DNA of 64,000 bases from an uncultured Acidobacteriota bacterium. GTDB taxonomy: Bacteria > Acidobacteriota > JAQAZP01. This document shows positions 1 to 64,000 of the stretch, one piece after another. The stretch's first letter is position 1, and every line of letters begins with the position of its first letter. The stretch lies in contig CAWIIB010000009.1 in NCBI GenBank assembly GCA_963836075.1, forward strand, positions 3,040,001 through 3,104,000, written 5' to 3'. Both the position numbers and the translations under genes were made by a program. Under the pieces are notes generated by a model, which saw only the letters and a program-made list of their open reading frames with translations, was not told the origin of the DNA and did not search any database.

Positions 1-1
1 C

Positions 2-661
2 CTGGCCGCGGCCCACGTGGGAGTAAAGGTGGTGCTCCTTGAGTGGGGTGATCCCCACCTCCAGTGCGCCGAGGTGGCGGGCAAAGGCCTTGATCCGCCG
101 GGTGGCTTCCGCGGCGGCGATCTCCAGCGGTTCGGCCCGGCGGGGGGTGGTGATGTCACCCAGGTGGTTAATCTCCTCGATATAGTCGAAGAGCGCTTCG
201 AAATATGCGCCGTCTTTTTCGGTGTAGAAGCGGCCTCCCGGCTCCCCCAGCCTGGGTAACTGGCGCAGTTCCCCGTCCACTTCGGCCAGGTCGGGCCGCA
301 GCCTTTGGTAGAACTCCTCGAACTGGGGTGTGCCCTGCTTCAGCCGGGCCCTGGCGAACATGATTTCCCGCTCGTCCAGGCGGCGGGCTTTCTGTGCGTC
401 CACCTCGGGGATGGTGTTCTCGCCCATGGGGTAGAGCATCAGCAGCGCGGCCAGGGCCGCCGCGGCCATCAGGCCCACCGCCGCGGGAATGGACCACTGG
501 GGATAGCGCAGGCCCAGACCGAACCAGGCGGCGAGGAAGACCAGGCCGCAGGTGATGGCCACCGCGGCCGCCCGGTTTTCCCGCTCGCGGACGCTGACCA
601 GACCGAAGCCGAGAAGAAACAGGCCGGTGAGGCTTCCGGTGATGATGAACAGCGTGGACAT
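2..661 (-). CDS. Reductive-dehalogenase-like protein with N-terminal transmembrane helices (5' part only; runs off the window edge)
   Basis: Not in the ORF track; translated by hand from ATG at 661. MSTLFIITGSLTGLFLLGFGLVSVRERE... gives ~3 hydrophobic helices, then RLDEREIMFARARL..G...EEFY and ATRRIKAFARHLGALEVGITPLKEHHLYSHVGRG, an RdhA-type motif. The Fe-S motifs would lie outside the window. Confidence 0.65.
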   Translation of the reverse strand, partial: MSTLFIITGSLTGLFLLGFGLVSVRERENRAAAVAITCGLVFLAAWFGLGLRYPQWSIPAAVGLMAAAALAALLMLYPMGENTIPEVDAQKARRLDEREIMFARARLKQGTPQFEEFYQRLRPDLAEVDGELRQLPRLGEPGGRFYTEKDGAYFEALFDYIEEINHLGDITTPRRAEPLEIAAAEATRRIKAFARHLGALEVGITPLKEHHLYSHVGRGQ

Positions 662-726
662 GGGCCAAGCGTAATCCCTCACCCCGCGGTGCGCAAGTGG
701 CGTGTGTCGAGGTGACCGTCACCTGA

Positions 727-1599
727 TTATGCGCCGGCCAGTTGCCGCAGCAGCGCGAGGTTCCGGCGGTCCTCCTCCAGCTCCGGGCCCTTGCGGGTCT
801 CCAGCACCTTGGGGATATCCTTCAGCCGCTGGTCCCGCATCAGGCTGCGGAAGGCCTCCCGCCCCAGGGCCCCGTCGCCGATCTGGTCATGGCGGTCCAC
901 CCGGGAGCCGAGGTCCTTCTTGCTGTCGTTGACGTGGATCGCGTGCAAACGGTCAAACCCCACCAGCTGCTCAAACTCGCCCATGGTCTTTTCGTAGGCC
1001 TCGGGGGTGCGCAGGTCATACCCGGCGGCAAAGATGTGGCAGGTGTCGAGACAGACCCCGAGGCGCTCCGGCTGCTCCACCTGCTCGAGGATCGCGGCCA
1101 GGTGCTCGAAACGGAAACCGAGGCTGGTGCCCTGGCCGGCGGTGGTCTCGATGAGGATCTTCGCTTCCATGTCCGGGTGCCGGCGGTGGACGGCATCCAG
1201 GGATTCGGCAACCCGGGCCAGGCCGGCGGCCTCGCCGTCCCCCTTGTGCGCCCCGGGGTGGGACACCAGGAAGGGCAGGCCCAGCTGTTCGGCGCGCTCC
1301 AGCTCGTCGCCCATGGCGGCGATGGATTTCTCCAGCAGGCGCGGGTCGGGAGAGGCGAGGTTGATCAGGTAGCTGTCGTGGGCCAGGACCACCCCCAGGC
1401 CGCTCTCCTCCCGGGCGGTGCGGAACTGCTCCACCGCCTCGTCGGCCAGCGGTTTCGCTTTCCACTGGCTGGCGTTCTTGGTGAAGATCTGCAGGGCGCG
1501 GCAGTCCACCTGGAGGGCCCGCTGGATGGCGAGGTGCAGGCCGCCGCTGATCGACATGTGGGCGCCCAGATAGGGCTGCTGCTGGTTGTCGGCGGTCAT
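727..1599 (-). CDS. nfo: Endonuclease IV (AP endonuclease family 2)
   Basis: LGAHMSISGG, QIFTKN, HDSYLINLAS, HPG, ETTAGQG, CLDTCHIFAAGYD, HVNDSK, DRH motifs; start reassigned to ATG 1599. Confidence 0.95.
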   Translation of the reverse strand: MTADNQQQPYLGAHMSISGGLHLAIQRALQVDCRALQIFTKNASQWKAKPLADEAVEQFRTAREESGLGVVLAHDSYLINLASPDPRLLEKSIAAMGDELERAEQLGLPFLVSHPGAHKGDGEAAGLARVAESLDAVHRRHPDMEAKILIETTAGQGTSLGFRFEHLAAILEQVEQPERLGVCLDTCHIFAAGYDLRTPEAYEKTMGEFEQLVGFDRLHAIHVNDSKKDLGSRVDRHDQIGDGALGREAFRSLMRDQRLKDIPKVLETRKGPELEEDRRNLALLRQLAGA

Positions 1600-1742
1600 C
1601 GGGATCCCCTGGAAAAGTGAACGGTGAACACCGATTATATGCCCCCGCCGGCTTGCTGTCACCGGAGTTTCATTGTCCGCATCCGGGCCGCGTGTTAAAA
1701 TTTGTACAGGTGAGATGAGACCAGCCCCCAGGAGAAGACCCG

Positions 1743-3101
1743 ATGACGCCACGCCCCTCCCATCTGCGGCAGACGGCCGTGCTGCTCCTGCTGGTGATCT
1801 TCTTCCTCGTTCCCGCCCTGGTCCGCGCATCGCCTCCCCCTGACGAGTTCCCCCCCGGCAAGGACAAGGGCCCGGTGTATGGCCACCCGGACGACGGGCC
1901 GGTGCCCGGCGCTCCCATGGTGGTGGTGCGGCGGATCGAGAAGGTGGTGATCACCGGCAACAAGCGCACCGTGGAACGGGTGATCCGCCGGGAACTGCTG
2001 CTGGAGGAGGGGGATGTCTTCGACGAGGTGCCGGCGAACATCTCGCGGCTCAAACTGTTGCGCCTCGGCTTTTTCCGCCGGGTGCGGATGTCGCTGAGCA
2101 GGGGCGCCGACAGGGATTGGGTCATCTGGCACATCAGGGTGGAGGAACGGCCAACGCTGCTGCTCACCGCCGGCTCCCGGGGGTTCGTGGGCCTCAGCGG
2201 CGCCGATCTCGGTTTTGGCGTGGGAGACATCAACTTTGGCGGCCGCGGGCAGACGGCCCTGGCCGGGTTCAAGCTGCGGCGGGACCACCAGGTGGCCTCC
2301 CTGGGCTGGAGCGACCCCCACTTCCTGGGGTCGGACGTCATTGCCGGGATCCGGTCGGACTTCTTTCACACGGAGGAGAGGGTCAATGGACCGGACGGAG
2401 ACGGATCGGTTCTAGAGGCCGAGGGATTCTCGGTTGCGCCCTTTGTCGGGATGCGCACCCGCTGGTATTCGCAGCTGGTGGCCGGTCTCAAATATTCCAG
2501 TGTGGACCAGGAATACCTGGCGGATGGCCTGCCGGCTTACCAGCCGCCGCCTTTCGAGCCGGACGCCCGGATTTTCGCCTTCGGCCTGGTCTACAACTGG
2601 AGCCGCAAGAATGACCTTTTCCTGCCCAGCGAGGGGATGGAACTGACCGTCTCCTTCGAGAACGCGTTCCAGGCCCTGGGCGGCAACTACGCCTACCGCA
2701 AACTGACCCTCGACGGCAGCGGCGTTTTCCCGGTGGCGCCGCGGCAACTGGCCCAGGTTCGCCTGTTCGGCGGGGTCATTGGCGGTGATGCGCCGTTCTT
2801 CGAGCAGTTCAACGTGGCCGACCTGGTGCGCGGCATCCACAACCACCATGACCAGTGGCAGGACTCGGGCCTGGCCTTCCAGCTGGAGTACAAGTTCATT
2901 TTCCCCCGCAGCCGGTTCTCCTTCATCGACCAGTGGGAACTGCTGGGATTCGTTGACGGGGGGAACGCCTTTCCCAGGGACGACGTGCGTCTGGGGGACC
3001 TGGTGTACTCCTGCGGTCTGGGAGCGCGTTTCGACACCGGAATCGGCATCGTCAGCCTGGTGGGGGCGGTTTACACCACCCACGACCACAACCACTGGTA
3101 A
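1743..3101 (+). CDS. Omp85/BamA-TamA family outer membrane protein with a single POTRA domain
   Basis: Signal peptide; POTRA motif IEKVVITGNKRT..VIRRELLLEEGDVFD...LGFF...VEERP; C-terminal GFVDGGN...GLGARFDTGIG. Confidence 0.85.
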   Translation: MTPRPSHLRQTAVLLLLVIFFLVPALVRASPPPDEFPPGKDKGPVYGHPDDGPVPGAPMVVVRRIEKVVITGNKRTVERVIRRELLLEEGDVFDEVPANISRLKLLRLGFFRRVRMSLSRGADRDWVIWHIRVEERPTLLLTAGSRGFVGLSGADLGFGVGDINFGGRGQTALAGFKLRRDHQVASLGWSDPHFLGSDVIAGIRSDFFHTEERVNGPDGDGSVLEAEGFSVAPFVGMRTRWYSQLVAGLKYSSVDQEYLADGLPAYQPPPFEPDARIFAFGLVYNWSRKNDLFLPSEGMELTVSFENAFQALGGNYAYRKLTLDGSGVFPVAPRQLAQVRLFGGVIGGDAPFFEQFNVADLVRGIHNHHDQWQDSGLAFQLEYKFIFPRSRFSFIDQWELLGFVDGGNAFPRDDVRLGDLVYSCGLGARFDTGIGIVSLVGAVYTTHDHNHW

Positions 3102-3148
3102 TCGGCAACTGGAGCGGGCCGGGGTGGGTGCCCCGGCCCGGGTAACTG

Positions 3149-3889
3149 ATGACTCAGCGCAGACAGCAACAGCGAGCCGTTCCGCCGTCCGGATGCCGCG
3201 GACTGTTCTGCCTGCTGGTCTTTCTCCTGCTCCAGGGCGCTGTGGGCGCACCGGCACTGCTGGCCGGCGACCCGCCGCCGGGGGAGGCGATCTGCCGCCC
3301 CTATGCCGAAGAGGATCTGCTGATGCTGGACCTGGAGGTGGTCACCCTGTTCAGCGACGAGGTTCGCGAAACCCTGGTCAGCGGGTTCACCAGCACCGTG
3401 GCCACCCGCCTGATGCTGGTTGAGGCGGAGAGCGGGCGGCTGGTGGCTGAGAATCGTTTCAGCCGGGAGATCCGTTTCGACGTCTGGGACGAGACCTACC
3501 TGATCACCACCTACTCCGACCAGGGCACCGGCCGGCACCTGGCCGGCACGCTGGACGAGGTGGAGGAATACTGTCGCCGGCTCACCGAGTTTCGCTTCTG
3601 CCCGCTGGAGCGGCTGGAGCAGGACACGTCGTACCTGATCACCATGGAGGTGCTGCTGGTCCCCATCTCCCAGGACCAGCTGGAACAGACCAAGCGCTGG
3701 GTGGAGGAGTCCGGTTCGGCCGGGGAGAACGACCGGCAGGGCGGGCGGAGCATCTTTTTCGGTTCGATGATGAACATCTTCATCGGACGCTCCACCGGGG
3801 TGGACGAGGACCGTTTCACCTTTGTCACCGCGCCCTTCCGGGCGGCCGACGTGGAGTGGACCGGGGAGGAGGTGGACGGCGATGAGTAA
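3149..3889 (+). CDS. DUF4390-like periplasmic protein
   Basis: Signal peptide; E.L.SG....., IRFDVWDETY motif; position directly upstream of an NtrY/NtrX-like pair. Confidence 0.7.
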   Translation: MTQRRQQQRAVPPSGCRGLFCLLVFLLLQGAVGAPALLAGDPPPGEAICRPYAEEDLLMLDLEVVTLFSDEVRETLVSGFTSTVATRLMLVEAESGRLVAENRFSREIRFDVWDETYLITTYSDQGTGRHLAGTLDEVEEYCRRLTEFRFCPLERLEQDTSYLITMEVLLVPISQDQLEQTKRWVEESGSAGENDRQGGRSIFFGSMMNIFIGRSTGVDEDRFTFVTAPFRAADVEWTGEEVDGDE

Positions 3890-5468
3890 GATCGGCCTGC
3901 GTATCGTCAGCGCCCTGCTGGTGGTCTCGGTGATCCCGCTGGTCTTTGCCGTGCTGACCTTCCGCTGGACGGTGGCGCAGACGCTGGAACTGGGCCTGAG
4001 CCCCGAGGTGGAAGCGGTGCTGGAGACCGCCACCGCCTTTCCCCGGAGGATTTACGAGGCGCAGTCGGCGCGGCTGGCGCTGCTCAACAGGCTGCTGGAA
4101 CAGCACCTCGCCGGGCTGCCCGCGCCGCCGGCGGAGGGGCAGGCGGCGGACGACCTGAGCAGCCTGATCCGCGGTCTCGATGTCCGGCCCGCACCGGCCC
4201 TGGTGGGTCTGCGGCAGGGCAGCAGCTGGCAGGTTGCCGGCGGGGAGGCGGAGGCACCGCCGGTGGTCTGCGACACGTTCCGCCGCAAGCTGGAGCAGGC
4301 CGAACCGGGCGAACCGTTTCTGTTCAGCGTGGGGCCCGGCGTTTCATTCATGGGGCTTATCGGACCGGAAGGGGGGGAGCGGGGCCGGGTGGCGGCAGCC
4401 ATATCGGTGCGGGCCGACCTGCGGCTGGAGGCTGAGACGCTGCAGGGCACGCTGATCACCTACCGCCACCTCAACTACCTGGTGACCCGTCTGAAATCGC
4501 GCATCACCCTCTTTTTCGTGGTGGTGATGTCGCTGGTGATCCTGGGCAGCCTGGCTGCCGGCATCGCCATCTCCCGCGGGATCACCCGGCGGCTGGCCGC
4601 CCTGGCCGGCGCCACCCGCCAGGTGGCGGTGGGGGACTACGATCTTCACCTGCCCCCCGGGGGGCATGACGAACTGGGGCGGCTGATCGACTCCTTCCGC
4701 GGGATGGCCGGCGAGCTGCAACAGAGCCGGGAACGGATCATATATCTGGAGAAGATGGCGCTGTGGAAAGACATGGCCCGCAAGCTGGCCCACGAGATCA
4801 AGAACCCCCTCTCGCCGATCCAGATGGGTATCCAGGAGCTGCGTGACCGCTACGCCGCGGTGGCCGCCGGCGAGGCGGGGGAGGGCGGACAGGCCGAGTT
4901 CGCCGCCCTGCTGGAGGAGAGCGCGGAGATGGTGCTGGAAGAGACCGGGAGGCTGAAGCGGATGGTCCAGGCCTTCTCCTCTTTTGCCCGGCTTCCGGAC
5001 CCGGTCCCCGAGGCCCTGGACCTCAACGAAGCGGTGCACCGCTTCTTCGAGCGTCACCCCGAGTACGGAGAGCAGCTGGAGATCTCCTTCGGCCTGGCCC
5101 AGGGGCTGCCACCGGCCTGGTTCGACCCGGACCAGCTGGTGGGCATCCTGCGCAACCTGGCCGACAATGCGGTGCAGCTGGAACGGCCCGGCCTGGGCCT
5201 GCGGGTGGAAAGCTCCAGCCCCGGTGCGGGATGGCTGCAGCTGACCGTCGCCGACAACGGGCCCGGTATCCGCCAGGGGGAGAAACAGCGGGTTTTTGAA
5301 CCATCGTTCAGCGGCCGTCCCGACGGTATGGGCCTCGGCCTGGCCATCGTCAAGAAAAGCGTCCTCGACCAGGGCGGCTGGATCAGCGTCGAGGACGCCC
5401 AGCCGCAGGGCGCGCGGTTCGTGATCCGGATCCCTGCCGCGAAGGCAACAAAGGAGAGGGACGTCTGA
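3882..5468 (+). CDS. HAMP-domain sensor histidine kinase (NtrY-like)
   Basis: Two TM segments, HAMP (DELGRLIDSF), H-box WKDMARKLAHEIKNPL, N box, DNGPG, GMGLGL; start ATG 3882 overlaps the upstream gene. Confidence 0.9.
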   Translation: MSKIGLRIVSALLVVSVIPLVFAVLTFRWTVAQTLELGLSPEVEAVLETATAFPRRIYEAQSARLALLNRLLEQHLAGLPAPPAEGQAADDLSSLIRGLDVRPAPALVGLRQGSSWQVAGGEAEAPPVVCDTFRRKLEQAEPGEPFLFSVGPGVSFMGLIGPEGGERGRVAAAISVRADLRLEAETLQGTLITYRHLNYLVTRLKSRITLFFVVVMSLVILGSLAAGIAISRGITRRLAALAGATRQVAVGDYDLHLPPGGHDELGRLIDSFRGMAGELQQSRERIIYLEKMALWKDMARKLAHEIKNPLSPIQMGIQELRDRYAAVAAGEAGEGGQAEFAALLEESAEMVLEETGRLKRMVQAFSSFARLPDPVPEALDLNEAVHRFFERHPEYGEQLEISFGLAQGLPPAWFDPDQLVGILRNLADNAVQLERPGLGLRVESSSPGAGWLQLTVADNGPGIRQGEKQRVFEPSFSGRPDGMGLGLAIVKKSVLDQGGWISVEDAQPQGARFVIRIPAAKATKERDV

Positions 5469-6862
5469 TGGGCGACAAGGAAGTGAACGGCGTTATCCTG
5501 GTGGCCGATGACGAGCGGAACATCCGCCGGACCCTCTCCCTGGTGCTGGGCGGGGCGGGATACCAGGTGCTGGAGGCGGAGAACGGGCAGGAGGCGGTGG
5601 AGCAGGCCGCCGGCCGGGCCTGCGACCTGGTGCTCCTCGACCTGAAGATGCCGGTGCTCACCGGTCTGGAGGCGCTGGAACTGCTGAAGAAGGACGAGCC
5701 GCAGTTGCCGGTGGTGGTCATCTCCGGCCAGGCCACCTTCTCCGACGCGGTGCGGGCCACCCGGATGGGGGCCTACGACTTCATTGAAAAGCCGCTGGAA
5801 AAGGAGCGGGTGCTGCACTCGGTCCGCCTGGCCCTGGAGTCGAGCCGGCTGCGCCGGGAGAACATCGACCTGCGGGCCCAGCTGGGCGAGCCGGCGCGGA
5901 TGGTGGGCAGTTCGCCGGTGATCGAGGCGCTGCGCGAGGCCATCGGACGGGCCGCGCCGAGCCGCGGACGGATCCTCATCGTCGGGGAGAGCGGCACCGG
6001 CAAGGAACTGGTGGCCCGGGCGATCCACGAACAGAGCCCGCTCCGCGACGGCCCCTTCATCAAGGTCAACTGCGCGGCCATTCCCACCGAGCTGATCGAG
6101 AGCGAACTGTTCGGCGCGGAGAGGGGCGCCTTCACCGGGGCCGAGCGTCTCAAGCTGGGCAAGTTCGAACTGGCCCACGGCGGCACGCTCTTTCTCGACG
6201 AGATCGGCGACATGGGCCTCTCGGCCCAGGCCAAGGTGCTGCGCATCCTGCAGACCGGCGAGCTGACCCGCCTGGGCAGCAATGACCCGGTGAGCGTCGA
6301 GGTGCGGGTGGTGGCGGCGACGAACAAGAACCTCGAGGAGGAAATTCGCACCGGCGGCTTTCGCGAGGACCTCTTCTACCGCATCAACGTGGTGCCGCTG
6401 GTGGTGCCGCCGCTGCGGCAGCGCAAGGAGGACATCCCCGAGCTGACCGAACACTTCATCGGCATCTTCTGCCGCGAGAACGGTTTTCCCACCATGACCC
6501 TGCAGCCCGAGGCCCTGGAGCTGCTCCTCGACTATCACTGGCCGGGAAACGTGCGCGAGCTGCGCAACGTGATCGAACGGCTGGTGATCATGGTCCGTGA
6601 GCCGCTGATCAGGGCCTTCCACGTCCGGCGGCACCTCACCGCCCTGTTCAGCGGACGCCCCGGCGATGACAGCGACTCGCGCCGGCTCTCGTCCCTGCTG
6701 GGCAAGATGAGCCTCAAGGAATTCCGCGAGGAGCAGGAGCGGGCATTCATCATCGCCGCCCTGGACGAGACCGGCTGGAACGTCTCCCGCGCCGCCGCCC
6801 TCCTGGGTCTCGAACGCACCAACCTGCACAAAAAGATCTCCGGTTACGGCTTAAAAAAGTAG
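5468..6862 (+). CDS. Sigma54-dependent response regulator (NtrC/NtrX family)
   Basis: Receiver domain, GESGTGKE, GAFTGA, LFLDEIG, WPGNVREL, C-terminal Fis HTH. Confidence 0.95.
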   Translation: MGDKEVNGVILVADDERNIRRTLSLVLGGAGYQVLEAENGQEAVEQAAGRACDLVLLDLKMPVLTGLEALELLKKDEPQLPVVVISGQATFSDAVRATRMGAYDFIEKPLEKERVLHSVRLALESSRLRRENIDLRAQLGEPARMVGSSPVIEALREAIGRAAPSRGRILIVGESGTGKELVARAIHEQSPLRDGPFIKVNCAAIPTELIESELFGAERGAFTGAERLKLGKFELAHGGTLFLDEIGDMGLSAQAKVLRILQTGELTRLGSNDPVSVEVRVVAATNKNLEEEIRTGGFREDLFYRINVVPLVVPPLRQRKEDIPELTEHFIGIFCRENGFPTMTLQPEALELLLDYHWPGNVRELRNVIERLVIMVREPLIRAFHVRRHLTALFSGRPGDDSDSRRLSSLLGKMSLKEFREEQERAFIIAALDETGWNVSRAAALLGLERTNLHKKISGYGLKK

Positions 6863-7111
6863 GCCATTTTGACACCGGGGACGTACATGAATTTATGACT
6901 AACTGAGAAGTCATTGAGGGGGGCTGAGTTACGCTTTCCGGTTTGAGGGCGTGACTCACAAATATTTCTCCATGCCGGCACGCATTTCGTTGTATTAGTT
7001 ATGTTTTTTACATTTGTCCCCGGATTTTTTGAAGAATGTGTGGTGCCGGGGGTAGTAACAGATGAGGAACGACATCGAAAACCCAAACCACTTGATCGGG
7101 GAGGAGCGAGG

Positions 7112-7922
7112 ATGAGGAAGAGGTACAGACGGCACATCGAGAAACCGGCCGGGACCGGCACTGAAACAGACTCCACGAGCAGTGCTTTTCACGCTCGCTC
7201 TGCTGGCCGCTCTCCTGGTAATTCTTTTGCCGACCAGCGGTTGCAGCTATGCAGAGGACAAGGTCGAACAGGATGGCGATGAACTGGTCCTGCGATCCTA
7301 CAAGGTTGATCCGCAATACGGAGAGGAACTGAAAAGCATCCTCACCGATATGCTGAAACGGGGAGGGGACACCCCATCCATGGGGTCGGTGAGGGTACCA
7401 CGGGACGGTCTGGTGGTGGTCACCGCCCCGGCATCGATCCATGCGGGTATCGAGGAGATCATCTCCGCCCTGGGCAGCACATCTCCGACACCTCCTCCAA
7501 CTATTCGTATCACCTACTGGGCGGTGCAGGGCAAAGTGGCCGCCGAGATGGCCTGGCCGGCCAGCCTTGACCAACTGCAGGAGGCGCTCGAAGCCATCGC
7601 CCAGGTTGATGGCCCGTTGACCTTCACGCTCCAGGAAAAAATTGCACTCAATTCGCTCAGCGGCTCCCACGCCAGCACCGATGGGCCGTATTTTGGTATT
7701 CAGCAGAAGGCCACATCGCGAAACGGGGTGGTCCACGCTGATCTGAATATCGAGAAAGGTCCGGCAATGCGGGTCAGGACCAGCGTTAGGCTCGAGCCAG
7801 GCCAGCTGATGGTTCTGGAGCAGGCCGGCTTCACCACCATGGTACAGGGGGCCCCCGAAATGGCCCGGAGCAGCACCTATATCATCTTGCAGGCCGAGGT
7901 GGTTTCCTCTGACGGCCGCTAG
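7112..7922 (+). CDS. Exported hypothetical protein with a secretin-N-like region; apparent +1 frameshift at ~7122
   Basis: GGAGGAG RBS before ATG 7112. Removing one G from AGGTACA (7121-7127) joins this start to ORF 7182-7922; otherwise the start is GTG 7182. Confidence 0.55.
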
Positions 7923-7924
7923 AG

Positions 7925-8473
7925 ATGGGAGAACCGGCGCAGACACCACTGGGCAGGGAGGCGCTCGAGCGGCTTTATTGCCGTCTCGAGAAGCCCCTGT
8001 ACAACGTGGTGTATCGCTGGGTCTGGAACGAGGAGGACGCCAGGGATCTGGTGCAGGAAGCCTTTGTCCGCCTGTGGCGGATGAGGCGGCGGGTGCGGGT
8101 GGAGACGGTGGAGCCGCTGGTCTACCGCATCGCGATCAATCTGGCCGCGAACCGGCGCCGTTCGCGAAAACTGTGGCGTTGGGCCTCGCTGAAAGCGGTC
8201 AGCGCCCGTGCCGCCGGGACGGTGGATGGCCTGCGGGCGCTGGAGTCCGCTGAACGCGAGGACGTCGTGCGCGGGGCGGTGAATGCCCTGCCCGAGCGGC
8301 TCAAGCGCGTCGTGCTGATGAGCGAGTTCAGCGGGATGACCTACGAACAGATCGGCCGGGCGCTGGGGATTCCGGCGGGCACCGTGGGGTCGCGCCGCCA
8401 CCAGGCCCTGAAGCAGCTGCGCCAGGCGCTCGGCCCGCTGATCGATAAAGGGGCACTGGAGAGAGGTAAATAA
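7925..8473 (+). CDS. ECF sigma-70 factor
   Basis: EDARDLVQEAFVRLW, VYRIAINLA, YEQIGRALGIPAGTVGSR. Confidence 0.9.
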   Translation: MGEPAQTPLGREALERLYCRLEKPLYNVVYRWVWNEEDARDLVQEAFVRLWRMRRRVRVETVEPLVYRIAINLAANRRRSRKLWRWASLKAVSARAAGTVDGLRALESAEREDVVRGAVNALPERLKRVVLMSEFSGMTYEQIGRALGIPAGTVGSRRHQALKQLRQALGPLIDKGALERGK

Positions 8474-8862
8474 TGAACGGAAGGGCCAGTGGACTTTTTC
8501 CTGAGCTGACGCCGGCCCCGGGGGGCCTGCAGGCGCTGAGGCGGCGCCTGGACGAGGAGCCGGCCCGCCGGCACCGCCGGGTGCGCCGGCACGTCCTGGC
8601 CGCCTCGTTGGCCACGACGACGGTTGCCTGTGTGGTGGTCCTCCTGCTGGCCATGCCCGTCCCGGGGACCGTTTCCAGCGTCGCGGCCCTGCGCATCGAC
8701 GCCGACCTCAACCCCGCTCTGATCCGGCTGGGTGTGGCCGAACCGGCGGCTGAGCCGGTGACCGTCCCCCGGGATCACCGGACCAGTGTGGCCGTGGAGC
8801 GGGTGGATGTGGACAACCCGAAGGTCGTTTTCTACCGGGTCTCCGTCCTGCCGGCATCCTAG
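8473..8862 (+). CDS. Putative membrane anti-sigma partner
   Basis: Start overlaps the sigma stop codon; single TM helix. Confidence 0.5.
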   Translation: MNGRASGLFPELTPAPGGLQALRRRLDEEPARRHRRVRRHVLAASLATTTVACVVVLLLAMPVPGTVSSVAALRIDADLNPALIRLGVAEPAAEPVTVPRDHRTSVAVERVDVDNPKVVFYRVSVLPAS

Positions 8863-8881
8863 AGTCAATACGGACCACGAA

Positions 8882-8913
8882 ACAAAGGGACCGGCGAGAG
8901 CCGGTCCCTTTGT
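8882..8913. terminator. Intrinsic terminator, likely bidirectional
   Basis: ACAAAGGGACCGGC-gaga-GCCGGTCCCTTTGT perfect hairpin between convergent genes. Confidence 0.85.
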
Positions 8914-8937
8914 AGTGTTGTCTCACTTGCGGGAGGT

Positions 8938-11115
8938 TTATTCCCCCTTCTCGAAGATGGCCATGTCCACATCGCCGTCAAGGACATATTCGCTGAAGGT
9001 GACGCTCATGTAGTCCTCACCCTCGAGGCTGATGGTGACCAGCGCCGGGCCCGGGATGCCGTCATAGTCGGCCCACTCCCGCACCACCTCGGTCAGCTCG
9101 CCGGGCCCTGACATGGTCTCGCCCACAAAGCGGCGGCCAATGACCCGGCCGTTCTCCGCGGAGAGGTAGACTGTGGTGCTGCGCTCGAAGCGGTCACCGA
9201 TCACCACCCGGTGGGCGGCGGTCCCTTCGAAATCCACGTCGTCGACGTACTGGAAGGTCCAGTCCCCGCTGTCCACCCCGCGCAGGATGTGGTCCATGTC
9301 ACGGGCAAACTCCTTGGTGAAGTCCTCTGCCGCCGCCGGCTGTTTCTGGCCCCCCATCTCCTGCCAGCCCTCGGTGCCGTCGAATACGCGGATCATCGAC
9401 CCGAAGGGCAGGGTCAGCTTGGACCAGCTCTTGTCAGGGAACACGGTCCAGGACTCGGCGGAGATGCCCATCTCGCCCTGGGGCGTGGAGACGGTGATGT
9501 CCGATTTGGAGAAGACGTTCTTCGCCGCCAGCATCTTTTCGCCGCCGTGGGCCTGCGCCGCCGCCTTCATCAGTTCGGTGCCCCGGGCCAGCGACTCGGG
9601 GGTCGCCTCGGGGATCTCCTCGGAGGCCGGCGGGTCGGGGATGGTGATGTCCACCACCTGCACTTCGCCGTACCCGGAGAGCGGTTTGTCGAATTTCTCC
9701 GGGTCGCCCACCACCATCAGCACCATCTTCTCGGGGTGCCAGTATTCCCGGGCCACGCGGTTGACGTCGGCCACGGTCACGCCCTCGATGCTGGTTTTGT
9801 ACTTCATCAGGAAGTCGGACGGGTAGCCGTAGTAGTCGTAGGTCAGCAGGCGGTTGATCACCTCACCGGTGGAGTCGAAGTTGAAGACAAAGGAATTGAG
9901 GATGGCCTGCCGGGCCTGGTTCACCTCGTCCTGGGTCACGCCGCCCTCGATCAGCTTGGCCAGCTCGCTCTTCAGCAGGTCGATGGTGTAGCCGGTGTTC
10001 TCCAGGCTGGTGAAAGTGTAGATCTGCGCGTCGCCGGGATAGCCGTAGTTGGCGCTCACCCCGCCGCTGACCCCGTAGGTCAACCCTTCGGCGGTGCGCA
10101 CGGCGCGCATCAGCCGGCTGGTGAACCCCGAGGTGCCGAAGATCTCGTTCATCACCTGGATGGCGAAATAGTCGGGGTTGTCCCGGGTGGTGCCCAGGTG
10201 ACCCATGGCGATGTAGCTCTGGTTGAGGTCGGTCTTCTCCACCAGGTTCACCGACGCCGTCACTTCGGGGATCGCGGGGTAGGCGGGGAACTCCGGCGCG
10301 CCGGCTTCCCAGCCGGCAAAGGCCTGCTCCACCTGGGCGGTGATGGTCTCCGGGTCGATGTCGCCCCAGACGGCGAGGATGCAGTTCTCGGGGTGGAACC
10401 AGGTGCCGTGGAACGCCACCATGTCATCCCGGGTGATGCCGGCCAGGTGCTCGTATTCCATGTTCCGGGCGTAGACGCTGTCCGGCCCGTAAATCTTGCG
10501 GTAAAACTCGCGGTTGAGGATGCCATTGGGATCGTCGTTGCGCCGCGAGATGCCGCTCTTGGCCTCGATCATCGTCAGGTCGATCTTGTCCTGGGGGAAG
10601 GCCGGGTTGCGGATCACGTCGGCGAAGATCCCCAGCACCTGCTCGAAGTTCTCGGTGAGGCAGTTCAGGGTGGCGAAACCCGAATCGTCGCCGATGCCGA
10701 TTTCCACCCGTGCGGCGATCCCTTCCAGCAGGTCGTCCAGCTCGTCTCCGGGATGGTCCGCGGTGCCGCCGGTGCGCATCACGCTGCCGGTGATCCCGGC
10801 CAGGCCCACCTTGTCCGCCGGGTCGAGGAAACCGCCGGTGCGGATGATCATCCGCGCGTTGACCAGCGGCAGGTCGTTGTCCGGCAGGTAGTAGAGTTTC
10901 ATCCCGTTGGCCAGCACGGTCTGCTGCACCTCGGGGACCGTCAGTTCGCGCAGATCGGGATAGGTCAGTTTTTCATGCGGGCGTTTCTTGTCGCAGAACG
11001 CCGGCCCGGCCAGCACCGCGGATATGACGAATGCCGCGGCCAGGACGAGCGTAAGCAAGCTCGTGGCGTGATTTCTTCTCATCTGGAGTTCCTCTCTTGT
11101 CTTCTTCATGGCCAT
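8938..11115 (-). CDS. M16B peptidase non-catalytic subunit with C-terminal extension
   Basis: LANGM, DPADKVGLA, no HxxEH, SRLMRAVR..EGLTY (R/Y pair); start may be 11109 or 11082. Confidence 0.85.
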   Translation of the reverse strand: MAMKKTREELQMRRNHATSLLTLVLAAAFVISAVLAGPAFCDKKRPHEKLTYPDLRELTVPEVQQTVLANGMKLYYLPDNDLPLVNARMIIRTGGFLDPADKVGLAGITGSVMRTGGTADHPGDELDDLLEGIAARVEIGIGDDSGFATLNCLTENFEQVLGIFADVIRNPAFPQDKIDLTMIEAKSGISRRNDDPNGILNREFYRKIYGPDSVYARNMEYEHLAGITRDDMVAFHGTWFHPENCILAVWGDIDPETITAQVEQAFAGWEAGAPEFPAYPAIPEVTASVNLVEKTDLNQSYIAMGHLGTTRDNPDYFAIQVMNEIFGTSGFTSRLMRAVRTAEGLTYGVSGGVSANYGYPGDAQIYTFTSLENTGYTIDLLKSELAKLIEGGVTQDEVNQARQAILNSFVFNFDSTGEVINRLLTYDYYGYPSDFLMKYKTSIEGVTVADVNRVAREYWHPEKMVLMVVGDPEKFDKPLSGYGEVQVVDITIPDPPASEEIPEATPESLARGTELMKAAAQAHGGEKMLAAKNVFSKSDITVSTPQGEMGISAESWTVFPDKSWSKLTLPFGSMIRVFDGTEGWQEMGGQKQPAAAEDFTKEFARDMDHILRGVDSGDWTFQYVDDVDFEGTAAHRVVIGDRFERSTTVYLSAENGRVIGRRFVGETMSGPGELTEVVREWADYDGIPGPALVTISLEGEDYMSVTFSEYVLDGDVDMAIFEKGE

Positions 11116-11140
11116 GCTGTTGCCCTACAGTCACCAGTGC

Positions 11141-12655
11141 CTACTGCTCGAGGTCGGCCAGCGATTCCTGCGCTCCCACCGAGAGATTGGTGCGGGTGAA
11201 GACCTCATTGGCCACCCGCTGGATGTCCGCGCCGGTCACCGCCTCGATCCTCTCCACCTCCTGGAACATGGTGCGCCAGTCGCCGGTCATGGTGTGGTAG
11301 AAGGCCAACTGGTTGGCCATGCCGGTGTTCGAGTCCAGACCGCGGATGAAATCGGCCTTGGCCCTGGTCTTCAGCTTGGTCAGCTCCTGTTCGGAGACCG
11401 GTTCGTTCTTCAGCTTGTCGATCTCTTCCCAGATGGCCTGCTCCACTTCGGCGTTGGTATGGCCCTTGGAGGGAACGCCGATGAAGAGGAAGAGCCCGGG
11501 ATACTTGGACCCCGGCAGGCCGGTGAGGGTCATCGCGGCGATGGCGATCTGCTTTTCCTTGACCAGGCTCTTGTGCAGCCGTGAGCTGCGGCCTGCGCCC
11601 ATGACGTCGGAAATGGCGTCATACACCGCCCGTTCGGGGTGGTTGAACCCCGGCTTGTGGAAGCCCATGATCAGCAGCGGCTGGGCTTCCTCGTAGGTTA
11701 CCACCCGCCGCTCGGCGTTCTGCTGCGGTTCCACGGTGGTCACCGGCGAGGGCTTGGGCCCCCGGGGGATGGCGCCAAAATACTTCTCGATCACCGGGAA
11801 GGCTTCGTCAGGGTAGACGTCCCCGGCCACCGCCACAACCATGTTGCTCGGGTTGTAGTATTTGCGGAAGAAATTCTCGCACTTTGTCCGGTCCATGTTC
11901 TGGACATCGGACATGTGGCCCACCACCGGCACGCCGTAGGGGTGAGCCTTGTAAGCCACCGCCAGGTATTCTTCCAGCAGCCGGCCGATGGGGTTCGAGT
12001 CGGTGCGCATCCGCCGCTCTTCGGCCACCACCTGGACCTCGGCGTAAAACTCACGGAACACCGGATCGATGAAGCGGTCCGACTCGAGCACCGCCCAGAG
12101 CTCCAGGCGGTTCGACGGCAGGCTGTAGTAGTAGGTCGTGGTGTCGTAGCCGGTCCCGGCGTTGAGCCCCTGCACCCCTTCGCGGTTCAGGATCTCGTCC
12201 ATCTCGTTGCTGATCACGTATTGCCGGGCTTCGTCCTTGGCCTCCTCCAGCACCTTCTCCAGTTCGGCCAGTTTTTCGGGCGACGCCAGTTCACCCTTCA
12301 TGCGCTCGGCCATGATCGCGGCAAAGGCCTGGTCCTCGGCGGCCATGGCCTCGGCCTCCGCCTTGCGGTCCCGGCCCCCCACGGTGCCGGTGCCCTTGAA
12401 GGCCATGTGCTCCAGGATGTGGGCCAGGCCGGTGATGCCGTGGACCTCGTCCGAGGCGCCCACGTTGGCCTGGGTGACGAAGGAGATCACCGGTGCGTCG
12501 TGGTTCTCATAGATGATCACCTTCAGGCCGTTGGACAGCGTTTTCTCGTGGATCCGGGTCTGCACATCCTCGAACCCGTCACCGGCGAATACGGCCGGCG
12601 CGACGAGGATCGCAAGGGCTGCCAGCAGCGGCAGCAGCTTTCCTGCTCTTTTCAT
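11141..12655 (-). CDS. M16B zinc peptidase catalytic subunit
   Basis: Signal peptide; GLAHILEHMAFKGT (HxxEH), NAGTGYDTT.Y, EERRMR. Confidence 0.93.
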   Translation of the reverse strand: MKRAGKLLPLLAALAILVAPAVFAGDGFEDVQTRIHEKTLSNGLKVIIYENHDAPVISFVTQANVGASDEVHGITGLAHILEHMAFKGTGTVGGRDRKAEAEAMAAEDQAFAAIMAERMKGELASPEKLAELEKVLEEAKDEARQYVISNEMDEILNREGVQGLNAGTGYDTTTYYYSLPSNRLELWAVLESDRFIDPVFREFYAEVQVVAEERRMRTDSNPIGRLLEEYLAVAYKAHPYGVPVVGHMSDVQNMDRTKCENFFRKYYNPSNMVVAVAGDVYPDEAFPVIEKYFGAIPRGPKPSPVTTVEPQQNAERRVVTYEEAQPLLIMGFHKPGFNHPERAVYDAISDVMGAGRSSRLHKSLVKEKQIAIAAMTLTGLPGSKYPGLFLFIGVPSKGHTNAEVEQAIWEEIDKLKNEPVSEQELTKLKTRAKADFIRGLDSNTGMANQLAFYHTMTGDWRTMFQEVERIEAVTGADIQRVANEVFTRTNLSVGAQESLADLEQ

Positions 12656-12718
12656 TTGACTCCTCCAGTTGATGGCTGGGCCGGGGACCGGCGGTCTCCG
12701 GCAAAATAAAACTGTGTT

Positions 12719-13216
12719 TCACTCTTCCATGGATATCTCGTCGGGCAGCTCGTTGACGTCGTCTTCCTGCCAGGGGAAGAACGCGGCAAGCTTTTCGCCC
12801 GCGCTGGCGATCCCGGCCACAATGCCGCCGGCAAAGTCGTTGCGGCAAAAATACCCGGCCATTTCCCGGGAGGTCTCCTCCCAGAAGCCATCGGGCACTT
12901 TCTCGTTTATGCCCTGGTCGCCGATGATGGCGAACCGCTTCTTTTTCAGGCCGAGAAAAATGAGCACCCCGTTCCGTGCCTCGGTCCGGTGCATCCCCAG
13001 TCGCCTGAAAACCACCACCGCCGCCCGGTAGGGGTTGCGTCCGGCCTTCCGCGCCAGGTGAACCCGGATCTCGCCGGAGGTGATCTTTTCCGCGGCGGCC
13101 ACGGCATCGACGATCCGGCGTTGTTCCTCGACGGTGAGGAAGGTCATCGGATCATTGCCCCGCTTCACCGGCGCTTGCGGCTCTCTCTGCTCTTCCCCCA
13201 TACTATCTTTTTCCAT
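12719..13216 (-). CDS. TPM-domain (DUF477-like) protein
   Basis: AEKITSGEIRV, RNGVLI, IIGDQGIN, NELPDEI; true start may be ~13147. Confidence 0.85.
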   Translation of the reverse strand: MEKDSMGEEQREPQAPVKRGNDPMTFLTVEEQRRIVDAVAAAEKITSGEIRVHLARKAGRNPYRAAVVVFRRLGMHRTEARNGVLIFLGLKKKRFAIIGDQGINEKVPDGFWEETSREMAGYFCRNDFAGGIVAGIASAGEKLAAFFPWQEDDVNELPDEISMEE

Positions 13217-13237
13217 TTCGATCCAGTCCTATGATTC

Positions 13238-14026
13238 CTACCAGCTTCCCGTGGCCCCGCCCCCGCCAAAACTGCCGCCGCCTGGCGAGAACCCTCCTCC
13301 TCCGCCACCTCCGCCGGACCATCCGCCCCCGCTGCCGGTGTAGCTGCCGCGGCCGCCGCCGAGAATGAGAAACCACATCAGGGCCGACCGGCCGCGCCGG
13401 CCGCCGAAGATGAAAATGAGGATGAAGATCAGCGGGATGATCAGCCCGCCGAATCCCTTCTTGCTGCGTTGGCTTTGGCTGTTGCCACCGGCCGGGGCGC
13501 TGTATTCACCCTCGATGGCCCGCATGGCCGCCGACATCCCCGCCGCGATCCCGCCGGGAAAATCACCCTGGCGGAAGCGCGGGGTGACCTCGTTGTTGAT
13601 GATCCGGATGGCCAGCGCATCGGGCAGGGCGCCTTCCAGCCCATAGCCCACCTCGAAGCGGACTTTCCGCTCCTTGACGAAGACCACCAGGATCAGCCCG
13701 TTGTCATTGTTCCGGCTGCCCACCTTCCATTTTTCGGCCAGACGGATGGAGACGTCCTCAGGCACGCCGCCCTCGGTGCTCTCGAACGTCGCCACCAGCA
13801 ACTGGTTGGTGGTGCGCCGCTCGAAATCGGCCAGGGTCCGCTCCAACTCGGCCCGCTGGGCCGGAGTGAGCAGGCCGGCGTAGTCGTTGACCCGCGCCGC
13901 CGGGCGGTCGGGATAGACGAGGTCGGCGGTCAGCAGCGGCGCCGGAGCTGCCAGGGACAGCAGGAGCGTCAGCACCGCCACCGCCCTGAACAGCCCCCAA
14001 CCTGCACCGCTGATTGCGGAGTTCAT
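13238..14026 (-). CDS. TPM-domain YgcG-family protein with Gly-rich tail
   Basis: VNDYAGLL, EVGYGLEGALPD, GGGSFGGGGATGSW. Confidence 0.9.
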   Translation of the reverse strand: MNSAISGAGWGLFRAVAVLTLLLSLAAPAPLLTADLVYPDRPAARVNDYAGLLTPAQRAELERTLADFERRTTNQLLVATFESTEGGVPEDVSIRLAEKWKVGSRNNDNGLILVVFVKERKVRFEVGYGLEGALPDALAIRIINNEVTPRFRQGDFPGGIAAGMSAAMRAIEGEYSAPAGGNSQSQRSKKGFGGLIIPLIFILIFIFGGRRGRSALMWFLILGGGRGSYTGSGGGWSGGGGGGGGFSPGGGSFGGGGATGSW

Positions 14027-14634
14027 CAGAACTGGACCTCCGGAGCCTGGTCAGCGCCGGCCGCCGCCTCAAAGTAGGGGATCTGGCTGAAACCGGACAT
14101 GGAGGCCACCACCGATGCCGGGAACTTGCGAATCGTGGTGTTGTAGGACTGGGCCACCTCGTTGAACCGGCGGCGCTCCTGGGTGATCCGGTTCTCCGTC
14201 CCTTCCAGCTGCACCTGGAGTTCGAGGAAATTCTGGTTGGCCTTCAGTTCGGGATACCTCTCCACCACCACCATCAGCCGGCCCAGCGCGGCGCCCAGGC
14301 CGTCCTGTGCCGACTGGAACTGGGCCAGCGCGGCCGGATTGCCCATCAGTTTCGACGGGTCCACCTGGATCGACGAGGCCTTGGACCGCGCTTCGGTCAC
14401 CTCGGTGAAGGTCTCCTGTTCGTGCTCGGCGTAGCCCTTCACCGTGGCCACCAGGTTGGGGATCAGGTCGAGACGCCGCTGGTAGACGTTCTCCACCTGG
14501 GACCACTGGGACTTTACCGACTCTTCGGATTCCACCAGACCGTTGCGGACGCCGACAAACCACATGAAGACGGCGCCGACGATGGCCAGCAGAACCAGCA
14601 CCACGACACCGCACCCGATCATTCCCTTACTCAT
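14026..14634 (-). CDS. lemA: LemA family protein
   Basis: YQRRLDLIPNLVATVKGYA.HE, ERYPELKANQNF, LEGTENRI; start ATG 14634. Confidence 0.95.
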   Translation of the reverse strand: MSKGMIGCGVVVLVLLAIVGAVFMWFVGVRNGLVESEESVKSQWSQVENVYQRRLDLIPNLVATVKGYAEHEQETFTEVTEARSKASSIQVDPSKLMGNPAALAQFQSAQDGLGAALGRLMVVVERYPELKANQNFLELQVQLEGTENRITQERRRFNEVAQSYNTTIRKFPASVVASMSGFSQIPYFEAAAGADQAPEVQF

Positions 14635-14821
14635 CGATAGTATTCCTTTCATCTGTGCCGCCAACCCTGGCGGCGCCGCCACGGCGGCCGGTGATCATAA
14701 TGGACGTGGTATTCGGACCCGGTGCTAGCCGGGAACAAGGCTGTCATTGTAATATTACGAGCCTGTGGTGGGCAATTGTTTCACCGGGGTTTTTATCATA
14801 TCGGAACCGGCGGAGGATATC

Positions 14822-16042
14822 ATGGAACTGAATATCCCGGGAGTGGACCGGAAAGGGAACGCTCCCCGGGTGGTGGGCGGCCTGGAAAGCCTGTTCGGCG
14901 ATGCGGGACTGCTCTCGTCCCTGGAGGGCAAGGCCCTGGGCCTGCTGGCCAACCAGGCCTCGGTGGACCGCCGGCTCAACGGCGCCGCCGCGCTGTTCAT
15001 TGCCGACCGCGGCCTGGACCTCCAGGCCCTGTTCGGGCCCCAGCACGGAGCCCGGGGCGAGAAACAGGACAACATGGTGGAGTCCGACGACTACATCGAC
15101 CCGGCGTGCGGTCTCACCGTGTACAGCCTCTACGGGGAGCACCGCAAACCCACCGCGGAGATGCTGGCCGGCCTCGATGTCCTGGTGGTGGACCTGCAGG
15201 ACGTGGGCACCCGGGTCTACACCTTCATGAGCACCCTGGCCCTGGCCATGCAGGCCTGCCGGGAGACCGGCACCAGGGTGGTGGTGCTGGACCGCCCGAA
15301 CCCGGTGGGCGGCGAGGTGGTGGAGGGGCCGATGCTCGACCCCGGGTTCGTCTCCTTTGTGGGGCTCTGCCCGGTGCCGCTGCGCCACGGCCTGACCATC
15401 GGCGAGCTGGCCCGGCTCTACAACGACCACTTCGGCATCGGCTGTGCCCTGGATGTGATCGCTGCCGAGGGCTGGCGGCGGGAGATGCTTTTCCCCGACA
15501 CCGGCCTGCCCTGGGTCATGCCCTCTCCGAACATGCCCGCCTGGGATACCGCCCTGGTCTACCCGGGCACGGTGCTGGTGGAGGGGACCACGCTCTCCGA
15601 GGGGCGGGGCACCACGAGGCCGTTCCACCTGGTGGGCGCTCCGCTGCTGGACCCGGTGAAACTGGCCGGTGCGCTGGCGGAGGAGGGGCTGGAGGGCGTG
15701 ATCTTCAGGCCGGCCAGCTTTGAGCCCACCTTCCAGAAATGGGCCGGTCAGATGTGCGGCGGTGTGGAACTGCACGTCACCGACCCCTGGGCCTTCCGGC
15801 CGGTATCCGCTGCGGTGGCCCTGCTGGCTGCCGTCCGGGACCAGCGGGCCGACCAGCTGGGCTGGCGGGAGCCGCCCTACGAGTACGAGACGGAGAAGAT
15901 GCCCATCGACATCCTTTACGGTTCACCGGAACTGCGCCGGCACCTGGGGGAGGGGGGCGGCTGGCGGGACCTGGCCGCCGGCTGGCAGGAGGGCGAGGAC
16001 GCCTTTCGCGAACTTCGCCGGTCATATCTGCTGTATCACTGA
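14822..16042 (+). CDS. namZ: DUF1343 / exo-beta-N-acetylmuramidase NamZ family
   Basis: LFGPQHG, YSLYG, DLQDVGTRVYTF, LDRPNP, RHGLTIGELA, PSPNMP, SEGRGTTRPF. Confidence 0.9.
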   Translation: MELNIPGVDRKGNAPRVVGGLESLFGDAGLLSSLEGKALGLLANQASVDRRLNGAAALFIADRGLDLQALFGPQHGARGEKQDNMVESDDYIDPACGLTVYSLYGEHRKPTAEMLAGLDVLVVDLQDVGTRVYTFMSTLALAMQACRETGTRVVVLDRPNPVGGEVVEGPMLDPGFVSFVGLCPVPLRHGLTIGELARLYNDHFGIGCALDVIAAEGWRREMLFPDTGLPWVMPSPNMPAWDTALVYPGTVLVEGTTLSEGRGTTRPFHLVGAPLLDPVKLAGALAEEGLEGVIFRPASFEPTFQKWAGQMCGGVELHVTDPWAFRPVSAAVALLAAVRDQRADQLGWREPPYEYETEKMPIDILYGSPELRRHLGEGGGWRDLAAGWQEGEDAFRELRRSYLLYH

Positions 16043-16055
16043 ATGAGGTAAGACC

Positions 16056-17057
16056 TTGACCCACCAGTTGACCCGGCGCGCCGTCGATGCCGCCCGCAGC
16101 GCCTGCGGTAATGCCCGGCCCTCCATCTGGTTTTCCGGCGGGGCGGATCCGGCCCTGCTGGACGCCCTGCCCGGCCTGGTGTCGGAACTTCCCGTCCGCC
16201 CGGTGCTGGTTGGCCGGACGGAACGGATCCGGGGCCTGGCCCGCCAGCGGGGCGTCGACCTGGACCTGGTGCAGATCGACGGCCCGGAGATGTCGGAGGA
16301 CCTGCCGGTCTTCGCCACCCGTCTGTTGGAGATGCGGCGCCGCAAGGGGCTCACCCCGCCGGCGGCGCAGCGCCTGGTGGGCGACCCCCTCGGCTTTTCG
16401 CTGATGGCCCTGCGCACCGGGCGGGCCGACGGTCTGCTCTGCACGGCGGGGATCGAACTGCCGGCCACTCTGCGGACCATCCTCCGGGTGATCGGCACTG
16501 CGGGGGCGGCGGAGCGCGCCTGCGGGCTGACCCTGGTCTCCGGCGGCGGTCGCCTGCTGCTGGCCGCCGACACCGTGCTGCACACCGAACCGGACGCCGA
16601 ACAGCTGGTGCGGATCGCGCTGCTGGCCGCCGGGGCCGCGCCGGCCCTCGGTGTGGAGCCGCGGGTGGCGCTGCTTTCGGCCTCGGACTACGGGAGCCTT
16701 CCCGGGCCGGGGGCGGAGCGGGTCAGGCAGGCGGCGGAAATGCTGAAGACCAGGCGGCCCGACTTGGAGACCGATGGTGAGATGCTGCCGGCCAGCGCCC
16801 TCGACCCCGCCCGGGTAGAGGCCCTGCACCCCCACTCCCGGACCCGCGGTGCGGCTGCCGTGCTGGTGTTTCCCGACCTGCAGTCGGCCCGGCTCTCTGT
16901 CCAGCTGGCCCGCCACGCCGGCGGCGCCGAGACCTCCGCATCCTTCCTCGCCGGGCTGGAGAAGCCGGTGAACTTTCTGCCCCTGCGGCCCTCCGCCGAC
17001 GACGTACTCTTCCTCACCGCCATGACTATCCTTGCCGCAATGTCGTGGAATAGGTGA
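16056..17057 (+). CDS. Divergent phosphate acetyl/butyryltransferase-fold protein (resembles the MaeB C-terminal domain)
   Basis: G.ADGL, ADT.....PDAEQL..IA, EPRVALLS.S.YGS, DGEM, VLVFPDL, GL.KPV; N-terminus degenerate. Confidence 0.7.
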   Translation: MTHQLTRRAVDAARSACGNARPSIWFSGGADPALLDALPGLVSELPVRPVLVGRTERIRGLARQRGVDLDLVQIDGPEMSEDLPVFATRLLEMRRRKGLTPPAAQRLVGDPLGFSLMALRTGRADGLLCTAGIELPATLRTILRVIGTAGAAERACGLTLVSGGGRLLLAADTVLHTEPDAEQLVRIALLAAGAAPALGVEPRVALLSASDYGSLPGPGAERVRQAAEMLKTRRPDLETDGEMLPASALDPARVEALHPHSRTRGAAAVLVFPDLQSARLSVQLARHAGGAETSASFLAGLEKPVNFLPLRPSADDVLFLTAMTILAAMSWNR

Positions 17058-17060
17058 CTG

Positions 17061-18592
17061 TCACCTCTTCGGGTGGGAATCCAGTAGGGGGCCGAAGCGC
17101 TGGTGGCTCGATTTGCGGTCCCGGCGGGCCTTGTAGGCCCAGTAGGGGCGGTTGCCCAGGGCGAAGAGGCGGCGGAAGGGCCATGATTCCATCAGCATCA
17201 CCAGCGGTTTCCAGGCCAGGGCGGCGATGATCGGCCGCGGTACGCCCTGGTTGACCATCAGGAAGAGCATGTTGACCCAGCTCAGGCCGCGGTGGTGGTC
17301 CTCCTTGTGGTAGGAGTCCTCGCCGCCCCCGATGATGCCGTCGGCCAGGGCCTTGCGGTAGAGCTCGGTGCCGGGGAAGAAGGTCAGCGAGAAGAGCTGG
17401 AGCACGAAGGGCCGGGGCATCCGCAGTACGGCGCGGAGGGTCTCCAGCACCGCCGGTGTCTCCTCGTAGGGGTTTTCCAGGATCACGTCGTAGGCCGGAA
17501 TAACGTCCTCCGGGAGGTGCCGGTGGATCAGGGTCGCGCAGTGCACCAGTTTGTCGGCGGAGAAATACTTCCGCCGGTAGAGCTCGTTGGTCGAGCCGGC
17601 CGCCGACTGGATCCCCACTTCAACCCGCCGCAGGCCGGCATCCACCAGCAGTTTCAGCTTCTCCTCCTTCACCGACTGGACGCTGAGCAGGCAGAAGAAA
17701 GGGAAGTTGACGGCGTCCTTGTAACGCCGGCTGAACTCGGCCAGTTCCTCCAGGGAACCGTAGATGAAACAGTCGTCGGCGAAATTGATCCGGTTGAATT
17801 GCGGGAACCGCCGGCGCATCCACTCCAGCTCCCCCATCAGGTGGTCCACGCTGCGGCGGCGCACCGACTTCTGCTTCGAGTAGAGCTCCAGCAGCGCGTT
17901 GTTGATGCAGAAAGAGCAGTGGTAGGGGCAGCCGCGGGTCCACATGGTTTCATAGACCACGTGGTCCGGGCCGATGAAATTAACCCGGCCGCGGGACATC
18001 TCGGTGAGCAGTTCCTCACTCAACGGCACCACGCTGTCGCCAACCAGCACGAACTGGTCCGGCAGGTGGTAATCGGGGTAGGGGAGCGTGTCCAGGTCCT
18101 GGATCAGCGGCCGGGGCGGGTTGCTGACCAGGCTGCCGTTAGCTGTATACGCTATGTTCGGCATGCCGGCAATGTCCGTTCCTGCGTTCAGGGCATCGGC
18201 CAACTCGAGGACCGCACCCTCGCCTTCTCCCACGCAGACGAAATCGGCCACCCCGGCGCACTCGCCGGGGGCGATGGTGGGGTGCACCCCGCCCCAGACC
18301 GCCGGTATCCGGTTTTTTCTCGCACGGCGCGGGTCAGTTCGGAGATCTTGGGGAAGTAGTTGGTCATCAGCGAGTAGCCCACCAGCCGGCTGTCGCCGCA
18401 CAGCTCGGCCACCTGGTCCACCACCCGCTCGTTGTAGGTGCCGGCGAAATCGACGCCCTGTTCCATCACGGCGGCCAGGTCGGGCAGGAAGATCAGGCGG
18501 ACCTGGTGGCCCCCTTGCCGCAGATAGGCCGAGATGCTGCGGATGGAGAGGGCTGTGATGTCGAGATAGGGCGCGATCAGGGTGATATTCAT
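17061..18592 (-). CDS. Cobalamin-binding radical SAM protein, split by a single-base deletion near 18310-18318
   Basis: N-terminal B12-binding part MNITLIAP...LVGYSLMT in one frame; WGGVHPT, GEGE, TRGCPYHCSFC, FADD in another; the break is next to an A6 run. Confidence 0.85.
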
Positions 18593-18692
18593 CAGGGGCA
18601 TCCCCGGGCTGTTGCTGGCAACTGGTTGCCGCCCGTTGGCGGCACACGATTATAGGGGTATGGGTGAAAGGGGATCAACAGGGTAGAGAGGC

Positions 18693-18719
18693 AAAAAAAG
18701 TGGGGAGGTTGCCCTCCCC
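18693..18719 (-). terminator. Intrinsic terminator
   Basis: Minus strand GGGGAGG-gcaa-CCTCCCC-ac-TTTTTTT. Confidence 0.85.
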
Positions 18720-18855
18720 GAATATCTAATCAGAAGGTTTGGTAATCCTGGGCCCGCCGCCGGGATCGCAGTTTCCTTACCCGTCTCCCTAAAAAACGGT
18801 TCGGAATGCCGCCACTCGCGAAATGCACGGCCAACGAAACCACGGTAAGCCCGCC
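18693..18855 (-). ncRNA. Candidate ~160 nt structured sRNA or attenuator leader
   Basis: Bounded by a promoter motif and a terminator, no credible ORF, long nested stem (CTTACCGT/ACGGGTAAG, GGTTTCG/CGAACC, GCCG/CGGC). Confidence 0.45.
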
Positions 18856-18865
18856 CGAAAATATA

Positions 18866-18881
18866 CGCAATAATCCTGCCA
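18866..18881 (-). promoter_or_regulatory. Sigma54 (-24/-12) promoter motif
   Basis: TGGCAGGATTATTGCG (GG-N10-GC), nested in TTGCCT-N17-TATATT. Confidence 0.6.
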
Positions 18882-19030
18882 CAGGCAACCCCCTTGCTTC
18901 GTTCAGCCTAATCCGTTTAAATTGTATGGTTTTCTGAATGGTCTGCCACATACACGAATGACGCCATAAATCCAAAAAGTTGAATTTTCTTCATGATTTT
19001 GGAGTTTTGAGCTCCAGGGAGGAACCCGTG

Positions 19031-20509
19031 ATGAACAGCGAAAAGATGGTCCGCAGCCGGATCCTGATGGTTGCCATATGCTGCTCTGCCGTCCTGATCA
19101 CTGATCCCGCTGCGGTCTGGCCGGCCGACGATCCGGCGCTGGTCACCTCCACCGCGGAGCAGCGGGAGGAGTTGGCCCTCACCGTGTACAACCAGGGCTT
19201 CGGGCTGGTGAGCGACGTTCGCCGGGTGGACCTTCCCCGAGGTTCGTTCCAGATGCGCTGGGCCGACGTAGCGCAGCAGCTGGACCCGGACTCGGTGGCC
19301 CTGGTCCAGCCGGGAGGGGCGGAGGGGCTGACCGTGTTGGAGCAGTTCTACGACGACGACCTTGTGGCGCCGGCCCGCCTGATGGAGTTTTACGTCGGCC
19401 GGGAGATCACCCTGGTGCAGGAGGACCGGGACCTGCGGGAGAAACGGATCACGGCGCGGCTGCTCAGCACGTCCGGCCCCACCGTGGAGGTGGACGGCGC
19501 GGTGGTGCTGGGACATCCGGGCCGGGTGGAGCTGCCGGAACTGCCGCCGGGACTGCTGCTCCGGCCGGCCCTGGGCTGGCTGGCCCACAGCGGGGAAGCG
19601 GCCGGTCCGACGCTGCTGGAGGCCCGCTATCTCACCGGGGGGATCGGTTGGACCGCCGTCTACCGGTTGGGGCTGAACCGGGACGAGGATGCGGCCGATC
19701 TTGCCGGCTGGGTGTCGGTGGAGAACCGCAGCGGCACCGACTTCCCGGGTGCCCTCCTGCGGCTGGTGGCCGGCGACGTGAACCGCATTGCCCCCGCGGC
19801 CCGGCACGACTCCCGGGCAAAGATACTTCGGGCCCCGGCGGCGGAGATGGACTATGCCGCTGAAGCGGGCGCCGGTTTCGGCGAGGAGGCGCTCTCGGGG
19901 TATCATCTGTACACTCTGGAGCGGCCGGCCGCTGTGCTGGACAACCGGACCACCCGTATCGCCCTTGCCGAGGCGTCCGGTGTGCCGGTGACTCGGCAGC
20001 TGGTGTTGCGCGGGAATCCCGCCCACTCACGCAACCGGTACGGGGAGCCGCAGCAGGAGCCGGTGGCCGTGGTGTTGCGACTGGGCAACAGCGAGAAAAA
20101 CGGGCTGGGGCGGCCCCTGCCCGCCGGGGTCTGGCAGGTGTTCAAGGAGGACGCCTCCGGCACGCAGCTCTTTATCGGTGAGAATCGCATCGGCCACTCG
20201 GCGCGGGGAACCGAAGTGGTGATCGGAGTGGGCCACAGCTTCGACGTCACCGCCGAGCGGGTGCAGACCGACTACCGCAAGCTGAGCAATGTGCGCTGGG
20301 ACGTGGAGACGGCCTGGCGGATCACCCTGCGCAACGGCAGCGCCCGCGGCGTGGAGGTGCTGGTGCGCGAACCGGTGCAGGGTCAGTGGGAGCTCCGCAG
20401 CGCCAGCCAGGAGCACACCCGGGTGGACGCGACCACGCTGGGGTTCGAGGTGCCGGTGGCCGCCGGGTCTTCCACGGTGCTGGAATACCGCGTGGCGATC
20501 GACTGGTAG
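19031..20509 (+). CDS. DUF4139/DUF4140 domain exported protein
   Basis: LALTVYNQGFGLVSD.R, YLTGGIGW.A.Y, N.SGTDF..A.L.LVAGDVN, YHLYTL.RP, PLPAG. Confidence 0.85.
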   Translation: MNSEKMVRSRILMVAICCSAVLITDPAAVWPADDPALVTSTAEQREELALTVYNQGFGLVSDVRRVDLPRGSFQMRWADVAQQLDPDSVALVQPGGAEGLTVLEQFYDDDLVAPARLMEFYVGREITLVQEDRDLREKRITARLLSTSGPTVEVDGAVVLGHPGRVELPELPPGLLLRPALGWLAHSGEAAGPTLLEARYLTGGIGWTAVYRLGLNRDEDAADLAGWVSVENRSGTDFPGALLRLVAGDVNRIAPAARHDSRAKILRAPAAEMDYAAEAGAGFGEEALSGYHLYTLERPAAVLDNRTTRIALAEASGVPVTRQLVLRGNPAHSRNRYGEPQQEPVAVVLRLGNSEKNGLGRPLPAGVWQVFKEDASGTQLFIGENRIGHSARGTEVVIGVGHSFDVTAERVQTDYRKLSNVRWDVETAWRITLRNGSARGVEVLVREPVQGQWELRSASQEHTRVDATTLGFEVPVAAGSSTVLEYRVAIDW

Positions 20510-20556
20510 GAATCCTCGCCACAGGTCAGGGGGCCGGCGGGGCAAGGGGAGACGCG

Positions 20557-22302
20557 ATGGAAGCGAAGTCCGGATACGTGCTCGGGGTCAACTTCAGCCA
20601 CGACCGCTCGGCCTGTCTGCTGCGGGACGGCGAGATCGTCACCGCGGTGGCCGAGGAGCGCCTGGACCGCATCAAGCGTTCCGAGGGGTGCCTCTACGTG
20701 CGGGGCCGCAAGGGCGGCCGGACCATGCCCAACTTCGCCATCGCGTACTGCCTCGATGCCGCCGGCATCGGCATTGACGACCTCGACCTGCTGGTCATCG
20801 ACCACGCCCTGACCCCGGTGGACCTTCCGTTCCTGCGGCGGATGATCCCGATGAAGGACAAGCAGCGCATCCGTGCGCTGCCCCACCCCTCGCACCACCT
20901 GGCCCACGCGGCCACCGTCTACCACACCTCGGGCTTTGACGAAGCGGCGGTGCTGGTGGCCGACGCCTTCGGCAGCACCACCCGGGCCGGAGTGGAGTGC
21001 GAGACCGGGTTCAGCGCCCGGGGACCGGTGATCGAGCCGGTGTTCCGGAACTTCCAGACCAACCAGCGGGCGCAGTTCCTCTGCCTCACCGGCATGTACC
21101 GGCTGGTGACCCAGATCCTCGGCTTTGTGGTCCCGGATCAGCCCGACCAGCGGGCGCTGGCCCTGGACGATGCGGGCAAGACCATGGGGCTGGCAGCCCA
21201 CGGGGCGGCCCGTGATGACTGGCCGCCCTTTATCAGGTTTCCCAACCGGGGGAAGGCCGACGGCTCTCCGGTGATGATGGACTTTTCCGGTGTGCTGGAC
21301 TGGCTGGAGCAGCAGGAACTGATCTCCTTCAACCGGGACCAGCGGACGGGGCGGATGATCCTCGACATCGCCATCCGCGAACACGATGAACCACTCACCG
21401 GCCTGCACCGCGACCTGGCCACCCGGGTGCAGGAGGAGTTCACCACGGCGATGATCGCCATCGTCCGGGAACTGCACCGGATCACCGGCCAGCCCCGGCT
21501 CTGCCTCTCCGGCGGAGCGGCGCTGAACTCGGTGGCCAACACCCGGATCGTCGATGAGACACCCTTTGAAGAGGTGTTCATCTTTCCCGCCGGCACCGAC
21601 GACGGCAACGCCTTGGGCTGCGCCTACCAGGGCCACTACCAGATGCTGGACCAGCCCTGGTCGCCGCGGCCGCTGGCCTCGCCGTTCCTCGGGATCGAAT
21701 ACGGCGAGGAGCAGTGCCGCCAGGCCGCCGCCGGTCTCGGACTGCTGCCGAAGAAAGCGGGCAGCGACGAGGAGATCGTGGAGTGGGCCGCCGGGGCGCT
21801 GGACGCGGGAAAGGTGGTGGGCTGGTTCCAGGGCGGCAGCGAGATCGGCCCGCGGGCACTGGGCCACCGCAGCCTGCTGGCCGACCCGCGACGGCCGGAA
21901 TCGGTGGAGTCGCTGAACAGGGCGATCAAGTTCCGCGAGCCGTTCCGTCCCTACGCCCCCAGCGTGATCGAGGAACGGCAGGCCGAGTTCTTCCAGCTGG
22001 ACCGGCCCAGCCCCTACATGTTGCTGGTGGCGCCGGTTCGCCCTGAAAAGCGGGCGGCCATTCCGGCGGTGACCCATGTGGACGGGACAGCCCGGGTTCA
22101 GACGGTGAGCCGCGCCGGCGACCCGCTCTACCACCGCCTCATCGAGCGTTTCGGGGAGCTGAGCGGCATACCGCTGCTGCTAAACACCTCGATGAACCGT
22201 GCGGGTGAGCCGATGGTGGAGTCGCCGGTGGACGCGGCGCGCCTGTTCAGGGGCACCAAGCTGGATGCGATGGTGCTGGGCCGATTCTATTTCGAGAAAT
22301 GA
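20557..22302 (+). CDS. Carbamoyltransferase (CmcH/NodU/TobZ family)
   Basis: HDRSACL, EERLDRIK, HHLAHA, GKTMGLA, SGGAALNSVAN, E.GPRALGHRS, FREPFRPYAP, HVDGTARVQT, LLNTS.N; start ATG 20557. Confidence 0.93.
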   Translation: MEAKSGYVLGVNFSHDRSACLLRDGEIVTAVAEERLDRIKRSEGCLYVRGRKGGRTMPNFAIAYCLDAAGIGIDDLDLLVIDHALTPVDLPFLRRMIPMKDKQRIRALPHPSHHLAHAATVYHTSGFDEAAVLVADAFGSTTRAGVECETGFSARGPVIEPVFRNFQTNQRAQFLCLTGMYRLVTQILGFVVPDQPDQRALALDDAGKTMGLAAHGAARDDWPPFIRFPNRGKADGSPVMMDFSGVLDWLEQQELISFNRDQRTGRMILDIAIREHDEPLTGLHRDLATRVQEEFTTAMIAIVRELHRITGQPRLCLSGGAALNSVANTRIVDETPFEEVFIFPAGTDDGNALGCAYQGHYQMLDQPWSPRPLASPFLGIEYGEEQCRQAAAGLGLLPKKAGSDEEIVEWAAGALDAGKVVGWFQGGSEIGPRALGHRSLLADPRRPESVESLNRAIKFREPFRPYAPSVIEERQAEFFQLDRPSPYMLLVAPVRPEKRAAIPAVTHVDGTARVQTVSRAGDPLYHRLIERFGELSGIPLLLNTSMNRAGEPMVESPVDAARLFRGTKLDAMVLGRFYFEK

Positions 22303-22333
22303 ACCGCAGATTTCACAATAATTCCAGGAGAGG

Positions 22334-22597
22334 GTGAGCCGCAGAATGTCCGACATACAGAAAATCATCGTGGCCCTGAACAGCATCAAGGTGGGGGATC
22401 TTGACCTGATCAAGGAAAAACTGACCGAGATCCGTGGCGACCTCCTGACCGCCGGCCTTGATGACCAGGCCGGAATCCTCGAAATGGCCCTCGACGCCCT
22501 GGCCGGCGGGCGCATACCGGAGTTTCGCAAGTTGATGGCCCGGGCCACCGCTGAACTGGGGCACTGCAAGGGGCGGCGCGGTCCCAGGGGCGATTGA
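22334..22597 (+). CDS. Small hypothetical helical protein
   Basis: AGGAG RBS; amphipathic helical sequence; start may be ATG 22346. Confidence 0.5.
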   Translation: MSRRMSDIQKIIVALNSIKVGDLDLIKEKLTEIRGDLLTAGLDDQAGILEMALDALAGGRIPEFRKLMARATAELGHCKGRRGPRGD

Positions 22598-22783
22598 GTG
22601 GACAGTTCAAGTCCCGAATCTCACGAATGTAAACCCCCTTGGTAGGCAATCAAGTGCCGACAGTGGGAAAAGATATTCTCCTCCCATTGGACTCTCCTGA
22701 AAGCTGCCATTTCTTAACACTGTTAACTCTTTGAGGCTCTATTAAATCTCATTATTTCTCCCCTTGGGGTTTTACGCTTGCAG

Positions 22784-22799
22784 TGGCACAGCAATTGCT
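22784..22799 (+). promoter_or_regulatory. Sigma54 promoter upstream of qhp-like cassette 1
   Basis: TGGCACAGCAATTGCT, near-consensus -24/-12; nested in TTGCAG-N17-TATAAA (22778-22806). Confidence 0.7.
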
Positions 22800-22805
22800 T
22801 TATAA

Positions 22806-22818
22806 AATCAACAAGTTG
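22806..22818 (+). promoter_or_regulatory. IHF consensus site (second copy at 27911-27923)
   Basis: AATCAACAAGTTG matches WATCAANNNNTTR in both cassettes. Confidence 0.5.
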
Positions 22819-22974
22819 TTGTGTTTTTGCGCTTTCTGAGGAATGAGCCCGAGTTTCTTTAATGGCTTCATTTCACGGCCTCCCGTGGCCCCCGGCCCTT
22901 GAGAACCCCGGTTTAGACCATTCACCTGATCTGCGCGCTTGTTTTACTAACTCCAAACCAAAGGAGAACCAGCC

Positions 22975-23862
22975 ATGGGAATTCATCGGTCACTCCGGAT
23001 GGTCGCCGTCGCCTGCATCGTCATGCTGGCCTGGGCGCCACTGGGAGCCTGGCAGGGTGTTGCCCGGGAGGGTACGCCCCTGCCGTCGAACACCACGCAT
23101 CTGGCGGTTCAGCTGACCACGCAGCAGCCGGTCAGCCCCACCCCGGGGATTCCCGAACGGGTCTACCCGGTGGACGCCTACAACCAGGGGAGCGACATCT
23201 GGCTCGCCATCCCGTCATCGGTTGCCGGCACGGACTTCGCCGGAGCCACGGTGCGGGTCTGCATCACGCCCCACCGGACCGTGCTGGACGGCTGGACGGA
23301 CGGCGCCGGGATCAAGGACTGCAGCGGCGGTTTCGAGACGGTGATGCTGCAGGCGGGGAGTTCGGCGGACAACTACGTGCTGGGCTGGAGCGGAGCCTGC
23401 ACCCTCGGCCGCTACGATGTGATCGTCGACTTCGAACCCTTTGGTGTCTACAACCTCGGCCGGGACATGATCGACCACGCCGGAATCGGCGGCTTCCAGG
23501 TGCTGGACAGCCGGGCCATCGACTACGTGCTGATCAGCCCCGATCGTGGGTGCGCCCGGATCATCGGCAACCAGTCCTACGTGGGCGGGCTCTACGAGCC
23601 GACCGAGGAGTTCGTACTCAACAGCTGGAACAACGGGATCAACGGGATTCCCGAGTACGGCGGCGGCGACGACGTGTTCGAGGGCATCCTTGCCGCCACC
23701 TGGTCCACCACGGTGGGCGGCAGCGTGGGCCGCATCGATTCGAGCACCGGTCTTTACGTGGCCGGGGGCTTCACCGGTGAAGGCGACGTCACGGCCTTCG
23801 CTTTCGGCGGCTGGACCGACACGGCATATGTCATGAGCACCACCCCCTCCTGGGTGCCGTAA
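22975..23862 (+). CDS. Heme-less QhpA-like protein (signal peptide, unknown domain, QHNDH alpha domain IV-like C-terminus), copy 1
   Basis: ISPDRGCARI...WNNGING.P..GGGDD...G...ATWS...VGRIDSSTGLY...GDVTA...TTPSW resembles QhpA domain IV; no CxxCH; directly upstream of a qhpC-like gene. Confidence 0.65.
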   Translation: MGIHRSLRMVAVACIVMLAWAPLGAWQGVAREGTPLPSNTTHLAVQLTTQQPVSPTPGIPERVYPVDAYNQGSDIWLAIPSSVAGTDFAGATVRVCITPHRTVLDGWTDGAGIKDCSGGFETVMLQAGSSADNYVLGWSGACTLGRYDVIVDFEPFGVYNLGRDMIDHAGIGGFQVLDSRAIDYVLISPDRGCARIIGNQSYVGGLYEPTEEFVLNSWNNGINGIPEYGGGDDVFEGILAATWSTTVGGSVGRIDSSTGLYVAGGFTGEGDVTAFAFGGWTDTAYVMSTTPSWVP

Positions 23863-23903
23863 AAAATCGTCCCTCCGGGCTTTGCTTCAAGGAGAGAAAC
23901 ACG

Positions 23904-24200
23904 ATGAAACATCTCAAGCCCCTGAACAAGCGGGCGATGAAACTGAGCGGCGACGAGGATCGCCCCGACGTCTTCGGCTACGCCTGCAGCATCTGCTGCA
24001 CGGCCTGGGCCCCGGGCTGGGAGGTGGGCGACGATCCGTATCCCGTCGACCCCTGCCCCTGGATGAGCGACCTGTCGCTCTGCTGGGTCACCTGCTACTG
24101 GACCGGCCAGGTGGCCGACGACACGGCGGAACCCAACTGGCTCGACGACTGTTCCCTGGTCTCCGAAGACTGGGTCCGTATCTGCGTGGTCCCCGACTGA
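23904..24200 (+). CDS. qhpC: QhpC-like (QHNDH gamma subunit) CTQ/thioether precursor peptide, copy 1
   Basis: Leader MKHLKPLNKRA; core C-x8(PGW)-E, C-x4-D-L-x2-C-x3-C-Y-W-x2-QVAD, PNW, DW; AGGAG RBS. Confidence 0.9.
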   Translation: MKHLKPLNKRAMKLSGDEDRPDVFGYACSICCTAWAPGWEVGDDPYPVDPCPWMSDLSLCWVTCYWTGQVADDTAEPNWLDDCSLVSEDWVRICVVPD

Positions 24201-24228
24201 TCACAGCGGCATATCCTGGAGGAAATCG

Positions 24229-25287
24229 ATGCAATCACGAAAAAGTTTCAGGATCCCGCGGGTCAGGGGACGATTCCCCGCCGTGTGGCTCTGCGCGTGC
24301 CTGCTGCTCACCCTGGCGGCGGCACCCGCTCTTGCGGGACAGCGCACCATCTTCGCCGGGGGCAACCACATCATGGTCATCGACGAGGCGACCATGAACG
24401 TGTTGGGCCAGATCCCGGTGCAGAAACATATCCACCAGCTGGTGGTGGACCAGGCCCGCGAACGGCTTTACGCCGCGCACAGCGGCGGGGTGGAGATCTT
24501 CAACGCCCGGTCTTACGCCTCGCTGGGCTTCTTTGCTGAGGACCCGGCCCGGCGGCTGGAGCTGAGCGCCGACGGCAATACGCTCTACGCCCTGACCCAC
24601 CCGATCCTGGTCAACGCCGACGGGCAGAAGCACGCCGGTGAATACGCGATCCAGATCATCGACCTGGTGCAGAGCAAGGTCAGCGGCTCGGTGAACCTGG
24701 GCTACGATATCTTTGACGCGGTGGTGGACCCGGTCAACGGCAAGGTGTTCGCCATGAAACGGTTCGACCGTTCGCTTTCCGTGCACAGCCTGGCCGAGGG
24801 CAAGCGGGTGGCCACGGTGAACGTGGCTTCGAACTTCGACCCGATGAAGGTCAACCTGCTGCACTTCATGTCCTCGAGCCCCGACGGGCAGCACCTCTAC
24901 GTGCCGCAGCACGGGGCATCGGCCTGTGTCTTCGACGTGGATACCCAGTCCGGCGCGTCGCGGCCCATCGACCTCGGCGGCGAGTATTTCATCCGCGACT
25001 CCCAGGTCTCGCCCGACGGGCGGAGCCTCTTCCTGCTCACTGCCGACCAGGTGATGGTGGTGGACACGGTGGGTCGGAGGGTGGCGGCCTCCGCGCCGCT
25101 GGAGGAGGTCTACATCGGCCTCGACCTCAGTGCCGACGGCTCCCGGGCCTACCTCAGCAACCCGCTGCACGGGGACGGCAGCGCCGGCAACCTGCTGGTG
25201 CTCGACGCCCGCTCACTCAAGGAGAGGGGGATGGTGGCGACCCCCGGCTTGTCCCTGTTCACGGCAGCTGCCTTCGAGCGTGACTGA
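24229..25287 (+). CDS. QhpB-like/YVTN beta-propeller, copy 1
   Basis: Signal peptide; repeated S(A/P)DG..LY blades; follows qhpC as qhpB does. Confidence 0.75.
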   Translation: MQSRKSFRIPRVRGRFPAVWLCACLLLTLAAAPALAGQRTIFAGGNHIMVIDEATMNVLGQIPVQKHIHQLVVDQARERLYAAHSGGVEIFNARSYASLGFFAEDPARRLELSADGNTLYALTHPILVNADGQKHAGEYAIQIIDLVQSKVSGSVNLGYDIFDAVVDPVNGKVFAMKRFDRSLSVHSLAEGKRVATVNVASNFDPMKVNLLHFMSSSPDGQHLYVPQHGASACVFDVDTQSGASRPIDLGGEYFIRDSQVSPDGRSLFLLTADQVMVVDTVGRRVAASAPLEEVYIGLDLSADGSRAYLSNPLHGDGSAGNLLVLDARSLKERGMVATPGLSLFTAAAFERD

Positions 25288-25308
25288 AGTTAGGAAGGAA
25301 AGAAGATC

Positions 25309-27690
25309 ATGAGCACTTGTTCCAAACGATTTCTGACCGTCCTGCTCACGCTGTGGGCGGTGGGGGCGCTCTGCGTCGTCCCGGCCCAGGCCGGGTTCGA
25401 AAAGATCGTTCTCGACGGCGGCGTGAACGGACCGAAGTCCATCCAGGTGGTGGACCTTGACGGGGTCAACGGCCTCGACATACTGGCGGTCCACGCCTTT
25501 GACGACCGGGTGGTGTGGTATGAGAACCTCGGCAACGAGGTCTACTCCATGCACAGCATCGGCACGATGAGCAACCCCTCGTCGGTGGCCGCGGGCGACC
25601 TGAACAACGACGGGTCTCTCGACCTGGTGGTGACCAGTTTCTCCGTCGGTCCCGAAAACTGGTATGTCTCCTACTACCTCAACGACGGCAGCGAGAACTT
25701 CACCCAGCACACCGTAGACAGCACCATGATGGGCGCCGAGGAAGTGGTGCTGGCCCATCTCGACAGCGGCACCAGTCTCGATATCGCGGTGGTGGGCTAC
25801 GAGTCGGACACCGTTGCCTGGTACAAGAACGACGGCGCGGCAACGCCGAGTTTCACCCGGCAGATCATCGCCAGCGACAAGGTCCAGTCCGAGTCGATCG
25901 ACGCTGCGGACCTCGACGGCGACGGTGACATCGACCTGGTGACCTCCGCCTTCCTGGACAACGAGATCCTCTGGTGGGAAAACTCCGGCGGCGCTTCGCC
26001 GACCTTCACCGAGCACGTGGCCTCGGGCCTGGTCAACGGCCCCAAGGACGTGGGTTTCGCCAATGTCGACGGCGACGGCGACCTGGACATCGTGGCCGTC
26101 TCCTTTTTCGATGACGAGGTGGTCTGGCTGGAGAACAACGGCCTCGAAACCTTCACCACCATCGTGGCCGGCGCCACGGCGCTCGGCCCGGTGGCCGTGG
26201 ACGCCGCCGACCGCAACGGCGACACCTTCGTCGACCTGGTGGTGTGCTGTTTCGACGGCGACGAGGTTGATTCATTCACCAACGACGGCCTGGAGAACTT
26301 CACCATGACCGTCGTCGACCCCGCCCTGGGCGGCGCCGAGTCACCGGTGGTGGTGGACCTGGACCAGGACGGCGAGGCCGACCTGGTGGCCGCAGGCTTC
26401 TTCGACGACAACATCGTCTGGTATGTCAACCAGGCGATCTTCTACGACGGGTTCACACTGGACGACACCGCCGGCGGCAACGGCGACGGCAACCCCGACC
26501 CGGGCGAGACCATCACCCTGGTGGTGGATATCCGCAACGAGGGGGATGGCACCCTCACCGGCGTCTCTGGCCAGCTGGACTCCAACCAGCCCGGCTACCT
26601 GACCTGGATCGACGACACCGCCAGCTATCCCGACATCCCGCCGGCAAGCAGCGCCTCGAGCAACTCACCGCACTTCAAGTTCACCCTGTCCCAGTCCACC
26701 CCCTGTGGCCAGGCCATCAGCTTCTCCTTTGACATGTTCTCCGACCAGGACAACGGCGGTGACGGCTTTGGCATGGGTATCGGCGGGATCGTCGATGACA
26801 TGGAGAGCGGCGAAGGCGCCTGGACCCATTACGCCGACATCGGCGTCGACGATTGGGCCATTGTGACCGTGGCCGAGGCGCACAGCCCGACCAGTGCCTG
26901 GTATGCCAGCGATGCCCCCGTCGACACCGACAAGAGCCTGATCTCCCCACCGGTGAACATCGCCGGCACCGGGGAATTCCGCTTCTGGCATACCTACAGC
27001 TACGAGAACTACTACGACGGCTGCATTATCGAGATCTCCACCGACGGCGGCTCCAGCTGGGCCGATATCGGCGGTCTGATCACTTCGGGCAACGGTTACA
27101 ACAACACACTGAGTGGCGGTAATCCGCTGGGTGCCGTTGAGGCGTGGTCTGGTGGCAACATCGGTGCCATGGAAGAAGTTGTTGTGGACCTCTCAAGCTA
27201 CAATGGAGAGACGGTGAACATCCGCTTCCACATGGGGTGCGACTACTCCATTGGCAGCACGGGCTGGTATATCGACGATGTGACCCTCGATGACTGCCAG
27301 GTCTACCAGGGCTCCACCATGGACTGCGACTACACCATCACCCCGCTGAGCGGCACCGTGCCGTTCCTGACGGTGCACCGCATCACCCTGTTCAACAACC
27401 TGGCCGGCGGCGCGGTCTACACGCGGCGGATCTCCGGGCGGATCGCGGTGACCATCGCCAACGGCACCACCTACAACCCCTGGCGTGCCGGTTACACCAA
27501 TATCGCGCCGTCCAGCACTTACTACAACCAGTTCCCGGTGAACTTCCCCGGGCTGCCCACGGTGCTGGGGGACAACACCTTCGTCCTCAATGCCATGGAC
27601 GTCACACCGGTGCCCTACAACCAGCCGCCCTATCCGCCGTCCGGCGATACGTGCACCACCACCAACGTGGTCAATGCGCACGCGCCCTAG
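25309..27690 (+). CDS. Secreted FG-GAP/VCBS repeat protein with a jelly-roll (immune inhibitor A/MAM-like) domain and a C-terminal domain, copy 1
   Basis: Signal peptide; ~7 DLDGDGD.D.V...D...W.EN repeats; GNGDG.PDPGET; YDGCIIEISTDGG.SW; GWYIDDV. Confidence 0.8.
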   Translation: MSTCSKRFLTVLLTLWAVGALCVVPAQAGFEKIVLDGGVNGPKSIQVVDLDGVNGLDILAVHAFDDRVVWYENLGNEVYSMHSIGTMSNPSSVAAGDLNNDGSLDLVVTSFSVGPENWYVSYYLNDGSENFTQHTVDSTMMGAEEVVLAHLDSGTSLDIAVVGYESDTVAWYKNDGAATPSFTRQIIASDKVQSESIDAADLDGDGDIDLVTSAFLDNEILWWENSGGASPTFTEHVASGLVNGPKDVGFANVDGDGDLDIVAVSFFDDEVVWLENNGLETFTTIVAGATALGPVAVDAADRNGDTFVDLVVCCFDGDEVDSFTNDGLENFTMTVVDPALGGAESPVVVDLDQDGEADLVAAGFFDDNIVWYVNQAIFYDGFTLDDTAGGNGDGNPDPGETITLVVDIRNEGDGTLTGVSGQLDSNQPGYLTWIDDTASYPDIPPASSASSNSPHFKFTLSQSTPCGQAISFSFDMFSDQDNGGDGFGMGIGGIVDDMESGEGAWTHYADIGVDDWAIVTVAEAHSPTSAWYASDAPVDTDKSLISPPVNIAGTGEFRFWHTYSYENYYDGCIIEISTDGGSSWADIGGLITSGNGYNNTLSGGNPLGAVEAWSGGNIGAMEEVVVDLSSYNGETVNIRFHMGCDYSIGSTGWYIDDVTLDDCQVYQGSTMDCDYTITPLSGTVPFLTVHRITLFNNLAGGAVYTRRISGRIAVTIANGTTYNPWRAGYTNIAPSSTYYNQFPVNFPGLPTVLGDNTFVLNAMDVTPVPYNQPPYPPSGDTCTTTNVVNAHAP

Positions 27691-27717
27691 AAGCCGGCGG
27701 TAACTTCGGTACACACC

Positions 27718-27749
27718 AGGCCCCCGGGAGCGATCCCGGGGGCCTTTTT
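27718..27749 (+). terminator. Intrinsic terminator of cassette 1
   Basis: AGGCCCCCGGGA-gcga-TCCCGGGGGCCTTTTT. Confidence 0.9.
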
Positions 27750-28080
27750 ACATGCGTTCAATCCCAGTGGCAGAGCATGGAATGAGCGATAGGGCACCAC
27801 CGCCTGGCCGGACGCATTGGCGATGTTATGTAAAGCTTTGAAAAAAATAGGACTATTTTTACTGTTGATACGACTCCGACTTGCACAAGAACGACAATTG
27901 CTTTATATATAATCAACAAGTTGTTGGTTTTTTGGCGCTTTTTGAGGAATGAGCCCGAGTTTCTTTAATGGCTTCATTTCACGGCCTCCCGCGGCCCCCG
28001 GCCTTTGAGACTCAAGGTATTCACCATTCACCTGATCTGCGCACCTGTTCTGCTAACTCCAAACCAAAGGAGAACCAGCC

Positions 28081-28968
28081 ATGGGAATTCATCGGTCACT
28101 CCGGATGGTCGCCGTCGCCTGCATCGTCATGCTGGCCTGGGCGCCACTGGGAGCCTGGCAGGGTGTTGCCCGGGAGGGTACGCCCCTGCCGTCGAACACC
28201 ACGCATCTGGCGGTTCAGCTGACCACGCAGCAGCCGGTCAGCCCCACCCCGGGGATTCCCGAACGGGTCTACCCGGTGGACGCCTACAACCAGGGGAGCG
28301 ACATCTGGCTCGCCATCCCGTCATCGGTTGCCGGCACGGACTTCGCCGGAGCCACGGTGCGGGTCTGCATCACGCCCCACCGGACCGTGCTGGACGGCTG
28401 GACGGACGGCGCCGGGATCAAGGACTGCAGCGACGGTTTCGAGACGGTGATGCTGCAGGCGGGGAGTTCGGCGGACAACTACGTGCTGGGCTGGAGCGGA
28501 GCCTGCACCCTCGGCCGCTACGATGTGATCGTCGACTTCGAACCCTTTGGTGTCTACAACCTCGGCCGGGACATGATCGACCACGCCGGAATCGGCGGCT
28601 TCCAGGTGCTGGACAGCCGGGCCATCGACTACGTGCTGATCAGCCCCGATCGTGGGTGCGCCCGGATCATCGGCAACCAGTCTTACGTGGGCGGGCTCTA
28701 CGAGCCGACCGAAGAGTTGGTACTCAACAGCTGGAACAACGGGATCAACGGGATTCCCGAGTACGGCGGCGGCGACGACGTGTTCGAGGGCATCCTTGCC
28801 GCCACCTGGTCCACCACGGTGGGCGGCAGCGTGGGCCGCATCGATTCGAGCACCGGTCTGTACGTGGCCGGGGGCTTCACCGGTGAAGGCGACGTCACGG
28901 CCTTCGCTTTCGGCGGCTGGACCGACACGGCATATGTCATGAGCACCACCCCCTCCTGGGTGCCGTAA
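28081..28968 (+). CDS. Heme-less QhpA-like protein, copy 2
   Basis: Two amino acid differences from copy 1 (SGG>SDG, EEFV>EELV). Confidence 0.65.
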   Translation: MGIHRSLRMVAVACIVMLAWAPLGAWQGVAREGTPLPSNTTHLAVQLTTQQPVSPTPGIPERVYPVDAYNQGSDIWLAIPSSVAGTDFAGATVRVCITPHRTVLDGWTDGAGIKDCSDGFETVMLQAGSSADNYVLGWSGACTLGRYDVIVDFEPFGVYNLGRDMIDHAGIGGFQVLDSRAIDYVLISPDRGCARIIGNQSYVGGLYEPTEELVLNSWNNGINGIPEYGGGDDVFEGILAATWSTTVGGSVGRIDSSTGLYVAGGFTGEGDVTAFAFGGWTDTAYVMSTTPSWVP

Positions 28969-29009
28969 AAAATCGTCCCTCCGGGCTTTGCTTCAAGGAG
29001 AGAAACACG

Positions 29010-29303
29010 ATGAAACATCTCAAGCCCCTGAACAAGCGGGCGATGAAACTGAGCGGCGACGAGGATCGCCCCGACGTCTTCGGCTACGCCTGCAGCATCT
29101 GCTGCACGGCCTGGGCCCCGGGCTGGGAGGTCGGGGAGTCGGGGAACGTGGACCCCTGCCCCTGGATGAGCGACCTGTCGCTCTGCTGGGTCACCTGCTA
29201 CTGGACCGGCCAGGTGGCCGACGACACGGCGGAACCCGACTGGCTCGACGACTGTTCCCTGGTCTCCGAAGACTGGGTCCGTATCTGCGTGGTCCCCGAC
29301 TGA
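29010..29303 (+). CDS. qhpC: QhpC-like precursor peptide, copy 2
   Basis: Same as copy 1 except loop GESGNVDP vs GDDPYPVDP and PDW vs PNW. Confidence 0.9.
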   Translation: MKHLKPLNKRAMKLSGDEDRPDVFGYACSICCTAWAPGWEVGESGNVDPCPWMSDLSLCWVTCYWTGQVADDTAEPDWLDDCSLVSEDWVRICVVPD

Positions 29304-29331
29304 TCACAGCGGCATATCCTGGAGGAAATCG

Positions 29332-30390
29332 ATGCAATCACGAAAAAGTTTCAGGATCCCGCGGGTCAGGGGACGATTCCCCGCCGTGTGGCTCTGCGCG
29401 TGCCTGCTGCTCACCCTGGCGGCGGCACCCGCTCTTGCGGGACAGCGCACCATCTTCGCCGGGGGCAACCACATCATGGTCATCGACGAGGCAACCATGA
29501 ACGTGTTGGGCCAGATCCCGGTGCAGAAACATATCCACCAGCTGGTGGTGGACCAGGCCCGCGAACGGCTTTACGCCGCGCACAGCGGCGGGGTGGAGAT
29601 CTTCAACGCCCGGTCTTACGCCTCGCTGGGCTTCTTTGCCGAGGACCCGGCCCGGCGGCTGGAGCTGAGCGCCGACGGCAATACGCTCTACGCCCTGACC
29701 CACCCGATCCTGGTCAACGCCGACGGGCAGAAGCACGCCGGTGAATACGCGATCCAGATCATCGACCTGGTGCAGAGCAAGGTCAGCGGCTCGGTGAACC
29801 TGGGCTACGATATCTTTGACGCGGTGGTGGACCCGGTCAACGGCAAGGTGTTCGCCATGAAACGGTTCGACCGTTCGCTTTCCGTGCACAGCCTGGCCGA
29901 GGGCAAGCGGGTGGCCACGGTGAACGTGGCTTCGAACTTCGACCCGATGAAGGTCAACCTGCTGCACTTCATGTCCTCGAGCCCCGACGGGCAGCACCTC
30001 TACGTGCCGCAGCACGGGGCATCGGCCTGTGTCTTCGACGTGGATACCCAGTCCGGCGCGTCGCGGCCCATCGACCTCGGCGGCGAGTATTTCATCCGCG
30101 ACTCCCAGGTCTCGCCCGACGGGCGGAGCCTCTTCCTGCTCACTGCCGACCAGGTGATGGTGGTGGACACGGTGGGTCGGAGGGTGGCGGCCTCCGCGCC
30201 GCTGGAGGAGGTCTACATCGGCCTCGACCTCAGTGCCGACGGCTCCCGGGCCTACCTCAGCAACCCGCTGCACGGGGACGGCAGCGCCGGCAACCTGCTG
30301 GTGCTCGACGCCCGCTCACTCAAGGAGAGGGGGATGGTGGCGACCCCCGGCTTGTCCCTGTTCACGGCAGCTGCCTTCGAGCGTGACTGA
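29332..30390 (+). CDS. QhpB-like beta-propeller, copy 2
   Basis: Translation appears identical to copy 1. Confidence 0.75.
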   Translation: MQSRKSFRIPRVRGRFPAVWLCACLLLTLAAAPALAGQRTIFAGGNHIMVIDEATMNVLGQIPVQKHIHQLVVDQARERLYAAHSGGVEIFNARSYASLGFFAEDPARRLELSADGNTLYALTHPILVNADGQKHAGEYAIQIIDLVQSKVSGSVNLGYDIFDAVVDPVNGKVFAMKRFDRSLSVHSLAEGKRVATVNVASNFDPMKVNLLHFMSSSPDGQHLYVPQHGASACVFDVDTQSGASRPIDLGGEYFIRDSQVSPDGRSLFLLTADQVMVVDTVGRRVAASAPLEEVYIGLDLSADGSRAYLSNPLHGDGSAGNLLVLDARSLKERGMVATPGLSLFTAAAFERD

Positions 30391-30411
30391 AGTTAGGAAG
30401 GAAAGAAGATC

Positions 30412-32799
30412 ATGAGCACTTGTTCCAAACGATTTCTGACCGTCCTGCTCACGCTGTGGGCGGTGGGGGCGCTCTGCGTCGTCCCGGCCCAGGCCGGGTT
30501 CGAAAAGATCGTTCTCGACGGCGGCGTGAACGGACCGAAGTCCATCCAGGTGGTGGACCTTGACGGGGTCAACGGCCTCGACATGGTGGCGGTCCACACC
30601 TTTGACGACCGGGTGGTGTGGTACGAGAATAGCGGAACCGAGTTTTTTACCATGCATGTGATCGGCACGATGAGCAACCCCTCGTCGGTGGCCGTGGGTG
30701 ACCTGAACAACGACGGGTCTCTCGACCTGGTGGTGACCAGTTTCTACGCCGGTTCCGAAAACTGGTATATCTCCTACTACCTCAACGACGGCAGCGAGAA
30801 CTTCACCCAGCACACTATCGACACCATCCTCGACGGCGCGGAAGAAGTGGTGCTGGCCCATCTCGACAGCGGCACCAGCCTCGATATCGCGGTGGTGGGC
30901 TACGAAGCGGATGCCGTGGCCTGGTATGAGAGCGACGGTGCGGCAACGCCGAACTTCACCCGCCAGATCATCGCCACCGACAAGGTGCACTCCGAGTCCA
31001 TCGACGCCGCGGACCTCGACGGCGACGGTGACATCGACCTGGTGACTTCCGCTTTCTACGACAACGAGATCCTCTGGTGGGAAAACTCCGGCGGCGCTTC
31101 GCCGACCTTCACCGAACACGTGGCCTCGGGCCTGGTCAGCGGCCCCAAGGACGTGGGTTTCGCCAATGTCGACGGCGACGGCGACCTGGACATCGTGGCC
31201 GTCTCCTTTTTCGATGACGAGGTGGTCTGGTTGGAGAACAACGGCCTCGAAACCTTCACCACCATCGTGGCCGGCGCCACGGCGCGCGGCCCGGTGGCCG
31301 TGCACGCCGCCGACCGCAACGGCGACACCTTCATCGACCTGGTGGTGGGCTGCTTCGACGGCGACGAGGTAGATTCATTCACCAACGACGGCCTGGAGAA
31401 CTTCACCATGGCCGTCGTCGACCCCGCCCTGGGCGGTGCCGAGTCGCCGGTGGTGGTGGACCTGGACCAGGACGGCGAGACCGACCTGGTGGCCGCCGGC
31501 TTCTATGACGACAACATCGTCTGGTATGTCAACAAGTCCATCTTCTTTGACGGCTACACCTTCGACGACACCGCCGGCGGCAACGGCGACGGCAACCCCG
31601 ACCCGGGCGAGACCATCACCCTGGTGCTGGACATCCGCAACGAGGGGGATGGCACCCTCACCGGCGTCTCTGGCCAGCTGGACTCCAACCTGCCCGGCTA
31701 CCTGACCTGGATCCACGACACCGCCAGCTATCCCGACATCCCGGCGGCGAGCAGCGCCTCGAGCAACTCACCGCACTTCAAGTTCAGCCTGGCCCAGGAC
31801 ACCCCCTGTGGCCAGGGGATCACCTTCACCTTTGACATGTTCTCCGACCAGGACAACGGCGGCTCCGGTTTCGGCATGACCGTGGGCGGGATCATCGACG
31901 ACATGGAAAGCGGCGAAGGCGACTGGACCCACTATGCGTACGCCGGAACCGACGACTGGGCCATCGTGACCCTGGCCCAGGCCCACAGTCCGACCCAGGC
32001 CTGGTACGGTTCTGATGTCGGTGAGATCACGGACAAAAGTCTGGTGACCTCAACGGTGAACGTCACCGGATCCGCGCTGTTCAGCTTCTGGCAGACCTAC
32101 AATTTCGAAGGCGGCTGGGACGGCGGCGTGATCGAAATCTCCACCGATGGCGGGACAAACTGGGCCGACATCGGCGGCCTGGTCACTTCGGGCAACGGCT
32201 ACAACTCCACGCTGAACACCGGCTACAACAACCCGCTGGAAGGCCGTGACGCCTGGTCCGGCGGCACCATCGGCACCATGGAAGAAGTCGTTGTGGATCT
32301 CACCACCTATCTGGGCGAGACGGCGAACATCCGCTTCCGCATCGGTTGTGACAGCATCCAGGGCGATGTGGGCTGGTATATCGACGACGTGACCCTCGAT
32401 GACTGCCAGGTCTACCAGGGCTCCACCATGGACTGCGACTACACCATCACGCCGCTGAGCGGCACCGTGCCGTTCCTGACGGTGCACCGCATCACCCTGT
32501 TCAACAACCTGGCCGGCAGCGCGGTCTACACGCGGCGGATCTCCGGGCGGATCGCGGTGACCATCGCCAACGGCACCACCTACAACCCCTGGCGTGCCGG
32601 TTACACCAATATCGCGCCGTCCAGCACTTACTACAACCAGTTCCCGGTGAACTTCCCCGGGCTGCCAACGGTGCTGGGGGACAACACCTTCGTCCTCAAT
32701 GCCATGGACGTCACACCGGTGCCCTACAACCAGCCGCCCTATCCGCCGTCCGGCGATACGTGCACCACCACCAACGTGGTCAATGCGCACGCGCCTTAG
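30412..32799 (+). CDS. Secreted FG-GAP/VCBS repeat protein, copy 2
   Basis: Near-identical termini, diverged interior relative to copy 1. Confidence 0.8.
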   Translation: MSTCSKRFLTVLLTLWAVGALCVVPAQAGFEKIVLDGGVNGPKSIQVVDLDGVNGLDMVAVHTFDDRVVWYENSGTEFFTMHVIGTMSNPSSVAVGDLNNDGSLDLVVTSFYAGSENWYISYYLNDGSENFTQHTIDTILDGAEEVVLAHLDSGTSLDIAVVGYEADAVAWYESDGAATPNFTRQIIATDKVHSESIDAADLDGDGDIDLVTSAFYDNEILWWENSGGASPTFTEHVASGLVSGPKDVGFANVDGDGDLDIVAVSFFDDEVVWLENNGLETFTTIVAGATARGPVAVHAADRNGDTFIDLVVGCFDGDEVDSFTNDGLENFTMAVVDPALGGAESPVVVDLDQDGETDLVAAGFYDDNIVWYVNKSIFFDGYTFDDTAGGNGDGNPDPGETITLVLDIRNEGDGTLTGVSGQLDSNLPGYLTWIHDTASYPDIPAASSASSNSPHFKFSLAQDTPCGQGITFTFDMFSDQDNGGSGFGMTVGGIIDDMESGEGDWTHYAYAGTDDWAIVTLAQAHSPTQAWYGSDVGEITDKSLVTSTVNVTGSALFSFWQTYNFEGGWDGGVIEISTDGGTNWADIGGLVTSGNGYNSTLNTGYNNPLEGRDAWSGGTIGTMEEVVVDLTTYLGETANIRFRIGCDSIQGDVGWYIDDVTLDDCQVYQGSTMDCDYTITPLSGTVPFLTVHRITLFNNLAGSAVYTRRISGRIAVTIANGTTYNPWRAGYTNIAPSSTYYNQFPVNFPGLPTVLGDNTFVLNAMDVTPVPYNQPPYPPSGDTCTTTNVVNAHAP

Positions 32800-32826
32800 A
32801 AGCCGGCGGTAACTTCGGTACACACC

Positions 32827-32858
32827 AGGCCCCCGGGAGCGATCCCGGGGGCCTTTTT
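32827..32858 (+). terminator. Intrinsic terminator of cassette 2
   Basis: Identical hairpin and U-tract to 27718-27749. Confidence 0.9.
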
Positions 32859-32993
32859 ACATGCGTTCAATCCCAGTGGCAGAGCATGGAATGAGTATTT
32901 TCGGTCAGGTCTGGACATCTATCCTGCATTCCGGTGACGTTGGAGCCCTTCGCGACCGGAGCCGGATGCAGGATAGATATCCAGACGCTGCAG

Positions 32994-33455
32994 CTACTCC
33001 TCCGGGTTCACCTGGACCAGCTGGATGTCGGTGTCGGCCAGCAGGCGCTGCATGATCTCGATCTTGTAGGGCTTGATGTAGTGGATGCGGTTGATTCCAA
33101 CATTGATCAACACCTTGCCGCAGTGGTAGCAGGGGGAGTGGGTGATGTAGATGTCGGCCCCGCGGATGGCGGTGCCGTTGGAAGCCGCCTGGGCTATGGC
33201 GTTGATCTCGGAGTGGATGGTGCGGAAGCAGTTCTCCTCCTCGGCGCCGTCCGGGTCCGTGGAGTGGTAGATCAGGCAGCCCACGTCGTCACAGTGGGGC
33301 TGGCCGGAGGGTGAGCCGTTGTATCCGGTGGCCAGTATCGAGCGGTTCCTGACCAGTACCGATCCCACCGCGGCCCGGGGACAGGTGGACCGTTCGGCCA
33401 CCTGAAGGGCGATTCTCATGAAGTAGCGATCCCAGTCCAGTCTCCCTCGGCTCAC
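32994..33455 (-). CDS. dCMP deaminase (ComEB family)
   Basis: WDRYFM.IA..VAERSTC, ATGYNG, TIHSEINA, SPCYHC. Confidence 0.9.
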   Translation of the reverse strand: MSRGRLDWDRYFMRIALQVAERSTCPRAAVGSVLVRNRSILATGYNGSPSGQPHCDDVGCLIYHSTDPDGAEEENCFRTIHSEINAIAQAASNGTAIRGADIYITHSPCYHCGKVLINVGINRIHYIKPYKIEIMQRLLADTDIQLVQVNPEE

Positions 33456-33492
33456 GTCGTCATCCCTCCATGTCTGGATAGCCGGTTCGATT

Positions 33493-35124
33493 TCAGTGCA
33501 GGGTCCCGGCGGTGTCGCTCCACTGGTTGCCGATGCGGTCCACCACCTCCTGCAGTGCGTCCGGCAGATTTTCAGCTCGCGCCTTCATTGTATCAGCGCT
33601 GTTTTCTTCTATCCAATCCGCGGCCGCGGTCATCAGCTGGAACTGGGAACGGGTGGAGGCCCGGCGCACCAGGTCCTCGTCGCCCGGTTTACGCCCCCGC
33701 ACCAGTGTGGCCAGCGCGCCGGCCATCCGGCCGGTGAGCGGGACCAGGACCTCCATCCGCGGGTCCTCGAAGCGGAAATCCCAGCCGAACCCGGCGGTGG
33801 ACCGGCGCACCAGGCCGTCGGCCATGGCCTTGCGGAAGATGGGGGTGAACTCATTGTAGAGGGTCAGCCGGGAGCCCACCGAGATGGCGGTGCGCAGGAA
33901 CGGGGCCTCCTGCTCGATAATCTCCAGGTTCTCCCGCAGCTCTTCCAGGCGGCACCAGGGGTGCAGCAGGATCAGCCCGTGGCCGCGGTAGCCTTCCACC
34001 GCCTGCGGGCCGAATCTCTGATGCAGGCCGCGCAGGATGCGGCAGGCCTCGATGTTCTCCTCCACCGTGGCCCCCTTGTTGAAGATGTCCAGGTGGCGCT
34101 GGACAAAGCTCTCGAACCCCAGCTGCATGATCTGCATCCTGCCCCCGGTGGCCGAGAGGCGGGTGATGCACCGCTCCAGAAGTTCCCGGTGACGAACCAG
34201 CAGCGCCGGTGTGGAGCGGATATAGAGCCGGGCCGGAGCGACCCCCTGGTCAATTGCCTTGTTCACCAGCGGCTCGAGAAAGCGGAAGGGGTTTTCGCTC
34301 TGGATGTAGACGTCACTGGTCTTCCACTGTTCTCTCAGGTGAAGCGCCTGTTCCAGCACCAGGTCCACCGTTTCGTCCACCGGCAGGAGGCGGGTCTCCT
34401 GGTTGCGGAAGACGCAGAAACTGCAGCCCCGGGACCCCGTCTCGATCTGTCGGGTCAACGCCTGCCGGGCCCGGGGAAGCAAGCTGGGATCGTTCAGCAC
34501 CGGGTGCGGGGGCAGGTTCCGGAACAGTTCGTTCTGTGCCGCGGGGCGGGCATAGTGGCACCCGAACTCGGGTACCACCGCGGGGAGCTTCAGCGAGACA
34601 CCACGGCTCCTGCCGGGGCCGACATAGGTCCAACGGAACTCCGGGCGATAGGGCAGGATCTCGGCACGCACATCCCACACACCGTCAATTCCGCTGTGGT
34701 CCACCTTGCCCCCGGGCACTCTGTGGAACAGACCGGGGACCTGGTCCAGCGTCCCCTTGCCGCACAGGGCACTGACCAGGGCCAGGATCGCCCGTCTCCC
34801 CGGCCCCACCACGGCGTATTCCGCCGGGCTGTGCAGAAAGAGGGTCAGGGCATTCACACCGCCCAGCAGCATCGGCGTCTTCCCCAGCTCACCCTTGATC
34901 CGCCGCACCGCCTGCAGCGGGAAGATCGACTCCAGGGCCACCAGGTCGAGTTGTTTTTCCCGGGCAATGGACGGGATACGCTCCGCCTCGGCGATATTGA
35001 CGAGGTAGGGGTGGCACTCCACCCCGGCATCGCGCAAGTCGTTGACAAATAGGCACATGCCGAGGTGAGGCGGTGTGTCCGGGTAGAGAAGTTCGCAGGC
35101 GAAAAGCCCGATTTTGAGCGGCAT
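33493..35124 (-). CDS. Atypical radical SAM protein with a B12-binding-like N-terminus and a split Cys motif
   Basis: LLGG...AEYAVVGPG; GC-x44-GCSFC; LGFESF....L..FNKG.T.E.N; GLIL.HPW; start ATG 35124. Confidence 0.7.
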   Translation of the reverse strand: MPLKIGLFACELLYPDTPPHLGMCLFVNDLRDAGVECHPYLVNIAEAERIPSIAREKQLDLVALESIFPLQAVRRIKGELGKTPMLLGGVNALTLFLHSPAEYAVVGPGRRAILALVSALCGKGTLDQVPGLFHRVPGGKVDHSGIDGVWDVRAEILPYRPEFRWTYVGPGRSRGVSLKLPAVVPEFGCHYARPAAQNELFRNLPPHPVLNDPSLLPRARQALTRQIETGSRGCSFCVFRNQETRLLPVDETVDLVLEQALHLREQWKTSDVYIQSENPFRFLEPLVNKAIDQGVAPARLYIRSTPALLVRHRELLERCITRLSATGGRMQIMQLGFESFVQRHLDIFNKGATVEENIEACRILRGLHQRFGPQAVEGYRGHGLILLHPWCRLEELRENLEIIEQEAPFLRTAISVGSRLTLYNEFTPIFRKAMADGLVRRSTAGFGWDFRFEDPRMEVLVPLTGRMAGALATLVRGRKPGDEDLVRRASTRSQFQLMTAAADWIEENSADTMKARAENLPDALQEVVDRIGNQWSDTAGTLH

Positions 35125-35359
35125 CTGGATCTCCGCTGAGCAGCACTGAAATCGGACCGGGGGACCGGCCGCGGGCGGTGCAGAGTATAGCACATCGTAA
35201 CCGGGGGAGAGCGGAGGTCATGCTGGGGAGCAATGATCGCCAAATTCCGGATCAATTTGTTGGGCATCGAAAAGATAAGTTTTTGTCTTAAAACATGTTC
35301 GACAGCCTCTCGCGCAATCGCAGAAATAAAGTAATTGTTGATTCTCCAGGAGAATTGCC

Positions 35360-35388
35360 TTGCTCGACAGGATACCGGGGGCTATAAT
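35360..35388 (+). promoter_or_regulatory. Sigma70-type promoter of the main qhp-like operon
   Basis: TTGCTC-N17-TATAAT. Confidence 0.65.
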
Positions 35389-35612
35389 ACCGAGGCATAT
35401 GTGTGTTCAGTTTCATGATGATCTGTGGTTTGAGCTGCAGGTATTTCTTTTCGAGTTGCAGCCATGAGAGCGCTTGTCCCCGGAGAGTTCCAGCAATACC
35501 GGGTGGTGACGCTGATGTGTCGGTTTATCCGGCGCAACCGCGGCACTTTGGTGTCTGGTTCCCGGTCCTGGGCAAGCACATTGCCGCATGGCGTCAGGAG
35601 GAGGTGCCAGGG

Positions 35613-36527
35613 ATGAAGGAACGGATCTGTTTGCTGAGCCGGATGGCCCCGATACTGGGAGTCATTCTGGCGGCGGCCGTACTTGCTTTCGGGCCATTGG
35701 CCGTGGAGTGTCCCGCGGAGGGCTTCGGGGCCTCGACCGCGCCCACCGTGGCGTTGAGCACCCAGGCGCCGGTGGCGCCGCTGCCCAACGCGCCCGACTG
35801 GGTATATTACGTCGACGGCTTCGCCCCGGGACAGGATGTCTGGGTTGCCGTGCCGTCGGTGGCCAACGGGCACGATCTCTCCGGGTCGACGGCCCGGGTC
35901 TACATCATGCCCCACCGCGCACCGGAGTCATGGACCAACGGGTCCCGGCTGCTCGACATCAGCGGCGGGTATGAGATGATCACCATCCAGCCGGGGAAGC
36001 CGTTCGACAACTACCTGATGATCTGGTCCGGCCCTTCGCGCGTGGGGACCTACGACATCATCCTCGACCTCGAGCCCTACGGCACCTTTCAGCGTGACAC
36101 CGACCTGGTGGACCACGGCGGCAAGACCGGCATCCCCGGTTTCGCCATTCTCGGCGCGGGCAGTGTCGACTACCTGATGATCACTCCTGACACGGGGTTC
36201 ATGGGCAAAGTCTGCACGCGGATCTTCGGCGTGGGCCCCTATCCCGGCGCCCTGCCCGAAGGCGTCGAGTTTTTCGTGGCCACCGGCTGGAACAACGGTG
36301 CCAACGGCACACCCGAGAGCGGCGGCGGCGACGACGTGAACCTGGGGCCGGTGAGTGCCGAATGGTCGACCACCTTGGCCCAGGAGGTGGGCCGGATCAA
36401 CGAACTCAACGGCGTCTACTCCACCGGCGAGATTACCGGCGACGGCGACGTGATGGCCACCTATCCCGGTGCCACCGGAGACAGCGTGCCCATTAACACC
36501 ACCGCTCCCACGTGGGTCAGGGACTGA
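35613..36527 (+). CDS. Heme-less QhpA-like protein, paralogue 3
   Basis: Homologous along its length to copies 1 and 2; GWNNGANGTPESGGGDDVNLGPVSAEWS...VGRINE..G...GDVMATY...TAPTW; no CxxCH; GGAGGAGG RBS. Confidence 0.65.
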   Translation: MKERICLLSRMAPILGVILAAAVLAFGPLAVECPAEGFGASTAPTVALSTQAPVAPLPNAPDWVYYVDGFAPGQDVWVAVPSVANGHDLSGSTARVYIMPHRAPESWTNGSRLLDISGGYEMITIQPGKPFDNYLMIWSGPSRVGTYDIILDLEPYGTFQRDTDLVDHGGKTGIPGFAILGAGSVDYLMITPDTGFMGKVCTRIFGVGPYPGALPEGVEFFVATGWNNGANGTPESGGGDDVNLGPVSAEWSTTLAQEVGRINELNGVYSTGEITGDGDVMATYPGATGDSVPINTTAPTWVRD

Positions 36528-36567
36528 GCGGAGCGATCCGCCGCGGCGCAGGAGAGAAGGGACCGCA

Positions 36568-38025
36568 ATGACCGAACCGGGTGGCAGCGAAAAGGAACTG
36601 GCTTTGCGGGAGGTTCACGTCTTCCGCGAGCGGGAGCGCGATTTTCTGCTCTCGGTGCCCAACTGCGCCTTCTGGAACGTGGGTGACACGGCCGCGGCCA
36701 TGGTCCGCCAGATTTCCCGGGAAAAGAAGAAGTCGAACAGCTGGACGCGCACGGCGCTTCAGGACCGGTTCGGCGACGAGTACGGCCGGGAAGAGGTTGG
36801 CGAGATCGTGGACGAGCTGGCCGGTGTCGGTCTGCTCTACGAGAAGGCCGACGGCTCCACAGCTCCCGAGGCGGCTCCGGACCGCTTTCCCCGCTCGCCG
36901 CTGCAGATCGGTTCGCTGGTCTGCCACGTGGCCCACGACTGCAACCTCAACTGCTCCTACTGCTACGGTGGCGGCGGTTCCTACGGCGGCAAAACCGAGT
37001 TGATGACCGAGGAGATGGGGCTGCGCTACGTCGAGATGCTCTTTGCCAACTCCGGCCAGCTGGACAGCGTCCACATGACCTTTTTCGGCGGCGAGCCGCT
37101 GATGAACATGCCCGTGGTTCGAGCGGCAGTGGCCCGCGGCGAGGAGCTGGCCAAGGAGACCGGCAAGAAGATCACCTTCAGCCTGACCACCAACGGCACC
37201 CTGGTTACCCCGGAAATTGCCGGCTACCTGGACGAGCACCGTATCGGCGTCTCGCTCAGTCTCGACGGTCCGCCGGAGATCAACGACGCGGTGCGCGTGT
37301 TCAAGGACAGCGACGAGAGCACCTACGAAGCGGTTCGCAAGGTGATGTCCATGTTCCAGAAGGGCCGGCCGCTGGGCACCCGGGTCACCCTGACCCGCAA
37401 GTCGCTCGATGTGACCGGCATCGTGGACCACCTGCTGAAGATGGGCTTTTTCGAGGTCGGTGTCACCCCGGTGAACTGCGGTGACCCGGAGCTGGACTTC
37501 GACAAGGACGATCTCGAACGGTTCCACGAGGAGTGCTGTGCCATCGGTGATCTCTATCTCGAGCGGGCGAAGGCCGGAGGCTACTACGGTTTCTCCAACC
37601 TCTCCAACGTGCTGCGGCAGCTGCACACCGGCGAGGACAAGGCCTATCCCTGCGGAGCCGGTATCCAGCTTTACGCCGGCGACCCCTCGGGAGAACTCTT
37701 CATGTGCCACCGGCTGGTGGGTAACGAGAAGTACCGCGTGGGCGACGTGGATCAGGGTATCGATCACGACCGGCAGGCCGAGTTCCTGCGCCAGGTCAAC
37801 CTGGAAAACAAGGAGGGCTGCAGCGGTTGCTGGGCCCGTTACATCTGCAGCGGCGGCTGCTACTACATCTCGGAACTGCACTACGGGGACCCGTCCCGCA
37901 CTCACCACCTCTACTGCAGGTTTCTGCGCAAGTGGTACCAGGACGGCATCGGTCTCTACGCCGAGATCATGGAGAGCTGCCCGGAGTTTATCGCCAAGGT
38001 TCTCGAACCCCGCATCGTCTGCTGA
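36568..38025 (+). CDS. qhpD: QhpD-like radical SAM/SPASM peptide thioether-forming maturase
   Basis: N-terminal RRE-like region; CNLNCSYC; FFGGEPL; TTNGT; SLDGP; SPASM LH.G..KAYPCGAG...CHR...CSGCWARYICSGGC...C; located between alpha-like and gamma-like genes. Confidence 0.88.
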   Translation: MTEPGGSEKELALREVHVFRERERDFLLSVPNCAFWNVGDTAAAMVRQISREKKKSNSWTRTALQDRFGDEYGREEVGEIVDELAGVGLLYEKADGSTAPEAAPDRFPRSPLQIGSLVCHVAHDCNLNCSYCYGGGGSYGGKTELMTEEMGLRYVEMLFANSGQLDSVHMTFFGGEPLMNMPVVRAAVARGEELAKETGKKITFSLTTNGTLVTPEIAGYLDEHRIGVSLSLDGPPEINDAVRVFKDSDESTYEAVRKVMSMFQKGRPLGTRVTLTRKSLDVTGIVDHLLKMGFFEVGVTPVNCGDPELDFDKDDLERFHEECCAIGDLYLERAKAGGYYGFSNLSNVLRQLHTGEDKAYPCGAGIQLYAGDPSGELFMCHRLVGNEKYRVGDVDQGIDHDRQAEFLRQVNLENKEGCSGCWARYICSGGCYYISELHYGDPSRTHHLYCRFLRKWYQDGIGLYAEIMESCPEFIAKVLEPRIVC

Positions 38026-38115
38026 AAAAAATGCGCGGCGCCGGGTCTCGACAGATCAGATGTTCAGCTGCTCACGGTGGGAGAGCCGGGAGCGGCACTG
38101 GACGGGAGGACCAAG

Positions 38116-38409
38116 ATGAAGCACCTCAGACCAATGAATCGCAGAGCCAGGCAGGCTTCAGGCCTGGACGGACCGGATGTCTACGGGTATGCCTGCACCG
38201 ACTGCTGCACCGCCTGGGCACCGGGGTGGGAGACCGGCCAGTCGGGCAGCGTGGACCCCTGTCCCTGGGCCAGTGACCTCTACCTCTGCTGGGTGACCTG
38301 TTACTGGACAGGCCAGGTGGCGGACGACTACTGGGAGCCCAACTGGCTCGACGCCTGCGGACAGCTTGCCGAAGACTGGTACCGCATCTGCGTCGTGCCC
38401 GACAACTAG
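38116..38409 (+). CDS. qhpC: QhpC-like precursor peptide, paralogue 3
   Basis: GGAGG RBS; MKHLRPMNRRA...ACTDCCTAWAPGWE...DPCPWASDLYLCWVTCYWTGQVADD..EPNW...C....DW.RIC. Confidence 0.9.
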   Translation: MKHLRPMNRRARQASGLDGPDVYGYACTDCCTAWAPGWETGQSGSVDPCPWASDLYLCWVTCYWTGQVADDYWEPNWLDACGQLAEDWYRICVVPDN

Positions 38410-38482
38410 GGATCAGCTGCTGTTTGGGTGGTTGCGCCGGCACGGCCGGTGCGGAGTGCGACCCCACTTTCGGGAGGACATC

Positions 38483-39535
38483 ATGCTTACGAAAATATGG
38501 AATAGATCCCTGGCCGGTGCGGGTATCCTGGCTTTGCTTTTCGCCTGTGTTCTGCTGGCCGGGCCCGCGGCCCACGCCGGCAGCAATTATGTGCTCACTG
38601 CTTCCAACGACCTGCTGGTGGTGGACGCCGACCAGCAGCGGCTGGCGGGTGAAGTGCCCCTGGGCCGTTTTGTCAAGGACATCGCGGTGGCCCCCGGCGG
38701 CCGTTTTGCCTACGTGGCCCACAGCGGCGGCGTGGACGTTGTGGACCTGGGCAGCCTGCAGGTTGTGGCCCACCCGGTGACCATGCCCGCCCGTTTTCTC
38801 CGCCTCTCCGCTGACGGCACGCGGCTCTATGCGCTGACCTATGGCAGCAAGAAGATGCGCGCTTCCGGCGAGGTCCCCGAGGGCTACTTCCTCCAGGTGG
38901 TGGACCTGACCGGCAAGCAGCCGCAGGTGATCCAGCGCATGGACCTGGGCGCTGGCGCCTTCGATTTCATTGTTTCACCGGGCAGCGGCACCATCCACGT
39001 GCTCAACCTTTCAGCCCGGACCCTGGCCCAGCGGGCGCTGACCGACGGGACGCTGATGAAATCGGTCACCATGCCGGGAAGCACTCCGGACACCGCCCGC
39101 GCCGGTGAACAGGGCGTGCTCTTCCGGCTCACCACCTCGGCGGACGGCAGCAAGATCTACATTCCCGAGATGCGCGAAGAATGCGGTCTGTGGGAGGTCG
39201 ACGCGGCCAGCGGCGCCACCCGCTGGGTGTCCCTGGGCTTTGAGGCCTATCCCCGGGCGATGGTTGTATCGCCTGACGGCGCGTATCTTCACGTCTCTTC
39301 GGTGAAGGGGATCTTCTCCGTGGATATGAAGACCCTCACCGTGAGCCGCTATGCCGAGTGCAAGGAGGTCCACCAGGGCATCGGCGTCAGCAGCGACGGG
39401 ACCCAGCTCTACTGCACCGTCCCGGATCTGGAGGGCAGTGGCGCACTGGACATCTTCGACTCGACCACCCTGGAGCGGGTGGCCCGCGTTATGATTCCCG
39501 GGCACTCGCCCTTCGTGGTGGCGTCGGCCAGGTAA
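38483..39535 (+). CDS. QhpB-like beta-propeller, paralogue 3
   Basis: Signal peptide; APGGRFAYV, SADG.RLY, SPDG blades; shares Y.AHSGGV with copies 1 and 2. Confidence 0.75.
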   Translation: MLTKIWNRSLAGAGILALLFACVLLAGPAAHAGSNYVLTASNDLLVVDADQQRLAGEVPLGRFVKDIAVAPGGRFAYVAHSGGVDVVDLGSLQVVAHPVTMPARFLRLSADGTRLYALTYGSKKMRASGEVPEGYFLQVVDLTGKQPQVIQRMDLGAGAFDFIVSPGSGTIHVLNLSARTLAQRALTDGTLMKSVTMPGSTPDTARAGEQGVLFRLTTSADGSKIYIPEMREECGLWEVDAASGATRWVSLGFEAYPRAMVVSPDGAYLHVSSVKGIFSVDMKTLTVSRYAECKEVHQGIGVSSDGTQLYCTVPDLEGSGALDIFDSTTLERVARVMIPGHSPFVVASAR

Positions 39536-39613
39536 GAGCCGGCTGCATTCTCCCGGCCCGCCCGTTCCCCGGCCCGGCCGCGGAGCGGGCGGTGATGCTG
39601 CGTGGAGATGACG

Positions 39614-40738
39614 ATGAACGTCATAACCGGCATGCCCGGCCGCTGTACAGCAGTCCTCTGCCTGCTGTTCATGCTCCTTGCCCCGACGGGTACCATCCGG
39701 GCCGGTGATCAGACTTCCACGGCCGCCCCCGCGGCCCGGACCGGGGAAGGTCCGCCCACGCGGGTCATCGTCGGCGGCTGGTACGATCTGTTCGTTGTTG
39801 ACGTCGATGCGGGCCGCGTGGATGCGGTGGTCAACATCGACGAGACGGCCAACGACGTCGCCGTCACCGCCGACGGCCGGCTGGCGCTGGCGGCCACCGA
39901 TGCCGGACTGGTCCGGGCCGACCTGGCCACCGGCAAACGGTCGGGGCTGGACGACTGGGGCATGCTCTGCTCGGTGGAGTTGTCGGACGATGACAGCATC
40001 CTGGCGGCGCTGACCTGTCCCGGCCACACGCCATTCCGCAAGTCGAAGCACACCATCCGCCTCGAGGACCTGCCCGGGAAACGGACTCTCGGCACCCTGG
40101 AGTTCAGCACCAACGCCCACGACATCTTCCTCTCTCCCGACGGCAGCCTGCTGTTCGCCTCGAACAAGATCGGGCGCAACATCGGCTGGGCGTCTACGGA
40201 AGATCCAGCCCGGGCCGCACTCCAGGTGCTGCGGCTGGGCGACGAGGGCGACGACCTCCGCCGGATGACCCGGGTGGCCACCCTGGTGCCGCTGGAGGGC
40301 CCCGGCGGCCGCCGGCAGCTGGTTGGTGTGGAGACCCCGGGGGACGACACGCCGATGATCCTCTGGCTGGCAACCTTCCCCCGGCACGGGGCTGCGGGAG
40401 AACCGCGGGTGGAACGGCTGAGCACTTCCCGCAGCGGCAGCGCCCAGGGGGCGGCGGTGAGCCCCGGCGGGTCGACACTGTTCGTCAACTGCCGCCGCCA
40501 CCTGATGGTCTACGATCTTGCCGGCCGCAAGGAAACGGCATGGGTGGAATTGCCCGAGGAGCACCGTTGGCTCACCCTGGATCATGAAGGCCGGCGGGTT
40601 TTCCTTACCTGCACTCCGGAAGAGGGAGAAGGGTACCTGACCGAGGTGTCGTTGCACGGGTCAGAGTGGAAGGTCTCCCGGCGGATCGCCATGCCCGACT
40701 CGGTGAACGTGATCACCACCATGCCGGCGGTTCGGTGA
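39614..40738 (+). CDS. Additional divergent secreted beta-propeller
   Basis: Signal peptide; ADGR, SPDGS, SPGG blades; start uncertain (39602-39614). Confidence 0.65.
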   Translation: MNVITGMPGRCTAVLCLLFMLLAPTGTIRAGDQTSTAAPAARTGEGPPTRVIVGGWYDLFVVDVDAGRVDAVVNIDETANDVAVTADGRLALAATDAGLVRADLATGKRSGLDDWGMLCSVELSDDDSILAALTCPGHTPFRKSKHTIRLEDLPGKRTLGTLEFSTNAHDIFLSPDGSLLFASNKIGRNIGWASTEDPARAALQVLRLGDEGDDLRRMTRVATLVPLEGPGGRRQLVGVETPGDDTPMILWLATFPRHGAAGEPRVERLSTSRSGSAQGAAVSPGGSTLFVNCRRHLMVYDLAGRKETAWVELPEEHRWLTLDHEGRRVFLTCTPEEGEGYLTEVSLHGSEWKVSRRIAMPDSVNVITTMPAVR

Positions 40739-40742
40739 CCCG

Positions 40743-41684
40743 ATGGAGTGGGTGCTGTTCATCGCTCCATCCGCCCTGGAGGGCGCCCTCGGCGGGCTGG
40801 AGGCCGGTGGTTTCCCCGGTGAAACGGTCTGGCGGGTGACGCCGGCGGCCGGGACACCGGAGCAGTGGTTCGGCGATGCGGCAGCGGGCCACGGCGGTGA
40901 CCGGATAGAGAGGATCTACTGGGGCAGCGAGTTTTGTGAAACGCTGATCCCCGGCGTTCGATCCACCGCCCGGCTGGCCGAAGGGGTTCGCGGGCAGGGG
41001 ATGGACTGGACGCTGGTCACGCCCTATGTCACTGACCGCGGCCTGGATCGCATCGGCCGGCTGTTGGAAGAGTTGCCCCCGGAGCTCCACCCTGACGAGG
41101 TGGTGGTCAACGACTGGGGAGTGCTGCGCCGGCTGCGCCGGGAGCATGAGCAGATCCGGCCGGTGCTGGGCCGGCTGATGAACAAGATGATTCGCGACCC
41201 GCGGGTGGCGACGCAGTTCGACGATCCGCGGGCCCCGAAGGAGGCGGTGGACGCCCTGCGGGGGTTCAGCATCTCCGCCGGCAGCTACCGGTCGTTTCTG
41301 GCTGACAACAACGTGGGGCGGGTGGAAGTGGACAACCCGCTCCAGGGGCTGGCCGTGGATTTTTCCGCCCAGGGCATGCCGGCGAGCATCTACCTGCCCT
41401 TCGGCTATGTGACCACCGGGCGGATCTGCCTCCCCGGTTCCCTCGGCCTGCCGCCGGGGGAGAAGTTTTCGCACCTCGGCCGCTGCGGCCGGGAGTGCGG
41501 CGGGACTGTTCTGGAATTGAAGAACACCAGGTCCCCTTTCGAATCGGACCGGGACCTGACGCTCTACCAGCGCGGGAACACCATCTTCTATTTCCAGCCG
41601 CCCCGGAAGGTGGCGGCGGGGCTGGAAGCGGCCGCAGATTGCGGGGTGGACCGGATTGTCTGGCAGCCTGAACTGCCGTTTTAG
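40743..41684 (+). CDS. U32-family Fe-S protein, UbiV-like
   Basis: RIYWGSEFC, LVTP, EVVVNDWG, and C-x18-C-x3-C; four-Cys layout like UbiV. Confidence 0.75.
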   Translation: MEWVLFIAPSALEGALGGLEAGGFPGETVWRVTPAAGTPEQWFGDAAAGHGGDRIERIYWGSEFCETLIPGVRSTARLAEGVRGQGMDWTLVTPYVTDRGLDRIGRLLEELPPELHPDEVVVNDWGVLRRLRREHEQIRPVLGRLMNKMIRDPRVATQFDDPRAPKEAVDALRGFSISAGSYRSFLADNNVGRVEVDNPLQGLAVDFSAQGMPASIYLPFGYVTTGRICLPGSLGLPPGEKFSHLGRCGRECGGTVLELKNTRSPFESDRDLTLYQRGNTIFYFQPPRKVAAGLEAAADCGVDRIVWQPELPF

Positions 41685-41687
41685 GAA

Positions 41688-42776
41688 GTGAAGGATCGTG
41701 GAGTGAAGATCACCGCCCCATTGTCCAGGTTGGACGAAGTGGAGATGCTGGTCGGTTCCGGCGCCGACGAGCTCTACTGCGGGTTGGTGCCCGAGCGCTG
41801 GATGAAGCGCTTCACCCGCGCGTTGTGGCTCAACCGGCGTGACCCGCGGTCGGCCAACTTCACCAGCGAGGATGAGCTGGCCCGGGCGGTGGAACTGGCC
41901 CACGGTATGGGGGCCAGGGTCTTCCTGACCCTCAACGCGCCGTTCTTCACCGCGGACCAGCAGGAGCTGGTGTTGGAGCTGGCCCAGTGGGCGGCGCGGG
42001 AAGCGGGGCTGGACGCCCTGATCGTCGCCGACCTCGGACTGCTGGCGGCCCTGGCCGGGCAACTGCCGGAAGGCACCGGGCTGCACACCAGCACCGTGGG
42101 CAATGCCAGCAACCGCGAGGCCGTGGAGCACTGGGCCGATCTCGGCGTGGAGCGGGTGATCCTCCCCCGCCACCTGAGCATCGAGGAGATCGGCGAGCTG
42201 GTGCGGACGGTGGGTCACCGGGTGGAACTTGAGGCGTTCGTGCTCAACGACACCTGCGTCTACGAGGAGGGTTTCTGCCACACCATGCACGGTGTCGACC
42301 GCCTGGGGGCCTTCTGTGTCACACCCTGGGAATACGAGATTCACCCGGCGGGTGGGGTGGAGCTCTCCGCCGATGACCGGCAGGCCTGGACACGGCACCT
42401 CGAGGACCACGCCACCTGGCTCTGGTACTGCAACAGTTGCGGCTGCACCATGACGGAGAAGGGGCTGCCCCTGGGACCGTGCGGCCTCTGCGCCATCAAG
42501 GCTCTGGACGAAGCCGGTGTGACCTCGGTGAAGATTGTCGGCCGCGAGGCGTCGGGGATGCGCAAGCTGCGCAGCGTCCAGCTGGTCAAACGGGTCCTGG
42601 AGCGGGTGGAGGCCGGCGCATCCGAGGCGGATGCGGCGGAGTGGGCCCGGGAGATCCGGGACGCCGCGGAACACTGCCGGGCGCGCTACATGTGCTACTA
42701 CCGGGAGTGCGCACCCACCGGGGGGACAGTGGCGGTGGGGCCGCCGGCCGGCAGCGGCCCGGGGGAGGGGCGATGA
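41688..42776 (+). CDS. U32-family Fe-S protein, UbiU/TrhP/RlhA-like
   Basis: K(I)TAP...GADELYCG, NF...EL..AV..AH..G..V.LTLN, DALIVADLG, LHTST...N, G..RVILPR.LS.EEI, E.FV...C-x6-C-x12-C...CGLC, G(V)TSVKIVGR; start may be GTG 41703. Confidence 0.9.
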   Translation: MKDRGVKITAPLSRLDEVEMLVGSGADELYCGLVPERWMKRFTRALWLNRRDPRSANFTSEDELARAVELAHGMGARVFLTLNAPFFTADQQELVLELAQWAAREAGLDALIVADLGLLAALAGQLPEGTGLHTSTVGNASNREAVEHWADLGVERVILPRHLSIEEIGELVRTVGHRVELEAFVLNDTCVYEEGFCHTMHGVDRLGAFCVTPWEYEIHPAGGVELSADDRQAWTRHLEDHATWLWYCNSCGCTMTEKGLPLGPCGLCAIKALDEAGVTSVKIVGREASGMRKLRSVQLVKRVLERVEAGASEADAAEWAREIRDAAEHCRARYMCYYRECAPTGGTVAVGPPAGSGPGEGR

Positions 42777-44596
42777 GTCAGGAAAAGGCAGCAGCGAGAG
42801 ACGCGGCGGAACCCGGTCAGACACGGGTCAGCCGGATCTTCTCCTTTATCCGCCCCTACCGGGGCCGGATCGGCCTGCTGATTGTGATCATGGTCCTCTC
42901 CGCCGGCCTGGCCAACATCTACCCCTTCTTCGTCAAGTACCTGGTGGACGAGGTCTTTATCCAGCAGAACCTCCACTGGCTGCAATACATCGTCGGCGGG
43001 CTGGCCGTGATGGCGCTGTTCCAGTTCGGTGTCACCTTTCTCAACGGCTATCTCTACACCTGGCTCACCGCGCGGATCCTCCTCGACATGAGGCTCCACC
43101 TCTACGACCACATCCACCGTCTCTCGATGAAGTTTTTCAAGGAGACCAAGGTGGGGGACATCATCTCGCGGCTGAACAGCGACATGGCCCAGGTGCAGTC
43201 CATCGCCATGGAATCGCTGATGACCTTTCTCGGCACGGTGATGACCATCACCGTGGTCTCGGTGATCATGATCTTCTTCAACTGGAGGCTGTTCCTGATC
43301 AGCTGCATCGCGGTTCCCGGGATCATCCTGCTGCTCCGCTGGTTCCAGCCCCGGCTGCACCGCCTGGCCCGGAAGATCCGCGACCAGAACGCCGAGATCA
43401 CCAGCTTCGTCCTCGAGGCCTTCCGCGGTTCGAAAACGGTGAAGGTCACCGGTTCACGGCACAACGAGACACGCCGCTTTCTCCGCGAGAACAAGGGCTT
43501 GATCAACAAGGTGATCCGATTCCAGATCATGTCCGGGTTCTCCTCCGGGCTCAGCGCGCTGATGATCACCGCCAGTTCGGCGGCGGTGCTCTGGTTTGGC
43601 GGGCGGATGATGATTGCCGGGCAGATGAGCGCCGGCGATTTGATGGCCTTCGAACTGTTCCAGATCCGGCTCTTTGGCCCGGTGCGCTCGCTGGTCTCCC
43701 TGTTCCTCAAGCTGCAGAAGGCGCGGGCTTCCGTCGACCGGGTCTTCGAATTTCTCGACATTGCCCCCGATGACGGTGACCGTCCGGGGGCGCTACGGCT
43801 GCCCGAGGTGCGGGGCGAGGTGGCTTTCGAGGGAGTGAGTTTTGCTTACGAGCCGGGAAAGCCGGTGCTCAGCGAGGTCAGCTTCCGCGTGTCCCCCGGG
43901 TCCAGCCTGGCCATCGTCGGGCCCAGCGGCGTGGGCAAGACCACCGTCGCCGACCTGCTGTTCCGGCTCTACCGCCCGGACAGCGGGCGGGTCACCGTGG
44001 ACGGGCACGACCTGGCGGGAGTGAAACTGCGCACCCTGCTGCGCAGCATGGCCCTGGTGCCCCAGGACTCCTTCCTGTTCAACGGCACGGTGACCGAAAA
44101 CATCCGCTACGGCGCACCGGTCTGCGGAGAGGATGAGGTGCGCCGGGCCGCCGAACTTGCCAACATCAACGAGTTGATCGAGAAGCTGCCCCGAGGATAC
44201 GACACGGTGGTGGGTGAACGGGGGCTGCGGTTTTCCGGCGGCCAGGCCCAGCGCATAGCCCTGGCCCGGGCGTTCCTGCGCCGTCCGCGAATCCTGGTGC
44301 TCGACGAGGCCACCGCCGCGCTGGACTGGTTTTCGGACCAGCAGGTTCACCTGGCCCTGAAGGAGTTGATGCGCGGCCGGACCACCATCCTCATCACGCA
44401 CAAGATGTTCATGGTCCAGGAGATGGACAATATCCTGGTGCTCGACGGGAACCGGGTGGTCCAGGAGGGGCGCCACGACCGGTTGATGGGTGAGCAGGGG
44501 CTCTACCGCGAGCTCTACCGCCAGGTGCAGGGTGATGAAACGGAGCACCAGGTGGTGCTCTCCCCGGCCGGACCGCCTGACCGGGTGAAGCGGTGA
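42773..44596 (+). CDS. qhpF: QhpF-like ABC exporter (fused TMD and NBD)
   Basis: TMD, GPSGVGKTT, FSGGQAQR, ILVLDEAT; ATGA overlap with the U32 gene; start reassigned to 42773. Confidence 0.85.
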   Translation: MSQEKAAARDAAEPGQTRVSRIFSFIRPYRGRIGLLIVIMVLSAGLANIYPFFVKYLVDEVFIQQNLHWLQYIVGGLAVMALFQFGVTFLNGYLYTWLTARILLDMRLHLYDHIHRLSMKFFKETKVGDIISRLNSDMAQVQSIAMESLMTFLGTVMTITVVSVIMIFFNWRLFLISCIAVPGIILLLRWFQPRLHRLARKIRDQNAEITSFVLEAFRGSKTVKVTGSRHNETRRFLRENKGLINKVIRFQIMSGFSSGLSALMITASSAAVLWFGGRMMIAGQMSAGDLMAFELFQIRLFGPVRSLVSLFLKLQKARASVDRVFEFLDIAPDDGDRPGALRLPEVRGEVAFEGVSFAYEPGKPVLSEVSFRVSPGSSLAIVGPSGVGKTTVADLLFRLYRPDSGRVTVDGHDLAGVKLRTLLRSMALVPQDSFLFNGTVTENIRYGAPVCGEDEVRRAAELANINELIEKLPRGYDTVVGERGLRFSGGQAQRIALARAFLRRPRILVLDEATAALDWFSDQQVHLALKELMRGRTTILITHKMFMVQEMDNILVLDGNRVVQEGRHDRLMGEQGLYRELYRQVQGDETEHQVVLSPAGPPDRVKR

Positions 44597-45411
44597 TCGC
44601 CGGGGCGGCTCCCGCCCGGGCCCGGTTCACCGGCCGCGGGGTGGCGGTGGGCCTGGTGGATTCGGGGGTCAACGGGAGCCACCCCCACGTGGGAGGTCGT
44701 CTGGAGCGGTCGGTGACCGTGCTGGAGGGCCAGGGCGGGCGTCCGCTGGTGGCCGACGACCTGAAAGGGGACGCGGCGGGGCACGGCACGGCCTGCGCCG
44801 GTGTCATCATCCAGGGGGCGCCGGATGTCCGGCTCTACTCGCTGCGGGTCCTCGACCGGCAGCTGCAGACCACGCACCGCCGGGTGGCCGAGGCGATCCG
44901 CTGGTGCACCAGAGAGGGAATGGACGTGATCAACCTCAGCCTGGGCACCACCCGGGCCGAGGCGCTGGAGATACTGGAGACGGCGTGCCGCGAGGCGGTG
45001 GAGGCCGGCTGCATCCTGGTGGCCGCCGCCGGGCCGGAGCGCGAACGCAGCTACCCCGCCGGTTTCAGCGGGCTGGTGCTGGGGGTGGACGAGGATCCGC
45101 AATGCGGGGAGTGGCAGTGCCGCGTGCGGCCCGGGGCGAAAATCCCCGTGGTGGCCTGCGGACGGCCCCGGGACGTGGAGCGGGCCGACCTGCTGCGGAA
45201 TTTCCGCGGGTCGAGTTTTGCCGCCGCCCGGGTCAGCGCCATGGCGGCGCGGCTGCGCGAGGAGCGTCCGGGCCTCGACACCGGCGGGCTGCTGGAGGCG
45301 CTGGCCCGGGAGGAGATATCCACGACGACCACCAGGGTCGTCTCCTCGCAAGGACAGGCGAGGGGAGGGAAAGGTCAGGGAGATGATTCGCCGCCGGCCA
45401 TGAACCGGTGA
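44593..45411 (+). CDS. qhpE: QhpE-like small cytoplasmic S8 subtilisin-type leader peptidase
   Basis: VGLVDSGV, GHGTACA, INLSLG, VAAAG, YPA, GSSFAAARVS; no signal peptide or prodomain; GTGA overlap. Confidence 0.85.
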   Translation: MIAGAAPARARFTGRGVAVGLVDSGVNGSHPHVGGRLERSVTVLEGQGGRPLVADDLKGDAAGHGTACAGVIIQGAPDVRLYSLRVLDRQLQTTHRRVAEAIRWCTREGMDVINLSLGTTRAEALEILETACREAVEAGCILVAAAGPERERSYPAGFSGLVLGVDEDPQCGEWQCRVRPGAKIPVVACGRPRDVERADLLRNFRGSSFAAARVSAMAARLREERPGLDTGGLLEALAREEISTTTTRVVSSQGQARGGKGQGDDSPPAMNR

Positions 45412-45509
45412 CGGTTGATTCCATACCGACTGATGGATTGTTTTTATGGTTCAAGACGGATCTGGTATTTGATGCTTGGATGTGTAACAGAGGGGAAAGG
45501 AGGCCTGAC

Positions 45510-47649
45510 ATGAGGCGAATGGAAACCGTGGGCGGTCTGGCGATCTTGCTGGCCGCGATGATCACCTGTTTGCCCCTGGCGGCGGACGAGATCGAGTTCG
45601 GGGAGCGCACACTGGATGCCAGCCTGGACGGACCCCGTCATGCACAGGTGGTGGACCTGGATGGCGACGGGGACAACGACGTGGTGGCCTGCGGCTACGA
45701 GGACGGGGACATCTTCTGGTATGAGAACAACGGTCTGGGTTCGTTCAGCCGCCAGGTGGTGGTGCAGGACAACCTCTATGGTGTGAACCACTTGACGGTG
45801 GCCGACCTGGACGGCGACGGTGACATGGACGTGGTCGCCGTCTCCTTCAGCCTGGACGTGCTGGCCTGGTGGGAGAACGACGGCAACGAGAACTTCTCGC
45901 GGGCCAACATCGCCACCGGGTTCGTCGATGCCAGTTGTTGCTTCGTCATCGATCTCGACGACGACGGCGACATGGACATTCTCGCCTCCGCTTTCTACCA
46001 GGACAAGATCTCCTGGTTCGAGAACAACGGCAGCGAGAGTTTCACCATGAACAACACGTTTACCTCCGGGCTGGACGGGGCCCAGTGGGTCTGGGCCGGT
46101 GACGTGGACGACGACGGCGACCAGGACGTGGCCGGCCTCTCCTTCCACGACGGCAACGTGATCTGGTGGGAGAACAACGGCAGCGAGAGCTTCTCCTCGC
46201 ACCAGATTTCCGGCAACCACGAGGGCGCGACGTCCATCGTGGGATTGGACCTGGACGACGATGGCGACATGGACTTCGTCACCACCGCCATGGACGACAA
46301 CCGGCTCACCTGGTGGGAGAACAACGGTTCGGAGAGCTTCACCCAGAACAATATCGACAACAGCCTGACCGGTGCGCTGCACGCCACGGTGGCTGACCTG
46401 GACAACGACGGCGACAAGGACATCACCGCCACCGCCTTCAACGGCTCGCAGATGTACCTGGTACGACAACAACGGCTCCGAGACCTTCACCCGCCGGGTG
46501 GTCACCGATACCGCCAGCCGCCCCTTCGGCACGGCTGCCGGCGACCTCGACGGTGACATGGATATGGACCTGGTGCTCTGTGACTTCGAAGGCGACACCG
46601 TGCTCTGGTTCGAGAGCGGCGGCGGCAGCGGCGGCACTTTCTACCTCGTTGCCGGCCCGGGACCCGGACCGGCCAACGACCCGCGGGTCAAGGGTTTCTT
46701 TGCCAACGGCAACGAGAACGGCATCACCGACTTCCTGGCTTACGGCGCCACGGGCTACGGCGTGAACGTGACCTGCGGTGACTTGGACGGGGACGGCAAC
46801 CACGAGATTGTCACCGGCGCCGGACCCGGCGCGGTATACGGGCCGCACGTCAGGGCCTTCGAGTGGGACGGCACGCCGGTAAGCGGCCTCAACTTCATCT
46901 CCTACGGCACGCTGAAATACGGCGTGAACGTGGCTTGTGGCGACATCGACGGTGACGGCAACGACGAAATCATCACCGGCGCCGGTCCGGGAGCGGTCTT
47001 CGGCCCGCACGTCAGGGGCTGGAACGTCGATGGCGGCACCGCCACCGCGATCTCCGCCATCAGTTATTTTGCCTACGGCACATTGAAGTGGGGCGTCAAC
47101 GTGGCCTGCGGCGACATCGACGGTGACGGCATGGCCGAGATCATCACCGGCGCCGGTCCGGGCGAGATCTTCGGTCCCCAGGTGCGCGGCTGGAATTACG
47201 ACGGCTCCACGATTTCGGCGATGAGCCAGGTCAATTTCTTCGCTTACAACACTCAGCGCTGGGGGGTCAACGTGGGCGCCGGCGACATCGACGGCGACGG
47301 CTACGACGAAATCGTCACCGGCGCCGGGCCCGGCGACCAGGCCGGCCCGCATGTCAGGGCGTTCAATTGCGATGGCGGGAGCACCACGGCGATCTCGGCG
47401 GTCAACTTCATGGCTTACGGTGATCATGGCTGGAAGTATGGCGCCAGGGTGTCCTGTGTCGACTTTGACGGGGATGGCTACGGTGAGATTCTCACCGGTC
47501 CGGGCCCCGGTCCCATGACCCAGGCCCTGGTCCGCGGCTGGAACTATGACGGCATGGTGCTGGAGCAGATCACCGGCACGGACTTCTTCGCCTTTGACGA
47601 AGCGTCGTATTTCTACGGGGTGAATGTATTCGGCGGGGTTCCCCAATAA
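45510..47649 (+). CDS. Secreted FG-GAP repeat protein with two repeat blocks; +1 frameshift at ~46458
   Basis: DLDGDGD...WWEN repeats continue across TGTACCT into the 46372-47649 frame; C-terminal GVNVACGD.DGDG..EI.TGAGPG..GPHVR repeats. Confidence 0.8.
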
Positions 47650-47718
47650 CCGGGGAACCGGACGGCTAAAACCTTCCGGCGGCGCCCCACCGGGTGCCGC
47701 CGGATTCGAATGTCAGCC

Positions 47719-50700
47719 TCACGGGAGCGGGCCGGCCTGGTTTTCACCGGCCGGTTCGCTTCCCCCCTCTGTATTTTCGAACAGGTTCTGCATCTCCTCG
47801 ATGGCCGTCAGGCTCCGGCCGCGGGCGAAGTATCCCAGGCGGCTGCGGACCAGCAGGTCCCGTTCCCCCCCGGCGTCCACTTCCACGCCCCGCCACAACC
47901 CGTCCTTTTCCTGGCGGGTGGAGATATAGCCCAGGTAGTACTGGTTCCGCTGCTCCTCCTCCATACTGACCAGCGCATCCTTGATGTGGTCGGCGCGGAA
48001 ACTCACGTCAAAGGGGAAATACCGCCCGCCGGAAGCCAGGGTCAGGGTGTCCAGCAGCGACTCGCTGAACCGCCGTTCCATGAACTGGTTCCGTGCTTCG
48101 GCCCGCTTGAGGTCCTTGCTGCGGTAGAAGCCGCCCAGGCCGATGAGGCGCATGGCCTTCTCGAAAGTGGAGGGGTCGCGGGTCAGGTTGTAGAACTGGT
48201 TGTCGGAAAGCGGGGGAGTGGTGTTGATACCGATGGCGTAGAGCGTGATGCCGCCGCGCTGGAGTTGATCGGCCAGACCGCGGTTGCTGATCGCCGCGGA
48301 AACGTCCTTGCCGTCGGAGAGGAGAACCAGGACCTTGCGGTCGCCCTCCAGCTGTTCCAGCTCGGCGGCACAGGCCGAAATCGCCTCCATCATCCGGTCG
48401 GCCCTGCTGGCGGAGGCGGCGTCGGGGGCGGGCAGCGACTTGACCGCGCTGACCAGCAACCCCCGCTGCCCGGTCAGCTCCTGCTGGACCAGGGTTTTCA
48501 CCTGGTACCCGGCGATGAACGCCCGGTCGCCCCGCGGCAGGTGGTCCGTGAGGTAGGCCACGGTCCCATCCTTGAGCTTCTGCAGGGCCTGGGGCGGATC
48601 GATGCCCAGGTCGAACAGGAACGCCGTCACCAGGTCCTGCCGCTCCTTCTGCTCGAAGTGGCTGATCTCCTGTTCCACGCCGTCCTCCAGCAACCGGAAC
48701 TGGTCCCGGGTCATGCCGCTGACGTAGTCGCCGGTCTGCGGATCGGCCACGGTGACATACATCTGCTGCAGCTCCACCTCCAGCGAGAGGAAGTTTTTCG
48801 GCCGGGCCAGCATCAACCGGTCCTCACCCCACTTCTCGCCGGGGTAGTGGGCGCGCACCGCCACCTGGTAGTCGGTGGCCGCCGGGTAGGCACGCCAGAG
48901 GCAGCGATAGGGCGGGGCGAGGTCGCGGATCAGGTGTTCGCCGTCGACGTAGAAATCGATCCAGTCCGCCTCCTCGCCATTGGGGCCGAGAGTCGGCACC
49001 GCCTCCAGGTGTTTCACGGCAAAGATGTTGTCCTGCTCGGTGGGCGAGGTGATCACCACTTCCCGCAGCGTGTCCGATGCACCGGCGCCGGCCTGCAGGT
49101 CCGGTCCCTCCAGGCGGGTGAGCAGCCGCAGCGGTACGGTTTCGCCGCTGGCGCGGTCCACCAGTGGAGCATCCAGTTCGGTGATGGCCATTTTGACGCC
49201 GAGGAGACAGGTCTGGTGGGCGCCGGGGAGAATCACCTCCACCTCCACCTGGTATTCGCCCGGGCTGAGGAGATCCGGCGGAACGGTGGCCGAGACTTTC
49301 CACTCCCGTTCCGCCGAGTCCACCGGCCGGGCCAGCTCGTCCAGCTGGTTGCCCGGCAGGGTCAGGACCGTTTTCCCGGAGCGCTTGAAGCGGTAGGTGG
49401 TGAGAAACGGCCGTTCGGTCAGTTCACGGAACGAGGCTTCCACCCGGCGCGGGTCGGCCAGGCGCTCCGACCCCCCCCCGGCCCGTTCCGCTTCCGCTGG
49501 CAGGTAGACGTGGAAGAGCATGGTTGGACCGGTCTCGGGCAGCAGGGGCACGGTGCCGTCCGGCGGCAGGGGTGTCAACTGCCGGCCGCGGTGACAGAAG
49601 GGGGAAGGCATGGGACGCCGGGTGAGGGGGTAGGGCTCGAGACCGTTCCCCAGCAGCAGGCTGCTGGCGGACAGCTGGTCCAGGCCCAGGTCGGGCACCC
49701 TGAAACTCAACTGGTGCCAGCCCTGCTTCGATGTGGCCCGGTCCGAGGCGATGAGATAGAGCTGGTAGTCGCCGGGGGCCAGGTTGAAGACCCGCCGCAG
49801 GGTCCACGGCTGGTCCTCCGGGTTCACCGTCTCGCTGAGCACCATCGTCTCGTTGGAAGCGGAGCGCAGGGCCCGGATGTGGAAGCGGTCCGCCACGTCC
49901 CCGTCCGGTCCCACCACCAGGCCGCGGAGTCTGAGGTTGTCGGCACCCTGGTTCTGCTTCACGCGAAAGACGGCATGCCCCTGGCCCCGTGTCACATAGA
50001 GGTTGCAGTTGAGCCAGATGCTGTTCTTCCCCTGTTCGCCGCGGAAGCAGGACACCTGCGGCCTGATCTGGACGTCCATGTCTCCAGGACCCAGACCGTA
50101 GCGGAGGTATTCCCTCACCGATGCCACCAGTTCGATCTCGTCCACCAGGTCCATCGGGCGGCCGTCCAGGGGCCGGCCGCCCGGCTGGTAGAAGATATCC
50201 GGCCAGAGGATGGTCTTGCGCCGCAGTTCCGGGACGATTTCACCAAAGAACCGGGCATCGTCCACCAGGTCGGGAACCCCGTCGTCATTCTTGTCCGCGA
50301 ACTGGAGGGTCAGCGATTCGGCCAGGGGCAAGAGCATGCTGCTCCTGCTGTAAATCCACTCGAACGTCGGAGCGAAGCGCGCCGAGGCCAGGGCCTCCGC
50401 GTTCAGCCCCGGCTTGAAGGTATCCCGTAGACCGCCGTCGGGTTGCCCGAGCAGCGTGTAGACCCGTCCCATGTCGGTGAGGTCGCCGGGAACCGCCACC
50501 CCTTCGTCGCTCCCCTCGTCCTGGTCACCCGTATCTCCGGCCAGCCGGCAGCTGAACAGCTCGCGCGCCCGCTGTTTTCGTCCCAGATAGGCATACTTGA
50601 ACTCGTTGTGCACCGTGTCCGGGGTGGGGTCCCGGCGGGCCCAGAACACACCTTGAAAGTAGCCGCGGTCATCGGGGTAGGTACAGGGACTGGTAGAGTT

Positions 50701-50902
50701 GCCACTCTTCGGGAAGTGGCAGGTCCGCGGCCACCTCATGGAGCCAGTTGCCGGTGATCAGGGCGAAATCGGTACCGTCACCCTCGAATTCCAGCTCGGA
50801 TGCCGCCGGAGAGACACCGCCAGTGGGAGAGGAAAGAAGGACAGCCAGGACGAGCAGGAGCAGTAACGTGCCGTTTGTGGACCGCGGAATGTGGGATATC
50901 AT
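47719..50902 (-). CDS. GWxTD-like plus VWA domain exported protein; +1 frameshift at ~50680
   Basis: Signal peptide in 50669-50902; FWARRDPTPDT..NEF...GDLTDMGRVY.LLG.PD; VWA G.RKVLVLLSDGKD, SGGRYF, QYYLGY. Confidence 0.75.
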
Positions 50903-51080
50903 TCAAGTTGCCTGGATACACCCGGGGCCGGGGCCCGACAAGGTGAGGTTTACAAAGTTAGACGCCCTCGAGGCTGTAGCAGCGGGATCACGTCAGATTA
51001 TACCACAGGGCCCCGTCCGTTCCGGGATGCCGTGCGGGTGGGTTGACAGACGGAAGCTGAACTGTTTTTCTCAGCGGATA

Positions 51081-51109
51081 TTGACAAATGGGCGGAATTC
51101 GCTTAAATT
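51081..51109 (+). promoter_or_regulatory. Sigma70-type promoter
   Basis: TTGACA-N17-TAAATT in an AT-rich intergenic region. Confidence 0.55.
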
Positions 51110-51283
51110 CTACCAACAAGTTTTATACGGTTTGGCGGAGTGCTTCCTTCCACCACCGTAAACTCGCGGATGACAGTTTCGTTTCCATAGGTGAAAAGTA
51201 CACTGGATTGGGTGCGTTTACGGAGATAGGTTTCCGTTGGGCATTTCTTGGGTATCGATTCACATCAATCAAGGGGAGATCTG

Positions 51284-51694
51284 ATGAAAAAACTGGCTGT
51301 TCTTCTGGTCCTCGGTTTCCTTCTGGCGGGCGCGAATGCCATGGCCCAGGAATATGATCTGGAACTGATTGTCTTCAATATGCCCATGGACACCGTCACC
51401 ATCGGGGAGCGGGCGTTTGTCAACACCGTGATATTCAACCCGGCGCCCTATGGCTCGGGCATTTTCCTCTCCGGTATCGGGTACATGACCATCGACACGC
51501 CGTGGGGCTCCACCATTAGCCGCGGCCCGATCACGATCAACAACGTGACCCCGTCCACCACCCGCCGCAAGAATTGGGGCATCCCGGTTGGCCCGGCCAC
51601 TCCGCTGGGCGTGTATGACGTCACCGGCTGGATCGAAATGGACGGCGAGATTGTGGACATCAAGTACGAGAGCATCGAAGTGGTAGCGCCCTAG
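51284..51694 (+). CDS. Small secreted beta-rich (Ig-like) protein
   Basis: GGGGAG RBS; signal MKKLAVLLVLGFLLAGANAMA. Confidence 0.7.
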   Translation: MKKLAVLLVLGFLLAGANAMAQEYDLELIVFNMPMDTVTIGERAFVNTVIFNPAPYGSGIFLSGIGYMTIDTPWGSTISRGPITINNVTPSTTRRKNWGIPVGPATPLGVYDVTGWIEMDGEIVDIKYESIEVVAP

Positions 51695-51818
51695 CTGCCG
51701 TTTCTGATGAGAGCCAGGGAGAGGCCCCGCTGGTCCACGTGGCCGCGGGGCTTCTACCATGTACGGCGCACCAACGGGTGGAGTCCGGCAGGTGGTGGGG
51801 CAGGCGGCCGGAGAGGTA

Positions 51819-52568
51819 TCAGTTTCGGCTGTCGCTGCGGCGGACGTAGGTCAGGATCATCACCAGGCCCGTGGCCACCACGAACAGCGGCCAGAGCCGG
51901 CCCAGGGTTTCGAAACGGATCAGATTGAAGTTCACCAGCAGAAACGCGAACCCGATGAGGATCAGGCTGATGCCCCAGACCGGCGATTCGACGGCCGGTG
52001 CGGCGCCGGGACCGGCCGCGGGTTCAGCCTGCTGCGGCGGTACTTCGTCACCGGTGGTGCCGGTGAGCATGGGCACCAGGGCCGTGGAGGTTTCGGAGTC
52101 CTGCCAGCCTCGCGCCGTCTTGTACGCATCGTAAATCTGGTAAAAGTAGATGAAGGCCGCGATCACGCCGAACAGCCCCTCCATGGGGTGCGACTTCTGG
52201 GCCAGAATGATGCAGCTGATAAAGAGCAGCAGAAAGGTCAGGGCCTTGGCGAACTGGTTGTTGTAGATCTGGCCGGTGAAGGGGATGAAAATCGAGAGCA
52301 GGGCCGCCGTTGCGGGCCGCTTGCCCTTGCCGGACGATTGGGCAGCGGATTCCGGCTGCGGTGGCCGGTAATACTCGCTCCGGGGCAGCTCGATCTTCGG
52401 GATCGCACCGGCGGCGGTTTTTCCCTCACCCGCACCTTCCTTCTCCTCCAGACAGCTTTCGCAGTAGAAAACCCGGTCCCGTTCCCGGGTGCAGGTCTCG
52501 CACAGCGGGTGGCCGCACATGGCGCACGCGCCGATCGCTTCTTCTTCAGCATGGTAATGGCAACGCAT
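51819..52568 (-). CDS. B-box-like zinc finger membrane protein with a LiaF/DUF5668-like C-terminus
   Basis: C.YH.....C..C....C..C........C..C; TM segments; LWPLFVV..GL. Confidence 0.75.
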   Translation of the reverse strand: MRCHYHAEEEAIGACAMCGHPLCETCTRERDRVFYCESCLEEKEGAGEGKTAAGAIPKIELPRSEYYRPPQPESAAQSSGKGKRPATAALLSIFIPFTGQIYNNQFAKALTFLLLFISCIILAQKSHPMEGLFGVIAAFIYFYQIYDAYKTARGWQDSETSTALVPMLTGTTGDEVPPQQAEPAAGPGAAPAVESPVWGISLILIGFAFLLVNFNLIRFETLGRLWPLFVVATGLVMILTYVRRSDSRN

Positions 52569-52599
52569 GTTTCCCTTGCCCCCGGGTGCCCGGGCCTGT

Positions 52600-53196
52600 T
52601 CAGGCTCCGATCAGGCCCAAGGCCCTGATGATTTCGGTGACCAGATAGACGGAGCGATTTCCCTCCGTATCTTCGCTGTCTTTGCCCGTCCGGTCGCCGG
52701 CCTCCCGGACCACGTCGATCCGGGATTCCATCTCCCGTTTCAGATCGTTGAGCTCCTCGCCCCAGTCAGAGGCCAGTTCCAATGCCCTTGCGCTCTGGTG
52801 GCTGATCAGCGTTCGGCAGCCACTGATCGAATCCTGGAAGTCGGGATTGAACCAGGTGAGGTTGGCGGTAATGAACACCGCCAGGATCACGGCTGCCGCC
52901 GCATTGGAGAAGATCCAGTGCCCGCCGGCTCGGTTGCCGGCACCGCTGGCACGTTCCGCGGACCTGGATGCCGACCGCTCACGTTGCGGGATGGCGGCAA
53001 GGCGCATCTGGAGACCGGGCGGCATGGACGGCTGCGGAGCGCTTTCCAGCTGCATCCTGTTCAGCTCCATGATCTCCAGCAGTTCGGCGCAGTCGGGACA
53101 GCGGTCCAGGTGGGCCCGCAACCGCTCCGACCGTTGCGCATCGAGGCTGCCCTCGATCTGATCGCTGAACAATTTTTCTGCGCTCTTGCAGTTCAT
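52600..53196 (-). CDS. zf-HC2 anti-sigma factor
   Basis: MNC...HLDRCPDC, one TM; downstream of an ECF sigma. Confidence 0.85.
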   Translation of the reverse strand: MNCKSAEKLFSDQIEGSLDAQRSERLRAHLDRCPDCAELLEIMELNRMQLESAPQPSMPPGLQMRLAAIPQRERSASRSAERASGAGNRAGGHWIFSNAAAAVILAVFITANLTWFNPDFQDSISGCRTLISHQSARALELASDWGEELNDLKREMESRIDVVREAGDRTGKDSEDTEGNRSVYLVTEIIRALGLIGA

Positions 53197-53207
53197 GGTC
53201 TCACGTC

Positions 53208-53894
53208 TCAGATACCGTCACCGGCCGGGGCCGCGGCGGTACGTTTGCGGACGGCTTTGCGGAACCAGCCGCCACTGACCGAGGCGACCTTCTCCAGCGA
53301 GCGGTCTTCACCGCGGATGAACCGGGCCAGCTCCAGGCGGCCGCGGTTGAGCCGGGACTTCACCGTTCCCTCGGGAAGGTCCATGGCCTCGGATATCTCC
53401 TGGTAGGTCAATCCCTGCAAGTCACGCAGGATGACCACCGCTTTGAGGTCCGACGGGATCTGTTCCAGTGCGCGGAGCAGGATCGCCCGCCGTTCCCTGT
53501 TGAACGTCTTCTGGTAGGGGTTGGAGCGCGTACAGGCCACGTTGGTTATCTTCTCCCAGTTTCCATGCACCAGCAGCCGTTCCCGGCGGCGCTTGCGGTA
53601 GTGGTCGACGCACATGTTTTTCGAGACCCGAATCAGCCAGGGGAGGAATGCGGCTTCCAGGTCGAAGGTGCCGAGGGAACGGTAGATCTTGAGAAAGATA
53701 TCCTGGGTCAGATCCTCGGCCTCCTCGTGGCGTCCGGTGAACTGGTAGGCCACGTTGTAGACTCGTCTGCTGTATCTGGTTACCAGTTCTTCCCAGGCAG
53801 AGGACTCGCCGTCGAGGCACTTGCTGACCAGCTGGCCGTCACTGTTCTCCGGAGTGGCTCCGGGCTGTTTTTTCGTTTCCGCCGGCTGGGACAT
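53208..53894 (-). CDS. ECF sigma-70 factor
   Basis: AEDLTQDIFLK, WLIRVSKN..VD, YQEIS..MDLPEGTVKSRLNRGR; start ATG 53894. Confidence 0.92.
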   Translation of the reverse strand: MSQPAETKKQPGATPENSDGQLVSKCLDGESSAWEELVTRYSRRVYNVAYQFTGRHEEAEDLTQDIFLKIYRSLGTFDLEAAFLPWLIRVSKNMCVDHYRKRRRERLLVHGNWEKITNVACTRSNPYQKTFNRERRAILLRALEQIPSDLKAVVILRDLQGLTYQEISEAMDLPEGTVKSRLNRGRLELARFIRGEDRSLEKVASVSGGWFRKAVRKRTAAAPAGDGI

Positions 53895-54049
53895 CACACC
53901 GCGCTCCTTGTGTGGTTGTGGTTCTCGGCCTGAAATCAATCCGCTCGGGTTTTTCCCGTGCCAGCACGGCCAGCCCGGGCCGGGGAGGCCCTGGCCTCCT
54001 TCTCTCACCTCTGCAATACGGTTGCGGGCCGAAAAAGTTCGGTATTCCC

Positions 54050-54586
54050 TCAGTTCTCGGCAGCCGTTTGCCTCCAGAATTCCCGGACCGAGTCCAGCTT
54101 GTCCGAGAATCGATCCTGGGTCTGGTGGGGGACCAGTACCGCGGCCCGGTTCACCGTGCCCAGCAGGACCGGACTGAGCCGGGACTGGGCCAGCAGCGGG
54201 CTGTTCACCGGCAGGAGAGCGGTGAGCAGGATCAGGACATAAAAAAGAAGGACCACCGCGGCCCCGAAACCCACACCGCCGCCCACGGCCTTGTCCAGCC
54301 ACCTCAGGCCTGTCTTGCGCAGCAGCCGGGAGACGAGGAAGCCCAGCAGCAGGAATACGATCCAGGTGATCAGGAAGACCAGGACAAACCCGATGGAATT
54401 TCTGAGCGACTGCCCGCTGACCAGCCGTTCCAGGAGGCGCGCCGCCGGCTGGTGCAGGCTGGCGGCAAGGATGATCCCGCAGATCAGGCCGAGGGCGGCC
54501 AGCAGAATCCGGGAGATGCCCTTGATCACGCCGAGGGTTGCTCCGGCAAGGGTGACGGCAAGGATCAGCAGGTCGATGACATTCAT
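54050..54586 (-). CDS. cvpA: CvpA (colicin V production) family membrane protein
   Basis: MN.IDLLIL...G..KG..R; GL.WLDK..GG..G; S.L.P. Confidence 0.85.
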   Translation of the reverse strand: MNVIDLLILAVTLAGATLGVIKGISRILLAALGLICGIILAASLHQPAARLLERLVSGQSLRNSIGFVLVFLITWIVFLLLGFLVSRLLRKTGLRWLDKAVGGGVGFGAAVVLLFYVLILLTALLPVNSPLLAQSRLSPVLLGTVNRAAVLVPHQTQDRFSDKLDSVREFWRQTAAEN

Positions 54587-54836
54587 CCAGATTTCTCCTC
54601 GAGGGATGAGATACACCTGCAGTGTAATCAACAGGGCCGGCTGCTGTCAAAATCAGTGGAGACCGGCCCCGGGGTGCCCTTGAAGTGTTTTGCCTGTCTT
54701 GACTTGTGCATGAAAACGAGTTTAATATGATTTCAAGCTATCCCGATACTACGTATAGGCGTTATTCTTCTCCTCGCCAATGTGCGGGGAAACGGAGTCT
54801 TGTATAGGGGCATCCAATTCCATGGGAGGATTTGGA

Positions 54837-55358
54837 ATGAGATTGTGGATGACGAAGTGGCGGCGAATCGTATCGATGGTGCTTCTGATGGTGGTGCCGA
54901 CCTGTCTCGGTGTTCCAGGTGCCTGGGCCCAGTCGGCGGATTTGGGAACGCTGCTTGGTGTTATCACAAATGAGGACGGAAGCGTTGTGATATCCAGAGC
55001 GGTGGTCCAGTTGCGCAATACGGTCACCGGCAAGGTCGTCAAAAGCGGATTCTCCGATGATCTGGGTATGTACGTTACTCGTGGAGTCCCCTTCGGCACT
55101 TACGATGTGGCCGTTGAAACCGAGAAGGGTTTCTATCTCACTCCTGACCAACTCGTGATCCATGAAACAGTACCCCAGGTTCTCTCCCTGGCGATCGGAG
55201 AAGATGATGTTGCCGCAGCCGCTTTGAAGTCGGCGGCCTGGTGGAAGACCCCCGTGGGAATCGTCGTTATTTCAGTGGCTGTTGTAGCCACCGGCCTGGT
55301 GGTTGCCAACCAGTTCGACGATGATGAAGCGACGCCGGAGAGTCCGATCAACCCGTAA
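54837..55358 (+). CDS. Exported protein with a carboxypeptidase-regulatory-like domain and a C-terminal hydrophobic anchor
   Basis: G.L.G.I...DG.....A.V.L.N..TG, SD..G.Y...GVP.GTY.V.V. Confidence 0.65.
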   Translation: MRLWMTKWRRIVSMVLLMVVPTCLGVPGAWAQSADLGTLLGVITNEDGSVVISRAVVQLRNTVTGKVVKSGFSDDLGMYVTRGVPFGTYDVAVETEKGFYLTPDQLVIHETVPQVLSLAIGEDDVAAAALKSAAWWKTPVGIVVISVAVVATGLVVANQFDDDEATPESPINP

Positions 55359-55492
55359 CAGCACCCGATACCGGTTTCCGTGTTGGAACCAGGCAACCAA
55401 CCCTGATGCTGAACTTGCAGACCGCCAGACCAGGCCCGGAAACCCGGCCGCCTGGTCACGCGGTCGCATCTGTACACCTGAACGGAGGCGTC

Positions 55493-56807
55493 TTGCCTGT
55501 TCGCAGGTCCGATCTCTTCTTTCGACGTCTCAGAGCGCGAGCCCGGGTTGGTCTGGCCACCGTTGTCCTGTTCCTGCTCCTGCCCCTGATCGTTCCCCAG
55601 CCATTCTGTCTCCTGGCCGAGGAGGATCTCTCTCCCATCGACAAAGCCATTGAAGATTTGGGGAACTGGGGCCCGCTGGTACTGGAAGCCCCGCATCGCT
55701 TTGAGAAATCTGGGGTACGACAACAACCTGTTCCACGAGTCCGAAGAGCCCCAGGGGTCGTTTACCGCCACCCTGAACCCGGGGGTGGACCTCCTGCTTC
55801 CCATCGGCAAGCGGAACCTGCTGCGGTTGATCGAGGATCTCGACCTTGTCTACTATGCGAAGGACCCGCCCGGGTTCTATATGAACAATGATGCTTCCCT
55901 GCTCTACGATCTCTACCTCAACCGGGTGCACCTTGCGCTGGGTGACCAGTACGTCACCCGCTACCAGCGGCAAAACGACGAACTCGACGCCCGGGTCCGG
56001 CGGAACAACAACCTGCTCTTCGGGGATCTGCTGGTGGATGTCTCACCTCGCGTGCAACTGGGTCTGACCCACGAGAGCGACAAGATCGAATACGATGACA
56101 ATTCGATCCAGGATCCGGACATTCCGGACACTCCGGACAGCGTGGCCAATATCCTCGACCGCACCGAACGGGTGAACGGCGTCCTCCTGCGCTATGACGC
56201 TCTGCCCCGGACGGCTTTTTCGCTCAGGGTCAGGCACACCGACTACGATTTCGTGGATCCCGACAGCACCAGACAGTCGTCCGAGATGCGGTATCTAATG
56301 GGGGCCGAGTTCGACCCCAGCGGAATCCTCAACGGGGAACTGGAACTGGGATATTCGAAATTTACCGCCCCCCGGGCAGAGGCGCAGGATTTCGACGGTC
56401 TGGTGGGGAATGTCAATGTTACCTGGAAAACAAAGCCGTGGCTTCATTTCCGGGTCACCGGCGTGCGGGATCGCCTGTTTTCCACCTATGCCTCGAACCT
56501 CTACTTCCTCCGCCGGTCGCTGGAGGGCCGCTTCTCCCTGCGCATCGGGGGGCTGGGATGGCTCGACCTGGGATACGGGTGGGGCAGCAATGAGTACCCG
56601 GTGGAGGATGTGAATATCGGCACCGCCGAGGATTCGGATCTTGTCAGACGCGACGATCAGTTCAGAAACCCCATCGTCGGGTTCAGGTACCACCCTCGAG
56701 AGGGGATGGTGGTGGGCCTGGAGGCCAAATACCGCAGCCGGGATTCGAACTATGCCAGTGAGTATGATCGGCTCTTTGTCGCCGTTTCGGTATCGCTCTC
56801 GCGGTAA
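55493..56807 (+). CDS. Polysaccharide-export-associated outer-membrane beta-barrel; +1 frameshift at ~55679
   Basis: GGAGG RBS, TTG start and signal region join ...P..GYDNN(L)F...P G, Y..RDSN; upstream of wza and wzc. Confidence 0.7.
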
Positions 56808-56961
56808 CCGGTTCCGCTGGTGAATGCAGCGGGTTGAAATTCACCGTGGAAAGAGTACTATTGTCCGGATATTTTCCTGAACTATTGCCAGTTGAAGCCT
56901 TTGACCGTGGTGGGGCTGATCCACGGGGGATCAATCCCCGCTCGACCGGTCGCGAACGGAT

Positions 56962-58269
56962 ATGGGGATGGAGGCGATTTTGAGAAGACAGAATTATCGA
57001 CTTCTTTCAGTGGCCCTGATCGCATTGTCGCTGGCGCTCTGCTGGCCGGCAGCCGGTGCCGTGCCGGCCGATCTTGATTCGCCTCGGGAAGCAGGCCGGG
57101 TGTCGGCGGGGGAAGGGGAGGTCTACCGCGTACAGGTGGCCGCCTACTTCTCCTCCCGGCGGGCCAGGAAGGCGAAAAAAAGCATCGAGGGCGACGAGCA
57201 GTTCAAGGGCCAGAAGATCGCCATTCAGTTCAGCGCGAAAACCGGCGTCTACCGGGTGGAGGTGGGCGAGTTCAACACCCGGGACGCCGCCGAGGAACTG
57301 AAGAGGCAATTTGTGAAATCAGGGTTTGAGGACGCTGAAGTCATGGTGGACCGCCTCTATCCAGTCTCGTCGAACAGCGCCCCCGACCCGTCGCCCGGAC
57401 CGGCCGCCGTGGCGGTCCCGGAGAAGGCAGCGGCTCCGACGAAATGGAGCGCCGGTGACCTGGACGGAAAATCGGTCATCGGCCATGCGTCCAGCTCCGC
57501 CCAGCGCAGCGACTACATTATCGGCCCCGAGGATCTGCTGGAGATCTCGGTTTTTGAACTGGAAGGTTTGAACAAGACCGTGCGGGTCTCGGAAGAGGGG
57601 ATGATCAACCTGCCGCTGCTCGGCGAGGTCCGGGCCGAGGGGCAGACCCGCCGCGGGCTGGAGGAGGTCGTCCGCAATCTCCTCGAAGTGAAATATATCA
57701 ACAACCCCCAGGTCTCCGTATTCATCAGGGAATTCAGAAGCCGCAGTGTGTCGGTGATCGGCTCGGTGCGCCGGCCGGGAACCTACAAGCTTCTCGGCAC
57801 CAGGACCTTGATCCACATGATCTCCGAGTCGGGCGGCTTGACCGACAACGCCGGTCCGGTGCTCTACGTCATCCGGGTGAGCCCCGAAGGGGAGTCGCAG
57901 CGGATCACGGTGGACCTTGATCAACTGATGGTTCAGGGGCAGCCGGAACTGAATCTGCTGGTGCAGTCGGGTGACGTGATCAACATTCCCGCGGATCCGC
58001 AGATGTCGGTCTATATCTATGGGGCTGTCCGCACGCCGGGGGAGTTGTCCTTCGCCAAATCGGAAGCGATCTCGCTGCTGCAGGCGATCACCAAGGCGGG
58101 CGGGCTCACCGACCGGGCCGCGGCGGACAAGGTCCGCATCAAGCGCGTGAACGATCGCGGTGTCGAGGAGCAGATCGACGTCAACCTCAAAAAGATCCTC
58201 AAGGGCAAGCAGGAAGACTCGCTGCTCCAGGACAAGGACGTTGTGGTGGTGCCGGAGACTATTTTCTAG
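56962..58269 (+). CDS. wza: Polysaccharide export protein (Poly_export plus SLBB) with an N-terminal SPOR domain
   Basis: YRVQVAA...YRVEVGEF.TR..A (SPOR); YIIGPEDLL.I.V, G.INLPLLGEV, V.V.G.V..PG.Y, AGGLT. Confidence 0.85.
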   Translation: MGMEAILRRQNYRLLSVALIALSLALCWPAAGAVPADLDSPREAGRVSAGEGEVYRVQVAAYFSSRRARKAKKSIEGDEQFKGQKIAIQFSAKTGVYRVEVGEFNTRDAAEELKRQFVKSGFEDAEVMVDRLYPVSSNSAPDPSPGPAAVAVPEKAAAPTKWSAGDLDGKSVIGHASSSAQRSDYIIGPEDLLEISVFELEGLNKTVRVSEEGMINLPLLGEVRAEGQTRRGLEEVVRNLLEVKYINNPQVSVFIREFRSRSVSVIGSVRRPGTYKLLGTRTLIHMISESGGLTDNAGPVLYVIRVSPEGESQRITVDLDQLMVQGQPELNLLVQSGDVINIPADPQMSVYIYGAVRTPGELSFAKSEAISLLQAITKAGGLTDRAAADKVRIKRVNDRGVEEQIDVNLKKILKGKQEDSLLQDKDVVVVPETIF

Positions 58270-58291
58270 GGCCGCCGCACGGGGGAGAGGA

Positions 58292-60554
58292 ATGACCGAA
58301 GAGGAAAACACCGGACAGGAGTTCAACCTCCGCGACTACTACTATGTCCTGATGAAGCGCAAACGACTGGTCATCCTGCTGACCGTGCTCGGGGTTCTGC
58401 TGACCATCATCCACACCTTTATCCAGACGCCGCAGGTACAAGGCCACCACCTCGGTGCTCATCGAGCGGGAGTCGTCGGTGAGCAACATGGCCATCGGCA
58501 CCGAGGTGTTTTTCCAGCGCTATGACTACTACACTTTCTTCAATACGCAGTACCAGCTGATCACGAGCAAAACCGTGGCCAATCGGGTGGTGGACCTGCT
58601 GGAGCTCACCAACTCCCCGCTGTTCCGCCCCGAGGACGAGGAGGGTGAAGAGCCCCCTGATCCGGAAATCCTGCGTGAGCAGATTGCGGCGAAGCTGATG
58701 AAAATCGTCGAAATCAATCCGGTGAAGGACAGCAACATCGTGGAAGTCTCCATGCTTTCCACCGACCGGGAGATGGCCGCGCGGCTGGCCAATGCCGTGG
58801 CCCAGGCCTACATTTCCTTCAGCCTCGAGGCCCGGTATTCGGCCTCCGAGCAGGCCCGGAATTTTCTCTCCTCCCAGGTGGAGGGCCTGCAGCGTGAACT
58901 GGAGGAGAACCAGAAACAGCTGCAGGAATACGGCAAGGCCACCGACATCATCGGGACGGCGGAAGGGCAGGACATCACCAGCCAGAGGCTGGTGGAGCTG
59001 AACCAGTCGTTCACCCGGGCGCAGACCGACCGCATCCGTCTGCAGACCAAGTACGAAAGGATGAAGGACGCCTCCCCGGAATCGATTCCTGAAGTTCAGA
59101 CCAACCAGCTGGTAACCCAGCTCAAGCGGGAGATGACCGAACTGGAAGGCGAGTACGCCAAGAACTCTAAGAAATACAAGGATGCCATGCCCGAGCAGGT
59201 CCGCCTGCGGTCGGAGATCGAGAAGGCCGGCCAGCGGATAACCACCAAGGCCAACGAGATCTACCGCGAGGCCCTGAGGGCGGCACGGACCGAATACGAA
59301 CGCGCCAGCCAGAACGAGAGATCTCTCAAGGAGATGTTCGAGGACCAGAAGCGGACGGCTCTGGACCGCAATCTCAGCGGCATCCAGTACGATTCCCTGG
59401 CCATGGAAGTCAAGAGCAAGTCCCAGTTGCTGCAGTCGCTGCTCCAGCGTCAGTCCGAAGCCAGCGTGACCGCGCAGCTGCAGGGCATCGGCAGCAGCAA
59501 TATCCGGATCGTCGATCCGGCCGAGGTGCCGAAAATTGTCTTCAAACCGAAGAAGCGGCGCAACCTGGCCCTGGGATTCGTGCTGAGCCTGATGCTCGGA
59601 GTGGGGGTGGCTTTTCTCCTCGAGTTCCTCGACCGGACCATCAAGTCCAGCGAGGAGGTGACCAGGCTGTTCGACCTCCCGACCCTCGGCGCCATCCCCA
59701 CCCTGGCCGCCAGCCTCGAAAAAGAAAACGGGCAGAGGCCGCGCAAAAAGAGCAAGGCCAAGACGCCTTCCATGGCAAAGGACGCGGTGGATCCGATCTA
59801 TTCCATCTGCTACCGGGACAGCAAGTCGCTGGTGGCCGAGGCCTACCGTTCGGTCCGGACATCACTGCTGCTCAGCGGTGCCGGCGAGCCGCCGCGGACG
59901 GTGGTGGTGAGCAGCGCTTCGCCCGGCGAAGGGAAGACGGCCACGTCGGTGAACATCGCCATCACCCTGGCCCAGCTGGGGCGCCGGGTGCTGCTGGTGG
60001 ACACCGATCTGCGCCGCCCGAAAATCCACAAGGTGTTCCTGGCCGAAGGCCAGAAGGGCGGAATGAGCCACTACCTGGCCGGGATCATCAACTTCGAGGA
60101 TCTGCTGGTGCAGCCCCAGGGCAAAGTGCCCGGGCTTTCCTTCATCACCTCAGGTCCGGTGCCGCCCGACCCGAGCGAACTGATCAGTTCGGTCCGCTTC
60201 GACGAGTTCGTGGAGCGGATGTATCGTGAGCACGCGGTGGACCACATCATCTTCGACTCCCCCCCGATCCTCTCGGTGACCGACCCGGTGATTCTCGGGG
60301 TCAAGGCGGACGGCCTGGTGCTGGTGATCCACGGCGGGGTGACCGAACGTGACACCCTGCTGGCGGCCAAGGAACGCCTGGACAGCGCGGGCGTCCGCAT
60401 TCTCGGCGTGGTGACCAACAATCTGGACATGACCCGCCACGGCTACTACTATTACTATCCGTATTACCGCTACCAGGGCCGTTACAAGGAGCGGACAGAA
60501 TTCAAATTCGGTCGAAAGGGCGATCAGGACGGCGACCCCGCTTCCCTGGCCTGA
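58292..60554 (+). CDS. wzc: Polysaccharide co-polymerase / BY-kinase; +1 frameshift at ~58436
   Basis: Wzz-type N-terminus LRDYY.VL.KR...TP.Y.A; EAYRSVRT; SASPGEGKT; DTDLRRP; IIFDSPP; Tyr cluster GYYYYYPYY. Confidence 0.9.
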
Positions 60555-60640
60555 CCTGCCGCTTGCCGACACCGCTGCGGGACCTGGCCCGGACCCCGGG
60601 AGTGTGCCCGCGGCACAGCGGATAACGAGGTATCACAACC

Positions 60641-61480
60641 GTGTCAAGAAAACGTAAGAAGACCTGGCCGTCGCCCGAGGGCGGCAGTGACCGGCCGCGC
60701 GAGCCACACCACGCGGTAAAGGCCTACGAGAATCTCGACTTCCTCCACAGCCCCGACGGCCGGGTGATCCGGATGATCGCCGAATACCAGGAGCCGTTGC
60801 GGCGCTTCCGCCGCAACCGGATCAAGGACACCATCGTCATCTTCGGATCGGCCCGGGCCAAGCCCGTGGACCAGGAGGAGCGGGACGCCCGGGGCGGGAG
60901 CCGCCAGCTGGACCGCTACTACGAGGATGCCCGCCGGCTGACCTATCTGCTGACCAAGTGGTCCAAGGGCCTGGAAGGCGGATCGCGCCGGTTCACTGTC
61001 TGTTCCGGCGGCGGGCCGGGGATCATGGAGGCCGCCAACCGGGGGGCCAGCGAAGCCAGCGGCGAAACCATCGGCCTGGGCATCAGTATTCCCTTCGAGC
61101 AGTCTTCGAACCCCTACATCTCACATGAACTCAATTTCGAGTTCCACTACTTCTTCATCCGCAAGTTCTGGTTCGTCTACCTGGCCAAGGCCTTCGTGGT
61201 CTTCCCCGGCGGGTTCGGCACCATGGACGAGCTGTTCGAGATCCTGACCCTGGTCCAGACCAGGAAGGTGACCAAGGACCTGCCCATCGTGCTCTATGGC
61301 TCCGAATACTGGAACGAAGTGATCAATATCGACGCCATGGCCCGCTACGGCACCATCAGTCCTGAGGACCGGGACCTGATCACGGTGCTGGACGATCCGC
61401 AGGAAACTTTCGACTTTCTCAGCAAGGAGCTGGATCGGATCTATCTCAAAGGCAAGGGCAAGTCCGGCGGCCACTGGTAG
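60641..61480 (+). CDS. LOG family (TIGR00730-like) nucleotide-binding protein
   Basis: FGSAR, SGGGPGIMEAANRGA, FHYFFIRK, PGGFGTMDE. Confidence 0.92.
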   Translation: MSRKRKKTWPSPEGGSDRPREPHHAVKAYENLDFLHSPDGRVIRMIAEYQEPLRRFRRNRIKDTIVIFGSARAKPVDQEERDARGGSRQLDRYYEDARRLTYLLTKWSKGLEGGSRRFTVCSGGGPGIMEAANRGASEASGETIGLGISIPFEQSSNPYISHELNFEFHYFFIRKFWFVYLAKAFVVFPGGFGTMDELFEILTLVQTRKVTKDLPIVLYGSEYWNEVINIDAMARYGTISPEDRDLITVLDDPQETFDFLSKELDRIYLKGKGKSGGHW

Positions 61481-61525
61481 CAGCAGTGGCGGCGAACCGT
61501 CCGCGCTATTTCAAGTGGAGGAGTC

Positions 61526-63943
61526 ATGTGTCGAGTGATTCTGGTCGCTGGCCTCTGTATCGCGGTTTTCGGTGCTCTGCTCACTGCCGGTGACGACCTC
61601 TGCACCGGGTTTCCGGTGGACCTTTCCGCACCGGGGGCCGGTTTCCCCTACACACCAACGCTGGCCGACCTGGACGGGAACGGGGCCCGCGAAATCCTGC
61701 TCACCGGGGGGCACACCTTCGCCCTTGCCGGGGACGGGTCGTTCCTTCCCGGCTGGCCCACCAGCGAGATGGTGAACATGGGTTACGGCACCAACGGCAA
61801 CATGCCCGGGCCGTCGGCCGCCGACCTGGAGAACAACGGCACCGTCGAGATCCTCTGGACCGAGCGTGACTGGTATGCCGGCAGTTCCCGCATGTGGTGC
61901 TTCAACGGCAAGCGGCTGAACGGCGAGGACCTGCCCGGTTTCCCACAGGAGGCTATCGATGATTCCTCCAACGCCCTGGACACCTCCTTCGTCCTGGGGG
62001 ACACCGACGGCGACGGCGACCTCGAAGCCTGGGGCGCCCACACGCTGGGCAACGACTTCATCCACTACCGCATCTCGGCCTTCGACCACCTGGGAAACCG
62101 TCTGTTCACCACCGATCTCGACACCGAGGAGAACATTCTTTCCCTCTTCTTCGGAGATCTCGATGGCGATGGGGCGGAGGAGATGTTCGCCGTCTCCTGG
62201 CTTGATACTGCATACCGCCTCCACGTTTTTCAGTCAGATGGCAGCGCGGCCGCCGGGTACCCGGTGGACCTGCTGGATACCACCTTTACGCAGATGCTCG
62301 GTCCGCCGGTACCCGTCGACCTCGACACTGACGGGGACCTGGAGATCATGCTCGGTATCTGGAGCGGCGGGTCGGGCTCATTGGTCCCGGCGTATCATCA
62401 CGACGGGAGCGACGTTGCGGGATTTCCGATCCCCATCGCCACCAGCAGCCAGTTGTTCAACATCGGGCTGGGCGACATCACCGGTGACGGTGTGCCCGAA
62501 CTGCTGGCCACCGACAACCACCTGGCCGGCAACTACCGTCTGCATGCCGTGGACATCGCTACCGAAGAATACCTGCCGGGGTGGCCTTACGAGATGCCGG
62601 CATGGCCCAAGGGGATACCCGCAGTGGCCGACGTGGACGGCGACGGGGTACAGGACGTCTGCATCACCACCGACGGCGGGAAACTGCACGCGGTGAAGAG
62701 CGACGGCACCGCGGTGGCGGGATATCCCAAGAGCATGACCACAGCCTCCATTTCCGGGGTTGCCGCCGGCGACATCGACGGCGACGGCCTCTTCGAGCTG
62801 GTGGCCGCCACCTGGGACGGTCTGGTCTATGCCTGGAACACCACCGGTCCGGCGCTGCCCGGCCGGGCTGACTGGCCGATGCGCGGGGTCAATCCCCGCA
62901 ACACCGGGGTTTACGGTTCGGCCGGCGGGGCAGCCTCCGGGGTGCTGATGATCACCGGGCCCGGTCCGGGGGAGAGCAACCCGCCGGAGGTCCGCACCTT
63001 TGCTCCCGGGTCCGGTTCCTCGCCGCTCAGTTCGTGGCGCGCCTACGGGGTGGACGCCTACGGGGTGAACGTGGGTGCCGGCGACCTGGATGGCAACGGG
63101 ATCGGCGAACTGCTCACCGGCGCCGGGCCGGGAGCGGTTTTCGGCCCCCACGTGCGGGGATTCAACGCGTCCGGCGCACCGGTGCCGGGGGTCAACTTTC
63201 TGGCGTATGGCACCAACAAGTACGGGGTCAACGTCGCCTGCGGCGACCTCGACAACGACGGTATGGACGAGATCATCACCGGCGCCGGCCCGGGTGCCGT
63301 GTTCGGGCCGCACGTCCGCGGGTGGAACGTGGACGGCGGGACGGCCTCCAGTATGGCCGGTGTCAACTACTTTGCTTACGGCACCCCGAAGTGGGGAGTG
63401 AACGTTGCCTGTGGCGACCTCGATGGTGACGGGTACGACGAGATCGTCACCGGGGCCGGACCGGGGGCGGTGTACGGACCCCACGTCCGGGGCTGGAACG
63501 TGGACGGGGGAACGGCCGCGCCGCTGGCCGGGGTCAGTTTCTTTGCTTACGGCACCCTGAAATTCGGGGTCAACGTCTGCTGCGGCGACCTGGACGGTGA
63601 CGGCATCGACGAGATCGTCACCGGCGCCGGGCCGGGGCAGATCTTCGGCGCCCACGTGCGGGCCTTCTCCTGGGACGGGGCCGCGGTCTCCCCGGTGCCG
63701 GGGGTCAGCTTCTTTGCTTACAGCGATGCCCGTTTCGGGGCGGAGATTGGGGCCGTGGACCTCGACGAGGACGGAATGGCCGAGATCCTGACCATGCCCG
63801 GGCCCGATCCGTCCATGGAGGCCTGGCTCAGGGGCTGGAATGTGGACGGCGGTCCGGTGGAGGCGATTCCCGGGATAGATTTCGACGCCTACGTCGACAT
63901 GGGGACTCAGCACGGCGGAACCGTTACCGGCGGCCTGTTCTGA
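61526..63943 (+). CDS. Secreted FG-GAP repeat protein with C-terminal GAGPG-GPHVR repeats
   Basis: Signal peptide; ADLDG.G..EI, GWP/GFP repeats; C-terminal block similar to 46.6-47.6 kb. Confidence 0.85.
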   Translation: MCRVILVAGLCIAVFGALLTAGDDLCTGFPVDLSAPGAGFPYTPTLADLDGNGAREILLTGGHTFALAGDGSFLPGWPTSEMVNMGYGTNGNMPGPSAADLENNGTVEILWTERDWYAGSSRMWCFNGKRLNGEDLPGFPQEAIDDSSNALDTSFVLGDTDGDGDLEAWGAHTLGNDFIHYRISAFDHLGNRLFTTDLDTEENILSLFFGDLDGDGAEEMFAVSWLDTAYRLHVFQSDGSAAAGYPVDLLDTTFTQMLGPPVPVDLDTDGDLEIMLGIWSGGSGSLVPAYHHDGSDVAGFPIPIATSSQLFNIGLGDITGDGVPELLATDNHLAGNYRLHAVDIATEEYLPGWPYEMPAWPKGIPAVADVDGDGVQDVCITTDGGKLHAVKSDGTAVAGYPKSMTTASISGVAAGDIDGDGLFELVAATWDGLVYAWNTTGPALPGRADWPMRGVNPRNTGVYGSAGGAASGVLMITGPGPGESNPPEVRTFAPGSGSSPLSSWRAYGVDAYGVNVGAGDLDGNGIGELLTGAGPGAVFGPHVRGFNASGAPVPGVNFLAYGTNKYGVNVACGDLDNDGMDEIITGAGPGAVFGPHVRGWNVDGGTASSMAGVNYFAYGTPKWGVNVACGDLDGDGYDEIVTGAGPGAVYGPHVRGWNVDGGTAAPLAGVSFFAYGTLKFGVNVCCGDLDGDGIDEIVTGAGPGQIFGAHVRAFSWDGAAVSPVPGVSFFAYSDARFGAEIGAVDLDEDGMAEILTMPGPDPSMEAWLRGWNVDGGPVEAIPGIDFDAYVDMGTQHGGTVTGGLF

Positions 63944-64000
63944 GTTGATGGTTCAGGGGCGCAGCATGGGGTCGAGGCGGTAGGCTTTTTCCAGGAACTG

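Follow-up and report, generated by a model that had tools for sequence, protein, structure and literature searches.

Three genes within a 64,000-nucleotide stretch of an uncultured Acidobacteriota genome (contig CAWIIB010000009.1; hereafter the window) encode short precursors that resemble QhpC, the gamma subunit of quinohaemoprotein amine dehydrogenase (QHNDH), but carry eight cysteines instead of four. This raises the question of what the additional cysteines do, and how far the encoded system still resembles a classical QHNDH. The original prediction had proposed extra disulfides, extra thioethers or a metal site, and a substrate or chemistry that probably differs from that of amine dehydrogenase. 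Our best reading is that the three genes encode the cofactor-bearing subunit precursors of three isoenzymes that are haem-less relatives of QHNDH. With a probability of roughly 60%, these are haem-less CTQ dehydrogenases in which the extra cysteines act as structural staples, probably including a C83-C94 disulfide. What is new here is a cysteine-rich QhpC variant in clusters without the customary haem subunit and without the O2-dependent enzyme that normally makes the cofactor.

Three gamma precursor genes are homologous to QhpC

Open reading frame ends and translations confirmed the three predicted genes as encoding QhpC-like precursors with eight cysteines:

23904..24200, + strand, gamma precursor 1 (98 aa, 8 Cys; AAGGAG Shine-Dalgarno sequence upstream)
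29010..29303, + strand, gamma precursor 2 (97 aa, 8 Cys; 93.9% identical to copy 1)
38116..38409, + strand, gamma precursor 3 (97 aa, 8 Cys; 71% identical to copy 1)

The paralogues are 71-94% identical and all keep the eight cysteines, which in copy 1 are found at positions 28, 31, 32, 51, 60, 64, 83 and 94; further key residues are E40, D56, W66 and D72. Copy 2 differs from copy 1 mainly in a loop at residues 43-47, and the leader (MKHLKPLNxRA...) is conserved. Because a GGAGG lies upstream and the orthologue in locus L004 begins at the same Met, the start of copy 3 is most likely the ATG at 38116 and not the GTG at 38077. These are the only gamma genes of the genome, which is 94.7% complete and consists of 10 contigs.

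Alignment with the QH-AmDH gamma family gave significant matches for all copies. The NCBIfam profile QH_gamma (NF037958, cut-off 50 bits) matched copies 1, 2 and 3 with 50.1, 52.3 and 41.4 bits (E 2e-13, 4e-14 and 1e-10), and Pfam PF08992 (cut-off 25) with 23.6, 29.5 and 27.6 bits (E 5e-5, 8e-7 and 3e-6). All copies therefore passed at least one of these curated thresholds, copy 2 passing both. In addition, phmmer retrieved the PDB chains 1jju_C (E 2.9e-6) and 1jmx_G (E 9e-5). Judged from these sequence comparisons, homology to the QhpC family is beyond chance, while formal membership of QhpC/QH-AmDH gamma is borderline.

The crosslinking residues are retained

Residue equivalences were taken from a HMMER alignment to 1jju_C, the solved gamma subunit of Paracoccus. 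In this alignment C31, E40, C51 and D56 of copy 1 correspond to C7, E16, C27 and D33, and C60, C64, W66 and D72 to C37, C41, W43 and D49. The four cysteines, the acceptors Glu16, Asp33 and Asp49 and the CTQ Trp43 were aligned in both QHNDH structures (Paracoccus denitrificans, 1JJU chain C; Pseudomonas putida, 1JMX chain G), and a leader peptide is a further likeness to QhpC of these species. The canonical pairs C7-E16, C27-D33, C37-W43 and C41-D49 are thus retained, as had been predicted. One difference from QhpC lies in the Asp33-equivalent ring, which is C-x4-D and not C-x5-D because of a one-residue gap after C51; the canonical set of ring sizes (C-x8-E, C-x5-D, C-x7-D) is therefore altered in its middle member. 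This x4 ring was present in 13/13 close homologues and in 7-Cys relatives, whereas the 4- and 5-Cys types have x5. Where 1jju_C has FDPGWE and ADPCWW, the present sequence reads WAPGWE and WVTCYW, so that the sequence changes foreseen for this region, including the shorter ring, were all observed. However, V-T before and [YF]W after the second cysteine of the CTQ region also occur in the common 5-Cys type (e.g. CYVTCFW), and WVTCYW resembles this widespread YVTCFW form.

Retention of D56 (the Asp33 equivalent), C60 and W66 makes it probable that quinone-dependent dehydrogenation of the amine type has been preserved. The proposal of a different chemistry found no support, as the CTQ Cys and Trp, the Asp33 equivalent and all three thioether acceptors are in place.

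Only some of the additional cysteines mark the clade

Among 13 close homologues all eight cysteines are invariant, except for an Arg in place of C94 in one; E40 is Gly in 1/13, and the other canonical residues are invariant. The lack of E40 in one homologue and of C94 in one speaks against our best explanation. Across 38 family representatives, a cysteine equivalent to C83 was found in 32, and it was also present in 9/9 other inspected loci from the same phylum. C94 occurs in 8/38 representatives, every time with C83 and a terminal Asp; D98 is present in all eight of these and in only 1/30 representatives without C94. By this comparison, the clade-marking cysteines are only C94, always with C83 and the terminal Asp, the C31-C32 doublet and C28. 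The original prediction of four added cysteines, conserved in homologues, thus stands relative to the Paracoccus/Pseudomonas type and among the 13 close homologues, but not family-wide: C83 is common in ordinary QhpC, an outcome named beforehand as counting against it.

In a gamma tree of 35 rows, from which 22 fragmentary rows had been removed beforehand, sequences sharing the CC doublet and the x4 ring formed a clade with 100/99 support, and a branch with 97/92 support set the wider C94 clade apart from the 4- and 5-Cys types. A 7-Cys sister group (L006, L007, P0019, P0023 and P0024; three extra cysteines each) lacks C28 and is likewise without the haem alpha subunit. Across the 97/92 branch lies the 5-Cys type of the same phylum (e.g. 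L102-L110, P0027). It shares with the present proteins the C83 equivalent, the V-T-C-[FY]-W motif and a non-acidic residue at the D12 position, but has no C28, C32 or C94, keeps the x5 ring and ends in DL[IV]FP where the present proteins have CVVPD. Full QhpA was found in 20/20 inspected 5-Cys loci of this phylum, and a QhpG-like gene in 14/20.

Partner genes flank every gamma gene

In all three loci of the window the gamma gene lies between an alpha-like and a beta-propeller gene, both encoding signal peptides:

22975..23862, + strand, alpha-like subunit 1 (295 aa; signal peptide; no CxxCH)
24229..25287, + strand, beta-propeller subunit 1 (352 aa; signal peptide; remote match to TIGR03907, QH_beta)
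25309..27690, + strand, secreted FG-GAP repeat and MAM-domain protein 1 (793 aa; 22 nt after beta 1)
28081..28968, + strand, alpha-like subunit 2 (99.3% identical to copy 1)
29332..30390, + strand, beta subunit 2 (100% identical to copy 1)
30412..32799, + strand, FG-GAP/MAM protein 2 (86% identical to copy 1)
35613..36527, + strand, alpha-like subunit 3 (45% identity to alpha-like 1; 304 aa with the conserved Met as start)
38483..39535, + strand, beta subunit 3 (32% identity to beta 1; 350 aa with the Met preceding the signal peptide as start)
39602..40738, + strand, fourth beta-propeller paralogue (378 aa; signal peptide; not accompanied by a separate gamma gene)
45408-46556 and 46372-47649, + strand, two FG-GAP repeat proteins (operon end; second start uncertain)

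Alpha-like subunit 3 scored above the gathering threshold of Pfam PF09100 (26.8 bits, GA 25) and alpha-like subunit 1 below it (18.2 bits). The start of the former was placed at the conserved Met because of an in-frame stop upstream in L004. The profile of the alpha-like family (A6) matched 1jju_A at residues 354-439 (E 2.3e-6), the only QhpA segment retrieved, and in alpha-like subunit 1 the resemblance to QhpA domain IV is confined to the C-terminal half. As no alpha-like gene was present within 10 kb in L006 and L007, the protein may not be an obligatory subunit. The beta proteins are remote from TIGR03907 (28-29 bits, 28 for beta 1; cut-off 223), occupy the same operon positions as in canonical loci, and adjoin gamma in L004-L007 also. 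The fourth beta-propeller shares 24% identity with both beta 1 (E 6e-9) and beta 3 (E 2e-10) and matched no Pfam family. FG-GAP/MAM protein 1 (PF13517, 94.5 bits; PF20773, 34.7 bits) has counterparts in L004 and L005, and none in L006 and L007.

A single maturation set

The genome contains one maturation set, whose genes form a closely coupled operon in which stop and start codons overlap:

36568..38025, + strand, QhpD-like radical SAM/SPASM maturase (best family TIGR03906)
40743..41684, + strand, P0017, putative distant U32-superfamily protein (313 aa; resembles UbiV)
41688..42776, + strand, P0018, U32-family Fe-S protein (362 aa; PF01136)
42773..44596, + strand, QhpF-like ABC exporter (start overlaps the stop codon of P0018)
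44593..45411, + strand, QhpE-like subtilisin, leader peptidase (NF049966, 154.6 bits, slightly under the cut-off of 165)

The maturase reached 390.6 bits against TIGR03906, below the cut-off of 453, and is ~37% identical to canonical QhpD. Homologues of the exporter occur in 72/80 canonical loci, and the QhpE-like gene holds the same operon position as there. The juxtaposition of gamma with a QhpD-type enzyme, a beta-propeller, an ABC exporter and a QhpE-type protease is that of known qhp loci; the roles of QhpD, QhpG and QhpE are given in the available text of Oozeki et al. 2021 (PMC7876137). The one set, U32 pair included, probably serves all three paralogues. With the gamma scores straddling the curated cut-offs, the beta, QhpD-like and QhpE-like proteins all fall below their equivalog cut-offs, which counts against the best explanation.

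Homology, residue conservation, gene content and synteny were observed directly, and each step of the following pathway is derived from homology. The single QhpD-like enzyme, encoded in locus 3, would bind the conserved leader and install the three canonical thioethers C31-E40, C51-D56 and C64-D72. W66 would be dihydroxylated and linked to C60, yielding cysteine tryptophylquinone (CTQ). The QhpE-like protease would then cut off the leader and the ABC transporter export the crosslinked subunit, which would assemble in the periplasm with the Sec-exported beta-propeller and the small alpha-like protein.

The additional cysteines as probable staples

The extra cysteines most likely act as structural staples, now that no large alpha subunit wraps around gamma. 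On its distribution, C83 is an inheritance from the common 5-Cys QhpC type. From its co-occurrence with C83, C94 probably forms a disulfide with this residue in the periplasm, which ties down the C-terminal CVVPD tail. C32, joined by C28 in this genus, would most likely form a second local staple. Two observations run against this assignment. The 7-Cys members have three extra cysteines, which therefore cannot all be in disulfides. Moreover, extra cysteines are followed by a conserved acidic residue at thioether-like spacing: C83-x5-D89 has the spacing of canonical C27-x5-D33, and the other case is C94-x3-D98.

It is conceivable, though unlikely, that the QhpD-like enzyme converts the extra cysteines into further thioethers. 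Candidates are C83-D89, C94-D98 and C32 to D49 or E40, giving up to seven crosslinks in a protein of ~74 residues. The ring-like spacing of C83 and D89, the association of D98 with C94 and the restriction of D49 to the CC-doublet clade all suit this alternative, as do the odd number of extra cysteines in 7-Cys members and the lone C83 of the 5-Cys type, which cannot form an intramolecular disulfide. The divergence of QhpD would also agree with it. However, D89 is not tied to C83, being conserved in 4-Cys proteins without it, and P0021 has D49 without C32.

Quite improbable is a metal or Fe-S centre bound by C28, C32, C83 and C94 that replaces the haems as electron relay from CTQ. Four strictly conserved extra cysteines are indeed found exactly where the dihaem subunit is missing, and the CxxCC arrangement resembles metal-binding motifs. 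Yet the 7-Cys sister group has no C28 and also no haem alpha, and C83 is older than the haem loss, as it is present in the 5-Cys loci with full QhpA. For a cluster-bearing protein, crosslinking in the cytoplasm followed by export through an ABC transporter would also be an unusual route.

The haem subunit and QhpG are missing

The real departures lie outside the gamma gene: there is no haem alpha subunit and no QhpG, and a U32 pair is present. The expectation of a system unlike classical QHNDH was borne out in this respect. CxxCH was absent from 22/22 proteins encoded between 22975 and 50739. In the 94.7%-complete genome QhpA (TIGR03908) was not found, the best match reaching 18.7 bits against a cut-off of 274, nor was QhpG (NF049967; 66.6 bits, cut-off 240), and neither exceeded its cut-off in any of four related genomes. 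An E-value of 1e-45 for QhpG was reached in 0/3 genomes of the genus; for comparison, QhpG is present in 47/50 canonical loci with full flanks. According to the available text of Oozeki et al. 2021 (PMC7876137), D12, D39 and W42 of QhpC lie at the modelled QhpG interface; in the proteins described here they are Ala, Val and Tyr. As there is no haem subunit, electrons must go to an external acceptor.

A further alternative, very improbable, is an ordinary QHNDH with its haem alpha and QhpG genes located elsewhere or within the 5% of the genome that is not assembled. The incomplete assembly in 10 contigs leaves some room for it, but the whole-genome matches reach only a fraction of the cut-offs, the same holds in 4/4 related genomes, and QhpA lies within 10 kb of gamma in 20/20 inspected 5-Cys loci. 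Secreted ranthipeptide-like RiPPs deserve equally little credence: the precursors are short, cysteine-rich and multiple, with leader, protease and ABC exporter, and the maturase also matches the PapB (NF047865, 278.7 bits) and SCIFF (255 bits) ranthipeptide maturases, but QhpD is its best family, the PapB cut-off of 340 is not reached, the CTQ Cys and Trp and the Asp33 equivalent are conserved, and a QhpB-homologous beta-propeller flanks every gamma copy across all loci.

A U32 pair as the probable substitute for QhpG

P0017 and P0018 form a conserved pair between the beta and exporter genes. P0018 belongs to the Peptidase U32 superfamily (PF01136, 119 bits; GA 22.4) and has the invariant cysteines C190-x6-C197-x12-C210, a predicted 4Fe-4S cluster motif. 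P0017 matched no Pfam family, and was related to the U32 family of the cluster by hhalign (probability 92.7%, E 4e-7). Its AF2 model (pLDDT 84) is a TIM barrel with the U32 structure 5d88_A as VIA top match (Z 12.2), tied with other TIM barrels. Four cysteines are invariant in P0017 (C65...C229-x18-C248-x3-C252).

The pair was found on the gamma contig in 5/5 genomes with 7- or 8-Cys gamma, with QhpG above cut-off in none of the five. A P0018 homologue adjoins gamma and beta in L006, L007, G001 and G002. In a sample of 401 genomes of the phylum, matches to this type of U32 protein occurred in six, all among the 30 gamma-positive genomes. The pair is sporadic in ordinary qhp clusters, without QhpG in L063 and G224/L112 and beside QhpG in L010-L012.

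In the available parts of two reports (bioRxiv 10.1101/587956; PMC10990095), UbiU-UbiV is a hydroxylase pair that depends on prephenate and not on O2, and that serves anaerobic ubiquinone synthesis. The present genes resemble it, as far as these texts go, in being two adjacent genes of the U32 superfamily (P0017 as a putative member), in PF01136 and CX6CX12C of P0018, and in the cysteine pattern of P0017 (CXnCX18CX3C; UbiV, CXnCX12CX3C). The UbiUV/UbiIHF relationship offers a parallel, again within these texts, for a U32 pair occurring where a flavin monooxygenase that carries out the same kind of aromatic hydroxylation is either absent or duplicated. In contrast, P0018 is no UbiU equivalog (NF047963, 103.3 bits; cut-off 440), no UbiT-like gene was seen here, and the presumed substrate is protein tryptophan instead of the prenylphenol of those reports. 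The U32 pair has probably taken over the QhpG step. We give somewhat less than even odds to the fuller proposal that the clade represents a CTQ quinoprotein that has no haem and acquires its tryptophylquinone independently of O2; the U32 pair would then replace the flavoprotein QhpG and hydroxylate a protein-bound tryptophan, presumably by the prephenate-dependent route proposed for UbiU-UbiV. If so, gamma would carry more staples than any other protein of its kind: three thioethers, CTQ and, on top of these, one or two disulfides or additional thioethers.

Comparison with TTQ enzymes

Methylamine and aromatic amine dehydrogenases are likewise haem-less tryptophylquinone dehydrogenases, with a small cofactor subunit held by many cysteine-based links and electrons passed to an external carrier. 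They differ in having TTQ and not CTQ, in the absence of any sequence relationship and of radical SAM thioethers, and, according to the available text of PMC7876137, in maturation by MauG in the periplasm. The same text describes six disulfides in the TTQ (beta) subunit of MADH where QhpC has thioethers.

Three gamma precursors with eight cysteines

Three small open reading frames in the window encode precursors resembling QhpC, the CTQ-bearing gamma subunit of quinohaemoprotein amine dehydrogenase (QHNDH):

23904-24200, plus strand, gamma copy 1 (locus 1)
29010-29303, plus strand, gamma copy 2 (locus 2)
38077/38116-38409, plus strand, gamma copy 3 (locus 3)

The products are 98, 97 and 97 aa long if the ATG at 38116 is taken as the start of the third; this codon is preceded by GGAGG and is the start used by the orthologue. 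Each contains eight cysteines (C28, C31, C32, C51, C60, C64, C83 and C94 in copy 1, whose numbering is used here). Copies 1 to 3 scored 50.1, 52.3 and 41.4 bits with the NCBIfam model NF037958 (cut-off 50) and 23.6, 29.5 and 27.6 bits with Pfam PF08992 (cut-off 25), and the solved gamma subunits 1jju_C (E 2.9e-6) and 1jmx_G (E 9e-5) were matched as well. The original prediction of three eight-cysteine QhpC-like precursors was confirmed down to the cysteine positions, and the alignment with the gamma family that it proposed gave matches to both family models and both structures.

In the HMMER alignment with 1jju_C, C31, E40, C51 and D56 correspond to C7, E16, C27 and D33, and C60, C64, W66 and D72 to C37, C41, W43 and D49, so that all the predicted canonical pairs fall at aligned positions. 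In canonical gamma subunits, we take Cys7-Glu16 and Cys27-Asp33 to be paired and Asp33 to be the catalytic base. A single residue is deleted after C51, and FDPGWE and ADPCWW are changed to WAPGWE and WVTCYW, which bears out the predicted shortening of the Cys-Asp ring by one residue and both motif changes. The numbering of Cys37/Trp43, Cys41-Asp49, Asp12, Asp33 and Asp39, where these are named by Oozeki et al. 2021 (PMC7876137), agrees with our alignment. A 2026 paper (PMC13692751) confirms these pairings only as far as "one Cys-Glu and two Cys-Asp".

Distribution of the extra cysteines

A word-based search yielded 11 gamma relatives. In a 13-row gamma alignment, C94 was replaced by Arg in one row and E40 by Gly in one row, and all other cysteines were invariant; the extra cysteines are thus conserved in homologues. 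Searching 1.84 billion representative proteins with a gamma profile gave 43 proteins at E<=1e-3, of which 38 (<=200 aa) were aligned. A cysteine at the position of C83 was present in 32/38, and C94 in eight of the 38, each time together with C83 and the Asp of a terminal ..PD. C32, the second cysteine of a CC doublet, was found in six of the 38 (one of the six being a frameshifted artefact) and C28 in four of the 38. Four cysteines, as in Paracoccus and Pseudomonas, were encoded by 77 of the 80 loci that a canonical query retrieved, and at least one of the three outliers had been read past a stop codon. A second, very common gamma type has five cysteines, namely these four plus the C83 equivalent; it was present in all nine other loci inspected in the same phylum and also shows V-T-C-[FY]-W, and its residue at the position of D12 is not acidic.

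Since C83 occurs in 32/38 representatives and the 5-Cys type shares the motifs, there is nothing unusual about C83 and most of the "altered motifs". The prediction of four added cysteines therefore held for C28, C32 and C94, but not for C83. By alignment, the clade-specific features are C32, C94 with a CVVPD tail, D49 and the x4 ring, plus C28 in this genus. In a maximum-likelihood tree of 35 gamma rows, from which 22 fragmentary or frameshifted rows had been dropped beforehand, all C94-bearing proteins were split from the 4- and 5-Cys types (support 97/92), and the clade with the CC doublet and the x4 ring stood on a long branch (support 100/99). With one of the four ordinary in the family, the extra cysteines by themselves are a modest finding.

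In the QhpC type that is commonest among the representatives, the C83 equivalent is the one extra cysteine, in the context ...DW[AT]xKC... (loci L102-L110 and proteins of the P0027 type). This lone cysteine is without a possible intramolecular disulfide partner and would be either free or part of a fourth thioether (e.g. C-x5-D).

Absence of the dihaem subunit and of QhpG

Loci 1 and 2 form a tandem duplication of 5.1 kb with 94.5% nucleotide identity over 5,010 aligned columns, and locus 3 is a tightly coupled operon. Their products are:

Loci 1 and 2, each: alpha-like protein (295 aa), gamma, beta-propeller (352 aa), secreted FG-GAP/MAM protein
Locus 3, in order: alpha-like, QhpD-like, gamma, beta, fourth beta paralogue, P0017, U32, ABC exporter, QhpE-like, two FG-GAP proteins

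The QhpD-like radical SAM enzyme of locus 3 scored 390.6 bits with TIGR03906 (cut-off 453), the QhpE-like protease 154.6 (cut-off 165) and the U32 protein P0018 119 bits with PF01136. One maturation set probably serves all three gamma paralogues, since the 6.2-Mb source genome (94.7% complete) contains no gamma gene beyond these three. The fourth beta-propeller paralogue (39602-40738, plus strand) has a signal peptide and is encoded after beta 3 and before the U32 pair, without a gamma or alpha-like gene of its own.

The alpha-like proteins carry signal peptides and lack CxxCH, a motif absent from all 22 proteins encoded at 22975-50739. Their family profile (17 rows) matches only residues 354-439 of the dihaem alpha subunit QhpA (1jju_A, E 2.3e-6). 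A word-based search found 13 close homologues only, which set the alignment depth; an AF2 model from a 6-row alignment had a pLDDT of 38, too low for use, and residues 30-182 gave a weak lead in the ESM Atlas to an Ig-like cluster at 0.75. A complex prediction with mature gamma, beta and alpha-like protein had a median score of 0.10, the mark being 0.32, which speaks neither for nor against binding. Throughout the source genome, the best match to QhpA reached 18.7 bits (cut-off 274) and the best match to the flavoprotein QhpG 66.6 bits (cut-off 240), the latter being a generic FAD-binding protein of a kind also present in 14/14 control genomes.

The whole layout is common to two genomes of the same genus (locus L004 in G001=G011 and L005 in G002=G030). 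Two MAGs labelled Pseudomonadota (loci L006 and L007) encode 7-Cys gammas that lack C28 and are 52-55% identical to those of the window, in the order QhpD-gamma-beta-P17-U32-ABC-QhpE, where P17 is P0017. No alpha or alpha-like gene was found within 10 kb of either locus. The genes upstream of QhpD were considered as alpha candidates and rejected, since their products belong to no Pfam family, lack CxxCH and are not matched by the alpha-like profile. In none of these four related genomes did QhpA or QhpG score above cut-off (best QhpG match 183.6 bits, partial), and all four had a cluster-type U32 gene on the gamma contig. The sequence comparisons indicate that what has changed is the partnership, with the dihaem subunit lost and a domain-IV remnant left or, in L006 and L007, nothing.

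In a 401-genome sample of the phylum, high-scoring 8-Cys gamma genes were confined to the own genus (3/3), and lower-scoring gamma genes occurred in 27 further genomes. At 20 of the lower-scoring loci, full QhpA was found in 20/20, an alpha-like gene in 0/20, a QhpG-like gene in 14/20 and the P17+U32 pair in 1/20; of the 27 gamma-positive genomes without the 8-Cys type, about 22 had a near-full-length QhpG-like gene. The positions of D12, D39 and W42, which belong to the modelled QhpG-QhpC interface as described in PMC7876137, are Ala, Val and Tyr here. These changes are weak evidence, because the QhpG-keeping 5-Cys type shows similar ones.

A U32 pair, probably in place of QhpG

CTQ biogenesis is a model for proteins that build their own cofactors. 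To our knowledge, QhpG is the sole known CTQ hydroxylase, and it needs O2. Downstream of the beta genes, locus 3 encodes P0017 (40743-41684) and the U32 protein P0018 (41688-42776). Although P0017 matches no Pfam family, its family profile (30 rows) aligned to the U32 family of the cluster with a probability of 92.7% (E 4e-7), and its AF2 model (pLDDT 84) is a TIM barrel. In a VIA search of 48,161 chains, the top match of this model was the U32 structure 5d88_A (Z 12.2, rmsd 3.8, 199 residues), tied with other barrels; Foldseek against the PDB returned generic TIM barrels alone (TM 0.3-0.4), and BLASTP between P0017 and P0018 was not significant. Searches of PDB sequences by phmmer and profile with either protein gave no related structure, the sole row at E<0.01 being an unrelated short-chain dehydrogenase (5u4s_A, E 0.0013). 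Four cysteines of P0017 are invariant in the pattern CXnCX18CX3C, compared with CXnCX12CX3C given for UbiV (bioRxiv 10.1101/587956). Taken together, profile alignment, predicted fold and cysteine pattern suggest that P0017 is a distant member of the U32 superfamily.

PMC10990095 presents UbiU-UbiV and other U32 proteins as putative hydroxylases that act on aromatic rings without O2 and depend on prephenate; it describes most U32 subfamilies as uncharacterised, with activity in vitro yet to be shown. Cluster-type U32 (E<=1e-60) was found in six genomes of the phylum sample, all among the 30 gamma-positive ones, which amounts to 4/4 genera, the related genomes not being independent. One of the six matches is a fragment at a contig end, one lies on another contig and has an in-frame stop, and that of G224 is on the gamma contig and was reported with an in-frame TGA. 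G224 (L112) combines the pair with a 5-Cys gamma and a haem alpha, and its genome has no full-length QhpG (best match 146 bits, on another contig). Among ordinary qhp clusters, 4/80 canonical loci contain the pair as well, three of them with QhpG and one (L063) without QhpG within 10 kb. As counter-examples, the gamma cluster of G282 had neither QhpG nor the pair at the thresholds used, and G328 and G363 gave only weak QhpG-like matches. In our reading, QhpG has probably been replaced by the U32 pair.

No paper linking U32 proteins to CTQ was found in our literature search, and searches on QhpC/D/G and on CTQ with anaerobic returned nothing relevant. The QhpG orthologue alignments that supplement PMC7876137 may already list qhp operons without QhpG. 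The conserved QhpG-less cluster with a U32 Fe-S pair is a concrete, testable candidate for an anaerobic CTQ route; if true, a protein substrate would be the first for the U32 hydroxylase family.

The complete genome G282 (L111; 8.8 Mb, same phylum) has a 5-Cys qhp cluster containing QhpA, QhpD, ABC and QhpE; its best QhpG match reached 90.9 bits and no cluster-type U32 was present at E<=1e-60. A third CTQ-making route may exist there, or the gene may lie elsewhere. Three Proteobacteria MAGs (L010, L011 and L012) have canonical 4-Cys qhp clusters with haem QhpA that keep both QhpG and the P17+U32 pair, the latter downstream of QhpE (~14076-15816 in each), similar to organisms that hold both the aerobic UbiIHF and the anaerobic UbiUV hydroxylases. 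At least 368 proteins belong to the P0017 family, some of them from Bacillota anaerobes (records named Desulfosporosinus and Acididesulfobacillus) and nearly all annotated as hypothetical, so that qhp clusters are probably not the only setting in which the pair is used.

Metagenomes from freshwater sediment/soil, salt marsh and marine sediment contain contigs that match locus 3 exactly or at 94-97% identity. Four runs of three studies were compared, runs with a share <0.2 being left out, and 30/30 bins of the locus were covered in two runs and 27 and 24 of 30 in the other two; no RNA run was among those listed for the locus. O2 is scarce in such sediments and marshes. With two COX1-family oxidases encoded in the source genome, the organism is no strict anaerobe, and it may plausibly live at low O2.

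Possible roles of the extra cysteines

The CTQ residues, the Asp33 equivalent and the thioether acceptors are all kept, which indicates a functional CTQ subunit. We found no positive sign of the different substrate or chemistry that had been proposed, and the original interpretation as a whole is partly supported. Judged from the sequences, the extra cysteines most likely act as structural staples in a gamma subunit that is more exposed, C83 and C94 forming a disulfide. Additional thioethers are a serious alternative, given that the number of extra cysteines is odd in the 7-Cys members and that the C-x5-D and C-x3-D spacings resemble thioether rings. A metal site, the remaining role proposed, is unlikely. 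We also considered that a C83-D94 thioether was swapped here for a disulfide, as hinted by Asp94 in many 5-Cys proteins, and do not build on it, since six C83-bearing representatives carry other residues at 94.

The main interest lies in the haem-less, QhpG-less and U32-associated architecture more than in the cysteine count. Since the partners carry no haem, one has to ask how electrons exit from CTQ. This cluster type suggests an evolutionary bridge between QHNDH, whose small subunit is thioether-stapled, and the TTQ dehydrogenases, whose small subunit is disulfide-stapled.

Sequence divergence and neighbouring genes

The duplicated units (22792-27786 and 27895-32895), each spanning alpha-like, gamma, beta and FG-GAP/MAM genes, have diverged unevenly. 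Identity is 100% between the beta proteins and 99.3% between the alpha-like proteins, while gamma 1 and 2 differ sharply in the loop of residues 43-47 (DDPYP versus ESGN), which is also variable among close homologues, and the FG-GAP/MAM copies in their C-terminal part (~77% nucleotide identity in 26925-27243). This pattern suggests recombination or diversifying selection.

Other genes in or near the cluster are:

17061-18647, minus strand, second B12-binding/radical-SAM-like gene
32994-33455, minus strand, cytidine/dCMP deaminase gene, in an operon with the next
33493-35193, minus strand, B12-binding/radical-SAM-like gene between loci 2 and 3, with an atypical GCSFC motif in place of CxxxCxxC
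47719-50739, minus strand, 1006-aa open reading frame, coding-like by GC3 (0.86), no Pfam family at E<=1e-4

L004 and L005 share this arrangement, with the 33493-35193 gene and the deaminase gene between loci 2 and 3. As a candidate second crosslinking enzyme, the 33493-35193 product is probably unrelated, its gene being absent near L006 and L007 and in an operon with the deaminase. A plus-strand frame of 518 aa over the same region is a shadow frame, with a conservation of 64% compared to 87% for the minus-strand gene.
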